Part shown: one piece after another, positions 1 to 64,000 of the stretch
How positions within the stretch are numbered: the stretch's first letter is position 1
Layout of the letters: every line of letters begins with the position of its first letter
Notes under the pieces: generated by a model
Databases searched by the model: none
What the model saw: the letters and a program-made list of their open reading frames with translations, nothing else
What the model was told of the DNA's origin: nothing
Source of the DNA: Bilabrum cf. latius
Lineage: Eukaryota
Reading direction: 5' to 3'
NCBI GenBank assembly: GCA_965178125.1
Contig: OZ237753.1
Location: 186,001-250,000 of the forward strand
Length of the DNA: 64,000 bases
Made by a program: the position numbers and the translations under genes

Positions 1-93
1 AACAAGACGGAGGGGTACGGCATCCTGACGAGGGAATGGGACCAGGTGGCGCTACCCGGGCTGTACAAGGACCTAGTGCAGATCATGTCCTGA
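1..93 (+). CDS. 3' end of an unidentified gene (partial)
   Basis: Frame 1 is open from base 1 (NKTEGYGILTREWDQVALPGLYKDLVQIMS) with G/C-rich third positions and ends TGA at 91-93, followed by less codon-like sequence. Confidence 0.55.
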   Translation, partial: NKTEGYGILTREWDQVALPGLYKDLVQIMS

Positions 94-704
94 GTTCGGG
101 TGCAGGGTGTTAGTGCAAGGTTTCATGCTTTGGCGCGCGGGGGCTCGTGGTCTGTAGACAAGGCGGTTTCCACACGGTGATCCAGATTATTTGTAGTTTT
201 AGCCAATTGGTTATATCGTAAGCAAAAAAATGTCACCCCTTCCTTCACCTGGCACAGGCTGCGGCGGCTGCCCTGCGCCCCGCCTCAGAATAAGAGTACT
301 GGCCTAGGTCTTGGCACCCGCCCCACTCCTAGATCTACGCCTTGCCCACCATGCCTATCCGAATTCCGGATCGCATCGACCCCCTGTCGTCATCGCCAAG
401 AGCCACCGCCGTAGGCAGCAGGCGCGAAATCCTATCAAACCCAGCAGCACCCCTATCGTCTCACAGGTAGGCAGGCACTGATCCCAGGTCTTGGGCTGCC
501 CTGCGATGGACCCTCGCGGGGTCCTGCACTGTCCTCCCTACCACTGGACCCTGTGACGCTTCCACTGGTCTCAGGCTCGGCAGTGGCCGCTGTGCCTAGA
601 CAGGATCTGTCGTCTCGGACCTTGCCTCGGCCACCTTTGTCTGGCCGGCATCCGCAGCATCCGCGTCCACGTGCGAGCAGATGAAAGCACTGATGGTGGA
701 CATA

Positions 705-782
705 TCTCCATCGCTGCCTGACGGGGCCATGTCTCCATCGCTGCCTGACGGGGCCATGTCTCCATCGCTGCCTGACGGGGCC
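705..782. repeat. 27-bp tandem repeat, ~2.9 copies (tctccatcgctgcctgacggggccatg)
   Basis: Read directly: units start at 705, 732 and 759. Confidence 0.95.
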
Positions 783-798
783 CTCTTCTATGCGACCT

Positions 799-3185
799 TC
801 ATGTTCCCAGTCTGATCCCCGCCTCCGTCACATGCCCAAACAGCAACTTGCCCAGTCCCAATCTGCACAGCACACACTTCCACCTCTCCGTCGGATCCAG
901 CCTCCCCAGCAGCGACCCCATGGCAGGTATGGCACCTGCCTACCTCAGGACTACCACTAGCTCACTCTGGCCCGGAAACTCGTCCTGCTGCAGCCCGCGC
1001 GCCAAACCCAGCAGCAAGGCATCCGACTCCATCAGCACAGAAGTAACCTTCCCACCAGTTCGGAACAAGTGCTTCAGCGAGTAAAGAACCGCAAAGGCTG
1101 CGACCCCGTCGTTTCCAAGCAGAATTCGAGCCGTCTCATCTGCAAAGCCCTCCGCCGAAACCATAAGCTGCTTTACCTCTTCCGTGCCTTCCGCCATTGC
1201 GCGCAATGCGCGTCCCACAAACCCGAGGGTTTCGGGTGTCCCGACACCGAATGCCCTGGCCAGCCCCCTGACCAGCCCCTCCGTTGAGACCACGGATTTG
1301 GTGGCAGCCGCGAATGCCGCGTTGCTTATCAACATCACGCACACAGTCTTTGCGGCCGCAAATAGCGACTCCCCGTCCTTTTCCTAAAGCACCCGTGACA
1401 GACCGTCAAGTATTCCGGCTTCCAACAGCGCCGTCACCTCGTCCTCATCAGCATATATACACAGGTTGGCGGTGCTCCTTGCTGCAGACTCCAGCGCCTC
1501 GCCATCTTCCTCCCGAAGGACTCTCGCCAGGCCCTCCACCAAGCCTTTTGCAGATAAGAGGACCCTGCGTACCCCTGCGTCACAAGCAGTCATGGCGAAC
1601 ACCGCCCCGCAACCCCCCTCAAGCTCAGATCCACTGCCATCTTGGAGCACACGCGCGAGACCCCTAGGGATATCCGATGCAGCCAATACTGTCCCGTGTC
1701 CCGTGTCACTGTGGCAGATGTTCTATATCGTTCTGGTGACAAACTCTAGCGCCCGACCCTCCGAAATCATCACCCCTCTCTCCAGTCCCTTCAGTGCTTC
1801 CTTGTTCCTGACCATCCGTTCCCTGCCCTCGGGACTGCGCCCTGACATAGCATAGGCTGCAGCAGCTGCATCCTTAAACAGCTCGCCATCTGCCTCCCGC
1901 AACACGTGGGCCATACCATCGATCATCGCCGGGTCGCTCGCCGCCGCTCGGCAATCTCCACCATGCAGGCACATCTGGTACATTAGATCCAGTGAGACCT
2001 TTCTGGCCATTGGAGAGCCCACCCGCATGGCATGACCCACCCCGTGCATCAAGCCCTCGCAAGAGGCCACCTGCTGGCACCCAGCTCCGGACCTCATTCC
2101 CACGCGGCTCACCGCCGCGGCAGCAGCTGCTAACATGACGGCGTCTTCCTCTTCCTGAAGCACGTGCGCCAGCCCAGGCAGCAGCCCCTACGCCTCGTCG
2201 GCTCTGAGGTCCGCCATCTCGGTGATCGTCACAGCGCACACGCATGCAAGCTTCAGCTCGTCCCCTTTGCCTGACTTTAGCACTCGCCCTAGGCACTTGG
2301 TGACGGCGCTGTGCCGAATGGCCTCCGAATCCCCGGGCTTCCGCAAAGCTTTGCTGATGAAGTGTGGAGCCATGTCGTCCCCAACTGCATCTATCAGCAG
2401 CGTCATTCCATCGTTTCCGTGCTTTGCCTGTATGGCCTCATAAGCTACCTCGCTGAGGCACGTGAGAAGCAGCAGCACTGCAGCAGCCGCCTTCGTCGAC
2501 TTAGATGTGCTAGCTCTGGCAGGCACCTCCATCAGCACCTGCAGCAGCTTTGTTGACCTGAGAGTAGATGCCAATACATCCGCTGAGAGGTTCTCTGCGA
2601 TGTCTCCTACGGCCGCGATGGCTACTGAGGCTTCAAGTGCCGATGGATCCAGCTCGATCACGGAGCAGAGGGCGACCGCCCCACCTGCCACCACGAAGGG
2701 CTGGGCAAGCTCTGGCGACCCCATGGTGCGGCGCAAAAGCATGTGTATGGCAACTTGAAGGCGGTCGGCTTTTGATTCCCGAATCAGCCGCACCAGTTCG
2801 GAGGGCCCAGCGGACTCCAAGCGTGCATGCAATTCTCGTAGACTATCTCCTCCCGAGGCAGCCCCACTGCCACCCGATCCAGCGATTCCACGATCGACCG
2901 AAGCATCACCTGCGAAAGGAGCGAAACGATACAGCTACAAACATCCTTGGAGGGGGAAGCACAAGGAAATTCTTGGCTGGAACGGAGTGTGGTGTGGCAG
3001 GGTGGCAGGCTTTGTGCAACCCCAGCAAAATGATCAAGCGGATAGCGACAAGCCCTAGACCACACTAAGACCTGAAATCATGCTCAAAGGCATCAACTGG
3101 ATGCTCGAGACGGCTGGAAAGCGTCAACAGGTCAGATAGCAGACGCCTCACCAGATCCAGACCCCGCACCTGATGAGGAGCTCAT
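799..3185 (-). CDS. Armadillo/HEAT-like repeat protein (~714 aa, TAG=Gln, intron 2910-3151)
   Basis: ORFs 2188-2832, 1723-2163, 1384-1686 and 940-1344 share one frame and are separated only by TAG (2188, 1723, 1384, 940). Recurring helical units such as 'GLVEGLARVL', 'AGILDGLSRVL' and 'AGAIPAMGSLL'. Exon 1 MSSSSGAGSGS-G|GTGAGG joins the TTTCGCAG|GT acceptor in phase 1. Stop TGA at 799-801; the C-terminus is uncertain. Confidence 0.7.
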
Positions 3186-3531
3186 TGCGATTCCTTGTGT
3201 GAAGCTGTCACAACGATATGTAGTAGACTTTCCTGTTGATGAAGTACGCAAGCGTTTTCGTATTGCAGTACAAGTGTGCAAGAATGAGCTCCACCATGCA
3301 GCTACCGCGGGTGGTGGGCACAGTTGTAATCGCACGCAACTGGTTGCAGAACCTTCGGCTAAGGTTCGGCACCCCCAGCCGCAAGCGGCTCGGCCAGATT
3401 GCCTAGTCTACAGAAGGCCTCGTGCAGATCACGTGCTGAATTTGGATGAAGACTGGAATCAGACCCTCAGGCTGTCTCCTTAATGTCACGGTTTGTGCGT
3501 CAACACAGCGCACAGCATTGCATCTATTCAC

Positions 3532-4286
3532 TCAAAGCAGCTTGAGCATCTCCTCCGCAGAGCATTTCTCAAACCCGGGCCCCTCTTCGTGCAGAGCCTG
3601 CAGCACCTTGCCATCCTCCACCAGCAGGGCATACCTCTCGGACCTCACGTTGCCGAACACGGCGATGGCCTTGTCGAAGGCGACGTTCATGGCCTTGGTG
3701 AGGTCGGCGGCGGGGTCCGCGATCATCCGAACCTTGCCCTCGGCGCCGAGCGCCTTTCCCCACGCCTTCATCACGAAGGCGTCGTTCACGGAGATGCAGA
3801 AGATCTCGGTGACGCCCTTCGCCTTGAGGTCGTCAGCCTTGGCGATGTATCCGGGGATGTGCGTCTCCGAGCAAGTGGGGGAGAATGCCGCGGGGATACC
3901 CGTGACGATAACCTTTCCTTTACCGATCAGATCGCCGAACTTGATCTGCTCGCCGGGCTTGCCCTCCTGCACGTTGACGTCGGCTGGGATGATGCCCCCG
4001 ACAGTGATCTGCGAATCGTGCGGAATGTCATGCAAGGCAGGATGCTGATCCATGGGGTTCCCGTAGACGAAATCAAATACTATAGCACAAACTACATCGA
4101 CGGATAGAAGAGCGCAATAGCGGCGATGTGCTCCGACAATTAGGCAGATTCGCATCGCCACGTCGCCAAGGTTCTGCTAAGATCCACCCCATCCATGCGA
4201 ACATAATGGCCCAATCAATGCCACAAGGTCGGTAATTATCGCAATGTACTCACGCGCTCGCCTGCTTTGTCTCCGATCGCGGCCAT
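3532..4286 (-). CDS. PRDX5: Type II / Prx5-family peroxiredoxin (~169 aa, intron 4009-4253)
   Basis: Motifs IPAAFSPTCSETHIPGY, CISVNDAFVMKAW and RSERYALLVEDGKV. Exon 1 MAAIGDKAGER|GTGAGT splices in phase 0 to ATTCGCAG|ITVGGIIP. Stop TGA. No TAG codons. Confidence 0.9.
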
Positions 4287-5559
4287 TTTTTGTGTTATGC
4301 GTGGTTTATTATGCATGCATGCCGCATCATCAGGTCGTGGGGCATCAGAACGGTATGCTCCGATCGGACCCGGCGAAAAGTTGTGCCAAGGTGGGGTGAG
4401 TTTGCGTGTTACTGTTGCGTGGTCGCTAAATTGAACCGCGCCCCAGGCGAAGAAATTCCTGATATCTCTAGTCGCCTTTGGCTGCATTACGGGCCAAAGA
4501 GACCTCCCACGTCTGAAGTCGCTCCGACTCCGATGAGCCTGGTGTGCGGAGAAACGGTGCGGTGCCGCTGGGGAGGGCTACGCCAAGGTGCATCGAAAAG
4601 GGCTCCGTTGCCTGCCGCACTCGACCCCCTCCCTCCACTTGCCCTCGCTGACTGGCTGGTCCATGTGGAGTGACTGGGCCAGGCATTGGTGAGCCAATCT
4701 AATCGAGCACGTTGAGCACCCGGAAGTGCCTGCGGCCTGGAAGGCCTCCGCAGACTCGCTTGCCCTTGCACGTGGCACCGTGGCGAACTGACTAGGTCAG
4801 TTCGACTACCTTGCCCTGCTTCCGGCACCCCGGGCAGATCTGTGTGATGCGCCACGTCTCCCCAGTGGGAGTCCCCACATGCACCGTGCGTTGCCCCAAG
4901 AGGTTGTGGGGGACATCTGCACGGCTATGGGATGGCGAGACGCTGGCAGAACATGCCCTGGGCATCTTCAGGCTGGACTCGGCTCAGGACAGAGAGCGGC
5001 GCATGCAGCCAAGACCCGGCTCCTTTGGACCTGGCGGCGCAGATGGTTGCTCGCCAGGTGTTCTCAATTCCCGCCTAGCGCGAGCACTTGCGCGGCGATG
5101 CGCGCGTTTTCTGCACCGTGTACCAACGGGTTGCTAGATCTAGCAATCCCTTGGATCTGGTTGACGTCGTGCCCAAGCAGTCGGCCAGGGAGACCAGGAA
5201 GTATCGTGGGAACCTCATCAGGGAGGTTTACCGGGCCTTCAGAGCCTGGCCCAGGAGGTGAGGATGTCAATGCCAGGCTGGTTGCACTCGGGCGGCAGAA
5301 AGGGGATTAGGCAGGTCCTGCACAGGCGTGAGCCTCTGCGGTCCTTGCCCCCTGGCGTCAACTAGCTTTTTCGTGAAAGAGTTTGTCGTTTGTCGAGTCA
5401 ATCATATTGATTGACACATTCCTCCCGGTGCTCCCGCCCTTACTCAGCCCCACTATTCCTGCGCTTCCCGCCAGGTTCTTACATCTATCCGTTCACCCTC
5501 CACAATCCCCCTGGCCAGCTGCAACAAGCCGAACCCCGAGCTCCCATCGGCCATCGTAC

Positions 5560-6873
5560 TCAGAACCTTCCCCTGCCCTGCATGCGGTCATCGCCCTCCT
5601 CCGACGATTCCTGCCACTTGGACGCCAAGCAGACCGGAAGCAGCACCATCCCTGCGCGGCCCCCCGCCGCCCTGGCCCTCGCCGACCGCCCGCCTCCCAT
5701 CATGGAAGGCTGCTTCATGTAACTCTTCACCACCCTCCGAGTTAGGAACACGCCGGCGATCGACAGGGAGAACCAAGTCAGTGCGTACACGAAGTGCGTC
5801 TCGGGCATGACGTGGAACCTCACGTACTCGCTGAGCTGACGAGTGTAAGGAAAGTTCCTCGGGGTTCGCTCCCGGACGGCGTCGAAGAGGTATCCTGCGA
5901 GCTCCGGCGCGGTGCTCCCGTGCACGGCAAGCTCGTCGGCGTCGAAGCGGGTGAGCGCCAGCTGCCTTGCGGAACTTCCACCCTGCGCGGCGCCGCCTGC
6001 CAGGGATGATACGCCGTATGTGCTGCTCTGCGACATCGTATAGATTCTAGATTCAGAGGAGGGGGGCTGAGATCGATGACGGCACGGGGGAGGGTGCACG
6101 GAAAGTCATATGCGCGTGGCAGTGGCAGGCAAAAGATCGATGCAGCGGCGCATGCGGCTCACGGGTTCTCCCGTCCGAACGACGGCATCGACCTCCACGA
6201 GCCCATCGCTAGGTTCCGCATATTCGGCTCCAGATTGCGCGGCGCCAGCGTCGTCGCTCAGCCCCGCGCTCTCTCTCGCTTTCTTGGACTTGAATGGGCC
6301 AGGGATCCAACCCCGGTTAACTAGAACTCTTCTTCCATCTTCCAACACGAGTGGTGTGACGAGGTAATACCCGGGTGAGTCCCCCCGTTTGAGGAAGCCC
6401 TGTGGCAGGTCCTTCGGCGGCGGCCTCGGTCCCACGATTCCTTCCGCCGAGCGGTCCCACTTGCCTCGAAGTGATACACGCCTGCCATGAGCGTCTTGTT
6501 GGCCATTTTCCAGGTCCTCGTCTGTGGTTGTGAGCGCCGCAATGACCTCGTCGACTGTACTGATTTCCCTGTGCACCTGCCTCTTGCGCTCTTCGATTAG
6601 CTGCAGCTTCCAAAACAACCGCTTCGTCTACCAGCACCCAAGTCCAAATGTCAATGCTACCAGCGAGCCAAAGAAGGCGTACGCCGCCATGTCTTGGCCA
6701 CTCATGGATGCCTCCTTCCCGGCACCCGATGATTCGGCCGCGTGACTACGAGCAGAGCGTGACAGGCCTCGCAAGCCAATCACGCGGCTAATTTTAGCTG
6801 AAGTGGCGGTATGCGCAACGAGCCTGTTTCGAAAACCCACTTGGCAGGTTCGCTTCATGATTGATCGATGCAT
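5560..6873 (-). CDS. SURF1: SURF1/Shy1 cytochrome c oxidase assembly factor (intron 6067-6162, TAG=Gln at 6628-6630)
   Basis: Motifs TFGLGCW[TAG]TKRLFWK (family pattern FGLGxWQxxRxxWK), GYYLVTPL..VLVNRGWIP and HFVYALTWFSLS. Arg/Ser-rich mitochondrial-type N-terminus. Phase-0 intron GTGAGC...CTCAG removes an in-frame TGA. Stop TGA. Confidence 0.92.
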
Positions 6874-7191
6874 GCCTGGATCCTACTGAGCTTCACAGCG
6901 TGGCCCAAGACGGAAATTCAGGGAAATGCTCGACCAAAAACTGATACCTAGTCGATGCTTAAAGCGATTCTGAGCGATACGAATGCAACGGTACGTGTAA
7001 AATAGGCCAGCAGAATATTGCCAGTGGCTCCGGAATCGACCACGTCACGGAGCTCAGCTGATGCATGATTGTCGGCACACAGCGAGCCGCAGCACCCTCA
7101 ATATAATTCCGTTCTTCTGAATTGATAAAGTTCGACATAAAGCGGCCGACATCGCGCTGAAGACTTAGACAGAAGCTTGTCTGCTGTGGAC

Positions 7192-8322
7192 ATGATGAAA
7201 CGAGCCTCGCATGCTGTAGAGCAGCGGATACTAGCGGCAAGGGGAGTACTCCGCAAGCGAATGGGACTCCCGATGACTCCAGCATGGTGGCAGAAACCAG
7301 GTGGCAAAGAGCTTGCGGCGCAGCTGGTGGTCGCTACGAACATCGCTATCGTAGGCATCGGCTTGCCATTACTTGTTAACTACGGTATCGCGGAGAAACG
7401 AAAATAGCACGAGAAAACTAGACCAGTTCGTTCCGATGTTGTCCTCGATGCAGAGCGCGAACTGGCCGTCCTTGCTGTCATCAACGAGCGACGGCAGGCC
7501 CGCGGCGAGCCTCGTCTGATGGAGCTGCCTTCCCGCACGGCGGCCAAGCACGGCATCAAGGCCGACGGCTGGCGGTCCGTTTCGCCATAGGACATTGAAG
7601 GAGCAGGACCGGCCAAGCCTGTTCGAGTTCCCTCGGACGGCGGTAGCAGGGACAACTCGGGCCCCGGAGGACGCGACGAGGACGAGGACGAGGTTGATCA
7701 CACGTCGGCCGGCCGCAACTACGGGTACGGGCGAGAGAAGTAGAGCAGCCCGACGCCGGTGTGGACCGACAACACGAGCATGAGCACGAGCGTAGGGAGT
7801 GGCACTGGTGCTGCTGCCGGCACGGATGCGAGAACGGGCACTGGCACTGGCCACTACTAGTAGCAAGAGGCTAGTGATAGACAAGCAGCGCCCAGCTCAA
7901 GAAGCAGGAGCGGCAGCGGCAGGGCGGAGGAGGGAGGAAAAGCGTCAGGCGCGTCAGCCCCTGCGGCGTCCGCTGACGGTATGACGAGTGCGTCCGCAAG
8001 GGCGTTCCTGAGCGACGTGGACCGGGACGGGGATTCCAACGCGGCGCTGTGGGAGAAGATCGCCGTCCTCGCCGAGAAGTACGAGAAGTAGGACGAGGAG
8101 CTCGTGCACAGGGGCAGGCGGGCTGGCGACATCATCTATGACGAGCAGCCGACGGTGCTGGACACTGACGGCAATGTGATGGGGCCTGTGATGACGACTC
8201 CCACAGCGGATGAGCTGGAGAAGCAGGTGCTCGGCATGGGCAGGGCGCAGTTGCCAGGGCCCGAAGCGCCATAGGAGGGGTAGGAGCAGGAGGGGGGCCA
8301 GCAAGAAGTCGCCCGGCAGTGA
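7192..8322 (+). CDS. Hypothetical protein with one TM segment (376 aa, 8 in-frame TAG)
   Basis: Open from ATG 7192 to TGA 8320-8322 if TAG is sense (7405, 7588, 7741, 7858, 7861, 8089, 8272, 8281). Hydrophobic stretch LVVATNIAIVGIGLPLLV. Contains a TAG TAG CAA run and a Q/E-rich tail. Confidence 0.75.
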
Positions 8323-8561
8323 GGCTGGTCTGTGGTGGTGGGGATTGCTTGTGGTCCATGCAATGCACAGCTGCAACCATGGATGCGGCGCGTACTGGAG
8401 AGAGCACAATCTTAGCTTGATTGCTCCTGCTCCCGTCCGGACTGGAACCATGTCATGACATCCATCTCGGACTGATGACTGTTGCCAGAAATCGTACCGT
8501 GCGAAATAATTAAACCAGAATCGAATCAGAGCACAAGAAACTCACAAAATCCTAGATCAGG

Positions 8562-11500
8562 TCAGCTCCTGCCCCCGCCGCGAGACCTCGATGCTACCCT
8601 CCCCCTCCTGCTCGCACCAGCGCCTGCAGCAGCGCCCGCCCTGCTCCTGCCAGACGTCCCGCCCACCATCACCGACGATCGCCCGACACCTCTCGCTCCA
8701 CCACGGGCCTTGCTTGACCCACCACGGGCCCGCGCCCCGGCCCCGGCACCCGAGCCGCCGATCGTCTAGCGCATGGCCGACCTGCCTCGCCCGGCCGTGC
8801 GACCTGCCTTTGCCTTTGCCCTGCCGGTTGGCACTGCCCCACCCGCAGCGGCTGACGACGAGGACGAAGACGACGACGTCGCGCTGCCCGATGATCCCAC
8901 GCTGCCGCTCGCGCCCGGCCTGATGGCAGCGATCCTCTTCCTGGCCTGGCCCAGCTGCACCTGGGCCACCTGCTGCGCGAACCTCAGGGAACACAGCGAC
9001 TCGTGGGAGGAGGCCACGGTGGGGCTCAGGTTGACCATCATCATTGTCTTGCCGTCGCCCTCTAGGCACGGCTGCAGGAGGTACGTCAGCTTGCTGTTGC
9101 GGAAGGGGACGTGCTTGGATCGCTGCGCGAGGGACTGGAACACGTCTGCCATGCAGGACAGGCTCTTGTTGATGGCCTGCGTCTCCTTGAGCTGCTTGCC
9201 CTCCGCCTTGGAGCGAGCCAGCCTCTCGGACCCGGCAAGGTCGCAGAGGTTCAGGGTGCCCTTGAGCTCCACGCCGCGGTCCTGGTTGCGACCAGCGATG
9301 TACAGAGTGAAGACCGAGTGCGACCGGCTCGAGTGCTCGTTCATCGAGGTCGAGGCCACGCTCCTCCTCTTGTTGGCCTCGGCCATGATGTGCCCCGCGT
9401 CCGCTGCCTTCGACACGGGGACCTTGGTGAGCCCGGGCACGTCCACGCCGCCGTCCTTCCTCTGGTGGATGGACAGGCTGGCGGGAGTGGACTTGGCAGA
9501 GCCGCTGCCGAAGGCCCGGCCCCCTCCCGATGATGAGGAAGACGAGGGGCCGCTCGAAGCTGCAGAGCCGCCCGACCCCGTCAGGAGGTCTACGACCGTC
9601 TCGTTGTAGATCTCCAGGAAGCTTGCCCTGATCTGGTACTGCCATCCCTGCGCCCTCATCGCGTGCACCGTCTCGAGGATCTGCGCCACGGACCGTGGGA
9701 TCAGCCCGGCCTCCTCGCCGGTGCCACCCACCATGGTGTGCGTCTTTCCCGACCCTGTCTGTCCGTAGGAGAAGAGACACACGTTGTACCCATCCAGGGA
9801 GGACTGCACCAGCTGGCTCACCTCCTCGAACACGTCCTTCTGGCTCGTCCCCGGGGGGAACACCGTGTCGAAAGAGAACTTGTAGGACTTGTCCTCGCCC
9901 GCCGCCGCGGAGATCTTGGAGCTGGAACGAGATGGCACGCCGGAGAGAACAAGAGACTGACCATCCACGTCGCACTGGATGGCACCGCCGTCCGCCGACC
10001 CCCCGAACGACCCGAAGCCGCCTGCAACCGCCTCCTCTCCCATCTCCTCCTCGGCGCCCCCCTCGCTCTCCCAGCCGTCTTCGTCCCCGTCGTCCCGCAT
10101 CGCAGCGGCGCCAGACCCGGCCGAAGCGCCGTCGCCATCGCCGTCGTGCGACAGCATGGGCCGGATGCGGGCCACCACTCGGATGCTGCCCCTCAGGTCC
10201 TGCACCTTGTTGTGGAGAGCGCGCCTGGCCTCGTTGGCCGAGAAGAGGTGCTGCTTGAGTGCCTCGTTCTCCTCCTCCAGGGTCTGCATCTTGGTGGAGA
10301 GCTCCGCCTTGTTCCCCAGCTGCCTGCGGAGCACCTCCGTCTCCTTGGACATGGCGAAGATCTTCTCCAGCTGCTCCTCGTTGGTGGACCCCATGCTGCG
10401 CTTCACCTGGCCCATGGCCGCCTCCAGCTCGTCCGCCCTCTCTCGTTGTTCCCTGGCGTCCTTCTGAACCTATGTCAGCTCCCCCTCAAGCTTGCCCGCC
10501 TTCTCCGTGGCCTCCTTGGCTGTCACCTGCGCGGACTCCAGCTCGCCCTCCAGCCCCTCTGCCTTGCTGAGCGCCTCTGCCAGCCGGGCATCCAGGTCCT
10601 GCTTCACCTTCTCCGCCTCTTGCTCCGCCGCGGCCGCCGCCTCCTTGTTGGCCTTGAGCTCGCCCTCTAGTCTGGCGCCCTCGCTGCGTGCCTCCTCTAG
10701 CTTGCGGGCCCCTTCCTCCACGGCCTGCTGCGCGGCCTTGAGCTGCTCCTGCAGCCGCGCGTGCTCGCCGCTCAGCTCCCTCAGCTCTGACTCGAGCCTC
10801 GCCTTTTCGCTGCTCAGGTGTTCCCTCTCCCTGGAGGCTTCCTGCAGCTGGGACTGCAGCCCATCGGCGCGGGCCGTGGCCTGCCTGTCCCGGTCTCCCT
10901 GGTCCTTCTGCTGGGTGAGCAGCTGCGTGATGGTGCTCGACAGCTGCGACTCCTTGGCGTGGAGCGACTCTTTGCATTCCTTCAGGTCCATCACGGCCGA
11001 GTCCCTAGCCGCCCGTGCCGTGGCCAGCTCGGCGTCCATCTTGGTCCGGGCCATCTCCAGCTCCCTGCCCCTCTCCTCCGCGCGCTGGAGCTGTTCCCTG
11101 ACTCCGACCAGGTCGCGCTTCACGTCATCGGCCTCCTTGGCGGCTTGTTCCCTGGCACTGACCGCCTCTGCGACCTCCTTGCTTGCTTGTTCCCTGGCCG
11201 CGTCCGCCGACGCCCTCTGCTTCTCGACCTCGGCTGCCACCTGCTCCTGCGCTTCAGCCCTGACTGCGTCAGCCTTGGCCTGGAGCTCCGTCACGAGCGA
11301 GTCTGCGTCTGCGAGCCGCTGCTTCGCGGCCGCCAGCTCCACCTCCAGCTCCTCCACCCTGGCCGCGTTGGCGTCGTTGGAGGCGGTGGCGGACTCGGCC
11401 GCCTCCAGGGCCTCCTCGGCGTCCTTCTTGGCCTGGTTCGACTCGGCTTCCGCCCGTCGGACCGTGGCCCGCGCGGCGTCTCTCTCGTCCTTTGCGTCCA

Positions 11501-12521
11501 AAAGCTCCCCGCGAACCTTCTCTAGCTCATCCTCGATCAGCTGCTTTCGCCTCATCGCGTCGTCCGCGTCTGCCTTGAGCTGCCTGCACATCTGCTGTGC
11601 CCTAAGAAACGTGTCCCTGATCGCGCTGTCGTGGATCTTCGCGTGTTCCCTGACGGCGTTGATCCGCTCCATCGTGTTTCCGATGACGCCGGCCAGGCAC
11701 TCTCGCTTGACCTTCTCGTTGGTCGTCTGGTGCCTTCCCACCAACTTGCACACGGCGCGATTCACACTGATCGGGTTGATGAAGTGCTCGAGCTCTGAAT
11801 CGCCGTACTTGCGGTTGAAAACTGAGGCAAGAGCGTCTTCCACCATGTCGGTGGCCAGCGGCATCTGGGGAATGCCGTGGTGGCCGCCTTCTGCCTCATC
11901 CTCCTCCATCTCGTCCTCATCCTCGTCGTCGCAGTCCTCGTCAGCTACCTAACCGGGCAGTGCGGGCGGAGCCACGGCCCCACGAGCGCGGCGACCGCGC
12001 CTAGATGCAGCTGCAGAAGATGATGATGCAGCGGCAGCTTTGCTTCGTGTGGCGCGGCCGGTACGCTTGGCCGGTGGCTACGCTGCAGTGGCTCGTCCGG
12101 GTCTAGCCGTCTTCCTGCCGCCGCGTGTCTTCGGAGAGCGGAGCGACGCGATTTCGTGACGACGTGACTTCATTGTCTGAGACAGTCCCGATCCATTTGA
12201 AGCGCTAGATGCCGCCGCATGTCGCCTGGTCGCTCCTCCCGTAGCTTTCGACGCAGATCGAGCCGAGCCGGCTGTCTTCTTCGCCGAGGAAGCCGAGCGC
12301 AGCTGGCGACGCTTCAAGGTTGCTCGTTCAGCTGCTTTCATTGATCTTTCAACTGAATCAGTGCTGCCCTCCTTGCGATGGCGCTTCATGTCAACGTTGG
12401 AATCGGCCTCTGCCAACGAGCGCTTCTCGCCCAGCTTCGGTTCACTTGCACTCGACTCATCGTCAATAGCAACGGGCTATCGTTTTGGAATAGGAATACC
12501 AGTACTTCCTGGTAGAGCCAT
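8562..12521 (-). CDS. Kinesin-14 (Kar3/KIFC1-like, C-terminal motor), ~1319 aa
   Basis: Neck LHNKVQDLRGSIRV, P-loop YGQTGSGKT, switch motifs NEHSSRSH and DLAGSE, HVPFRNSKLT. Long coiled-coil stalk and basic N-terminal tail. One frame from ATG 12521 to TGA 8562 with TAGs at 12477, 12078, 11949, 10470 and 8766. Confidence 0.93.
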
Positions 12522-12685
12522 GCTAAGATGGGGTGGACCAGTATGCTACCACCGGAGTTTTCCGTGGTTTCCGACCAACGGACGGATGCATTGAAACCAG
12601 ATTCAGCTAGTTCAAAGTACACATTACAGATAAAACGTGACGAGTGGAAATACTCAATTCAACATTTGTCCTCTGTGCGCCTTTA
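12522..12685. promoter_or_regulatory. Putative bidirectional promoter (kinesin-14 / CPSF1), 164 bp
   Basis: Short, AT-richer gap between two divergent ATGs. Function is inferred. Confidence 0.5.
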
Positions 12686-15600
12686 ATGGTGCACCCATTG
12701 GTGCATAGCTTCTTTCCTGGGTAGAATATTGTACATTCAACGTTTGCACGGCTGCACTCAGACGAATGGAGCCTGATAGTCGCGAGAGTCGGTGTCTTAG
12801 AGGTGTACGATCTAGTTCGTCACAACGTGAGCTACATCCTCAGCTGTGCACCGTATGCTCTTCATGAAATTATAAATTATGCATCTTTATTTGTCAACTT
12901 GTTCCTGTCCGCAGAAATTCGGGAAGGTGGCATCGCTACGACTCGTGTCCAGCCTACCAATCGTTGAGGCCCCTACGGATTTGCAACGATTACCAGTCCG
13001 AGGACGTCCAGCCCGGGCACTTACGCGCGCCCCAAAAGTGGACCTATTGCTTGTATCGTACAGAGATGCCCGGGTAGCCATCCTTGCCTTTGACCCGTTT
13101 TCGTGCCGGATTGTGACTGCAGCAACGCTTGGATTGATGGCCCTCGCAAAGTAGGCTTTGGCTGAGAAGGAAGCCGGCAGCGCAGCAGGTGGGCTATATG
13201 TTCCATCAAGACAGCTGGGCTACTCTGGCACGGGGCGCGTCTCGATGGACCCTCGCGGCAGGTGCATCGCGACCACGGTGGCGGACAACTGCCTAGTTCT
13301 CGTCCCGCTGCGCGGCGGCAGGGGCACTCTGTCCTCCATGCTGGACCTCGACGAGGATGGAACGGAGCTGACAGGGACGGCCACCGCCCCTGCCTCCTCC
13401 TCCTCTTCTTCTTCTTCCGCGTCTTCCTCGTCATCCACCTCCTCCTCCTCGTTGCAAGCGAGCGGTGCTGTGGGGCTGGGCAAGGGCACATGGCAAGGGT
13501 TTGAGGGGCCAGGGGCGGCAGACAGGTGCATCGGGACAGTTGGAGATGGGGATCGCAGCGAGTCGAATGGAACGCGCGGCAGAAAGAGGCGGAGGGCCGC
13601 GATGACCGGCGACAGCAACGGCGATGGCAGCGGCACCAGTGGCCCATTGCAAGCCCTGGCTGCCAACAGGCTAGGACTGGTCGTGAAGGAGCGAAGCAAA
13701 CGAGGGAATCTACCGCAGCATGTGCTCGCCCCACCGAGCGCGCTCAGTGATGACGTTATCGCAGCACTTGCTCGACCCCCGCTGGTCGCACGAATACCGA
13801 CGGTCTTGCGAGGTTGCACCGGTCCTGTGGTTGACATGTGCTTCTTGGCAGGATACGTGCACCCCACCGTGCTGGTGCTGCTTGACGGGCCGGTCGGGCC
13901 TCAGGGGCCGGCGAGGATCACTGCATACCGCGCTAATAGGCTAGTTGCAGCTCTGCAGCTCTCAGGGTATGGCCCTACCTAGGGGCTGTCGATGCTGTGG
14001 CAGGTTGATGGGCTGCCTCACGACGCAATGAGGGTGGCGGCTTGTCCCCAGGGTGGAGCCCTCGTGATTTCTTCCAGTTCCGTGGCGTTCGTCTCCGACT
14101 CTCGGAAGTGCGCCGCCGCGGTGAATGGCCACGGGCAGGCGTTGCTTGACGCGGGTCGCATACCGACGGACACGGCCTCTTCACGACTTGCCGTCGCGAT
14201 CGAAGCTCCTAGGTTCGAGTGGATTTCGCCGACACAGATGCTGTTAGGTACCCGTAGGGGCGACGGCCTCCTCGTGAGGCTAGACACGGACGGCCCCGCC
14301 CGCGTGAATGGCATCTCAATGCGCCGAGCGGGCATTATCGCCTCTGCGCCGTCGTGCCTCTGCTCCCTTTGGGACGAGGGCGTCGCGTTTTACGGCAGTG
14401 CGGTGGGGGACAGCTATCTGCTGCGGCTGGAAGGCAAGACAGAGGACGGGGGAGCGGACACTGGGGCTGAGGCGCCCGCGCAGGGTGCGGTTTTGCAAGA
14501 AGCCTCGAGTGGTGTGGGAGGCGTGCCTGGGCTGGGTGGACCAGCCAGTGGTGCCGGTGCCGGTGCCGGTGCAGAGGACGAGGACGAGGACGCATTCCTG
14601 TTTGCCAAATCCGGCAGTGCAGGTAGAGATGTGGGTACTTCGCAAAAGCAGGGTGCCGGAGGAGGCAGTGCCGCGACCGATGCCTTGTCTGTGTCTGTCC
14701 TGTCGACGCTGCCGGGGGTGGGACCCATCACGAGCGCTGGACTGTCGCTGGTGCAGCGCAATGCGAGCTCTGAAGACAGCCTGGCAAGGCAGCCCCGGTA
14801 GCGACAGATCGTGGCTAGTGCTGGGTACGGCAGGGGTGGCGCGCTCATCCAGGTGAGGCAAGGGCTGGACCTGAGGCATGAGGTAACGCTGGACATGGCG
14901 GGCGTGGCAGGGATGTGGACGGTGCAGGTAAGCAAGTCGTTTCGAAACCGGTCTAAAGATAGCACCAAAGGTGCAGCAGCCTCGAGCGGGGTGAGCACTG
15001 AAACAAGTGGCAGCGGGGGCGATGGAGATTCCAAGCAGCAGGCCAGCGGTGCCGGTCAGGCCGCGGATGAGGAAGGCAGCGACGGAGAGGACGAGGATGA
15101 AGATGAAGAAGATGATTTCATGCTCATGTCGATGCCACTACAGCACAAGACTCGCGTTCTCGATCTCAGCCAAGAGGAAGGCCTGTCCGAGGTGGGCCAG
15201 GAGCAGTCCCCCTTCGCACACGGCAGGCGCACTCTGGCGGCTGGCGTGCTAGCCGGGGGTGACGTTGCCGTGCAGGTGGTGCCCGATGGCCTAAGGGTCG
15301 CGTGGGGCATGGCGGCTAGCTGCAGAGCAAGCCTGCTGCCCGAAGCCGTGTCGGGTGCTGTGAAGAAAGCTGGGGCCTCGTCTACGGGTGCTAGTGGCAG
15401 CTCACCCGCGGGTTTCGTGAGAGCTGATGTCCAGGCTGACACGGCCACCCTTCTAGATAGCACTGGCTCTTGGCACGTTCTCCGATGTTTGTGTGCCGAA
15501 ACCGCCACGTCTATCGATGCCGGGACCCCGGAGTGGGAGTCCGTAAGCCTTGGCGATGTCCCTGCAGCCGTCCTAGGTGCGCTCTCGGCGTCTCCATGCT

Positions 15601-18600
15601 TCAAGGCAGGAGCTCGCACACTGGACGCACGTGGTGACTCTGATGACGAATCCGAGGATGATAGCATCTCGGCTTTGTCTCCGGATCGGGTTTTGCAGGT
15701 TAGGTCTGGCAACGTTGCAGTATTCCTTGGCGTTTGGTCCATCCGGAAGCACGCAGCATCGGTGGTCGCTAGCGGCTGCCTGTCTTTGCGAGCGTACGAC
15801 GATGAAAGTGGGGCCGTTGCGCGCGCCCTTACTCGGGACCCAGCTGAGGCAGCGCGTCGGCTGCACGCCAACCGCACTGCAGGTGCAGCCAGCCAGTCAA
15901 AGGCGGGGGGCACACAGCAGTTTGACGCAGATGCTAGCCTTGCAAAGCAGCTGGCAGGTGCGTCCGATCATGCAACTGGTTCCAATATTGCGTTACCGGG
16001 CCTGGATGCTGCGGACTCGTCGGCTGCTCCGGCATCGGCTCCATCTGTAGCCCCTGGACTGCCTGGCTTGGACGGTCCAACGGACGGCGAGAGAGGATCT
16101 ACGTCCACCGATGGGGTACTTCCAGGGCTGGATGCTGGTGGAGCCTTTGGGACCTCGAGCGCATCCCAGCCAGCTGTATCCAGCTAGGCTCCTCAGGCCG
16201 GCCGCAAGCGAGGCAGGGAAGAAATAGAGGGTCGTTCAGGCCCAAACGGTGGTGCCATGGGAGGTGATGCCGCCAGCAACGGCGACAGCTCAACACTTCG
16301 GTCGTACGGATTAGAGGGCGGGACGCTGCTCATGGCTGGATGCGCGGATGGTTCCTTGAGCATCTTGGATGCTCGCACGCTGGTTCTGCTGGGCCGATTC
16401 GATCAGGCCGCGGCACTGCCACACGTTCTAGCCACAAATACCGCATTCGATCCGGCGCTTGCAGCTCCCGGCCAGCATACCCCAGTAGCTGTTCCAACCC
16501 CGGTGCTTGACAGAGACGGAAACATCGACCGAGACCTCCTGCTGCCCCCGCTGGACGACGCGCTCCTGGTCGAAGTGCCCGACTCGATTGTCAGCGCGGA
16601 CGTTGGACGAGCCGGGGAGTTGGCAGAGGGTAGTTCAGACGACGGGGAGGAAGATGATGAAGACGACGAGGCTGGGGCCAAATCTGTGTTCCTGGTTCTA
16701 TTTAGTGGTGGATGCGATGTAGGTGCGTATCGGCTCTGCGGAGTGGCACCGTCAGCGGAAAGACTCGAAGCGCAGGCCAGTGGTGGACACTTCCCGGTCG
16801 TTGATCCGCATGTGACCAATGCCGTCCTGCAGCGAAGCAGAGCAGCCTGTACCGGAGAGTCGTTCCAGCCGTGGGTTGATCGCTCCACTGTATCTGCTGG
16901 GGTCGGTGGAGGGACGGCTGCCAGCCCAATCGTTCCAACGGGCCGTGAGATCACGTCATCATCTGGCCCTGGGACTGATATCGTTGCGCCTGACTGCGTG
17001 TGTGGTGCAGTGGCCAGGCACGACCTCGGCTCCGTACCGCGCTTTGTGCGAAGCACCGCGTGCTCCACTCGCCCTGTCTCAGACGAGTCCGCGCGTGCAC
17101 GGGCGAGGAATCGCGCTATGCAGATGGCCGAATACCTGTGCTCTCTTGCTGCATGCCAGCAATCGTCCAGCTCCATTCGTAGTGGTCGGCTGTCTCTGGC
17201 TCGAGGCACCGGCGACGAGGATGACGATGGCACAGCAGCGCTCGAGGGTGCCATGGGTGGAAGCACCGAAGCCGAAGCGAGAGGTTAGCAGCCAGATGGC
17301 CAGGCATCGATGGAAGAGCTTGAAGGACAGAGCAGGGCAGACGCTGTTGCAGGTGCACAAACTACCGCAGGCAAGCTTGAGCCTCCCTCTGTGCTCAGCC
17401 TCTTGGAGCCGGGGCCGTGGCCACGGATCCAGCCCATGCATGATGCAGGGGGCTGGAGCGGAGCGACTGTGCTAACAGCGAGGCCTGTGTCAGTGGTGAG
17501 CTCGAGAGGTGCGCCTGTCGTGACACCGCTGAGACCCCCTCCCTGCCTTCCAGAAACAATGCAGCCGGCCGCATTCGCCAAGGCAGCATCTGCGGCTGCT
17601 TCATCTGGCGGTAGTGTCAATTCGAGCAGCATGGTCGGATATGGCCACCGCCACGGCAGGCACGGACGCAAGAGAACCTCGCTCGTAGTAACAGACACAA
17701 ATGACGAAACGCAACCCAGTGGCAAGACTGCAAGCGCAGGCAGCGACTCCACAGACCGCCTGGCTGCGCCTTTGCCTGGGCTCCAGGCAAAGGCTTTGGA
17801 TTCCTTCGGCGCTGCAGACGGATTGTTGTTGTCAGGTTCGCTGCCCAACGTACCGATGGATCCGCGCGATGCCGCGAAGAAAGCGGTGGCGTCCTGGGGA
17901 CAGCTACCTGTGGACATGCTGCCAGACGCAGCAGTCACACGCACGCAGCCCTGGCCCATCCTGTGCATCACGCGCGTGTCTTCACCGCACTTGCCCGATG
18001 GCATCGCCGTTAGCTTTAACCACAGCCCCGTGGTTGCGCTCTCGACGCCCATTCAGCGGGATGACGTGCCCCCAGCGCAGGCGGATGATTCTGCCGGCGT
18101 GCTGGCGGACCGGCAGTCCCACGAGGACGGTGGTGGGTGGTTCGTCGCCTCTGGCAGCCCTTGCCTTTTGCGGCGGCGCCCGGCTAGGTGCACGGTTCGC
18201 TTCGTAGTCCCACTCAAGCGTTCGGAGCTTGTGGGTGACCCTGCCACGCAGCCGCCGTTGCCGCCGGGTATGCACCCTCAGTTGGCCATCGCCACGGCGC
18301 AGCGGTCCACTCGTCACCTTGTCCCAGTGCTTGTTGCCATACTTGAAGACGAGTCCCCAAGGGAATCTGGCCCTGCGGAGGAGGAGGAAGAGGAGCAGAG
18401 GATCGCATCTCTCGGTCCAGAGTACCGCCAACGCGATGAGGGGCCTCACAGGGAGGCTCTGCCTGTGCCTGAGGAGCAGCTGGCGCAGCCTGCGGTAGTG
18501 CAGCAGCGGATTGTCTTGCTCATGGGCAGCCGAATGGAAGAGGTGCAGGCGATTCCCCTCCGCAAGCACGAGCGCGTGCTTTGCTGCAAGGAGCTTGGGT

Positions 18601-19727
18601 TTCCCTTCGCTCCTGGCGGTCCGGAAGATTCTGTGCTCGGGGTGGGCACTGGAATGCTCACCCCGCGAGCTTCCGAGGAGACTCCAAGGGGCCGCCTGCT
18701 TCTCTTCAGGATCTCGTACCCGCCCGTGCCTGCCAAAGACGAAGCTGCGTAGGCTGCCAGCAGCAAGGGCGCCTTGCGTACTCCTTCACTGCAACTGGTC
18801 GCACAGCAAGAGGTGGGCGGCCACGTCACGGCCTTGTCCGACGTCATGAAGCAGCACCCGCCGAGCCCGCAGATGCCGCGGCCGCTCCCGCCCTCGTACT
18901 ACGTAGTGGCACACGCCGCAGCAGAGATCATCACGTTCTAGTGGCTGTTCGGAAAGGGCGTGAAGCAGATGGACCGGAGGGCCATGCGCTGGAAAGCCAG
19001 CGACATCGTCAACCTGAAGCCAAAGTCCTTTCTTCTGCTCGCCGACGGCAGGCAGTCCATTGCATTCGCAGACCTGCGAGCCTCAGTTGATCCTGCCACT
19101 GGGTCCGTGGCATCCGCGTACGTGCACATGGTCGCCTCCGACACGGAACAGGTGCAGTGCACTGCAGCGGGATACCTCGCCTTCGGCTCGGCTCTTCGGA
19201 TGGTGGCCTTCGACTGCGAGGGCAACGTGAGCGTGGCCAGGTACTCTCCTTCTTAGATGAAGACGGTCCTTTTCCGCGCTAAAGACGGCAGGCTGGCAGG
19301 GACGGTGCGCGGGGCGACTGCGATCGAGCCGCTCCCAGTGTACGGAGCACGGCTGCTGTCTCCGGCCGCTGCCATCCAGGGGAAGAAGCAGAGGATGGGC
19401 TTGCTTCTGCCCACATCTACCGGTGGATTGAGCGCCATGGTGGCAGTGGATCCGTCCGAGCAGTCGAGACTGCAGGTGCTGCAGGCCCTCCTGAGGCAGG
19501 CCTTGCCCGCTGCGGCGGGAGGCAACAAGGAGGCAGCCATGTAGGCGCGTGTGACGTACCGCCCCGGCATGCCCACCCACGGGGGCCTCCTGGATGGGCG
19601 CGAGCTCTGGAGGCTCGCTGGGCTGCCGGGCCCCACAAGGCAGGACATGTGCCTTGCGCTCGGCACGACGGAGCATCGCGTGCTGGGCAATTTGCAAGAC
19701 CTCGAGGCGGCGTTGGGATTGTTTTGA
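12686..19727 (+). CDS. CPSF1: Cleavage and polyadenylation specificity factor subunit 1 (CPSF160), ~2317 aa, intron 12827-12914
   Basis: Motifs LIVARVGVLEVY, DLLLVSYRDARVAIL, VSMDPRGRC, DMCFLAGYVHPTVLVL, GLPHDAMRV, FYGSAVGDSYLL, LGVGTG..EETPRGRLLLF, and C-terminal LLDGRELWRL...LGTTEHRVLGNL. One frame with 10 TAGs, ending TGA 19725-19727. Confidence 0.88.
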
Positions 19728-19929
19728 ATCGTTCTGGTGTGCACAGGCATATTTTGTTTGGGTTGACTGCAAACGTGGCACCGCGCCGAATTTGCTTGGG
19801 TCATGGGCCAATTGGGCCATGGTGATCCGATGGTGATCCTCAATTCGCACGTCTCTTTGCAAATTCAGACTGATGTGCCACAGCGTTTCGTCACCAGATT
19901 CTGGGGTAGCTCAGCCACAATCTACTTGC

Positions 19930-22900
19930 ATGGCGACGTCAATACGATATTCTGCCGCCATCTTAATCTTCGGTCTATGTCTGATCGATCACAGTTTTGC
20001 GAGCGCAGCTTAGACACAAGTTGAGGTCCTGAAGTAGGTCGATTGGCAAGCCAGCCGCACATCGCTTGCTTCTGGCACAGCTCTGGGCGGGATGGAAGAC
20101 CTCGACCAAAACGGGATTCCAGAAGTCGTATTTCAAGTGCACAGGGCGGCAACGAACGAAAGTCATATCGGTGTAGTCGCTCTGAGCAGCCGGTTCAATT
20201 TGCAACCTGCAGACGCGAGCGCTGGCGGTGCCCACGCAATCGCATCCCCTGGCGCGACTCTCCTCGACGAATATGCCAGTTCCGGCGATATTGATGGTGA
20301 CGATATTCCAGACCTGTTCGTGATGAGGGCAAACTCAAGCTCCCTCGCAGTTCTGCTGCTCTCGCGCTCCGGCCATGTGAAGGAGGAGTTCATTTACAAC
20401 TCTAGCGGGCTTGCTGGCTGCTACCTCCCGATAAATATCGGTGATCTTGATGGAAATGGCGTCAATGATGCAGTGATTGCGTGCAGGCAAAGCAAGGCGT
20501 TCTGGGTCCAGCTATTGAACGCGGATGGCAGCTCAGTGGGCCGCACCAACATCAACTCGACCGACCTCGGGCTAGAGTCCACGACAGCAAGTAGGTTTGG
20601 GGAGTATGGATTTGGCATGGGAGACTTAAACAAGGGCGGGAGATCATGGCTAGCGATGCCAGATTCTGTCCCCAAGAGTGATCAGCAGCACATCCATCTC
20701 GTGCAACTTGATGACTCGGGTGTCCCCGTACAGAGCACCCTCAGGACCATTGACAGACCGGAGACTTACACTGGTGAAATGTTCGGCTCAAACGCTCGAA
20801 ACGCCGGTGACCTGGATGGGGATGGCGTGAACGACATCTACGACGACGGCATGGTACTGCTGATGACAGCAAACGGCACAGTCAAGCAGACTGTGCAAAC
20901 TGGCGGGCGCGCGGCGCGTCCAGGACCTGTCCCTCCTCTTGACATGGATGGTAACGGCGTACCTGACCTCTTTACAGACACTGGCGTCCAGCTGATGGGT
21001 CACGGTGGAGCTGGTCCCCGCACGGTGCGAGGCATTGAGTACTCGAGCTCCGATCTAGCTGACGACGATTTCTCGTGGGTAGCAGAGTCGCAGGCCTACA
21101 CATCGAACGGGACCACGCACGACGTTGCCAGCGCATCTGTTGCCAGGTCCAACCGCACTATCGCCCTGGAGCAGACTGGGTGTGCAGAATCCAGAGCCTA
21201 CGCACCCCTGGGCGCGCTGCGAGGCAACGTCAGCTTCAGCTACGATTACACCCTGTCCAAGACGACGAACTCGTCCGGTGACGCCCGCATCTATCTGGCT
21301 GTTGGAGATAGCATCAATGGGACCGATCTCTTGGCAGAGCAGCGACTCGTCGATGCGGACCCCCCAGGCCAGCAACGGACGAGCACCCTGCGAGCTCAGG
21401 GCCTCAGCGGGCACGAGCAGGCTTGGCTGCTGATTCGATTGCGGGGTATTGATCCCGGGGCTCGCAACGGCAGTGCTGGTTGTTTCACTTCCCACCGTAT
21501 TTTCGATGCAACTGATGCTCCGGTCGACTGCAGCGGTGCCGTTGGCCTGCAGTGCGCATCCAACGAGGGCGCCGAGTCGGCGTCGCTGCAGCTTCAGTTC
21601 GCGCCGTGGAGTCTGCAGACCAGGTACGTGGCGCCCTCACCATCTCCGACTGCCTCGCCGACACCGACTCCAGTGAGAATATATGAACGACTCGTAATTA
21701 AAGGCGCTTCCTTGCTTGTCATGTGCCTAGCTTTCTACTTCTTGCCTCGATCCTTTGTCGCAGTCAGCTACCCCCACCGTGACTCCGAGCGCAAGTCCCT
21801 CCACCACCCCCCAAGCTGAACTTGTGCGGGATACCAATACGGTGGCCCATATTGGAGTCAACTATATCACCACGCACCACGATGCGACCTACTTCGGCTT
21901 CAACCAACAGCGCACTGCCGACCCTGTCCTGCGTCGCATCAAAGCTGAATCTGGCAAGATGGACCTCTTCGACAACTCCTTCATCCGGCTTGGCGAATCT
22001 TCAGAGCCGATCTTTCCCGGGGGACGGCCATACTACGACTATGGGCAGTTCGCAAGGTTGCCTCCTACTGTGACAGCATCGGGAAGGGAGATCACGCTGA
22101 TGGCCATCACGCAACCGGCAAACAACTATCATGTTGGAGCCCTCACCGTCAGTGCGGATAATTCTTCCGAATTTCGCTACAAGACAACCAGTGCAGGCCC
22201 CTCCACCTTTTTGAAGCTCAGTACTTTTATCGCACCTGCTAGGTCTATGGTCGCCTTTGAGGGCCACGACGGGTACGTTCGGGTCGCCGTTGTTGCCCTT
22301 GTCCGTACGGATTGGTACGGCCTTTCGATTGTGGCATTCGACAGTGCCGATGACACTCCCTACAAGGAGCAGATTGTGTTAGACGGGATTGCAAATGAGT
22401 TCAGCATGTTCGTAAGATCCATTGAGAAGAGCGAAGACGGCAAGGGCATCTATGCTGTGGCAGACCGTGACGACTCTAGAACGCTGCTTCGGATCGACTT
22501 CGGTCCTGATGGCACCACAAATATCACTAGTCTCGTCGATTCAAGCTCTTTTCACTACAGTGGACTCATGTGGTTCAGTGGCAAGCTGTACCTGACGCGA
22601 GGGTCCACTTCTTCAGGCTTATTGTACACGTTCGACCCGGACAGCGGGGAGCTTGAGCGCGTGGCTGGGGTGCGGTCGGATGCAGCACTTGCGAGGCCTG
22701 GTTCGATCTGCAACGGAACGCTGTACTACGTGGTGCGTTTTGGTAGTGGATTCGATACTGGTGTATCGATTGGGATGATCAGTTCGTCCCATGAACACTT
22801 GGGTGAGATAGAGATCGACAGCGACGCCAAGCTGGTGCGAGAGACCAACCATCCCATCAGTGCAGAGCAGAGATACTTCGACGCTACCACTGCAATAGGA

Positions 22901-25900
22901 TGCCTTGGTGATACTCTGCTGTTCGGCTACGACGCGGGACAGGGAGCAGGGTGGCAGCTGGCGCGGGCAAACCTGACCGAAACTGGTGGCGTGGCCGTGC
23001 CACTGTTTACGCTCGGTAGAGGCAAGACAGAACCGCAGCAGTTTCGATTCGAAGCAGCTGGTGATGGTTCAAACAAAGCCGAGAATGCGACAGATTCCCT
23101 GCTATTTGTGGCCGATTCCATGTTTGCCGAGGAAACGATATACCGAGTCAGCCTTGCCAAGGATAGCTCGCAGCGCGACACCTTCTCCCTGCAAGAGGTC
23201 GCCGTGGAAGACGCGCACAAGCTTAACACACAGGATTCGCAGCCGCGATTTCTGCAATCCGCATCTGACGGCAGCATGTTCGTTGCGTACCTCGATTCGA
23301 GCAGCTCGATGAGTCGCAGTGAGATTGGGCGGTTCAGACCAGACGGATCGTACGAGACGCTCGACCAGACGCCACAACTCGGCAGTATTGTTCCATCGAT
23401 GGGATACTGGATAGCTGTGAACAGCAGCACATCCATGGCTACAGGGGATGATTCCATCTACTTCTACACCGCCACCAAGCAGCTTGTTCAATTGCATGTC
23501 AACGGGACCACGGTGGACCTCTCCCCGGCTCTGGAGCGCAGCGGGTTTCAACCACAGACTGTGGTGAGCATTGCGATACAAGATGGTGTGCTACTGCTGA
23601 GTGCGGAACAAACGCAAGGTCGATATAGAGTTCCATTGCTCAGACTAGCTGATGGTACATTCATGGCGCTCTAGCAGGAGAAATCCTATGACGCTGACCT
23701 GGCTGGAGCTGTCCCGGCGGGGGACGGAACTGGCGACCTATTCGTGCAGGTCTACGCCGGGAGAGTCGCTTCCACGGAGCAGCATTCTCTCTTGCGCGTG
23801 AACGTTGTCACCGGTGACGCACACAGCGTGTACTCCGAAACGTACAGGATTCGCGTGGAAGACTACCGCAGGAACTATGCTCTTGCGCGTCACAACGGTC
23901 TAGTGGTGACGTGCTCCGGACAGGGTTCAGACGATCCACAATCGGCTGTCACTGGTTTAAGTACGCACGATCCGTACTCGGGCTCTTCCGGCTATGTGCC
24001 CTACCACAACATTGACAGAGACGGCCTGTACGTGCTTGACTCGCTCACTCCCACGGACTCGCACCTCTTTATGCTGGGAGTCGATCAAAGAGCCGGGGGT
24101 GATAAGCTCCTATTCTGGAACGTGACGGCCGGTGCGGTGCAGGAGTATTACTCGTTTCCCCCTCTCCAGGTAGTGCCGGGCGAGGCTGCAACAATGTCCG
24201 GCTTGTCCTACTCGAGCGTTTCGGGCTTGCTGTCGTTCTGCTACGACGCCTCACCTGAAGACAGCCCGGGGCCGTTGCTGCATTCCATCGACGTGCACAG
24301 CGGATCGCTTTTTGTTGCTCGCAACGTAGAATGCATGCACAGGGAGTCCTCTGGTGACTTTGAGATGACTGGCGCGACCCACAGGCTGTCTATTTCCAGC
24401 AACGCTGCCGGAGAGATTTTCTTCGCCGGTTAGACTGTAAAGACTGGGACTGAGATATTTTCCATTCCATGGGGCGCATCGTATCGCGCGATTCCAAGGA
24501 TGAGCAGCAGCCCTGCCCCTGCCGTTTCGCCCTCTGCTTCGACCTCGCCATCAGCAAGCGCTACGTCAAGCTCAAGCCCCAGTGCGAGCAGCTCTAGCAA
24601 TGGAGCTTTGCAGTCACCCTCTCCCAGTCCCACTGCATCTTCAACCATGCTTGCTAGCGAGTCTCCATTGCCGCCAGCGCGCAGCCCGGAGAGCAGCCCT
24701 TCGGCAGGACAGAGCCCAATGCCTTCGGGGCTGGCAGGGTGCGACCTGGATCCGTGCGGGGAGGGCCTGTGCATTGATCTTGAGGACGGCTCCGTGCCGT
24801 CGTACACGTGCCAGTGCAGCAGCGGGTGGCTCAAGGATAGCCAAGGTGCGTGCACTGTGCGGCAGCCGGAAAACCCGTGCGAGGAGGCGGAATGCGGCCG
24901 CGGCGAGTGCGTCGAGAACGATAGAGCGCCCAAGGGATTCTTCTGCGAGTGCGAGGACGGCTGGAGGTTGGACGAGCAGGGCAACTGCTTGGCACAGACT
25001 ACCTCGTGCGAGCCCAACCCGTGTCGCAACGATGGTCGGTGCATCGCGGGTGATGATGGTCCTGGCAGCTTCCAATGCGAGTGTCCCGATGGGTTCCTCG
25101 GGGATCGCTGCCAGCAGGTCGAGGTACGCGGCCCCTGCGCGCAGGAAGACCCGTGCGGCGATGGGGCATGCGTGGAGGATGCGGAATCGAGCAGCGGCTT
25201 CTCATGCAGCTGCTATCCGGGTTTCTCCCGCGATGCCAGCGGGGAGTGCCGCGTGCCTGTCAAGAACCAAGGCGAAGCGAGTTGCTTCGACGGAGAGTTG
25301 AACGGCCAAGAGACGGGAATCGACTGCGGTGCCGCGGTGCCGAGCGGCGATTTCGAGTGCCCGCTGTGCGGTGCAGGATTCGGATGCGAATCATCGGACA
25401 ACTGTGAGGAGGGGCTAGTATGCAGAAACCGCACACTGTCCTGCGGCCCCGCGACTCAACCCCCAGGCGTGTACCTGCAGCTGCAAGGCCTGGAGATTCG
25501 CGGGGTGTCCCCCGTGCAATTTCGTGAGGTACTGGAAGTTCCTTTCACAGCCAAGATGGCGGAGCGCACTGGCGCTGCGGATGTCACGATCGACCGCGTC
25601 GCCGCAGGTTCTTCTCCAGGCAGTGCTAGACGAGGGCTTGGTGGCTTCCAACAGCACGGTGCCGGTGCACGTTCCACGCAAGCCTCTACTGTGGCGGTGG
25701 AGATCGACTTCACACTGCAATTTGAACCGGCGGCTATCTCCTTCGAGGTTGAGAGAGCAACAAGGGCATACATCAGCAGCGACCCAAACAATGGAGGCAA
25801 CGGCCTTCTGGAAGATCTTCAGGCCGCAGTGCCGGCACTGGCGACCGAGCTGGAGCTCGCAGCTGGCGGCGTGCGGGTGCAATCGGAGGTGCTCGCAGAA

Positions 25901-26242
25901 GAACGAGTCGAAGGAGTTCAGGCGCCGGGTGGGCCGCAGGCTCCATCTGGACGAGGCAGTGACGGGGGAGACGGTGCAAGCACCGGTGTGATTGTCGGGG
26001 CAGCTGTTGGGGCCGTCATCATAGCCGTTGCTCTTGTGGTTGGAGGCCTGATGCTGTGGGGGCAACAAACGGGTAGTGGTCCGTTTGGGAGCATGGCCGC
26101 CAAGGCGAAGGGCTACCACAGCACTGATCCAAAATCGGCAGTGGCAACTAGCGGGCCAGGAGTGGCAGCAGGAGGGTTGCGCGCAGTCGACAATCCCATG
26201 CTTGGGTAGCACCCTGCTGGCTTCTCCACGCGCACGGTATGA
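19930..26242 (+). CDS. Type I membrane protein: signal peptide, FG-GAP repeats, Ser/Pro/Thr linkers, propeller-like region, EGF-like repeats, TM (~2073 aa, intron 21673-21763)
   Basis: ATG 19930 gives MATSIRYSAAILIFGLCLIDHSFA, reachable only through TAGs at 20011 and 20035. Several GDLDGDGxxD motifs and 4 EGF-like Cys repeats (24740-25260). CFDGELNGQETGIDCG motif. TM VIVGAAVGAVIIAVALVVGGLMLW. Further TAGs at 23672, 24431 and 26207. Stop TGA 26240-26242. Confidence 0.85.
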
Positions 26243-26665
26243 TCCTGAATTGTGCGTTTCCAAGCTTTTGGGACTGCGATTGGAAGCAGTCATGGTTATG
26301 AGTTTAGACCATGTACAACAGGCCTGGTGTGTAATGGGCCTAGTTACATCCCGGTGGCCTAGGCCTAAAGCCACGTTGGCATTTTGTCCTTGAGTGAAAC
26401 TACAGACCGTACACAGCACTGTCAGTGTCGCTATAGCCTGTGAGTATCGCAATCAAATACTTTGGACTCAGAGTGCGTCACCAAGCTCCCTTGTCGTACA
26501 CACATGCAGGTTCGCGTCCGACCTGGCTATGCCGGCCGATTCATGCAGTTTCCCCAGCCGAGGCTGAAGGGCTGCGATGCCCAAATCCGGCCTTCGCTAA
26601 AGGTAAGCACAACTACATCTAGTTCTTGAATTCAATGCTTGGGTTCTTTGCCAGCTAGCTTCACA

Positions 26666-28348
26666 TTACAAGCCTTCTGCTCCTTCTGGCTTGCCTGCCC
26701 CTTGCGTGTGGCCATCATGACGGATCACCACCTCTTTCACACCGTCCCAAACTGCTAATAGATCCTCTGGCAGACGAGGCCGCCTTGCAGGGTGCTCTCT
26801 GTGGTGTACGCGAAAGTACACGCAATACCGTATAAATGGCGAGTAGTTCACGCCGACCCTGTGTGGCAGGAGTGGGTGCGCCACAACGACGTCTCCTGCC
26901 TTCAGCAGCACCTGCTTAGGGCCCTTCGACAGGGGCGGTCGCGGGGCAGCGCCAGCCACCCAACCCGCGCCATCCCTCTTGATCTTTTCTGCCACTTCCA
27001 CGTGGGTCCCTGGATACACGGCGAGGTTGCCCATGTCCTCGTGATCTGCGTCAGATAGCATGATGCCGACGAGTAGAGAGAAGGGGGCTGCTGTGCGCTT
27101 GTCCATGCCGTCAATGTGCCACCGAGAGTCGGGGCCTTGCAGCCTGGCCGGCCCCGGCCCCGTTGCACTCATCGCACCTGATGACGCCCGTTCGACCTTC
27201 TCGTCCCAGTCCACCGTGCCGTGGCCTTTGCTCTCCTCTTCCCCCGGGGGCTGCGGGAACCGGAGTGCGATTTGGGCCGCCCTCGGGGGGACGCACTGCC
27301 CGTGTCCCACGATGGAATTCACGGCGCCCCAAGCCGGCGATTTCCACATGAGGGACAGTATCTCTGGCGACTGCGACAGCTGCACGCCCCCGGCTGCTCC
27401 CACCTTCCCCAGCAGCTCGCTTACCATGGGGTGCACCTTGGCCTGTTCTGCTGCCTTGCCAGACAGACCCGCGCCGTCTCCCTGTGGGGCGGTATCGGCT
27501 GTTGCATCAGACTTGGGAAGACTCCCTGCGCCAGCACTTGCCTTTACGGCGGCGCCAGCACCGCCAGCACGCATTGCGCCGGCCATGCCGCTGTTGATTC
27601 GTCGCAATGCCGCCCACACGAGTCGTCGCGGGATGATTCCAGGAAAAATGCAGTACCCATCATGCACTAGACTTGCAAGCTGGATATCACTCAAGGAGCA
27701 TCGCAAATCAGGATGCGATCGAGGATCCACCGCGGGCAGCGAAAGGCCGCCTGGGCCAGCCCCAAAACCTCTGGGCGCCGTTCCTCCCGCGCCTCCGAGC
27801 GCTGAGCCGAGACCTGAAAGAATTGACGAAAATATGCCGCCTCCAGATAATGCCCCTGCCGCAGGCTTACCCGCTGCACCCGCCCCTCCGCCAAGCAATG
27901 GCTTTGATGATGCTATCCTTGCGCATGCCTCCGGCGACATACTCGCCGCACGTAGAGTAAACCTGGCGGGATCCTCCCCCGCCGCTGCATTAGCAGCAAA
28001 TGCCATTCCAGCCGGGCTGATTCCGATGAAGTATCCGGGGTGCTGTTCAGATTCAAGCGCGAATGCACCAGTTGCAGTTCGAAGCATTCTGAACCGGGCA
28101 CTCTCCAGAGTGGGCGACCCATTTCCATCGACGGTTGGCCTTGCCTCTCTCAAAGGATTTGTGATTTGTAGCGACTTACCCGGAAATGCCAACGATTGAA
28201 GAATCACCGTGATGTTGCCACCTGCGGAAGCTGGCAGCTGCACGAGTTTCCACTGCGCAAACGGCCCCTTACCCCCAAGGCCAGTAATTCGGCCACCATG
28301 CACACAGTTTAAGGATTTTCCCGTTGGTAGCACCAGCGAGAAATTCAT
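26666..28348 (-). CDS. Phytanoyl-CoA dioxygenase (PhyH)-like 2OG-Fe(II) oxygenase with an extra N-terminal beta-rich domain (~560 aa)
   Basis: Motifs LVHDGYCIFPGII, WHIDG (HxD), LLVGIMLSD..GNLAVYPGTH and LKAGDVVVAHPLLPHRVGVN..IRYCVYFR. Ends TAA at 26666-26668. Start taken at the first ATG, 28348. Confidence 0.8.
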   Translation of the reverse strand: MNFSLVLPTGKSLNCVHGGRITGLGGKGPFAQWKLVQLPASAGGNITVILQSLAFPGKSLQITNPLREARPTVDGNGSPTLESARFRMLRTATGAFALESEQHPGYFIGISPAGMAFAANAAAGEDPARFTLRAASMSPEACARIASSKPLLGGGAGAAGKPAAGALSGGGIFSSILSGLGSALGGAGGTAPRGFGAGPGGLSLPAVDPRSHPDLRCSLSDIQLASLVHDGYCIFPGIIPRRLVWAALRRINSGMAGAMRAGGAGAAVKASAGAGSLPKSDATADTAPQGDGAGLSGKAAEQAKVHPMVSELLGKVGAAGGVQLSQSPEILSLMWKSPAWGAVNSIVGHGQCVPPRAAQIALRFPQPPGEEESKGHGTVDWDEKVERASSGAMSATGPGPARLQGPDSRWHIDGMDKRTAAPFSLLVGIMLSDADHEDMGNLAVYPGTHVEVAEKIKRDGAGWVAGAAPRPPLSKGPKQVLLKAGDVVVAHPLLPHRVGVNYSPFIRYCVYFRVHHREHPARRPRLPEDLLAVWDGVKEVVIRHDGHTQGAGKPEGAEGL

Positions 28349-29693
28349 TGCCTCTTTGTGCGTGCGGCAAACAAGAAGAAGCGGAGAAAGCTCTCGGAAA
28401 GTTCGCCACAATCATGATGCGATGGGCAATGCCCATGGGCATGACGGACTGCCAGAGCCCGGCACGTTGGGAAAGGGGGCTGGACGGCGGCAGCTACTGT
28501 GGTGTGGTGTGGCGTTGGAGCTAGTGCAGAGAATTGATATTGATTCAGTTGCTGTACCAGCAATTCTTGCTGTTGTTCTCGCAGTTTGGGGACTGGAGCT
28601 CGGGATCGGAAATGGACACTTCGGAGCCACGCTAACCGGACCATGCGTTTGATTTAGACCACTGCAAAGATCCTGGGGCGGACCTCCCGGAAACTTGCGG
28701 TCTGGGGTAGCGGTCACATGGACGTGTTCTGTTGACAACCAAATGCTCTGGAAGAACTCGGTGATGCTATGCAGCGCCTCGTTTCCGAGCACCTGTATGG
28801 CAACAAGAAGAACAAGGGCGGAATCCATATACTACTTGTGTGGCACGAGCCAAACCTCACACTAAGGGATGTTGTTGTCATCAGCGAAGCGTGGAGTAGG
28901 AAGAACAGCACAATTCCATGCGCGTCGGACAGCGAACACTGCCTGGAGGCAGCACTCCCTGGCGACTGTGCGCAGCGACCAATAGTAGCCAACGCTGAAG
29001 ATGAAGACCAGAAAAAGTGTTGCCGGTCTCCGACCATTTTCGTTGCCTTAGAAGTAGCAAGACAGCAGAATATCGAATATTGAAACTCAACTTTTCATTT
29101 ACTATCGAGGTCGATACAATTTGGTCGCCTGGTGCCAGATTTTGAGGCAGTACATTGGCAAATAGTGAGGCAACCCAAGTGTCGCCGGGACTATGAGAAT
29201 GCAGCGTATTTACGGTGTGGATCTGCAAAATGGACTTCGCAATTTGTGATAAGGATATATGTTCTGATATTGTGCATGCTAGCTGTTTCTTGGAGACATT
29301 AGGGAACCCACTGGTGGCATCCAACCCACTCGCTGTAGCGCCCATGGTAACCTTTGTCGCCCCTAAGGCGTTGAATTGAGCCTTCATTATGTAGTTTATC
29401 CCATTCCCATCATTCAGTACTGTAATAGTTACAGTGTGCATCGCCCTGATGAATGATGACAGCGTTGGACTAACCTGATGACACAATTGATATGCGGTTG
29501 CACTGCTAGCAGCCGAAAGTAGCCGTGGCTCACCATGTTGCGCAAGTCTGATAGATGTCTTGCAGATCTAATCAAATATTTAGTACTTATTGCATTGATG
29601 CGCACGATCCACTCTAACGCTCGCTGAATGTGCTAAATCTTGTTACAACGATGGCCATTTTCGTCAGCTCGGCCCAATTGTCGCAGGAATAGC

Positions 29694-32600
29694 ATGGCAT
29701 TTAGACATGTACGGATATTGAGCTCATTAAATTGCCATAAGAAGCGGGGCAATGACCATGGGCTTGAAGCCCCGGCTTGCAGGGGATATCCTTAGCAGCA
29801 TCGAAGCCAACTCTTCCTTGCCAGCTTGGGTGCTCTAGTTGCTGTCTTCACGACAAGCACTCTAGCGCAGCCACCAACTACTGCGACAGTACCTTTGCCT
29901 ATTCGAATGATTGATGAGGTTGTGGAGATCGGTCGGCTGGGCCGCGGTGGATGGCCCGATGACGAGGTGCTCGAACACAACGACACTTTCGCCTCTGGCT
30001 CGGCCCCCATCGGGGACTTTGATGGCGACGGGGTGCCCGATGTCATGATTGGAGCGCCTTTTGCTAACGTTGGTGCCAAGAGTAAGCGGGGCCAGGCGTG
30101 GACGGTGCTTCTGCATCGCAACGGCACAGTCAAGGCTGCCAACCCAGTGGCGCCGGAAGGGAGCCTCATGGACGCAGCGATGGGCAGCAACTACTACGCC
30201 GGAGGAAACATTGACGTGATGCCTCCAGGCTGGGCTGAGAACCAGACTATGCCCCTTCGAGTCCTAATCTCTGCCAACTCTACTGCTACAGCCAGAGGGT
30301 ACCTCGTGCGCATGAACGAGAGCTCGGGTGCGGCCTCTTCCTTCACCGTGCTGGGGAGCAACACCGCGGGGCTGGGCGCGCTTCCATCTGGGTTTGGCTT
30401 CTCGATCGCGTCCATCGGCGACTTCAACGGGGACGGTGTGACTGACATTGCTGGTGGCAACCCGAGCGCCGATAGCTTCGAAGGCAACATCACCGTGCTT
30501 CTCATGAACGCAAACACGGACACCGTCAACAGGACCATCGAGCTCGACCACCACAGCTTCAACACTAGCGGCGGAAGCGGTCTCCCTGAGCATGTGCATC
30601 GCCTGGGCACCGCACTAGCTGGGCTGGGCGACCTGGACGGGAACGGAAGGGACGATTTCGCTGCAGGGGCATCGTGGTCGAGCGTCGGGGGGGCGCATAC
30701 TGGCAGCGTAGTAATTGCATTCGCTTCCAACGTTACCGTGGGAGTGTCGCACTTCGTAATGATTGCGGAGAACACCGGCGGGTTTTCGTTTGATCTCCTC
30801 AGCTCAGACTACTTCGGCTCCAGCATCGAGCACCTGGGTCGGTTGAACGGCTCAACGGGCGACTGGATTGCAGTGGGCGCCGCTGGCAGGGATGCCCCCG
30901 GTGAGCCTGACGCCGGAGCCTTCTTCGTCATTCGGATCAACAGCAGTGGACACGCCGATGAAACGATTGCATTCGTTCAGACTGGCTCTGGCGGCATGCT
31001 GGACGGGTATCTGTCGCGGGACGACGGGATGGGCTCCTCCATATCAGCCCTGGGGGATGTGAGCGGGAATGGCAGGATGGACCTGTTCGTTGGAGCCTCT
31101 TCCTGGAATGGTGCTAAGCAAGGCGCGGGCAAGGGTTTTGTGCTAATGGGCGTGGGTCTGACTCCTTCACCAAGTCCATCCGTGACTCCATCCCAGAGCC
31201 TCACTCCCTCTGTCACGCCATCCACCAGCTCGACACCGTCGGTATCGCCCGCGCTCGCTGGGACGGTGCTGTCGGCCGTACTGCAGATACCGCCCATCGA
31301 TGACAACATGGATCAATTCTTCGGAAGTCACGTCGTATCAATCGGCGATCTGGACGGCGACGGCATCGAGGAGCTGGCCGTGTATTCGGAGCTGGACAGG
31401 GAGGCTGGATTCTGGGCAGGCGCTGTATGGATCATGTTCCTGCATCGCAATGGCACCACGCGCGAGTTCGTGAAGATCTACAGCAACTCCGATGGAGTGC
31501 CAATTCCCAGTCCGCAGGCCTTTCAAAGCCGCTTCGGGGCCAGTCCATCGCGGCTGGACCAGCCCAGTGGCGATGATGGTCACATGCCTCGTCTGGTGGT
31601 CGGGGCCTACAGGCAGGATTCCAGCTTCGGGGCTGTGTACATTCTGAGGCTACGATCCAACGGCACGGTTGCGCACATGCAAGGCATCTTTGACGGCGTC
31701 GGTGGGTTGCCCTCGGGCACGATATCGGGTGCGGACAACTTCGGGCACGGCATCGAAGCGGGCCTGGGCGATGTGGATGGAGATGGCATGAATGACATCG
31801 CTGTGAGCGCGCCGCTGTGGGACCATCCGTCTCGCAGCGATGCCGGCCGTGTGTTTGTGATGTTCCTGCGTGGCAATGACACGGTGCGAGACTTCACGAT
31901 TCTGTCTGTGGCGAGTGGTCAGGGACTGGAAGCGCTCGGTACATCGGGAAGATGGCTGGGTCGCGGCATTGCTGCAAGACCCCCGAGACAGGCCGGCAAT
32001 CCTGTGGATCTGGTGCTGAGCGATCCGGTGTTTGATCGTATCCATGTGATTCGTCTGGCATCGAACGGCACCGTCATTCCGGGATCCATCCAGACCATCG
32101 GGGACGGTCAGGGCGGCATGCCGCCAGGCAGCATCGACTCTGGCAGCTTGTTCGGCGCCACGATTCATCTGGCTGGCGACATGGACGGCGATGGGATCCC
32201 GGACCTGGTGTTGTCAGCACCGAGTGACAACACGGATGGGTCTAGCACGGGTGCAGTGTATATTCTGTACATGCAAGGCGGGGACCAGACGGATCCGGTG
32301 CGGACGTACACGCGGATCTCTCGGCTGGAGCCGGCGCTGATCAGGTTCCTGACGAATGCGACGCAGTTCTCATCAGCAGCACCAGCGGGCGATGTGGACG
32401 GGGACGGCGTGATGGATCTGGTGATCGGCATGCGTGACTTCGAGCTGATGGACAGGGTATCGGCAGATGATGGAGCCTTCTTGGTGTTGCTGATGGGCGG
32501 AATGGTGCCCAGCGTGTCACCGTCCATCACGCCATCAATCAGCGTGACTCCCTCCGTCACACCGAGCCAGAGCCCCACCCCGAGCATCACACCGTCCGTG

Positions 32601-35600
32601 ACACCGAGCGCATCTCCCGCTCCAGCTGCAGCCGGCACGGTGCTGTCTGCCGTGCTGCAGCTCCCGCCAGTCGATGACGCAAACGACGAGCACTTCGGCA
32701 GCCACGTGGTATCGGTCGGCGATCTGGATGGCGACGGCATCGATGAGCTGGCCGTGTACTCGGAGAAAGACAGCACGGGCGGTACTGAGTCCGGTGCGGT
32801 GTGGATCCTGTTCCTGCACCGCAATGGCAGGGCCCGCGAGTCTGTGAAGATCTACAGCCAATCGAGCGGCCTATCAGAGACCATCCCAGCCAACAGCCGC
32901 TTCGGGGCCAGTCCATCGCGGCTGGACCAGCCCAGTGGCGATGATGGTCACATGCCTCGTCTGGTGGTGGGAGCGATTCACCAGGCGTCAAGCTTAGGCT
33001 CTGTGTACATCATGCGACTGCATTCCAACGGCACGGTTGCGCACACCCAGCGCATATTCAATGGCGTCGGTGGGTTGCCCTCGGGCACGATATCGGGTGC
33101 GGACAACTTCGGGCACGGCATCGAAGCGGGCCTGGGCGATGTGGATGGAGATGGCATGAATGATATCGCTGTGAGCGCGCCGCTGTGGGACCATCCGTCT
33201 CGCAGCGATGCCGGTCGTGTGTTTGTGATGTTCCTGCGTGGCAATGACACGGTGCGAGACTTCACGATTCTGTCTGTGGCGAGTGGTCAGGGACTGGAGT
33301 CGCTGATGACTGGGCGTATATGGCTGGGTCGTGGGATGGCCGCTATGCCGCCGAGACAGGCCGGCAATCCTGTGGACCTGGTGCTGAGCCATGTGACTGT
33401 TGCAGAGCTCCACGTGGTCCGGCTATCATCGAGTGGGACTGTCATTCCGGGATCCATCCAGACCATCGGGGACGGTCAGGGCGGCATGCCGCCAGGCAGC
33501 ATCGACTCTGGCAGCTTGTTCGGCGCCACGATTCATCTGGCTGGTGACATGGACGGCGATGGGATCCCGGACCTGGTGGTATCAGCACCGAGTGACGACA
33601 CCGACGGGTCCGACACGGGTGCAGTGTATATTCTGTACATGCAAGGCGGGGACCAGCCGGATCCGGTGCGGACGTACACGCGGATCTCTCGGCTTGGTTC
33701 AGCACTGATGCCGTTCCTGCCCAACGCAACGACACTGGACGCAGCTGCACCAGCGGGCGATGTGGACGGGGACGGCGTGATGGATCTGGTGATCGGCATG
33801 CGTGACTTCGAGCCTTTCCCGGTCACTACAGCAGAAGAGGGTGCCATCGCCGTGATGTTCATGGGTGGTGCATTACCCAGTGCGTCCCCAACCAGCACAC
33901 CAACACCGTCTGTGACTCCGTCTATGACTCCATCCCAGAGCCCCACTCCCTCTGTCACGCCATCCACCAGCTCGACACCGTCGGTATCGCCCGCGCTCGC
34001 TGGGACGGTGCTGTCGGCCGTACTGCAGATACCGCCCATCGATGACAACATGGATCAATTCTTCGGAAGTCACGTCGTATCAATCGGCGATCTGGACGGC
34101 GACGGCATCGAGGAGCTGGCCGTGTATTCGGAGCTGGACAGGGAGGCTGGATTCTGGGCAGGCGCTGTATGGATCATGTTCCTGCATCGCAATGGCACCA
34201 CGCGCGAGTTCGTGAAGATCTACAGCAACTCCGATGGAGTGCCAATTCCCAGTCCGCAGGTCCTTCAAAGCCGCTTCGGGGCCAGTCCATCGCGGCTGGA
34301 CCAGCCCAGTGGCGATGATGGTCACATGCCTCGTCTGGTGGTCGGGGCCTACAGGCAGGATTCCAGCTTCGGCGCTGTGTACATTCTGAGGCTACGATCC
34401 AACGGCACGGTTGCGCACATGCAAGGCATCTTTGACGGCGTCGGTGGGTTGCCCTCGGGCACGATATCGGGTGCGGACAACTTCGGGCACGGCATCGAAG
34501 CGGGCCTGGGCGATGTGGATGGAGATGGCATGAATGACATCGCTGTGAGCGCGCCGCTGTGGGACCATCCGTCTCGCAGCGGTGCCGGCCGTGTGTTTGT
34601 GATGTTCCTGCGTGGCAATGACACGGTGCGAGACTTCACGATTCTGTCTGTGGCGAGTGGTCAGGGACTGGAAGCGCTCGGTACATCGGGAAGATGGCTG
34701 GGTCGCGGCATTGCTGCAAGACCCCCGAGACAGGCCGGCAATCCTGTGGACCTGGTGCTGAGCGATCCGGTGTTTGATCGTGTCCATGTGATTCGTCTGG
34801 CATCGAACGGCACCGTCATTCCGGGATCCATCCAGACCATCGGGGACGGTCAGGGCGGCATGCCGCCAGGCAGCATCGACTCTGGTGGCTTGTTCGGCGC
34901 CACGATTCATCTGGCTGGCGACATGGACGGCGATGGGATCCCGGACCTGGTGTTGTCAGCACCGAGTGACAACACGGATGGGTCTAGCACGGGTGCAGTG
35001 TATATTCTGTACATGCAAGGCGGGGACCAGACGGATCCGGTGCGGACGTACACGCGGATCTCTCGGCTGGAGCCGGCGCTGATCAGGTTCCTGACGAATG
35101 CGACGCAGTTCTCATCAGCAGCACCAGCGGGCGATGTGGACGGGGACGGCGTGATGGATCTGGTGATCGGCATGCGTGACTTCGAGCTGGTGGACAGGGC
35201 ATCGGCAGATGATGGAGCCTTCTTGGTGTTGCTGATGGGCGGAATGGTGCCCAGCGTGTCACCGTCCATCACGCCATCAATCAGCGTGACTCCCTCCGTC
35301 ACACCGAGCCAGAGCCCCACCCCGAGCATCACACCGTCCGTGACACCGAGCGCATCTCCCGCTCCAGCTGCAGCCGGCACGGTGCTGTCTGCCGTGCTGC
35401 AGCTCCCGCCAGTCGATGACGCAAACGACGAGCACTTCGGCAGCCACGTGGTATCGGTCGGCGATCTGGATGGCGACGGCATCGATGAGCTGGCCGTGTA
35501 CTCGGAGAAAGACAGCACGGGCGGTACTGAGTCCGGTGCGGTGTGGATCCTGTTCCTGCACCGCAATGGCAGGGCCCGCGAGTCTGTGAAGATCTACAGC

Positions 35601-38600
35601 CAATCGAGCGGCCTATCAGAGACCATCCCAGCCAACAGCCGCTTCGGGGCCAGTCCATCGCGGCTGGACCAGCCCAGTGGCGATGATGGTCACATGCCTC
35701 GTCTGGTGGTGGGAGCGATTCACCAGGCGTCAAGCTTAGGCTCTGTGTACATCATGCGACTGCATTCCAACGGCACGGTTGCGCACACCCAGCGCATATT
35801 CAATGGCGTCGGTGGGTTGCCCTCGGGCACGATATCGGGTGCGGACAACTTCGGGCACGGCATCGAGGCGGGCCTGGGCGATGTGGATGGAGATGGCATG
35901 AATGATATCGCTGTGAGCGCGCCGGAGTGGGACCATCCGTCTCGCAGCGATGCCGGTCGTGTGTTTGTGATGTTCCTGCGTGGCAATGACACGGTGCGAG
36001 ACTTCACGATTCTGTCTGTGGCGAGTGGTCAGGGACTGGAGTCGCTGATGACTGGGCGTATATGGCTGGGTCGTGGGATGGCCGCTATGCCGCCGAGACA
36101 GGCCGGCAATCCTGTGGACCTGGTGCTGAGCCATGTGACTGTTGCAGAGCTCCACGTGGTCCGGCTGTCATCGAGTGGGACTGTCATTCCGGGATCCATC
36201 CAGACCATCGGGGACGGTCAGGGCGGCATGCCACCAGGCAGCATCGACTCTGGTGGCTAGTTCGGCGCCACGATTCATCTGGCTGGCGACATGGACGGCG
36301 ATGGGATCCCGGACCTGGTGGTGTCAGCACCGAGTGACAACACGGATGGGTCTAGCACGGGTGCAGTGTATATTCTGTACATGCAAGGCGGGGACCAGCC
36401 GGATCCGGTGCGGACGTACACGCGGATCTCTCGGCTTGGTTCAGCACTGATGCCGTTCCTGCCCAACGCAACGACACTGGACGCAGCTGCACCAGCGGGC
36501 GATGTGGACGGGGACGGCGTGATGGATCTGGTGATCGGCATGCGTGACTTCGAGCCTTTCCCGGTCACTACAGCAGAAGAGGGTGCCATCGCCGTGATGT
36601 TCATGGGTGGTGCATTACCCAGTGCGTCCCCAACCAGCACACCAACACCGTCTGTGACTCCGTCTATGACTCCATCCCAGAGCCCCACTCCCTCTGTCAC
36701 GCCATCCATCAGCTCGACACCGTCGGTATCGCCCGCGCTCGCTGGGACGGTGCTGTCGGCCGTACTGCAGATACCGCCCATCGATGACAACATGGATCAA
36801 TTCTTCGGAAGTCACGTCGTATCAATCGGCGATCTGGACGGCGACGGCATCGAGGAGCTGGCCGTGTATTCGGAGCTGGACAGGGAGGCTGGATTCTGGG
36901 CAGGCGCTGTATGGATCATGTTCCTGCATCGCAATGGCACCACGCGCGAGTTCGTGAAGATCTACAGCAACTCCGATGGAGTGCCAATTCCCAGTCCGCA
37001 GGTCCTTCAAAGCCGCTTCGGGGCCAGTCCATCGCGGCTGGACCAGCCCAGTGGCGATGATGGTCACATGCCTCGTCTGGTGGTCGGGGCCTACAGGCAG
37101 GATTCCAGCTTCGGCGCTGTGTACATTCTGAGGCTACGATCCAACGGCACGGTTGCGCACATGCAAGGCATCTTTGACGGCGTCGGTGGGTTGCCCTCGG
37201 GCACGATATCGGGTGCGGACAACTTCGGGCACGGCATCGAGGCGGGCCTGGGCGATGTGGATGGAGATGGCATGAACGATATCGCTGTGAGCGCGCCGCT
37301 GTGGGACCATCCGTCTCGCAGCGATGCCGGTCGTGTGTTTGTGATGTTCCTGCGTGGCAATGACACGGTGCGAGACTTCACGATTCTGTCTGTGGCGAGT
37401 GGTCAGGGACTGGAAGCGCTCGGTACATCGGGAAGATGGCTGGGTCGCGGCATTGCTGCAAGACCCCCGAGACAGGCCGGCAATCCTGTGGACCTGGTGC
37501 TGAGCGATCCGGTGTTTGATCGTGTCCATGTGATTCGTCTGGCATCGAACGGCACCGTCATTCCGGGATCCATCCAGACCATCGGGGACGGTCAGGGCGG
37601 CATGCCGCCAGGCAGCATCGACTCTGGCAGCTTGTTCGGCGCCACGATTCATCTGGCTGGCGACATGGACGGCGATGGGATCCCGGACCTGGTGGTGTCA
37701 GCACCGAGTGACAACACGGATGGGTCTAGCACGGGTGCAGTGTATATTCTGTACATGCAAGGCGGGGACCAGACGGATCCGGTGCGGACGTACACGCGGA
37801 TCTCTCGGCTGGAGCCGGCGCTGATCAGGTTCCTGACGAATGCGACGCAGTTCTCATCAGCAGCACCAGCGGGCGATGTGGACGGGGACGGCGTGATGGA
37901 TCTGGTGATCGGCATGCGTGACTTCGAGCTGGTGGACAGGGCATCGGCAGATGATGGAGCCTTCTTGGTGTTGCTGATGGGCGGAATGGTGCCCAGCGTG
38001 TCACCGTCCATCACGCCATCAATCAGCGTGACTCCCTCCGTCACACCGAGCCAGAGCCCCACCCCGAGCATCACACCGTCCGTGACACCGAGCGCATCTC
38101 CCGCTCCAGCTGCAGCCGGCACGGTGCTGTCTGCCGTGCTGCAGCTCCCGCCAGTCGATGACGCAAACGACGAGCACTTCGGCAGCCACGTGGTATCGGT
38201 CGGCGATTTGGATGGCGACGGCATCGATGAGCTGGCCGTGTACTCGGAGAAAGACAGCACGGGCGGTACTGAGTCCGGTGCGGTGTGGATCCTGTTCCTG
38301 CACCGCAATGGCAGGGCCCGCGAGTCTGTGAAGATCTACAGCCAATCGAGCGGCCTATCAGAGACCATCCCAGCCAACAGCCGCTTCGGGGCCAGTCCAT
38401 CGCGGCTGGACCAGCCCAGTGGCGATGATGGTCACATGCCTCGTCTGGTGGTGGGAGCGATTCACCAGGCGTCAAGCTTAGGCTCTGTGTACATCATGCG
38501 ACTGCATTCCAACGGCACGGTTGCGCACACCCAGCGCATATTCAATGGCGTCGGTGGGTTGCCCTCGGGCACGATATCGGGTGCGGACAACTTCGGGCAC

Positions 38601-41600
38601 GGCATCGAGGCGGGCCTGGGCGATGTGGATGGAGATGGCATGAACGATATCGCTGTGAGCGCGCCGGAGTGGGACCATCCGTCTCGCAGCGATGCCGGTC
38701 GTGTGTTTGTGATGTTCCTGCGTGGCAATGACACGGTGCGAGACTTCACGATTCTGTCTGTGGCGAGTGGTCAGGGACTGGAGTCGCTGATGACTGGGCG
38801 TATATGGCTGGGTCGCGGGATGGCCGCCATGCCGCCGAGACAGGCCGGCAATCCTGTGGACCTGGTGCTGAGCCATGTGACTGTTGCAGAGCTCCACGTG
38901 GTCCGGCTGTCATCGAGTGGGACTGTCATTCCGGGATCCATCCAGACCATCGGGGACGGTCAGGGCGGCATGCCACCAGGCAGCATCGACTCTGGTGGCT
39001 AGTTCGGCGCCACGATTCATCTGGCTGGTGACATGGACGGCGATGGGATCCCGGACCTGGTGGTATCAGCACCGAGTGACGACACCGACGGGTCCGACAC
39101 GGGTGCAGTGTATATTCTGTACATGCAAGGCGGGGACCAGCCGGATCCGGTGCGGACGTACACGCGGATCTCTCGGCTTGGCTCAGCACTGATGCCGTTC
39201 CTGCCCAACGCAACGACACTGGACGCAGCTGCACCAGCGGGCGATGTGGACGGGGACGGCGTGATGGATCTGGTGATCGGCATGCGTGACTTCGAGCCTT
39301 TCCCGGTCACTACAGCAGAAGAGGGTGCCATCGCCGTGATGTTCATGGGTGGTGCATTACCCAGTGCGTCCCCAACCAGCACACCAACACCGTCTGTGAC
39401 TCCGTCTATGACTCCATCCCAGAGCCCCACTCCCTCTGTCACGCCATCCACCAGCTCGACACCGTCGGTATCGCCCGCGCTCGCTGGGACGGTGCTGTCG
39501 GCCGTACTGCAGATACCGCCCATCGATGACAACATGGATCAATTCTTCGGAAGTCACGTCGTATCAATCGGCGATCTGGACGGCGACGGCATCGAGGAGC
39601 TGGCCGTGTATTCGGAGCTGGACAGGGAGGCTGGATTCTGGGCAGGCGCTGTATGGATCATGTTCCTGCATCGCAATGGCACCACGCGCGAGTTCGTGAA
39701 GATCTACAGCAACTCCGATGGAGTGCCAATTCCCAGTCCGCAGGTCTTTCAAAGCCGCTTCGGGGCCAGTCCATCGCGGCTGGACCAGCCCAGTGGCGAT
39801 GATGGTCACATGCCTCGTCTGGTGGTCGGGGCCTACAGGCAGGATTCCAGCTTCGGCGCTGTGTACATTCTGAGGCTACGATCCAACGGCACGGTTGCGC
39901 ACATGCAAGGCATCTTTGACGGCGTCGGTGGGTTGCCCTCGGGCACGATATCGGGTGCGGACAACTTCGGGCACGGCATCGAGGCGGGCCTGGGCGATGT
40001 GGATGGAGATGGCATGAACGATATCGCTGTCAGCGCGCCGGAGTGGGACCATCCGTCTCGCAGCGATGCCGGCCGTGTGTTTGTGATGTTCCTGCGTGGC
40101 AATGACACGGTGCGAGACTTCACGATTCTGTCTGTGGCGAGTGGTCAGGGGCTTGATTCTGTAGAAGCAGTTAGCATTTGGAGTGGTAACGGGATGGTCG
40201 GTCGTGGGATGGCCGCTATGCCGCCGAGACAGGCCGGCAATCCTGTGGACCTGGTGCTGAGCCATTCGTTCTTTAGTCGTGTCTATGTGATTCGTCTGGC
40301 ATCGAACGGCACCGTCATTCCGGGATCCATCCAGACCATCGGGGACGGTCAGGGCGGCATGCCACCAGGCAGCATCGACTCTGGTGGCTAGTTCGGCACT
40401 ACGGTTCATCTGGCTGGCGACATGGACGGCGATGGGATCCAGGACCTGGTAGTGTCAGCACCACGAGACGACACCGACGGGTCCGACACGGGTGCAGTGT
40501 ATATTCTGTACATGCAAGGCGGGGACCAGCCGGATCCGGTGCGGACGTACACGCGGATCTCTCGGCTGGAGCCAGCGCTGATCAGGTTCCTGACGAATGC
40601 GACCCATTTCTCATCAGCAGCACCAGCGGGCGATGTGGACGGGGACGGCGTGATGGATCTAGTGATCGGCATGCGTGACTTCGAGCTGGTGGACAGGGCA
40701 TTGCCAGACGATGGAGCCTTCTTGGTGTTGCTGATGGGCGGAATGGTGCCCAGTGTGTCACCGTCCATCACGCCATCAATCAGCGTGACTCCCTCCGCCC
40801 CACCCTCTATAAGCTCAACGCCCTCAGTATCGCCGGCGCCTGCAGGGACCGTACTCTCAGCGGTATTACATCAGCCCCCTACCAATGACGCAAATGACCA
40901 GTGGTTTGGCAGCAATGTGGCATCGATCGGCGATTTGGATGGCGACGGCATTGACGAGCTGGCCGTCCTCTCTGAACTCGACGACTCCGGTGGCACTCAC
41001 TCTGGTGCGGTGTGGATCCTGTTCCTGTACCAAAACGGCACGATCCGTGAGTCTGTGAAGATCTACAGCCAATCGAGCGGCCTATCAGAGACCATCCCAG
41101 CCAACAGCCGTTTTGGAAACGGCCCGTCGCGTCTGGACCAGCCTAACGGCGATAGTGGGCACTTGCCTCGGTTGGTTGTGGGAGCGACTTAGCAAGAATC
41201 GTGGTATGGTTCGGTGTACATCATGCGACTGCGTCCAGATGGTACCGTGGCGCACACGCAGCGCATCTTCACCGGCGTCGGTGGCCTACCCAACGGCACA
41301 TTGTCTGGCGCTGAGCTCTTTGGGCAAGGTATCGAGGCGGGCCTGGGTGATGTGGATGGAGATGGCATGAATGACATCGCTGTGGCGGCTCCTCAATGGG
41401 ATCACCCATCGCTCAGTCGCGCCGGCCGTGTGTTTGTGATGTTCCTGCGTGGCAATGACACGTTGCGAGACTTCACGATTCTGTCTGTGGCGAGTGGTCA
41501 GGGGCTGGAGTCTTTGGGCACAACGAATATCTGGCTTGGCCGTGGAATTGCTGCAATACCCCCAAGATAGGCTGGAAATCCTGTGGATCTGGTGCTGAGT

Positions 41601-44600
41601 CAAAGTCCCAGCAGCTTGTTGCATGTTATACGTCTGGCATCGAACGGCACCGTCATTCCGGGATCCATCCAGACCATCGGGGACGGTCAGGGCGGCATGC
41701 CACCAGGCAGCATCGACTCTGACTGGTAGTTTGGTAACACTATATGTCTAGTTGGCGACATGGATGGGGATGGTACCCAAGACTTGGTCGTGTCAGCGCC
41801 GCTAGACAGTATGGATACCCCCGGCAGGGGTGCAATATACATCCTATACATGCAAGGAGGTGACTAGCCGGATCCGGTGCGAGCCTTCACGCGAATCTCT
41901 CGAGCAGACCCGGCGCTGATCGGCTTTCTGTCAAATGCAAACGAAGTCTCTGCTGTAGCATCAGCTGGTGATGTGGACGGAGATGGTGTGGTGGATCTGG
42001 TGCTTGGCCTGAAGACGCTTGGAACATAGGGCTCTATCGCCGTCGTGTTAATGGGAGGAGTAGTGCCGAGTGTGTCACCTTTTGTGACTCCCAGCAGCAG
42101 CACCGCTCCTTCGGTCAGTTCGAGTATTGTCGCAACTGCAATAGCACCGTCAGCGACCTCAAGCAGCTCGCCAGTACCTCCTGGTGCCTCAGTCGGAACG
42201 TCCCCTTCTAGCCCGTCCTCACCAACACCAGCACCCAGCCCTGAGCCAGCGGCATTTCTAGAGGTGCGCGCCGAGGGCTCCGTACTCCCTGGGTTGACGC
42301 TCCCGGTTGGACTTGATATGTTTGATTTTTAGGCTCTCGAACCGGTGCAACTTGGCCCAGATGGAGGCAGGTACAGGAATTCGACAGTTCGTGCGGTGGC
42401 GCAGGAAGGTGCGCTTCTGAGTCTTGCTGTGTCTCTGTCTCACCCCATGGGTGGAGCTGGGGCAAGGATATCCCTCGGCGAGATAGCTGATGGTGCGTTT
42501 CCAGGCACTGACTCTAGGTGTGTTGTCATTGTGCAGCTTCCGCTGCTGCATCGTGGGAAAGACCTGCGATAGATGGTGCGAGATAACGAGGTGCTGTCGT
42601 ACGTCACAAGAGACAGCGGATCGGACTCGTTGTAGCTGCAAGTGCGCTTACCTAGTGATAGATCGACAGGGATCGACGGTTGCCCGGCGCTAGAATTTGG
42701 TTTCGTGCTTGAGACTCTGGAAGGATCCTCGGAGCTGTCAAGGGCAGACATTAATGTGCAGCAGAGGGACAACGATCAGGCTGGGCTACTCGTCTTTGGG
42801 GCTCCAGGTGATCTTGGAACCCAAGATATGCCTGCCGGACTTGTCCTAAGGTACGATTCAAGCAGAAACTCGACGTAGGGTTTACCGTTGTACCTGTTGG
42901 CGGCGGACGAGGGCTCCAATGGGGGTTCTGCTGTGACATTAGAGGGAGATTCAGTATTCGTAGGGGTTGCGCTTACGGTATAGCCTGAGGGTTCAGTGCG
43001 AGTCAGCATCAGCGCCGTGCATTCTGCGACAGTTCTTCCGGACTCCATGACCACATTGTCAAACTCATCGCTTGTATTTTCTCCCTCCAACTGGAACATA
43101 CCGCAGGCCGTCAAGGTGCAAACACGCACAGACGGTGCTGTGAAGCAAGCCGGTCGTGCTGTTCGGATTGGGGTAATGATAGACCCCACTGAGACAATAG
43201 ACACGGTATACAGCGACCTAGTCTTAACCCATACCGAGACTCGCGGAAACGTGACGTTCACCCTGCCACTAAGAGAAAGGGACTAGATTGGTGTTGAGGT
43301 GTCGCCACAGGACGCGATCGTGGCAGTCACCGAGGCGGCTCCAAGCAGTGCAGCCTATGTGCACCAGGACGCATTTATCACCATGAGGTTGCAGAGCCGA
43401 CCGATTGCGCCGGTGCAGGTCACATTGGAATTGCGTGAACAGTCCCTCGGGTACCTTGCGGTGGTTGGCCCGGCCACGCGGACGATCCAGCGTGCAGACT
43501 GGCGGGAAGCAGTGTCGTTCACGCTTCGCAGCGACCCCACCACTGCTCTATCCACTACAATTGCCGCAACAGTGCTGGTCGATAGCTCAGTAGAGCTCGT
43601 CCTGACTAGCTCAGACCCGCAATATGATACTGACACGCAGCAATCCATCGGAGCAAAAGCAACAAGCAACCCATTGGCTGAAACTGATGGGCTCACTGTA
43701 GTACAAGTGCGAGAAGTAATCGAACCAGCTGATCGCCCCGTTGAGACAATGTACGTGGACGCCCCACGGCTGCAACTTGCCCGACTGCTCGAGGTGGTGC
43801 ATGGTGTTGCCATTGAATTCGACCGCAATACCAACATGGGTGGGCGTTCCGTACTGGTGGGGCTTCCACATAGCCTCGAAACGCAAGCTGCAGCTTCTTC
43901 GATCGTACGTTTGATCCGTACGGGCGGGTTTTCTTGCTCTGCATCGCCGAGCGTACTAAAATAGTCCACGGTTGACGTATTGCTCGGCGGTGAGGGCGCC
44001 ATGTGCGCCTGGCACACAACAAGGAGGCTGCTGGCTGTGCCGACAGATGCGGCCGTTCAGTAGGGAAACCTAGTAGCAGGAGCTCCCGTCGTGATCAATG
44101 GAGGGCTGGTACGAGCCGCGGACGTTCAGCTCCAGAACACACTTCTGCAACGAGCCGAGTATGCTTTTGCTTTCGGGTAGAATACACTGCGAGACCGGCA
44201 GCCGGCGCCCCAAGTCTAGTCTGCGGTGTTTGATGCTTTCGGGTCGAGGATTCAGGTGACCTTTGTGTCTGATGTTGACGGGGTGATTGGAATCAGCAGG
44301 CAACAGACAGGTGCCTGCAGCGAGATCATTTCCAACGTGGCCGGTGTCCTTGCAGCGCAGGCGACAGGTGCGTAGGGCTAGACGGCATGGTGCGCATTCC
44401 GGTCGCCCAGGCAGCTGGACGTGTATCTCGGGCCCGGTGCCGGTGTTGTGCCGCTGCGACCCTGGAGCGGTGTAGTGTCTTGCTTGCACACTGCCGGCAC
44501 GGATGACGTTGCTCAGCTGTCGCAGCTCAGGTTCCGCGGTGGGGTGCTCCGGTCGGCGCCATTCTCGCTGAATTCGATGCAATCTACCTGCGTGCAAGTT

Positions 44601-47600
44601 GAGCCCCCAAGAGTCGCAGTTGAAGTGCCCGTGGCTGTGATCTAGGCCGCAGCAGAGGTTGGACCATGCGACACCATCGAGGCTTCTGCTGTTTCGTCGT
44701 ATGGTAGCCTAGGCAGAGACATGTCATTCCAGTGGTCTCTCGTTTCTATGCAAGGATCTGGTGTGACAAACGCTCACCGACAGGAGATTTAGCGATTCCT
44801 GGATGGGACTGCGGGAAGATAGCCATCCATAATACTGCCTCGGGCCGCAGCGGCTGCAGCTGTGAATGTTACACTCGGCGTCTAGGTGGGTAGTTTCCTG
44901 TCTGCAGCAACCGGATCCGCAGTGGTCTTCGTGAGGCGCAGGTCGGAAAATGTGCCAAGGATCTCGATTGTTGGGGGCTCGTTGGTAGAAGCCGGGTCTC
45001 TACGTGACATCGTTCTGCAGACCAGAGTGCTTGCATCTCCGTGTGTCGATGCAAGTGTCCGACAGGATCCAGTAGAATGGAGCTTGGTCAGCGCGCTGCC
45101 AACGGCTGGTCGTTCCGACCCGTCCATCCCCAGCGGACTTCTAAACGCTGCTCAACTGGCTGGGTTTAGGCGGGAGCGAGGCCGGCAGCTCGTCATCCCT
45201 GCAGGCACACTCAGACCGGGAAGGACATACGTTCTGTAGGCGACGGTCCGTCAGAGGCTACAAGTAAGCACCGCCGCGCCCGTTGCCGTAGTGTCCACCG
45301 CCGAGGTTTCAGTGGTGTCAAAGCCGAGCGGTGTCTGGGCTACCATTGCAGGTGGAAGCTTTCGTCTTGCTTCGAACCTGCAGTAGATCGAGCTGGACGC
45401 CCGAGGATCTGCAGATCTCGATGTCACCGGGCGTGCGCTTGGCATGGAATGGTCTTGCGTTTCGCTGTACAGCGGTCTTAAAGATGCCATTGCTGTGGAG
45501 CAGGCTGCAAGAGCTGCGTCAGAGGTCGTATCGCTGCATCAGGGCCAGCCTTGCCCTGGGCTAAACCTGTCTGATTCCTCTCGGTTCCTGCCACTCATGC
45601 CCGTTACTTCAGCCCTGCGAGGTGACCAGCAGAGCGCTGCTGCTAGGAGTGGTCCAGTCCTTAGGCTGCCGGCGGAAGCTATTGCTCCTGGCAGCGTGGT
45701 TGCTCTGACTCTAGCTATTGTTCGAAATCCCGGACCCAGCGGTGCATCGAACTTGCTGTTTCCTCTGCGCCGAATTTCTTCGACTGCAACCACTGTGGTT
45801 GGTGCGCTGCCAGTTCCCACCGATCACGATCCTCAGGAGAGGGCAGCGCCCCGGGTGCAGATTCGCGTGGATCCGGCATCGTTGATCCTGGGTGGACAAA
45901 CAGAGGAAGGCGTTCCACTGATTAACCCCCAAAGGAAGCTGATAGTGCGAACAGATCTAGTAGACGCCAGTAGCGGGAAATTTTTGTCTTCTCAGGAGCT
46001 TCCGTTCGATATCCGCGCACACTATGACGTGCTACAAGGGGCATCGGGGGAACAAGAACTTTCGGCCGAAATTTTCAGTGGCAGGCCAACTCTTCGGCAA
46101 GCAGTTGTGCGTTCCTCGGATCTTCTGGAAGGCTCGTTGTACAGGGTGCGCGTTCGTGCGACAAGTGCGTCACTTTAGTGGGATGTTGTTTCCATCATTG
46201 TGGTGGCCACGAATGCACCCCCATCTTCTGGACACCTGTCAGTTGGGGGCTCTATCGGCAACCAGGGTACTGCAGTAACCGTTGGTCTGCTCGACTAGTC
46301 AGCAGACGGACTGCAGCTTTAGGCCATAGGGTGGACCGACGAAACCGGTCACCTGCCCCTTCGATACCGATTCGGATACTACCGCCTTCCTCTGCATCTT
46401 TCAACGAGAGCTGCGATCGGAGACCTCCCTGACTCAGAGCTAGGGTCCTACATTATCGGAAGCTCAAGCTCGGAATACGTTCCTTTGCATCGTGGTTTCA
46501 CGCAGTCGCCTGTGCTCAATGGCGTGCGGATCAGTCCAAGTGAGGATGTCAAGGACGCACTGATGAGTGCACCCGATGTGGCGCAGGCCGTGGTGCTGAG
46601 CGTGAGGGTCAGAGACCAGCTGGGTGCAACGGTTGAGTCGATATATGCCGTTGATGGCACTCCTGTTCTTGTGCGGGTGCTCGGTGTCGATTCTGCCACA
46701 TCAAGTGGCAACAACAACGCGACCGCGGTTGCCGAAGAGCGCCTCAACTCGCTCGTGAATAGCGCAGAAGTATTGGGCAATGAAATTGAGTACCTGGCTG
46801 TGGACGAGGTGCTGTCCGTGCTACAGACCCTGTCGGGTCAGGTTGGGGCACTCCCTCAATCAGTTGGTCTAGAAAGCACTCGCTCGTGCAATGCAAGCAA
46901 CTGCCAGCCCGCGCCTGGTAGCGACAACGTAGCACAGTGCTTCAGGGGTCGCTGCCTGGTCGGTCCGTCAATACTGCCACCTGGGCAAATCACCGGTGAA
47001 GCAACGTCACTGCAGGCGTGTCCCGGTTCCTCCACTATTGTAGCGGCAGCTAGTGGCAGAACACCTGCTGTGGAGTGCAGCGGGCATGGGGTCTGTACCA
47101 GGATTCCGAATGAGGCAGCGTGCGCATCTGGTGTGAGCACTTTCGGTTGTGCGGCTGTATGCAGGTGTGACGAAGGCTGGAACGGACGAAGATGTGACGT
47201 GAGTGGAGATCTCTTAGCCGTCGTGCAAAGTGCCAGGGCGGTAGCTGTGAACGTGCTCCGCTCATCGCTTGGGTAGCTGGAAGTAGCAACGCCGAATGAA
47301 GCCGAGCAGGCTATGAGCGTGATCGCAGATCTATTCAGCGACCCCGGTGAGATGAAAGCAAGCAACCGTCAGCAGCTCCAGTCCACTGTTCAGTCGTTGC
47401 TGGGCAAAGTGCTAGAGAATGCCGGTGAGTAGCGTTAGTCATCTGATAGCAACAGCACCTAGCAATCCATTGACGGGCTTGAAATTCTTCTGGAGGAGTA
47501 TGGTCAGTAGGATGCCTTAGGATTAGACCCCTCGGCTGTTCGTAGAACGCTGCAGTCCGTTCGAAGAGAAATCTTTGGGCTGCTGCAGCTTGCGCTCTCC

Positions 47601-50600
47601 GCAGACGGCAGGCCTGCGAGACGTCTGTCCGACGACGGAGGTGCCAGGTCTATGCAAGACAGTGACTCCAGCCTTGTCGGTCTTCTTCAGCAGCTAGGCA
47701 ACTACCGGCAGTCAACAGACGGTACCATGCAGCGGCTGGCGGCTAGTGCTGCGATCGACGTCGTGCCCGGAGAGGCTCCTCTGGTGCTGTCAATGCCTGG
47801 CGCCGCAACACTACAGGTGGAGCGGTTGACTGCTACCGAAGAATCGCTTGCCTTGGGTTCAGCTTCAGTAGCTGCAGGCGTGGATGCAATTGGAGCACTG
47901 CCGTTGCTGGAAGCGACTGGCCAGGCAAATGCGACCGATGTCCGGGTAGTGCAGTGGCAGGTATCACCGCAGGCTCCATCTGACCAGCTTGTGCCAGCTA
48001 GTGAGAGAGAGCAGCGCCCAGCTTAGTTCGTATCTGTGTCATTGGCAACTGCTGGGTCGGTTGAAGAGAACAGCGTGTCCGATCTTGCGTGCCCCGTTAT
48101 CGTGAGGGTATCAATGCGACCGGATGCGTCTCTCGACGATTTCGTGTGCACTGGGCTGGATGGTGCCAGTTATGCCGATGAATCGACGAGCGGCCTGGTG
48201 CTCATTCGCGTGGAGATCAACCCGGCGACAGGGGCGCGGGTTGCCGTGTGCGCCACCACACACCTGTCCGATTTCACGGCGGTTGTCCGGAGAGACTTAC
48301 CCACGGTGAATCGTGTGGATCCTGTGGGAGATGCTGGGCTGTTGAGAAACTACCTTAGACCCGAAAACCTGTTTCCAGTGATTGTGCTTGGTGTGTTGCT
48401 CCTGGCATTTGCTTTTGCTTGGGTCACTTCCGCAATCGTGGAGGGCTGGCGCAGGCCCGAGCTCAGGAAGCTGAGGCAGGCCCACATGCTTCGATTCGGA
48501 CACATCCAGCGGGCCGTCGGCATGGAGCAGCTGCACATCGAGGACCAGCTGGAGGTGTACCTCAAGGTGCTGCAAAGGCACAGGAGAGGAATCGTCGAGG
48601 AGCAGAAGAGGAGACGACAGGCAGCTGCCAGGCGAGGGTCAACTGCGGCTTTGCAGTCGGGCGACATAGCAGAAGCAGCAGCAGGTAGGCCCATGCTGTC
48701 GTACTCACCAGGGCCGAGGAGCAAATCCAGTCGTGGGGAGGGCATGTCACTGTCAACCGGAGCTGACGTGACCGCGATGAGCATCGGTGGTATTTCTGTG
48801 AGGCAGGCGGATGAATCGACTGGCGAGGTACTAGGCAGTCCTGCGGGTCCAACCAAGGTGCATTCACCATAGTTCCAGGACATCGCGCCCAAAGAATCGC
48901 CAAATTTCCCCGAAAAGTATGTGAGAGATGATAGCACGGTGGCGTCATTGAAGCGACCTGCGGGCGCATAGGGTGCAGCAAAGGGTGGAGCCAAGGGTGG
49001 AGCCAAGGGTGCGGTAGCATTGGTAGTGGCCGCGGAGAGCGATCCCATGCCTATACCTGCTGGAAAAGATGACGCAGAAGAGCTCAGGGGCGCAACTGCA
49101 ACCAGTGTACTAGAGGAGGAACTGTACGCCGTGTACCCGCCCTACGTTGACCTGTAGCAGATTGAAGCCGCCGTGCGTGGAGAGGAAGAGGGACTCCGGG
49201 CGCAGCTGGAGGAAATCAGGCAGGACAAGGAAGACGCCAGGCATGAGTGGATGGACCTTCGACAGCGAGGCACGCTCTGGCTCGTAGTGGCCTACCTGAC
49301 CCAGCAATGGCTTGACGGCTTAAGGAGAGGACACATGTGGGGCAGCATCTTCTTTACTCCAAAAGAGGACCTGCTGGTGGTGACCCGGCCCTAGCGGCTG
49401 CTGATCCTGACGGCCACCTGCCTGACCTCGATGGCCATCAATGCCATTTTCTTCGGAAGCAACGCCGAAAGAATCTCTGCCAGGTTCATCTCCGCCGCCA
49501 TCTCGGCGGCCTCAATGATCCCGGTAAAGCGGCTGTCTCCGTTCCTGTTTGCCTTTATCAACACGTTCCGTGCCGCCAGTCTAGATGTGTCCTATGCTGT
49601 CAGGCAGCAACGGTCCATCGATCTGGCCAAGCGTAAGCAGCAGGTGCTCGCTGCCCTGCAGGAAGAACACACGCAAGTAGTACTGACGTCTGCACCTTCT
49701 TTCATGGCGCGCCCGCAAGCATCGGCCAAAAGTACTGGACCAACCGTTGGATCAGGCAGCGCAGTAGCTGCGGTTGAGGATATGCAGCTACAAACTATTT
49801 AGAGCGAGGACAGCGATGCAGATGACGAAAGCGCGTCTGACCTTGCGGCTGTGACAGCCAAGGATCACGACCCTCCGTCGTCTAGGCCGAGCGTCAAGAT
49901 CAGTGCGAAGGGAGGCGCGGCTGCAGGCAGCACACCCTTGGCCGGGAACCGAAACAAGGCAGCCTACCTTGACATGCGCACGCTCGGCTCTACCATAGGA
50001 ACTCCCGTCGGTACATTCAGCACGCCTGGCGGGCAGCGCGCGTTCTGGGGCTCGACCACCGACATTGATTCCGTGATTCCAGTGGAAGGGGTTTTTGCGG
50101 CTCTTCAGCACGTAGAGAACAAGAGCCCTAGACTGTCGTCCACAGCGGCTGCCACCGATGAGGACCCACTGTCCGCAGCACAGGGGGCGGAGCAGCTGGC
50201 TTAGCGCGCCAAGGAATCGGCTCCCGCCGTATCTCATGCTGTGGTGACTGCACTCACCGAGCTTGATGCCGCCGTGGAGTGGTTCGTGTACAAGCGGCAT
50301 GGATCGGCTAGTGAAACGCTGACCACAATGGAGGACGTGCGGGCCATTCTCTTGCAGGTGGTGGCTCATCCCGGGCTCTCTGCCGATTCGGCCAACCTGG
50401 GCGCTCTCTCACCTAGAGTGGGTGAGTCTGTGGATAGGCTATCACGGGTTGTTGCTGCCTCCGTCGGTCAAGAGGATGATCCTGAAGCTGTGAGTGCCTT
50501 GGTGAGCTCAGCTGCTGCGCAGTCCAAGGCCCGTGCCGCTCGAGAAAGGGCCACTGTGCTCGCTGCCGCGCTCGCTCGCCGGGTTCAGCTCGAATCCACC

Positions 50601-52034
50601 GGTGGATAGCCGCAGAACACGAATGCCATCATTTAGCCGCGGCGCGAGTCGCTGCAGCGAACGCATTCCAAGTACGCAGCTGGAAATGCCGAGTCTAGGA
50701 ACGACTCGGTATCTGGGACTTCGAATGAGGGTGCCCTGATCGCGAGCGAAGATGCAGACTCCGCAGATCTCACGGACGCGAGAGAGAACTGGGCCGTGCT
50801 GGAGGCCGAGTTCGAGGCGACGTGCCGGCGAGTGCTTAGAAGCCTTCGCTTGGCAACCGCAGCTGCATCCAGAACTCATCCACCCGCAGGGGGTATGCAT
50901 ACGGATGGCGGGAAACGACAGGCTGGGCGGCGCGGCTTGCGGCGGGGCGGGGCAAAGGCGCCACTGCCCGAGCCTTGGCTGCGGCCCTGGCTAAATGCCC
51001 TTGGTATTGTGTCCATGGTGTGGGTGTGGGCAGGCTTCGTGGGAATGATACTCGGGCTGTACCTGCTGAGCGCAGAGGTGTGGGCGGACTAGGGAGGAGC
51101 GGCTGGTTCGATCGCCCTACTGGCCGGAATCGGCCTGTGCATGCTGGTCCTGGGCACAGTGTCGTTCATTCAGTCCAGAAGGGGCTGGGTTTACAATGCG
51201 CTGTATGCCCTCGGGCCTGCGATCCTGCTGCAGACGGCTGGCGGGATCCTATTCGCTGTGTTCTCTCTGCCATTCGCCGTCGAGGCGGCCGGCATCGTGA
51301 TCGGCTTGCAGGTGCTGCCTGCCCTGTTCATTCTTGCAGGGTACTTCATCTTCGAGTGCTTCAGGGGTGCACTGTACGACAGTGGCCAGGAGCAGATCCG
51401 GATCGGGGCCCGGGTGCGTGAGGCTATGGGCGGCAGCGACACAAAGTTCAAGGAGTCTGCCGTGAGAATCGTGAAGCTGCTCAAGAGAAGGAGGGCTGTG
51501 ATCAGGAGGAGGAGGCAGCAGCAGGTGCAGGACTGGGAGCAGGCTTGGTGGGACAGGAGCCTGATGATCGGGCTGGTGTACGGCGTGATGCTCGTGGTGG
51601 TGGGCTTCATGTTCTACCTGTGCTGCCTGTACGGGATCCTGTTCACTCCCGAGCAGGCGAGGGCGTGGGTCATTGCCAGCCTGGTCTCCTTCACAATCGA
51701 TATTGTGCTCCAAGAGCCGCTGGTGCAGCTGGGCAAGGTCCTACTCTTCTTCCTGTGGAAGCTAGGCAGCGACTCTGCCAGGGCCATCGTGGTGGCCTCT
51801 GTGGCAGCCAGGGCCGGGGTTGACAACCTCCACGATTCGCCCGGGGCGCCGGCGAACGAGGGCCGGGGTCGCATGAGCAATTCCCGGCGGTCTGCCAAAG
51901 TCAGCGATTCAAGCGGCTTGTCGGACGACGAGAGGAAGGGTGCAGGGGGCAAAGGAGCAGCAGCGGTGTCCAGCGACGTTCGCCAGGGGGGTGTTGCGCT
52001 CGAGGATCTTATCCTGCGGGAGAGCCTTCATTGA
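29694..52034 (+). CDS. Giant polycystin-1-like membrane protein (~7446 aa) with ~9 FG-GAP modules, REJ-like region, EGF-like, GPS and multiple TMs
   Basis: All + strand ORF fragments from 29826 to 52034 share one frame and are separated only by TAG (~45 by hand); the end is TGA 52032-52034. REJ-like motifs CDTIEASAVSSYGSLGRDMSFQW, IAGGS..LDARGSADLD, NAPPSSG and WTDETGHLPLRYRF. GPS CATTHLSDF at 48249-48275. Polycystin-type HMWGSIF..TRP[TAG]RL..MAINAIFFG and LYGILF..AWVIASLVSF..LQEPL. Exact start is uncertain. Confidence 0.85.
31180..42070 (+). repeat. Intragenic tandem array: 2742-bp A+B unit x3 plus diverged A'/B' (sub-period ~1371 bp, ~457 aa)
   Basis: Identical landmarks recur every 2742 bp (31259/34001; ORF-track duplicates at 31607/34349/37091/39833) and at +1371 (32978). 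Modules are separated by SPSxTPS linkers. Confidence 0.95.
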
Positions 52035-52400
52035 AATTATGTTCTACGCGTTTCATATACATTGTTAACCCATCCAGCGAGCTGGGTGCGCATTCGCTTT
52101 GCTAGTTGCGTGTGTATTCGAACTGGCTTGCTTTGCATGCGCTAGCATGCGACCACAGTGCTTGCCATGCGGTACAGAGCTCATTGCAGCGATACCATTT
52201 TCTTCGTGAACGGCAGCAAATCCAACCTGAGTGGCTCAACTCAAACCAACGCCCGATCGCAAGTCCTTCCATTTCACCAGAGCACCGCTGCACACCAACC
52301 CGCAACAACTGGAGCACGCTTGCTGCTATTTTGGCCTTGCAGCCATGCATTATTCGATCCAATTGCATCCCGTTGTGCCATGCTGCATGTGAGAGGCAAT

Positions 52401-53177
52401 TCATCGGCGGGGGCCGCGAGGCGCGCCACGGGCGCCAGCGAAACGCCTAGGGCGGCGGCGGTCGTCCACGTTGTAATCGAACTGCACGCCCAGGTCCTTG
52501 AGCATCTCGCCAGTAGCCTTATCTACCCGGATGTGAGAGGTCTTGATCTCGCTCTCCTTGGGCACGTAGTCCATGCGACGCTCGCGCTCCTCCTCCTGCA
52601 GCTTCAGGGACACACCACGCACGTTCTCACCGCGCTCGATACGGCGCATGAGATGCTGCGAGGACAGGCGTTTAAACATGTGTGAGGCACCACAAGCGAT
52701 GGAATGCGGTGCAAAGGCAAATCTTGCGAGGCCAAGCTGATTGCGTTTCGGCCAGCAGCAGCGCGTGCCGTCGGTGGCAGCACCGGCAGTCTCACGGTGA
52801 TGAAACCGGCAATCTTGTTGCGCATGCGCTTGGAAGGCAGCGTAGCAACGTCATCGCACACACGCTTGTTGGAGTGGAAGTCGGTCGCCAGCTTCATGTA
52901 GTAGCGCTCGACAATCACGCGCGCGGAGCGCTTCACAGTCTTTGTGCGAACGCGTCCCTGCGATATTATGATTGGAATCAGTACATGACATGCATCAGTC
53001 ATTTGAGCATTGCCTAAAGAGAACGCCAACAAGAGAACTGGCGAAGAGAGGTCCAGGCCCTGGCAGCAGGAAAGCTTATCAGATCATTGTTTGGCCGTCA
53101 CAAGACACAGTCACGTCAATATAGCCAGAATAGTTACAAGTAATTATGAAAAATACACAGTATATAACTCTCACCAT
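52401..53177 (-). CDS. RPS17: 40S ribosomal protein S17 (eS17), 139 aa; exons 53175-53177, 52796-52957, 52401-52655
   Basis: [73 protein letters not shown]. Both introns are GTGAGA...TCGCAG. Stop TGA. No TAG codons. Confidence 0.97.
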
Positions 53178-53337
53178 GACTGTGTCTCTATCCCCAGATA
53201 ATAACCGAAGGACAATAGGTGGCAGAGGGATCGGATCGAACTCTAGCAACACCTTACCGAAACTGGTATAAGTTCGTTCGGAGCTGAAAACATCGATGTT
53301 GCGGCAACAGAAACTCGCAGTATTTTGAAGCATTGCG
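53178..53337. promoter_or_regulatory. Putative bidirectional promoter (RPS17 / threonine aldolase), 160 bp
   Basis: Short, AT-richer gap between divergent start codons. Function is inferred. Confidence 0.5.
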
Positions 53338-54501
53338 ATGCGTACTTTGCGTCTCAGACCCCGTTTGCTAGGAGGTATGCACCATTATCTACCTTTGAAG
53401 GCATTATATTAGCCAATGACCAGATTTTTCAGCGGAAGATCAGCGGATTTCCGTTCAGATACGGTGACAGTTCCCGATGCAAAGATGACCCTTGCCATGA
53501 TGGATGCTCGGTGCGGAGATGATGTTTACGGTGAAGATCCTACTGTGAATTAGCTGGAGGAACTGGCCGCCGACATGTGTGGTAAAGAGGCTGCCCTGTT
53601 CGTGCCCTCCGGAACCATGGGAAATCTTGTTAGCATGGCGGCGCATGTACAGCACCGTGGGGGAGAAGTAATCCTCGGAGATGAGAGCCATATTTTCCGA
53701 TATGAGTAGGGGGGAGCGAGTGCGTTGCTTGGTTTGCCGTTTTTCACGCTGCCGACGGCAAAGGACGGAACGTTGAGCCCTCAGGCAATACAGGATGCGA
53801 TTCGAGAGGACGATTCGCATTTGCCACGGACGGCTCTCGTCTGCTTGGAAAACACGCACAATCGCTGCGGCGGCGCGCCGATCCCAGCTTCGTACATGGA
53901 GGAAGTCGCGGACGTGTGCGGCAAGGCGAACCTGCCGGGCGGCGCGCCGCTGCCCCTGCACGTGGACGGCGCTCGCATCTTCAACGCCGCCGCGGCCCTC
54001 GATACCGATGTCGCGACCCTGCTGGAGCGGGCCGATTCCGCCTCCGTTTGCCTCTCTAAGGGGCTAGGGGCACCTGTTGGTTCGGTCGTCGTGGGCAGCA
54101 AGGATTTCATAGCGAGGGCGAGGCGAGCCCGCAAGATGGTGGGAGGGGGGATGAGGCAGGCGGGCGTGATCGCAGGGTGCGGGATCGTCGCGCTGCGCGA
54201 CAACTCGAAGGCGCTGGGTGATGACCACAGGAGAGCCAAATCGCTTGCTCGCGGACTAGCCGCCATCGACGGCATCAAGGTGGACGTGAAGGCGGTCAGG
54301 TCAAACATTGTGTTCTTTGATATCGAAGAAGGACATCCCGTGCACGCCGATGCACTGGTGCAGGCACTAGAGGAGAAAGGTGTCAGGATAGGCGCGTACG
54401 GCGGCATGAAGTGCAGGGCAGTAACGCACGGCCAGGTGAAGGATGAGCATCTAGAGCGGTTCCTGGAGGCAGCCGAGGAGGTGATGAGCGGGGGCAAGTG
54501 A
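53338..54501 (+). CDS. Low-specificity L-threonine aldolase (Gly1/LtaE family), 387 aa, probable mitochondrial presequence
   Basis: Motifs [20 protein letters not shown][TAG][18 protein letters not shown][TAG][18 protein letters not shown] and [12 protein letters not shown] (PLP lysine). TAGs at 53410, 53551 and 53707. Stop TGA. Confidence 0.95.
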
Positions 54502-54687
54502 AGGACGAGCATGTAGAGCGGTTCCTGGAGGCAGCCGAGGAGGTGATGAGCGGGGGCAAGTGAAGGACGAGCATCTAGAGCGGTTCCTGGAGGCAGCCGA
54601 GGAGGTGATGAGCGGGGGCAAGTGAAGGATGAGCATGTAGAGCGGTTCCTGGAGGCAGCCGAGGAGGTGATGAGCGGGGACAAGTGA
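54436..54687 (+). repeat. 62-bp tandem repeat x4 spanning the threonine aldolase stop codon
   Basis: Unit gtgaagga(t/c)gagcat(c/g)tagagcggttcctggaggcagccgaggaggtgatgagcgggggcaa starts at 54436, 54498, 54560 and 54622. Confidence 0.95.
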
Positions 54688-54857
54688 GAAGCAGAAGCAT
54701 TGAGTATGACAATATTCCAATGTCTTGATACACTCTCAAGCTATTGATTATTTAGACACGGCCGTCCGCATGATGCCTTGATACTCTGCGCAAGAGAGCA
54801 ACCCTGCAGGCTTTGAACCCCCAACCGACCTCAAGCACGCGTTACTGGAGCGCTCAG

Positions 54858-57800
54858 TCACTCCCCCCCTGTCTCCAGGCCACCGTCCACGAACAAGTCC
54901 TCCTCTTCTTCCTCCTCGTCTTCCTCCTCCACGATCCCTCCAAGGCCAGTCACCCTGCCATCCCCAACCTGAAGAGGCCCCCCAACATCCTCGTCCTGCT
55001 GACCATGGCCATGACCATGGCCATGGCCCAGCTCTTGCTCATCTTCCCGCTCCTCTCTCGCTCCCGAGGCCCGACCCCCGCTGCCGTCGTCAGCCGCGTC
55101 ACCAGCACCCTCCCTAATCTTACCCACCCTCTTGCGCGCCGCCACCGCCATCCTCACCGTCGCAAGCAGCCGTTTCAATGAAGTCGTGTTCATTGTCAAC
55201 GTGCCGATGCTGCGGTTGCTCTCGCCGCTCACTGAGCCCGCCATGGACTGCAGCTGGGACGCGCGACCCATGACGGACCCGGCGTCGGAAAACGGCTGCC
55301 CACTCGTCACATCGCTCCCAACGGTGTCGGCCCTCAGCAGCTGCCCAAGTCCCGGCGGCAGTGACCCAGCTCCCGTGGGACCGAAGGGAGGGCTGAGACC
55401 AGTCGGTGCGTGCCCCTGTTGGCGTCCACGCCCACCATCCTGGTACTGGGCATGCATTGCACCAGAATCACCGTTTCCTGCACCCGGATGCGCCGATCGA
55501 GTTGAAGGCAAGGGGCCTGCTGGTCCCGCAATCCCAGCGACGCCCGCGTGCCGACCCACCGTGTGCGATTTTGGCTGCTAGCCAAGCATAACCGGGGACC
55601 GCTCGTGCGGAAGCTATGCCGCGCCGCTTGGATACGCCGCGCCGCCAGACTGAGGTTGCAACCCCTGGCCAAACCCGTCCCCGAACCCTGTGTGGCGGTG
55701 CTGCTGCTGGTGCGAGTAGCCCATGCCGCGATGGCTGCCGCTGCTGGTGGTAGTGCCAAATCCACCAGTGGATCCATGAGGTCCTTCAGACGTAGTCTTG
55801 CGCCCGCTGTCATGGCTCTCTGCCTCCTTCTCTGCCTGCAGCTGCTGATGTGCCCGAGTGAGCATCTGAATGGCGACTTCGAGGTGTCCGCCGCAGCGCA
55901 CGAGCAGCCGCCTGCCCGCCGCCAGCGCGGCGTCTTCCTCCAGCCGAGTCATGCCGGCGCCGGGGCCAGCCGTGTCCTCTGGCGTCAGCTTCACCCTGCC
56001 AGGCAGGCCAACGGAGCTGCCAGACCGCCCGCCAGACCCGCTGTTGCCCGAGCTGCTACCTTCCATGTTTGAAACCACAACCCCACTGGCACTGGCTTGT
56101 TCCCTGGGTGGTGATACGGTGGAAGAGTGGCCCCCGCCGCTGCCAGAGCCGCTGGTGGTGCTAGCCGTGCTGCCTTCGGGGCCGCCGGTCGCGCCGCTCC
56201 TATTGCTACCGCTTCTTCCAACGCTCGAGGAAGGAACGCTTGGCCCACGACCGTGCGATGCATCTGCATTGCCTTCCTCTCGCTCCATGTGGCTGGGTAC
56301 AGACGGGAGGTCGTCGTCAACAGGATCAAAGTCGTCGTGCTGCTGGCTGTTGCGCCGCCGCTTCCCCCGCCCTGGCAGGTCGCCGACTCCGCTGAGAGCC
56401 ACATCGCCGTCCACCGTGTTGGCCTCCGTAAAGCCGCTGCCTGAGCTGCTGTGTCTTCGCACCCTGCCGCGAGTGTGCTGCTGCCAGCCCGGATGCTCCG
56501 CGCCGGCATCCGGCTGCCCCCTGGCATAGGCTTGGGCGTGGGCCGTTTGGGCGTACTACGCATACACTGCAGGGTGCATGATACCGCTGGGACCCATGGC
56601 CCCAGGCATCATGGAGGGCACATGCATCATCATTGACGGCATGGACGACGTGGGAGTGGGTGGTCCTTGCATCCACTGCGCCTGCGCTGCTTGCACTGCC
56701 TGCACCTGCTACAGCCGACTAAATGTCTGCAAACGCTGCTACAACCCCTGGATGCTGAACGAGAAACCGGGCCGAAGCTTTCTCGTGGTGCTTCCATTGG
56801 TCGGCTGCTACTACTGCTGGTGGTGGTGGTGCCGGTGCTGGCGTATCGGCGGTCTGGCTTTCGCATGACCTTTGGTGTCTTGCTCGAAGCCTACACGACC
56901 TGTCCCAATTGATCTCGCGCTTTTTTCCGATGTAGCCCGGCCGCCGGCGCCGGCGCGCGCCTGGGGAGTCTGCGTCACGACGGTGAGGCCGGGCCTCCTG
57001 GGAGCTTGCCTGAGCCCCGTACGCCTGGCTTCCTCCAGCTTGCGCTGGGCCTCGTCGTCCGTCTCGTTGCCGTCACCCGACCCTCCGCTGGTGCTGTCGC
57101 CGTCTCTTCCCTAGGGCAAGCTGTCTGCTCCAGCTCCGTGCACATCATCGTCCACGCCCCTGCTGCCGCCATCGCCGTCAGCTTGCGAGGGCGTCTCCGC
57201 GAACGTGGAGCCGGCCAGCTGCAAGTAGGAAGGCGTGGGACGGAACGTGCCAACAGTTTGCTCGAGCATGGCAAGATGCTTCTCGAGCTCGCGCGAGTTG
57301 CGGTCCAGCCACTTCTGAAGTGCCTTCGTCTCGCGCTGCGCCTGCTTTCTCCAGCGATACATGGCCCCTGCCACCACCATCTTCCGCTTCAGGACGAAGA
57401 GCTTGTCGATGAGGCGGGTCTTCCTGGACCGCTGCTCCGACCTCCATTCCAGGAAACCAGTGGCGAGGATCGCTGCTGGCAGGCTATAGAAGGACGTACC
57501 AAGCACGACCAGAAGCGCCGTCACGAAGCGACCCTAGGTCGTGATTGGCGCCAGATCGCCGTAACCCACGCTGGTGATGCTGATTACCGAGTGGTACAGA
57601 GCCGTACCAAGGTCTGGAAAATCCTCCGGGTTCTGCTGGTGCTCCGCCGCGTGGATCGCAAAGGCGAAAATCAGTATGAAGGAGGACGAGATGAGCAGCG
57701 AGGTGAGAAGCTCCTCGCTCTTGATGGAAAACACGGCGAACAGCGCGGCCAGGCTCGGCGTGTACCGGACGAACTTGAACAGGCGCACGGCCCTCCCCAT

Positions 57801-59168
57801 TCTGACCCAGTTGGACACCTGGGAATTGCTCTCGAACGCATCGATGACCCCTGCCATGTGCAGCACGGCAGGAGCGAGGAGAATCAGGTCGAAGATCATG
57901 CTGGGCCACCCAAGCACCAGCACGCGCGGAAGACACACGTAAAAAGTGGTGTGCAGGCAGCAGCCCTTGCAGCTCCCGTCGTCTTCTACGAGGGCACGGG
58001 CCCGAAGCATCTCCCTCTTCTCGGCCTCCCTCTGCCGCAGCCGCTCCTGCCACGTGCTGCCTTGAGGCGATGCGCCTGATTCTATTTCCTGCTGCCGGCG
58101 GATGTTTGCAGCCAGTGCGAGCTTCCTAAGTTCAGGGTCGGTGTCCACGGACTGGGATCCGCCAGCCTCGCCATTTCCGTCAGTGTCGGAACCTCCATCC
58201 ATTGAATCCATCGAGCTGTGAGCGGCACTCGAGATTCGCTTGTTACGGAACGGCACCTGGCTGCCTACTGAGTTCCTTGACGTGCGCGGCTGGGCAGCGC
58301 TGCCACTGGCACTGGTTCTGCCTGCTGTGGTACTGCCTGCAGATCCTCGTGACAGTAGCCCGGCCTGGGACTGAGAGGTAACAATCTCGGCACCCCTGGC
58401 TTGGTCTTCCGACTTGCTGCCTCCAAACGTGACTTGCTGTGAAGGAGGTCCTGCTGCTTTGCTATCTGGTCCCCCCCTACCGGCACCGGCGGTGGTACCG
58501 GCCGTGAACGGACTCTGAGCTACTCTGGTGCCAGGGCTATCGGTCGAACTGTCCGCGTCTTGCAACCGCACAGGATCCTCTCCGGGCAGCTTGTCGTTAC
58601 AAACACTGGCATGTCGCACGCAAATACAGGGCTTGCAAGTCGCCATAACGATAGCCGCAGGATAGTACGGCTCCAGGTCGGCTGTCCACATGCGCAGCAA
58701 GAACTCGATCAGCATCGTCGAGCAGAATATGAACTCGACAGTCCGAACCCCAGGCTATTGAATGCTGACCAGTGATGGAGCCTCTTCAAACTCCACCGTT
58801 TCCGTGATCAATGACATGAGTGATATGTAAAGCAGCGCCAACACACAGAGCCGAGCGATTCTAGCAGCAAGTGAAAACGCCTTGCCACGCCACACGAGCG
58901 CAAACACCTCCTCGCGTACCTCCTCCAGCCATCTCCTTGACTTGTCATCAAGATTTAGCGTGGAAGCAACAATTGAGCGGCGCCGTGTTTTGGGTACCCT
59001 CCCGGCCAGCTGAAACGAACCTCGCCGATTCAACGTTTGTCGGTTACCCCCGCGCTTTATTCTAACCGAAGGGACAATAGCAGAAGCTTGTGTTCCATCC
59101 CCAGCCTCTGTGCTAGTGTTTTTTGCGTTGGCTGCAAGCCCTTGCTTGATTTGGGAGAGCGAGGCCAT
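54858..59168 (-). CDS. Voltage-gated (6TM) potassium channel with long low-complexity loops, ~1436 aa
   Basis: S2 EFIFCSTMLIEFLLRMW, S4 WVRMGRAVRLFKFVRY, pore SITSVGYGDLAPITT[TAG]GR, S6 FYSLPAAILATGF. One frame from ATG 59168 to TGA 54858 with ~10 TAGs. Confidence 0.9.
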
Positions 59169-59457
59169 GCTCTGAGTGGGTCGACAATCCAATATCCCTA
59201 CCAGGCGCAGTTTGAAAGCTTCAGGGCGTCGTGTACGTCTCCAGCACTTCAACTACTTAGTGCTTGAATTATGATATCCTAGGGTCGCAATTTGTCAAGA
59301 TATGCGCTCGTACTGTACTGTCGTCATCTGCGATCGTTTTGGAGCAATTCTGGTCGCAAAGGCAGCATCCGTTTGGCGCTTTCTGAACGATTCACCCTTG
59401 GCACACTACACTAGATTGCAAGTAGTGGGTCCTCGTCAATTTTAAGTGTTCCTTATA

Positions 59458-62400
59458 ATGTCTAGTTCGAGACCGAATAGGTCGCGGCTCGACCCAGGGG
59501 GGGTGTCGCATCGGATTTCGGATGGCCGTGGAGTATCCGCCAGTTTGTTCGGCTCAAACGCCGACTCGCTCATGTAGGGTCGAACAAACCAGTCTTTCAC
59601 ATCGAATAGACCGCCTGGACGGTAGCCGCTAGCTCAGAGCTCCGGCAGACCGTCCTACGGTGGACGATAGCTGTAGCGACGCGAAAGCCCTCAAGCAACG
59701 GCGGGAGCAGCCGAACCTCACGATCGAACGCGTGGCAGCTCGGTGCAGAGATCAAACAGTGGTCATAGAAGCCTGGTGGGAAGCGTGGCCTCGCGGCGAG
59801 CAGCTGCCTCTCGAGGAAGCAGCCGGCCACGGACCGTGGGTTAGTTCAGGCAAGGCGGCCTGCCGCGCTCCCAGGCTTGGGCAGAACCAGCCTCTGACGA
59901 CATGATGAGGCCTTAGCTACTCGTGCCAAACGAACTCTAGCGCGTGCTTGCGGGCGGTTTCCCTAGTGCTGGATCGCGCCTCATGCGGGGTGGGACGGCC
60001 GGGCTGCAAGTCGAGCGAGCGGCCGGCGGGCGGCAGGCGAGCACTGGACTATCAAGCGCTGGGCGGCCCTTCACTTCAGTGTTCGGAAGCAGACCTGGCG
60101 TTGATCTGCGCAGGTAGAGACAGTCATAGCGCCAGGGCGCCAGCCGTGGCGGGGCAGGCCGGCAGCCACTCCCGGCTGGAGCCCGAGACACTGCCCCCTC
60201 CTCCTCTGCCTCTGCCTCTGCCTCTGCAAGCGGGGGTTTCCGAGCAAGCGCTGCCGCAGACTTGCAAACACAAACCCAGGTGCAGGACACCAAGGAAGAA
60301 GGCGGCACGGATTTCTCTGCTAAGAGGCGCCCAAGGGGGGCGCACCAGCACCAGCAGCCCGTCACGCTGCCATCGATTGGACCAGGTCCACTAGGTCTCG
60401 GACCCGCGCTCACGAAAGAGCAGTGGGCAGAAGCGACCGCGAAGGTGAAGATGGACGCGCCAATCCCGATGCCAGGCACAGAGGCGTTTCGCCGCGAAAT
60501 GGCACTCCTGAGCCAGCTTGCACTGCACGGTGGCGCAAGACTGCTCCTGCAGGAGGGCTTCGTGGGCTCCTTTGCGCCGGATACCAGCACGAGGGGGAGG
60601 TCGATGGAGGCACATCTCGCGCTGGCTGGTAGCTCGCGGGCGGCGAAAGCATCGCAGGCCGCATTCGGGCGAAGCGCACGACCTACCAGCGCTCGCTCCA
60701 CCCAGTCTTCACACAGTTCCCCGGGTAAATCGGATGCTAGGACAGGCGACGGCTCCCCGCGGATACTTGCACCCACGGGCTAGCGGCCTCTCAGGGGGGG
60801 CGGCGGGTCTGAGGGGAAGCGAGACGACGTCTCGGAGGTGCAGCCCACTGCAAGGGAATCCAATGGCTCTGGCACTTCCGGATTGCCCGCCGTGGCGGGT
60901 GCATCGCATGGCAGTGCTCGCAGCCACGCGTCGGGCGGAAGGTCGCCTTCCGGCGGTTCTGGACAACGCGGCACCTCTTCCCCTGCACGTGGCCGGAGCA
61001 GGGAACGAGATGGCGACAAGGGCAAGAATAGCCAGCAGGGCCACAGGTCTTCAAGTGGCAGCGTAAGTCGGCCGGGGAGGGGCGGCCCTCCGTCCAGGAG
61101 CACATCGTCTACGTCTGCGGCAAGGGGTGGAGCGAGGACGACGAGCAGCAGCTACGTCAGCGCGTGGAAGCAGAGGGAGGAAGAGAAGAAGAGAAAGAGG
61201 CGGGAGAAGCGCATGAAGAAGCGGCAGGCAGCGAGGGAGAAAGAGCGGGCCAGAGAGGCCGCTGAGAGGAAGATGATGCTCGAGGAGGAGTGGGCGGTCA
61301 TGAGGGCGCAGTGGTGGGGCACCGGGCCGAGGACGGGCAGGTGGAGGACCGTGCGCTGCTTCCTGTCGTCGAGCTTCAGGGACATGCACGGCGAGCGCGA
61401 TTCGCTGACGAGGACCGTGTTCCCTGCGCTGAACCAGCTGGCCAAATCGCGCCGCGTGAAGATCGTCGGGATCGATCTGCGGTGGGGTCTCACGGCGGAA
61501 GACTCATCCGACTCTGGTCTTGGGGCGCTGGAGCATTGCTTGCTGGAGGTGGATCACTCCCGTCCGTTCTGCTTGGTGCTCAGCGGCGAGAGGTATGGGT
61601 GGCGGCCCCCTAACTACCGCGTCTCGGACCGGCCCGAGTTCGACTGGGTCCGCAGCTTCCCTGCCGGGCATTCAATCACGGCGATGGAGATTTTCCACGC
61701 GTTCCTGCGGAAATCGCACCAGCCCACGCACGCAATCTGCATGCAGCGAGACCCAAAGTTCATGGAATCGATCGATCCCAAAGACAGGTGGGTCTTCGAG
61801 TTCGACGGAGACGACGAGGCGCTGATCCTCAGAGACAATCTCCGAGAGGACATGAAGAGTCACCCTTTCTGCACCTTTCATGACTACACATGCGAGTACG
61901 GCGGTATTGACGAGGAGAACAAGCCCGTGGTGACGGGACTGGAGGATTTTGAGCGTGTTGTGCTGGAGGACATGTGGCAGAGGATCAAGTCGGAGTTCCC
62001 GCCGCCACCGCCGCCCCCTTCCCAGCTCGACCTCGAGCGCTCCTTCCACCAGTTTTTTATCCAGGAACGGTCGCGAACCTTCATTGGCAGGGAGGCACTT
62101 TTGGATCGGCTGGAACGACACGCGAACGGGGACGCGTCTGGCGAGTCGCTGCCCCTTGTGGTGTCCGGGGTGCCAGGCAGCGGCAAGACGAGCCTAGTGT
62201 GTCACTTCGCCAAGCGGTACCAGACGGAGCACCCGACGTGCTTCACACTGATGCACGTCGTGAGTGCATCGCCTACTAGCACCGACATCCGCGAGACGCT
62301 GGTCAGGCTCTGCAAGGAACTAGCCCTGCATTTCCAGGAGCTCAACTTTGACGCGGAGGACGAGGAGGCGGAATACGCTGACGTTCGAGAACGTTTCACC

Positions 62401-64000
62401 GTCCTACTCGCGGAGGCCGGCCAGCAAGCCATCAGGCAGAACTCGCACGTGCTACTGGTAATGGACGCAATCAACCAGCTGAACCCATTCCACAACAGCT
62501 ACACAGGGGACTGGTTGCCGGCCTATTCACCTGCTGGCGTGCGCACGATCGTCAGCACAACCCCTGAGGCAGCCATCCTGCAGCACCTGATGCGCCGAGA
62601 TCCGCCCCCTCCACAGGTGGAGGTGCCTGCTCTGTCGGTGGAAGAACGCAAAGAAATCGTGGTCAAGTACCTCGCGGTGTTCCGAAAGAGGCTGCTGGCC
62701 CAGCAGCTAGACCTAATCATGAAGAAGCGCGACAGTCACAAGCCGCTATACCTGATGACGGTGTCGGAGGAGCTCCGGCTCCAGGCGCAGTACGGGGCCG
62801 ATGGGTCCGGTGTAGATGACACTATCCGGCAGTTTCCCGGAAACATCCCCGAGCTTATGAGCGTGGTGCTGGAGCGGGTGGAGCGTGATCTCTCCCAGTG
62901 GGCGAGGAGCCTGGATCCAGGCATGCTGGAAGGGTTCGATGCCAGTGCGCGGTCCACGGATGAAGACGTCAAAGCGGAGGCAGAGGCGGAGGTAGAGGGC
63001 AGGAAAGAGGACGATGAGGAGGATGACGAAGACAGCAGCAAGGATAGTGAGGATGAGGGTAAGGAGGCACCAGCTGCTGATGCTAGCGGCGAAGGGCCGG
63101 CCTCTGGCGCCGGCGCAGATGCAGCCACGGACAAGTCGGCATCCCTGGCAACCGTCGCCGCCCGAGTGGGCAAGCACATCGTCAGCGAGGCCCTCTGTTT
63201 GCTCGAGTGCAGCAGGCACGGCCTCCGCGAGTACGAGCTTCTCGAGCTGCTTGCTCCCAAGGGGAGGGAGAGGCTGCCGCCCGTGGTGTGGGCTAGGCTG
63301 TACCGCTCCCTTGAGATCTACCTGCGTCCTGTTGGCGAGGAGGACCAGGGCGGCACCATTGGGTTCTTCCATCTGCAGCTGCCTTTTGCCATTCGAAGGC
63401 GATACTTAGAAGGGGCTACTAGCAAGGAGGCCGCCGTGTGCACGAGGCTGGCTGACTACTTCCAGCGCAAGGCAGATCCCACCGATGACGGCCGCTGGCT
63501 GGGCAACTCCAAGAGGTATGTCAGCGATCTCGTCTTCTACCAGCTGACTTCCCACGATCTTGGCAGGCTCAAGAGCACGCTGGGAGACATTCTGTTCATC
63601 GAGAGAACCGCACAGATGGGTGCCGGTATGATGGAGCGGCTTCTTCGGGACTATAACGAGGTGCAAGAGGTCATTCGAACGCTGCCATACGCGGTGCTCA
63701 AGAGGGCGCTCAGGAACCTCCCGGCGAAGGAGGGCAGCCGGGCGGCCCAGCTCCAGTGGATTGGTGAATAGGGCGTCTTCGTCGCGGCCAACCACTCCAT
63801 CTTCACCGCTGAGCCCCAGCTTACGTTTCAGTCGGCTATCAACTCGCCAACCGCAAGCTATCCTCACAAGGCAGCCGAGGGCCTGCTGAGCGACTAGACT
63901 AGGGCCATTCAGGCGGCTATGGATGTGCGCGAGCGAGACATTGAGAGTACCGCCGCCAAGCTGCTTGAGCCAGCTACCCTGGACCGCCTCGCGATCCTTG
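59458..64000 (+). CDS. TEP1/NWD-like protein with DUF4062-type domain and NACHT NTPase (partial, runs off the window)
   Basis: Motifs VRCFLSSSFRDMHGERD..GIDLRWG, LSGERYGW, SITAMEI, FIGREALL, P-loop GVPGSGKT, Walker B LLVMDAINQL, and KPLYL. The frame is open from ATG 59458 to the window end with 12 TAGs and no TAA/TGA. Confidence 0.85.

Follow-up and report, generated by a model that had tools for sequence, protein, structure and literature searches.

UAG very probably encodes glutamine in nuclear genes of a GC-rich stramenopile apparently related to Cafeteria

The question raised by this locus is whether TAG still ends genes or has become a sense codon and, in the latter case, which amino acid it specifies and whether TAA has changed with it. 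The window, i.e. the whole 64-kb stretch of DNA analysed, has a GC content of 60% and carries 13 genes. When TAG is read through, 13 long open reading frames (ORFs) are found on both strands, and the same 13 ORFs break into pieces if TAG is taken as a stop; without readthrough of TAG, those of 2283 and 7465 codons would not exist. The reading defended here, with high confidence, assigns the window to the nuclear genome of a stramenopile that is rich in GC, poor in introns and related to Cafeteria; in its code UAG stands for Gln, and UGA (mostly) and UAA serve as stops.

A first-pass annotation had described ten genes interrupted about 100 times by TAG. The number of triplets was right (108 in-frame TAGs in ORFs delimited from stop to stop, 102 of them downstream of the first ATG) and the number of genes too low, at least one TAG being present in 12 of the 13 ORFs, with a PhyH-like ORF as the exception. 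Its central observation, that TAG is the sole stop triplet in frame in genes on both strands, is borne out by the 18,641 in-frame codons of the ORFs: TAG occurs 102 times, versus 145 and 119 times when this DNA is read in the two off frames, TAA 0 times versus 52 and 43, and TGA 0 times versus 394 and 358. Of the 12 complete ORFs, 11 have TGA and one has TAA as terminal codon, and none has TAG. Since TAG alone is tolerated in frame, the pattern is not that of chance, decay or sequencing error, and the data support a use of TAG as sense codon by nuclear genes that are conserved and expressed.

Several of these genes are readily named, and Pfam agrees with the four names proposed earlier: SURF1 (E = 3e-26), kinesin-14 (kinesin motor, E = 9e-101, with a kinesin-14-type Microtub_bd domain), CPSF1 (CPSF_A and RSE1 propeller domains) and threonine aldolase (beta-eliminating lyase, E = 4e-99). 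The other families matched are redoxin, FG-GAP, EGF, REJ, ion channel, NACHT and PhyH. On the minus strand, an ARM-repeat-like ORF (799..3033, 744 aa) contains five in-frame TAGs (four past the first ATG) and terminates at TGA; it is followed by a peroxiredoxin-5-like redoxin gene (3532..4305, end TGA), whose only TAG precedes the first ATG and probably belongs to the 5′ leader, and whose locus shows very high depth at 3467-4133 in the public run X5. SURF1 (5560..7044, minus strand, end TGA) has two exons, 7044-6163 and 6027-5560, flanking a 135-nt GT..AG intron (6028-6162); the Pfam model matches both exons, frame and stop were checked, and the coding part has one TAG at codon 139 (...GCW-TAG-TKR...). 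An ORF of 393 aa without a Pfam family (7141..8322, plus strand, end TGA) has eight in-frame TAGs, including a TAG-TAG pair adjoining CAA. The kinesin-14 gene (8562..12602, minus strand, end TGA) encodes a coiled coil and a C-terminal motor, with six TAGs, five after the first ATG, and the CPSF1 (CPSF160) homologue (12876..19727, plus strand, 2283 aa, end TGA) has nine.

Two membrane proteins follow on the plus strand, both ending in TGA, one with FG-GAP repeats (19837..21819, two TAGs after the signal peptide) and one with EGF domains (21698..26242, four TAGs, three after the first ATG). The TAG-free PhyH-like dioxygenase ORF (26666..28411, minus strand) is the sole gene of the window ending in TAA. 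A giant ORF (29637..52034, plus strand, 7465 codons, end TGA) reads through 45 TAGs and comprises eight tandem FG-GAP units of ~1370 nt, a REJ domain, an EGF-like domain and a C-terminal multi-pass membrane region. Downstream are the low-specificity threonine aldolase (53329..54501, plus strand, three TAGs, end TGA), a KCNQ-like voltage-gated K+ channel with long low-complexity tails (54858..59294, minus strand, 11 TAGs, end TGA) and a DUF4062-NACHT (STAND NTPase) ORF (59446..63999, plus strand, 12 TAGs) that continues past the end of the window.

Context-dependent stop codons are found in Condylostoma and karyorelict ciliates, and the rival that survives best, though improbable, is an ambiguous code of this kind, with UAG read as Gln inside genes and as a stop at the end of some. 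The earlier statement that no gene ends in TAG holds for all 12 complete ends; it has to be qualified for four ORFs (ARM-like, 7141-8322, kinesin-14 and EGF), in which no more than 10-67 codons separate the last TAG from TGA and the coding potential of the tail after that TAG is weak or indecisive. The X5 contig of the kinesin-14 gene also ends, at 8611, between the last TAG (8766-8768) and the TGA (8562-8564), contig ends not being RNA ends. What speaks against ambiguity is that all 12 complete ORFs reach TGA or TAA, that threonine aldolase, CPSF1, redoxin and SURF1, which have conserved C-terminal domains, pass earlier TAGs and end at TGA, and that a single gene reads through as many as 45 TAGs. 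Tails behind the motor are likewise present in five related kinesin-14s (42-67 residues; 48 in Cafeteria), that of the window being longer, at ~115-130 residues. A code of the Condylostoma type (table 28), with all three stop triplets in frame, was rejected on the absence of in-frame TGA and TAA.

If UAG is a sense codon throughout, the amino acid has to be identified, and the main test relied on a stretch of the giant gene (43944-47543; 1200 residues, 20 TAGs) in which a relative with an identity of 40% or more covers 19 of the 20 TAG sites, the residue of the nearest relative being counted. At these 19 sites, Gln is found 10 times, Glu and Arg twice each, Ala, Thr, Gly, Asp and Ile once each, and Leu never, so that nine residues are not Gln. 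As a yardstick, Gln stands opposite 37 of 56 CAG/CAA sites of the window in the same alignments, versus 6 of 49 Glu, 5 of 79 Arg and 1 of 114 Leu sites. When all matches of at least 40% identity are taken, Gln accounts for 24 and Leu for 3 of 57 residues (the listing being counted by hand), and in fragments of 80-87% identity the TAG sites stand opposite Gln in five cases and Glu in one. The earlier proposal of Gln, which had named TAG columns aligning mostly with another residue as the finding that would speak against it, is thus upheld in that Gln is the commonest residue at the nearest relatives.

That UAG stands for another amino acid is very improbable. Glu is the runner-up, coming second in both likelihood tests and accounting for 2 of the 19 nearest-relative residues, yet the BLOSUM log-likelihood ratio favours Gln over Glu by 8.3 (19 sites) and 11.4 (24 sites), and, with TAG standing for Glu, 10 or more Gln among 19 sites would arise with a probability of 2e-5. 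The case for Leu comes from the tandem units of the giant gene, four copies of which have TAG opposite TTG (Leu) in the other four, a synonymous change were TAG to stand for Leu, and from distant homologues (<40% identity), in which the TAG columns are variable and Leu is commonest at sites 4861 (nine Leu) and 4913 (18 Leu). A UAG = Leu code, as in the rhizarian exLh and some mitochondria, was rejected all the same, with no Leu among the 19 nearest-relative residues and a log-likelihood ratio of 30-35 in favour of Gln. Other genes concur: the threonine aldolase TAG-127 column has Gln in 94 of 120 homologues and Leu in two, and CPSF1 TAG-369 stands opposite a Gln of human CPSF1. The TAG-75 column of the aldolase has Arg 75, Gln 17, Lys 15 and Leu 1 times, and CPSF1 TAG-2127 and TAG-2223 (opposite Ala and Met of human CPSF1), channel TAG-587 (opposite Asn of KCNQ2) and kinesin TAG-711 (opposite A/E/S) are uninformative rather than contrary. 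TAG also occurs within CAG runs, which argues against any residue other than Gln, the poly-Gln run of the K+ channel including CAG CAG TAG TAG CAG, and the surroundings of TAG codons (Gln fraction 0.079) are no poorer in Gln than those of CAG/CAA codons (0.066), versus 0.049 around Leu codons. From these comparisons of sequences, Gln is strongly preferred to all other residues.

In code table 6, both UAA and UAG mean Gln, as in most ciliates, hexamitin diplomonads, oxymonads, ulvophytes and an aphelid, and UAA could be merely rare in a GC-rich genome. The idea has in its favour that TAA is rare throughout the window and that, according to the parts of PMC5304391 and PMC11687900 dealing with these codons, UAA and UAG are as a rule reassigned as a pair. 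It is nonetheless hardly tenable: with TAA used relative to TAG like CAA relative to CAG, ~31 in-frame TAAs are expected, versus none observed (P = 3e-14), while the off frames of the same ORFs do contain TAA. As TAA was not co-reassigned (none in frame, one gene end), the code is table-15-like rather than table 6, in line with the earlier view of a UAG-only change. The activity of TAA as a stop is deduced from that one gene end together with its absence in frame.

Contigs of other public runs (four runs from three studies, X6 and X7 coming from two studies) allow the TAG sites to be followed into what are probably transcripts. Those of X5 coincide with gene limits, and the SURF1 intron is absent from contigs of X5, X6 and X7 and kept in the DNA run X1; the RNA nature of X5-X7 is deduced from this splicing and these gene-bounded contigs, not being on record, and a minority of edited molecules would be invisible to contigs. 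Not a letter differs from the window in the X5 contigs of the ARM-repeat-like ORF (799-2905), the ORF at 7141..8322 (7091-8390) and the kinesin-14 gene (8611-12548), nor in that of CPSF1 (12915-19766) except for a skipped repeat (13370-13455). In total, 27 in-frame TAGs lie inside gene-bounded or spliced contigs with no letter changed, which argues against editing, introns and assembly error; CAG or another edited or spliced codon in transcripts at these sites had been named at first as a finding that would refute the proposal. An unchanged code, with the TAGs due to assembly or sequencing errors, pseudogene decay, RNA editing or short in-frame introns, has nothing in its favour beyond its formal possibility and can be dismissed with near certainty, since only one stop triplet of the three is found in frame, no frameshifts are seen, contigs from three studies (four runs) carry the same letters, the one real intron is GT..AG and is removed, and relatives show the same pattern.

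The position of the organism is drawn from a single gene. Named kinesin-14 matches with full coverage are all stramenopiles, the best and nearest named relative being Cafeteria roenbergensis, with 54% identity in the motor region. In a kinesin-14 tree of 44 rows, the window is sister to a trio of Cafeteria sequences (support 92/72) on a long branch (0.76), and together they fall within a 15-row set (95/90) separate from the oomycetes and ochrophytes. The organism is thus apparently a stramenopile near Cafeteria, in a bicosoecid-like lineage, which, with the 60% GC, agrees with the GC-rich, stramenopile-like flagellate suggested at first. The kinesin-14 of C. roenbergensis is on record as an unbroken standard-code prediction of 1117 aa, from which it would seem that this species is without the reassignment. 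Relatives at 44-87% protein identity are present, unrecognised, in public read sets and metagenomes, and in protein collections as fragments only, of 69-385 residues. These fragments, predicted under the standard code, break off opposite a CAG, CAA or TAG of the window in 10 of 24 cases (background 6.5%, P = 1e-6) and in 4 of 4 cases at an identity of at least 80%, so that a wider clade probably shares the code.

The same codon table (NCBI table 15) has been described for Iotanema spirale (Fornicata), whose nuclear code has UAG as Gln and UAA and UGA as stops in the pertinent passages of Panek et al. (2017; PMC5304391). In both organisms UAG alone has passed to Gln and UAA is kept as a stop, and by analogy the postulated mechanism may be the same, namely a tRNA-Gln(CUA) derived from tRNA-Gln(CUG) and an altered eRF1, a T32G change in eRF1 being reported for Iotanema in those passages (PMC5304391). 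According to the same passages, Iotanema, an anaerobic metamonad, was represented solely by a transcriptome; for the present organism 64 kb of genome are at hand, its kinesin-14 groups with stramenopiles, and it is aerobic, given that SURF1, an assembly factor of cytochrome oxidase, is among the genes of the window. UAG, not UAA, also became Gln in the ciliate Protocruzia tuzeti and two phyllopharyngean lineages, as given in the relevant part of PMC11687900, these being independent origins of that table; these ciliates are alveolates with a different genome architecture, unlike the window with its 60% GC and 13 genes in 64 kb. The rhizarian exLh offers another UAG-only reassignment in an SAR protist, with Leu (PMC5304391, same passages) instead of Gln, a residue against which the log-likelihood ratio here is ~30. 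The UAG-only nuclear changes named in the consulted part of PMC11687900 are to Gln in Iotanema, Protocruzia and the two phyllopharyngean lineages, and otherwise to Leu in a rhizarian, Ser in Scotinosphaera and Glu in one ciliate. The table 6 lineages would share with the window the conversion of a stop to Gln through a suppressor-like tRNA-Gln and differ from it in that UAA is sense there, versus no in-frame TAA and one TAA gene end here.

By analogy with the cases studied, UAG would be decoded by a tRNA-Gln with anticodon CUA, one anticodon change away from tRNA-Gln(CUG), glutaminyl-tRNA synthetase would accept this anticodon, and eRF1 would have lost its affinity for UAG and kept that for UAA and UGA. 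Within the 64-kb window no tRNA genes were found, an Rfam search gave no match, and eRF1 is not among the genes. A plausible route would be codon capture in a genome that ends its genes almost solely with UGA. A literature search found no published stramenopile case of UAG reassigned to Gln, and an independent, undescribed origin may be envisaged, as already suggested by the first-pass annotation. The balance tips slightly towards this being the first nuclear code change in stramenopiles, shared by a whole clade of Cafeteria-related heterotrophic flagellates, independent of the changes in Iotanema and ciliates, and arising in a GC-rich, UGA-terminating genome. If true, such a background fits codon capture and not the AT-rich conditions under which UAR codons usually change meaning. 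UAA and UAG, normally coupled, come apart in UAG-only reassignments, few nuclear cases of which are named in the consulted part of PMC11687900. A further independent case would be a natural experiment on how eRF1 loses UAG yet keeps UAA, and on a possible role of GC pressure and predominant termination at UGA in preparing the reassignment of UAG.

Since gene callers using the standard code shred these genes, the proteome of the organism and of its clade is mis-annotated in public resources. The organism itself, whose GC-rich genome is compact, appears able to grow in the laboratory, because it is present in several sequencing projects.

The window is eukaryotic nuclear DNA with a G+C content of 60%, and most of it is covered by 13 long open reading frames (ORFs) on both strands once TAG is taken as a sense codon, including two of 2283 and 7465 codons that appear only on this reading; taken as a stop, TAG breaks these ORFs up. 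Pfam identities comprise SURF1, kinesin-14, CPSF1, a low-specificity threonine aldolase, a peroxiredoxin-5-like redoxin, surface proteins with FG-GAP, EGF and REJ domains, a KCNQ-like K+ channel, a DUF4062-NACHT NTPase and a PhyH-like dioxygenase; the presence of SURF1 implies an aerobic mitochondrion. ARAGORN found no tRNA gene in the window, and no Rfam family matched anywhere across it at gathering scores. The stop-to-stop ORFs contain 108 TAG triplets, 102 of which lie downstream of the first ATG. Over the corresponding 18,641 codons, these 102 in-frame TAG compare with 145 and 119 in the two off frames of the same DNA, while TAA (52 and 43 in the off frames) and TGA (394 and 358) have in-frame counts of zero. 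Thus, TAG is tolerated almost freely and TAA and TGA are fully excluded, a pattern unexpected from decay, error or chance, which confirms the in-frame TAG observation. The first-pass annotation had described genes interrupted by TAG alone, which these counts bear out, but its figure of ten genes was an undercount.

The evidence assembled here shows that UAG is translated as glutamine and that UGA and UAA end genes. Among the 12 ORFs that close inside the window, 11 end in TGA and one in TAA. UAG may in addition terminate some genes: in four ORFs the final TAG stands only 10–67 codons ahead of TGA, and scoring the short stretch in between for coding potential favours neither reading. The kinesin contig of the transcript-like public run X5 ends at 8611, i.e. 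47 nt before the TGA (8562–8564) and 155 nt beyond the last in-frame TAG (8766–8768), which may mean that the assembly broke off within low-complexity sequence, or may hint at termination at TAG. A glutamine code covering both UAA and UAG (table 6) is rejected, since ∼31 in-frame TAA would be expected if this triplet encoded glutamine in the CAA:CAG proportion and none is observed, and since one gene ends in TAA; the code is therefore UAG-only.

The amino acid was assigned mainly from 1200 residues of the giant gene (43944–47543, containing 20 TAG). An exhaustive search against 1.84 billion representative proteins gave 194 matches, of which the best 150 were used; an earlier search with sparse words and proteins of shorter length had given a single match. 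With TAG masked as X and the most similar match of at least 40% identity taken at each position (best 150 of 194), 1168 of the 1200 positions and 19 of the 20 TAG sites were covered. The residues opposite these 19 sites are Gln (10), Glu (2), Arg (2) and Ala, Thr, Gly, Asp and Ile (1 each), with no Leu. In the same alignments, relatives have Gln at 37/56 of the window's own CAG/CAA sites, as against 6/49 Glu sites, 5/79 Arg sites and 1/114 Leu sites, so that TAG behaves quantitatively like a Gln codon. When every match of at least 40% identity among those listed is counted manually, Gln occupies 24/57 and Leu 3/57 of the residues at TAG sites, and fragments of 80–87% identity have Gln at five of six. 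BLOSUM62 sums give log-likelihood ratios of 8.3 (19 sites) and 11.4 (24 sites) for Gln over Glu and of 30–35 for Gln over Leu, and an empirical model derived from the same alignments agrees in preferring Gln.

Other genes were also compared, TAG sites being designated by their codon number. In threonine aldolase, the TAG-127 column has Gln in 94 of 120 homologues, and that of TAG-75 is polar (Arg 75, Gln 17, Lys 15, Leu 1). In CPSF1, TAG-369 lies opposite Gln of the human protein, and TAG-2127 and TAG-2223 opposite Ala and Met; TAG-587 of the channel faces Asn in KCNQ2, and TAG-711 of the kinesin falls in a variable coiled-coil column. Weaker lines are the occurrence of TAG within poly-Gln runs (e.g. 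CAG CAG TAG TAG CAG) and the residues flanking TAG, which are as Gln-rich as those flanking CAG/CAA. SURF1 matched no solved structure at E values up to 1; its TAG occupies a probably conserved ‘W-Q’ motif, which is not counted as evidence. Relatives' Gln at 10 of 19 sites, the likelihood ratios and the threonine aldolase column support the earlier assignment to glutamine, and we are highly confident that UAG encodes Gln here; the first-pass interpretation is supported, its in-frame TAG finding being real.

Assignment of UAG to leucine had been prompted by alternation of TAG with TTG in the giant ORF (29637–52034, plus strand). Eight tandem units of ∼1370 nt at 31175–42000 alternate there between two types (double unit of 2742 nt), copies of the same type being 98–100% identical; they were detected by a repeat search, Tandem Repeats Finder having given nothing because the period exceeds 500. 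Every unit codes for FG-GAP repeats plus a Ser/Thr/Pro linker, and the array is followed by REJ and EGF-like domains and then by a multi-pass membrane region, in a polycystin-1-like layout. At one aligned position (codons 838, 1294, 1752, 2208, 2666, 3122, 3585 and 4031), four units have TTG (Leu) and the other four TAG; the site immediately precedes the FG of one FG-GAP repeat and differs even between near-identical units. Also counting against Gln, Leu is the commonest residue of distant homologues at two TAG columns. Both Leu-leaning observations are outweighed by the evidence for Gln, leucine being rejected by the log-likelihood ratio of 30–35, and the alternation represents recent Leu/Gln changes between repeat copies. 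Pyrrolysine, for which we know of no eukaryotic precedent, is rejected as relatives' Gln fits the TAG sites.

Four public sequencing runs were compared with the stretch 799–20798. Run X1, with an even depth of 13–16 and long contigs crossing genes, behaves as DNA; the complete window is contained in the DNA runs X1–X4. Contigs of X5 coincide with gene limits (799–2905, 7091–8390, 8611–12548 and 12915–19766), and its depth differs by a factor of ∼500 from bin to bin. In one X5 contig, 6027 is directly followed by 6163, and the 135 nt between them, which have GT..AG ends when read on the minus strand, are missing; this joint recurs in X6 and X7 (three runs, two studies), is absent from X1 and makes SURF1 complete, exon 2 running to a TGA at 5560. 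Given the gene-bounded contigs and the splice joint, X5–X7 behave as transcript assemblies, a nature deduced from contig behaviour as the runs are not recorded as RNA. The X5 contigs show no differing letter relative to the window and include 27 in-frame TAG codons, which counts against RNA editing, introns in frame and errors of assembly, with room in a contig-level comparison for a minor edited fraction. In-frame introns are rejected because TAGs are retained in gene-bounded or spliced contigs and the real intron has GT..AG ends. Pseudogenes, sequencing error and RNA editing are rejected in view of the identity of the X5 contigs and of TAG being the only stop triplet in frame.

By analogy with established cases, as described in PMC5304391, UAG would be read by a tRNA-Gln(CUA) that differs from tRNA-Gln(CUG) by a single anticodon change and leaves UAA unread, glutaminyl-tRNA synthetase would accept the new anticodon and eRF1 would be weakened for UAG. 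In Iotanema, eRF1 carries T32G in the GTS motif (PMC5304391). A plausible route, given the predominance of UGA at gene ends, is that UAG was lost as terminator and then captured for Gln. PMC11687900 reports the UAG-only Gln code for Iotanema, for Protocruzia tuzeti and for two lineages of phyllopharyngeans, along with a rhizarian in which UAG means Leu and Scotinosphaera, where it means Ser. Among the papers covered by full-text literature searches, none was found to describe a nuclear code change in a stramenopile; PMC7468197, in which the relevant terms co-occur, proved unrelated. The code itself is already known; what appears new is its occurrence in this lineage and in a GC-rich genome.

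For the kinesin-14 motor region, the named full-coverage matches among those listed are all stramenopiles, namely Cafeteria roenbergensis (54% identity), with an identical record under Symbiodinium sp. KB8, the EukProt transcript GECG01 (53%), probably Halocafeteria, and then oomycetes, diatoms and Triparma (45–48%). For a tree, 44 of the 120 listed matches (22 with and 22 without a name) were combined with the window, and a short Brassica row was excluded, which left 44 rows. The window is sister to the Cafeteria trio (support 92/72) within a 15-row set (95/90) separate from oomycetes and ochrophytes, on a long branch; placement near Cafeteria is provisional because it relies on a single gene. 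The Symbiodinium protein record (P0294, KIN14H) is identical to that of C. roenbergensis (P0292) over the aligned motor region and is probably a Cafeteria contaminant in the KB8 assembly.

Relatives of the giant gene in protein collections are short unnamed fragments. Their ends, set by standard-code calls, fall opposite CAG/CAA/TAG of the window in 10 of 24 cases (background 6.5%, P = 1e-6) and in 4/4 at identities of at least 80%, and a threonine aldolase relative (P0013, 74% identity) begins nine residues past TAG-127. These boundaries suggest that organisms down to ∼45–60% identity in this fast-evolving giant protein may share the code. A metagenome scan with the threonine aldolase alignment, which did not pick up the 74%-identical P0013, yielded only bacterial-type loci (44–58% identity; 80 kept of 593).

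The threonine aldolase (53329–54501) finds its best full-length matches in bacteria (Desulfonema and Desulfobacterales, 54–55% identity) and bears an N-terminal extension; bacterial ancestry or organellar targeting is possible. At 21698–21819, an FG-GAP ORF (TGA at 21819) and an EGF ORF (opening at 21698) overlap in different frames, and may be two neighbouring genes or one gene with an unrecognized intron. A multi-copy element with no tRNA, Rfam match (4300–5570, E up to 1) or Pfam-bearing ORF occupies 4703–5220, in the interval from the redoxin gene to the 3′ end of SURF1. There, the depth of X1 climbs from ∼15 to 170–560, and diverged copies, with ∼14 substitutions and deletions of 13 and 6 nt, are abundant also in X5–X7.

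Follow-up and report, generated by a model that had tools for sequence, protein, structure and literature searches.

Does the TAA triplet at 26668..26666 on the minus strand, with which the reading frame of a PhyH-like dioxygenase ends, act as a stop codon in a genome that reads TAG as an amino acid? UAA and UAG are nearly always reassigned together and have been separated in a handful of lineages (PMC5304391, PMC10553269, PMC11687900). A further case would add independent evidence on the ways in which eRF1 and a tRNA with the anticodon CUA can split UAA from UAG, and it would differ from the known ones in that the genome is GC-rich and the usual stop is TGA rather than TAA. We analysed the triplet in the context of the whole 64-kb stretch of DNA around it, hereafter the window. 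Probably, UAG encodes glutamine here and UGA serves as the frequent and UAA as the infrequent stop, which matches NCBI table 15 and the code of Iotanema spirale.

The window has a G+C content of 60% and carries at least 12 genes spread over both strands. Pfam families on its ORFs comprise an ARM-repeat protein, a peroxiredoxin, SURF1, a kinesin-14-like motor, a CPSF1-like protein, an FG-GAP/EGF surface protein, the PhyH-like dioxygenase, a threonine aldolase, an ion channel, and a NACHT NTPase, and are eukaryotic as judged by these domain assignments. Introns are present but few. The window is probably nuclear DNA of a GC-rich, intron-poor, aerobic eukaryote, a view that we hold jointly with the proposed code.

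The reading of TAG becomes apparent when ORFs of at least 300 codons are counted under different stop sets. The standard set yields 25 such ORFs with 13,935 codons in total. If TAG is taken as sense, the total doubles to 28,727 codons in 37 ORFs, and frames of 7,466, 2,284, 1,518, 1,515, 1,479, and 1,347 codons appear. Taking TAA as sense instead of TAG changes little (16,332 codons in ORFs of this size). The CPSF1-like gene (12879..19727, plus strand; Pfam CPSF_A and Beta-prop_RSE1_1st) contains nine in-frame TAG and ends with TGA, and the kinesin-14-like gene (8562..12521, minus strand; Pfam Kinesin, E 8.7e-101) contains five after its first ATG and likewise ends with TGA. A giant gene of 7,446 codons (29694..52034, plus strand) carries 45 in-frame TAG and no TAA before its TGA. 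It is free of introns, and 42 of its 45 TAG lie beyond ORF codon 3,500. Antisense ORFs within it are spaced 2,742 bases apart, which points to near-identical long repeats.

For the codon counts we used 13 ORF segments with 18,521 codons, each starting at its first ATG or at an exon border. TAG occurs 102 times in frame, TAA and TGA not once, beside 166 CAA and 537 CAG; CAA makes up 24% (0.236) of the CAR codons. Some of the in-frame TAG fall within conserved domains, namely those of SURF1, threonine aldolase, CPSF_A, and the ion channel. Earlier, the sequence-only reading had noted that TAA is missing from the frames even though CAA is used, and the count bears this out. The zero is not circular: If frames are closed by TGA alone, the large ORFs become 2 to 56 codons longer, and at their 5′ ends only. 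TAA then appears at codon 14, 6, 2, and 56, never further in and never bounding a 3′ end. As TAG is sense and TAA is not, UAG and UAA are uncoupled in the window. Such an uncoupling had been proposed before; its first half, TAG in frame and TAA absent, is fully reproduced, while its second half, TAA as a stop, is represented by one gene. A code without a dedicated stop, of the Condylostoma or Blastocrithidia type, does not agree with the lack of both TGA and TAA inside the frames.

The same counts bear on the possibility that both UAR codons mean glutamine, as in NCBI table 6. TAA would then be rare owing to GC-richness, and the PhyH-like protein would run on to a TGA at 26470..26468. With a GC3 of about 0.65, A-ending codons are indeed a minority, but they still account for 15 to 47% of every NNR pair (0.148 to 0.473 in the 13 other pairs). 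If TAA and TAG were synonyms, these shares would place 15 to 48 TAA beside the 102 TAG, and none is seen. The probability of this outcome ranges from 8e-8 at the lowest NNR share to 1.2e-12 at the CAR share. The letters themselves are not avoided as a word: TAA occurs 330 times on the two strands together, and the counted ORFs, when read in their two off frames, contain 50 + 42 (= 92) TAA and 144 + 119 (= 263) TAG. At the resulting off-frame TAA/(TAA + TAG) share of 0.26, the probability of finding no TAA among 102 falls to 5e-14. The extension beyond the TAA of the PhyH-like gene, described below, adds to these figures, for it does not resemble coding sequence and would make the protein longer than most of its homologs. 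Glutamine at both codons is highly improbable.

With TAG as the only additional sense codon, the termini in the window amount to ten TGA and one TAA; a further gene extends past the edge of the window. Twelve genes had been assigned to TGA at first; the recount lowers this to ten. The FG-GAP and EGF ORFs belong to a single gene. These two ORFs join in frame, by frame arithmetic from their coordinates, through a GT..AG intron of 91 bases (21673..21763, plus strand), whose bases are skipped by one contig of sequencing run X8, and the gene ends with a TGA at 26240-26242. The assignment of the single TAA to the PhyH-like gene holds, with one TAA among 11 complete genes. A scan of the gaps between genes revealed no ORF of 70 codons or more that scores like coding sequence and ends with TAA.

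UAA might also be neither a regular stop nor sense, and instead be avoided or unassigned in a code in transit, so that the TAA of the PhyH-like gene would stop by default or leak. The zero in-frame count and the single TAA terminus among 11 would both fit, and the window is silent on how efficiently termination proceeds at TAA. However, one terminus in 11 is what base composition predicts, given off-frame TAA and TGA counts of 92:747 (about 11%), and the low share of TAA among the stops thus needs no special cause. In eukaryotes, UAA and UGA are recognized by the same domain of eRF1, and UGA clearly works here. Moreover, as detailed in the following, the coding signal stops at the TAA of the PhyH-like gene and a 90% identical relative ends exactly there. 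Taken as a whole, an unassigned UAA is unlikely, and we return to UAA as an infrequent but regular stop.

The PhyH-like gene extends from its first ATG over 26669..28348 on the minus strand, within a stop-to-stop ORF of 581 codons (26669-28411) that matches PF05721 (PhyH) at residues 426-528 with an E-value of 1.3e-06. Its coding sequence contains no TAG, 5 CAA, and 11 CAG. The lack of TAG is not significant, since about two would be expected among 16 glutamine-type codons. Reading through the TAA had been predicted to add about 65 codons before a TGA, and precisely 65 are found (26468..26665, minus strand), including one TAG, ahead of the TGA at 26470..26468. The GC3 of this stretch is 0.51. 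We scored it with codon log-odds trained on the other genes, using windows of the same length for comparison. At -0.178, it lies below all 275 coding windows (minimum -0.160, mean 0.217) and within the range spanned by the in-frame stretches behind the stops of the ten genes that end with TGA (-0.028 to -0.497). The mean of 132 intergenic windows is -0.264, and 34% of them score as high as the extension or higher. The segment 26468..26665 is best read as 3′ untranslated region.

The C-termini of homologous proteins lead to the same end point. Aligning them had been proposed by the sequence-only reading as a check. An exhaustive profile-free search provided 150 homologs, of which 147 align to query residue 530 or beyond. 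Projected onto the query, these proteins end at a median position of 565; 137 of the 147 end before residue 600, which supports an end at the TAA, and eight at or beyond 646. The PhyH-like protein ends at residue 581, whereas the read-through product would end at 646 and be longer than 139 of the 147 homologs. In the protein collection, the nearest relative is P0004, which has 90% identity and ends at exactly this final residue. It is known here as a protein alone, and should its stop be a TAG, the shared C-terminal end would carry no weight. When metagenomes were scanned with the PhyH-like protein, one distant locus emerged (31% identity) and no close relative with a readable stop codon, and a scan of genome contigs gave none either. 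The metagenome homolog has the same two-part build and ends 34 residues after an FRV motif, compared to 39 residues here. The N-terminal part of about 230 residues (27720-28348), which is without a Pfam match, also occurs in this homolog (L001, 6203-7300). Since even so distant a protein has this part in common, the two-part build is conserved.

Contigs from the sequencing runs X5, X6, X7, and X8, which come from three studies beyond this assembly, span the TAA without a single differing letter. The triplet is thus neither an assembly error nor edited. X5 is a DNA run, while X6 to X8 behave like RNA, although RNA is not on record for them and X6 is marked as probably DNA. The contigs over the PhyH-like gene in X6 to X8 stop at 26430, 26473, and 26638; the high-depth ones of X6 and X8, from two studies, stop at 26430 and 26473. 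With the TGA at 26470..26468 as the stop, a 3′ untranslated region of 0 to 38 bases would be left, a weak hint against read-through given that contig ends are not RNA ends. The aligned contigs show no loose poly(A) end at the 3′ end of the gene. Based on four independent lines, namely the fall in codon score, the positions at which homologs end, the end of P0004, and the identical letters, the TAA at 26668..26666 looks like a real terminator, as observed in one gene.

Depth over the PhyH-like gene (26430-28347) reaches 105, 12, and 15 in X6 to X8, compared to about 0 to 6 for its neighbors; in X6 itself, the neighbors lie at about 2 to 6. If X6 to X8 are RNA, the gene is highly expressed in several samples. 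We also searched the 400 bases 3′ of the stops for TGTAA, AATAAA, and ATTAAA. Four hits in 11 flanks form no consistent signal, and none of these words is usable as a poly(A) signal here. The TAA of the PhyH-like gene is itself part of a TGTAA word (26666-26670, minus strand), and two other stops are followed by TGTAA at distances of 79 and 90 bases. As the word is absent within 400 bases of most stops, we treat its presence at this terminus as chance.

Which amino acid is inserted at TAG can be judged from positions where homologs align. The most telling one is found in SURF1 (6628..6630, minus strand) at a conserved Trp-Gln position, where all 19 aligned homologs, including a 77% identical relative, have glutamine. 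In the threonine aldolase, the TAG at 53707..53709 (plus strand) corresponds to residue 127 of P0001, at which 76 of 120 homologs have glutamine and 31 alanine. A second TAG in this gene (53551..53553, plus strand; residue 75 of P0001) falls in a column with 74 R, 14 Q, 13 K, and 10 A among 120 homologs, and appears compatible with glutamine without being diagnostic. Leucine, the amino acid of other UAG reassignments, is present in 3 of 120 homologs at residue 127 and in none of the 19 SURF1 sequences. Glutamine is the best reading according to these three alignment columns, one of which is mostly arginine. Other sources were uninformative: The paralogous repeat columns of the giant protein are variable (N 28, L 20, H 16, F 16, Q 14) and hold no signal at TAG, a comparison of the CPSF1 C-terminus with solved structures gave no match, and three solved threonine aldolases were of no help at the TAG sites.

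The genes that contribute these columns show further features. The SURF1 frame is broken after a GTGAGC site (6106-6162), with an in-frame TGA at 6106-6108 that would be part of a presumed intron. The C-terminal part picks up again in the ORF 5560-6105, and the 77% identical relative, P0156, diverges at the same point. In the interval where the threonine aldolase and ion-channel genes converge, 4.1 copies of a 62-base unit follow one another with 96% matches (54436-54687). This repeat copies the last threonine aldolase codons together with their TGA. A 27-base unit occurs 3.0 times (701-782) shortly after the TGA that ends the ARM-repeat gene.

A glutamine codon within genes, UAG could still double as a stop toward the 3′ end of some of them, depending on context and in addition to UAA and UGA. 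The FG-GAP/EGF gene would allow for it, as it carries a TAG (26207-26209) 11 codons ahead of its TGA, and its end is possible at either triplet. In the other genes, however, the last TAG precedes the TGA by at least 48 to 69 codons, and no pile-up toward the 3′ ends is visible. A dual meaning of UAG is thus very unlikely.

UAG as glutamine with UAA and UGA as stops is called genetic code 15 (PMC9523058). In the window, UAG stands in frame within conserved domains and aligns with glutamine, UAA is not used as sense and ends one gene, and UGA ends ten genes and is never found in frame. If UAG is sense and UAA is a stop, CUA is the only possible anticodon of the decoding tRNA. A tRNA-Gln with this anticodon would read UAG and be unable to pair with UAA, and a tRNA with the anticodon UUA should not exist. 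By the simplest route, the CUA tRNA may have arisen from a mutated copy of a tRNA-Gln(CUG) gene. In turn, eRF1 is predicted to have lost or weakened its grip on UAG with its third-position G, and to have kept UAA and UGA. The 64-kb window contains no tRNA gene according to ARAGORN, no Rfam match at gathering score, and no eRF1 gene.

The closest known counterpart is the nuclear code of Iotanema spirale (Fornicata), described as reading UAG as glutamine and stopping at UAA and UGA (Panek et al, 2017; PMC5304391). By this account, it shares with the window the reassignment of UAG to glutamine while UAA stays a stop, and hence the same prediction of a tRNA-Gln(CUA) and a weakened eRF1 (PMC5304391). 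Panek et al drew this very inference on tRNA and eRF1 for Iotanema, and report a T32G exchange in the GTS motif of its eRF1 (PMC5304391). In contrast, UAA is given as the primary stop of Iotanema (PMC5304391), while TGA ends 10 of the 11 complete genes here. Iotanema is also described as an anaerobic flagellate (PMC5304391), whereas the window encodes SURF1, a cytochrome oxidase assembly factor. Our organism thus presumably has an aerobic mitochondrion and would be different from Iotanema.

A multi-gene stretch of 64 kb with 60% GC does not fit the usual picture of macronuclear DNA in phyllopharyngean ciliates. Two members of this group, Hartmannula sinica and Trochilia petrani, have been reported to read UAG as glutamine (McGowan et al, 2024; PMC11687900). 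As in the window, only UAG has changed to glutamine and UAA has been kept as a stop; in these ciliates, however, UAA is presented as the firmly fixed preferred stop (PMC11687900), a place taken by TGA here. The rhizarian exLh and phyllopharyngean ciliates from TARA, for which UAG = Leu is described (PMC5304391, PMC11687900), likewise split UAG from UAA and retain UAA as a stop, but differ from the window in the amino acid. The UAR = Gln code of table 6 is recorded for many ciliates, hexamitin diplomonads, and some ulvophyte green algae (Cocquyt et al, 2010; PMC2984419). Common to them and the window are TAG as glutamine and TGA as a working stop; unlike in table 6, where TAA also means glutamine (PMC2984419), TAA is found at 0 of 18,521 codons here and ends a gene.

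This kind of code is already known, while the lineage is probably new. More tentatively, and with slightly less than even confidence, we propose that the window documents an independent, undescribed origin of the change of UAG alone to glutamine, in a host outside metamonads and ciliates and as the first case with UGA as the main terminator. If true, this would show that UAG can be split off from UAA even where UAA is not the prevailing stop. Literature searches turned up no case of UAG as a sense codon in a stramenopile, a labyrinthulomycete, or a GC-rich eukaryote other than a ciliate. The best named SURF1 matches are Hondaea (40%), Chrysophaeum (40%), and Galdieria (35%), a labyrinthulomycete, a pelagophyte, and a red alga, and at these identities they may give a weak hint of kinship, being too distant for placement.

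In practical terms, gene callers that apply the standard code truncate the proteins of this organism at every TAG. Relatives in the databases look like such TAG-cut fragments, as exemplified by P0004, which starts at query residue 109.
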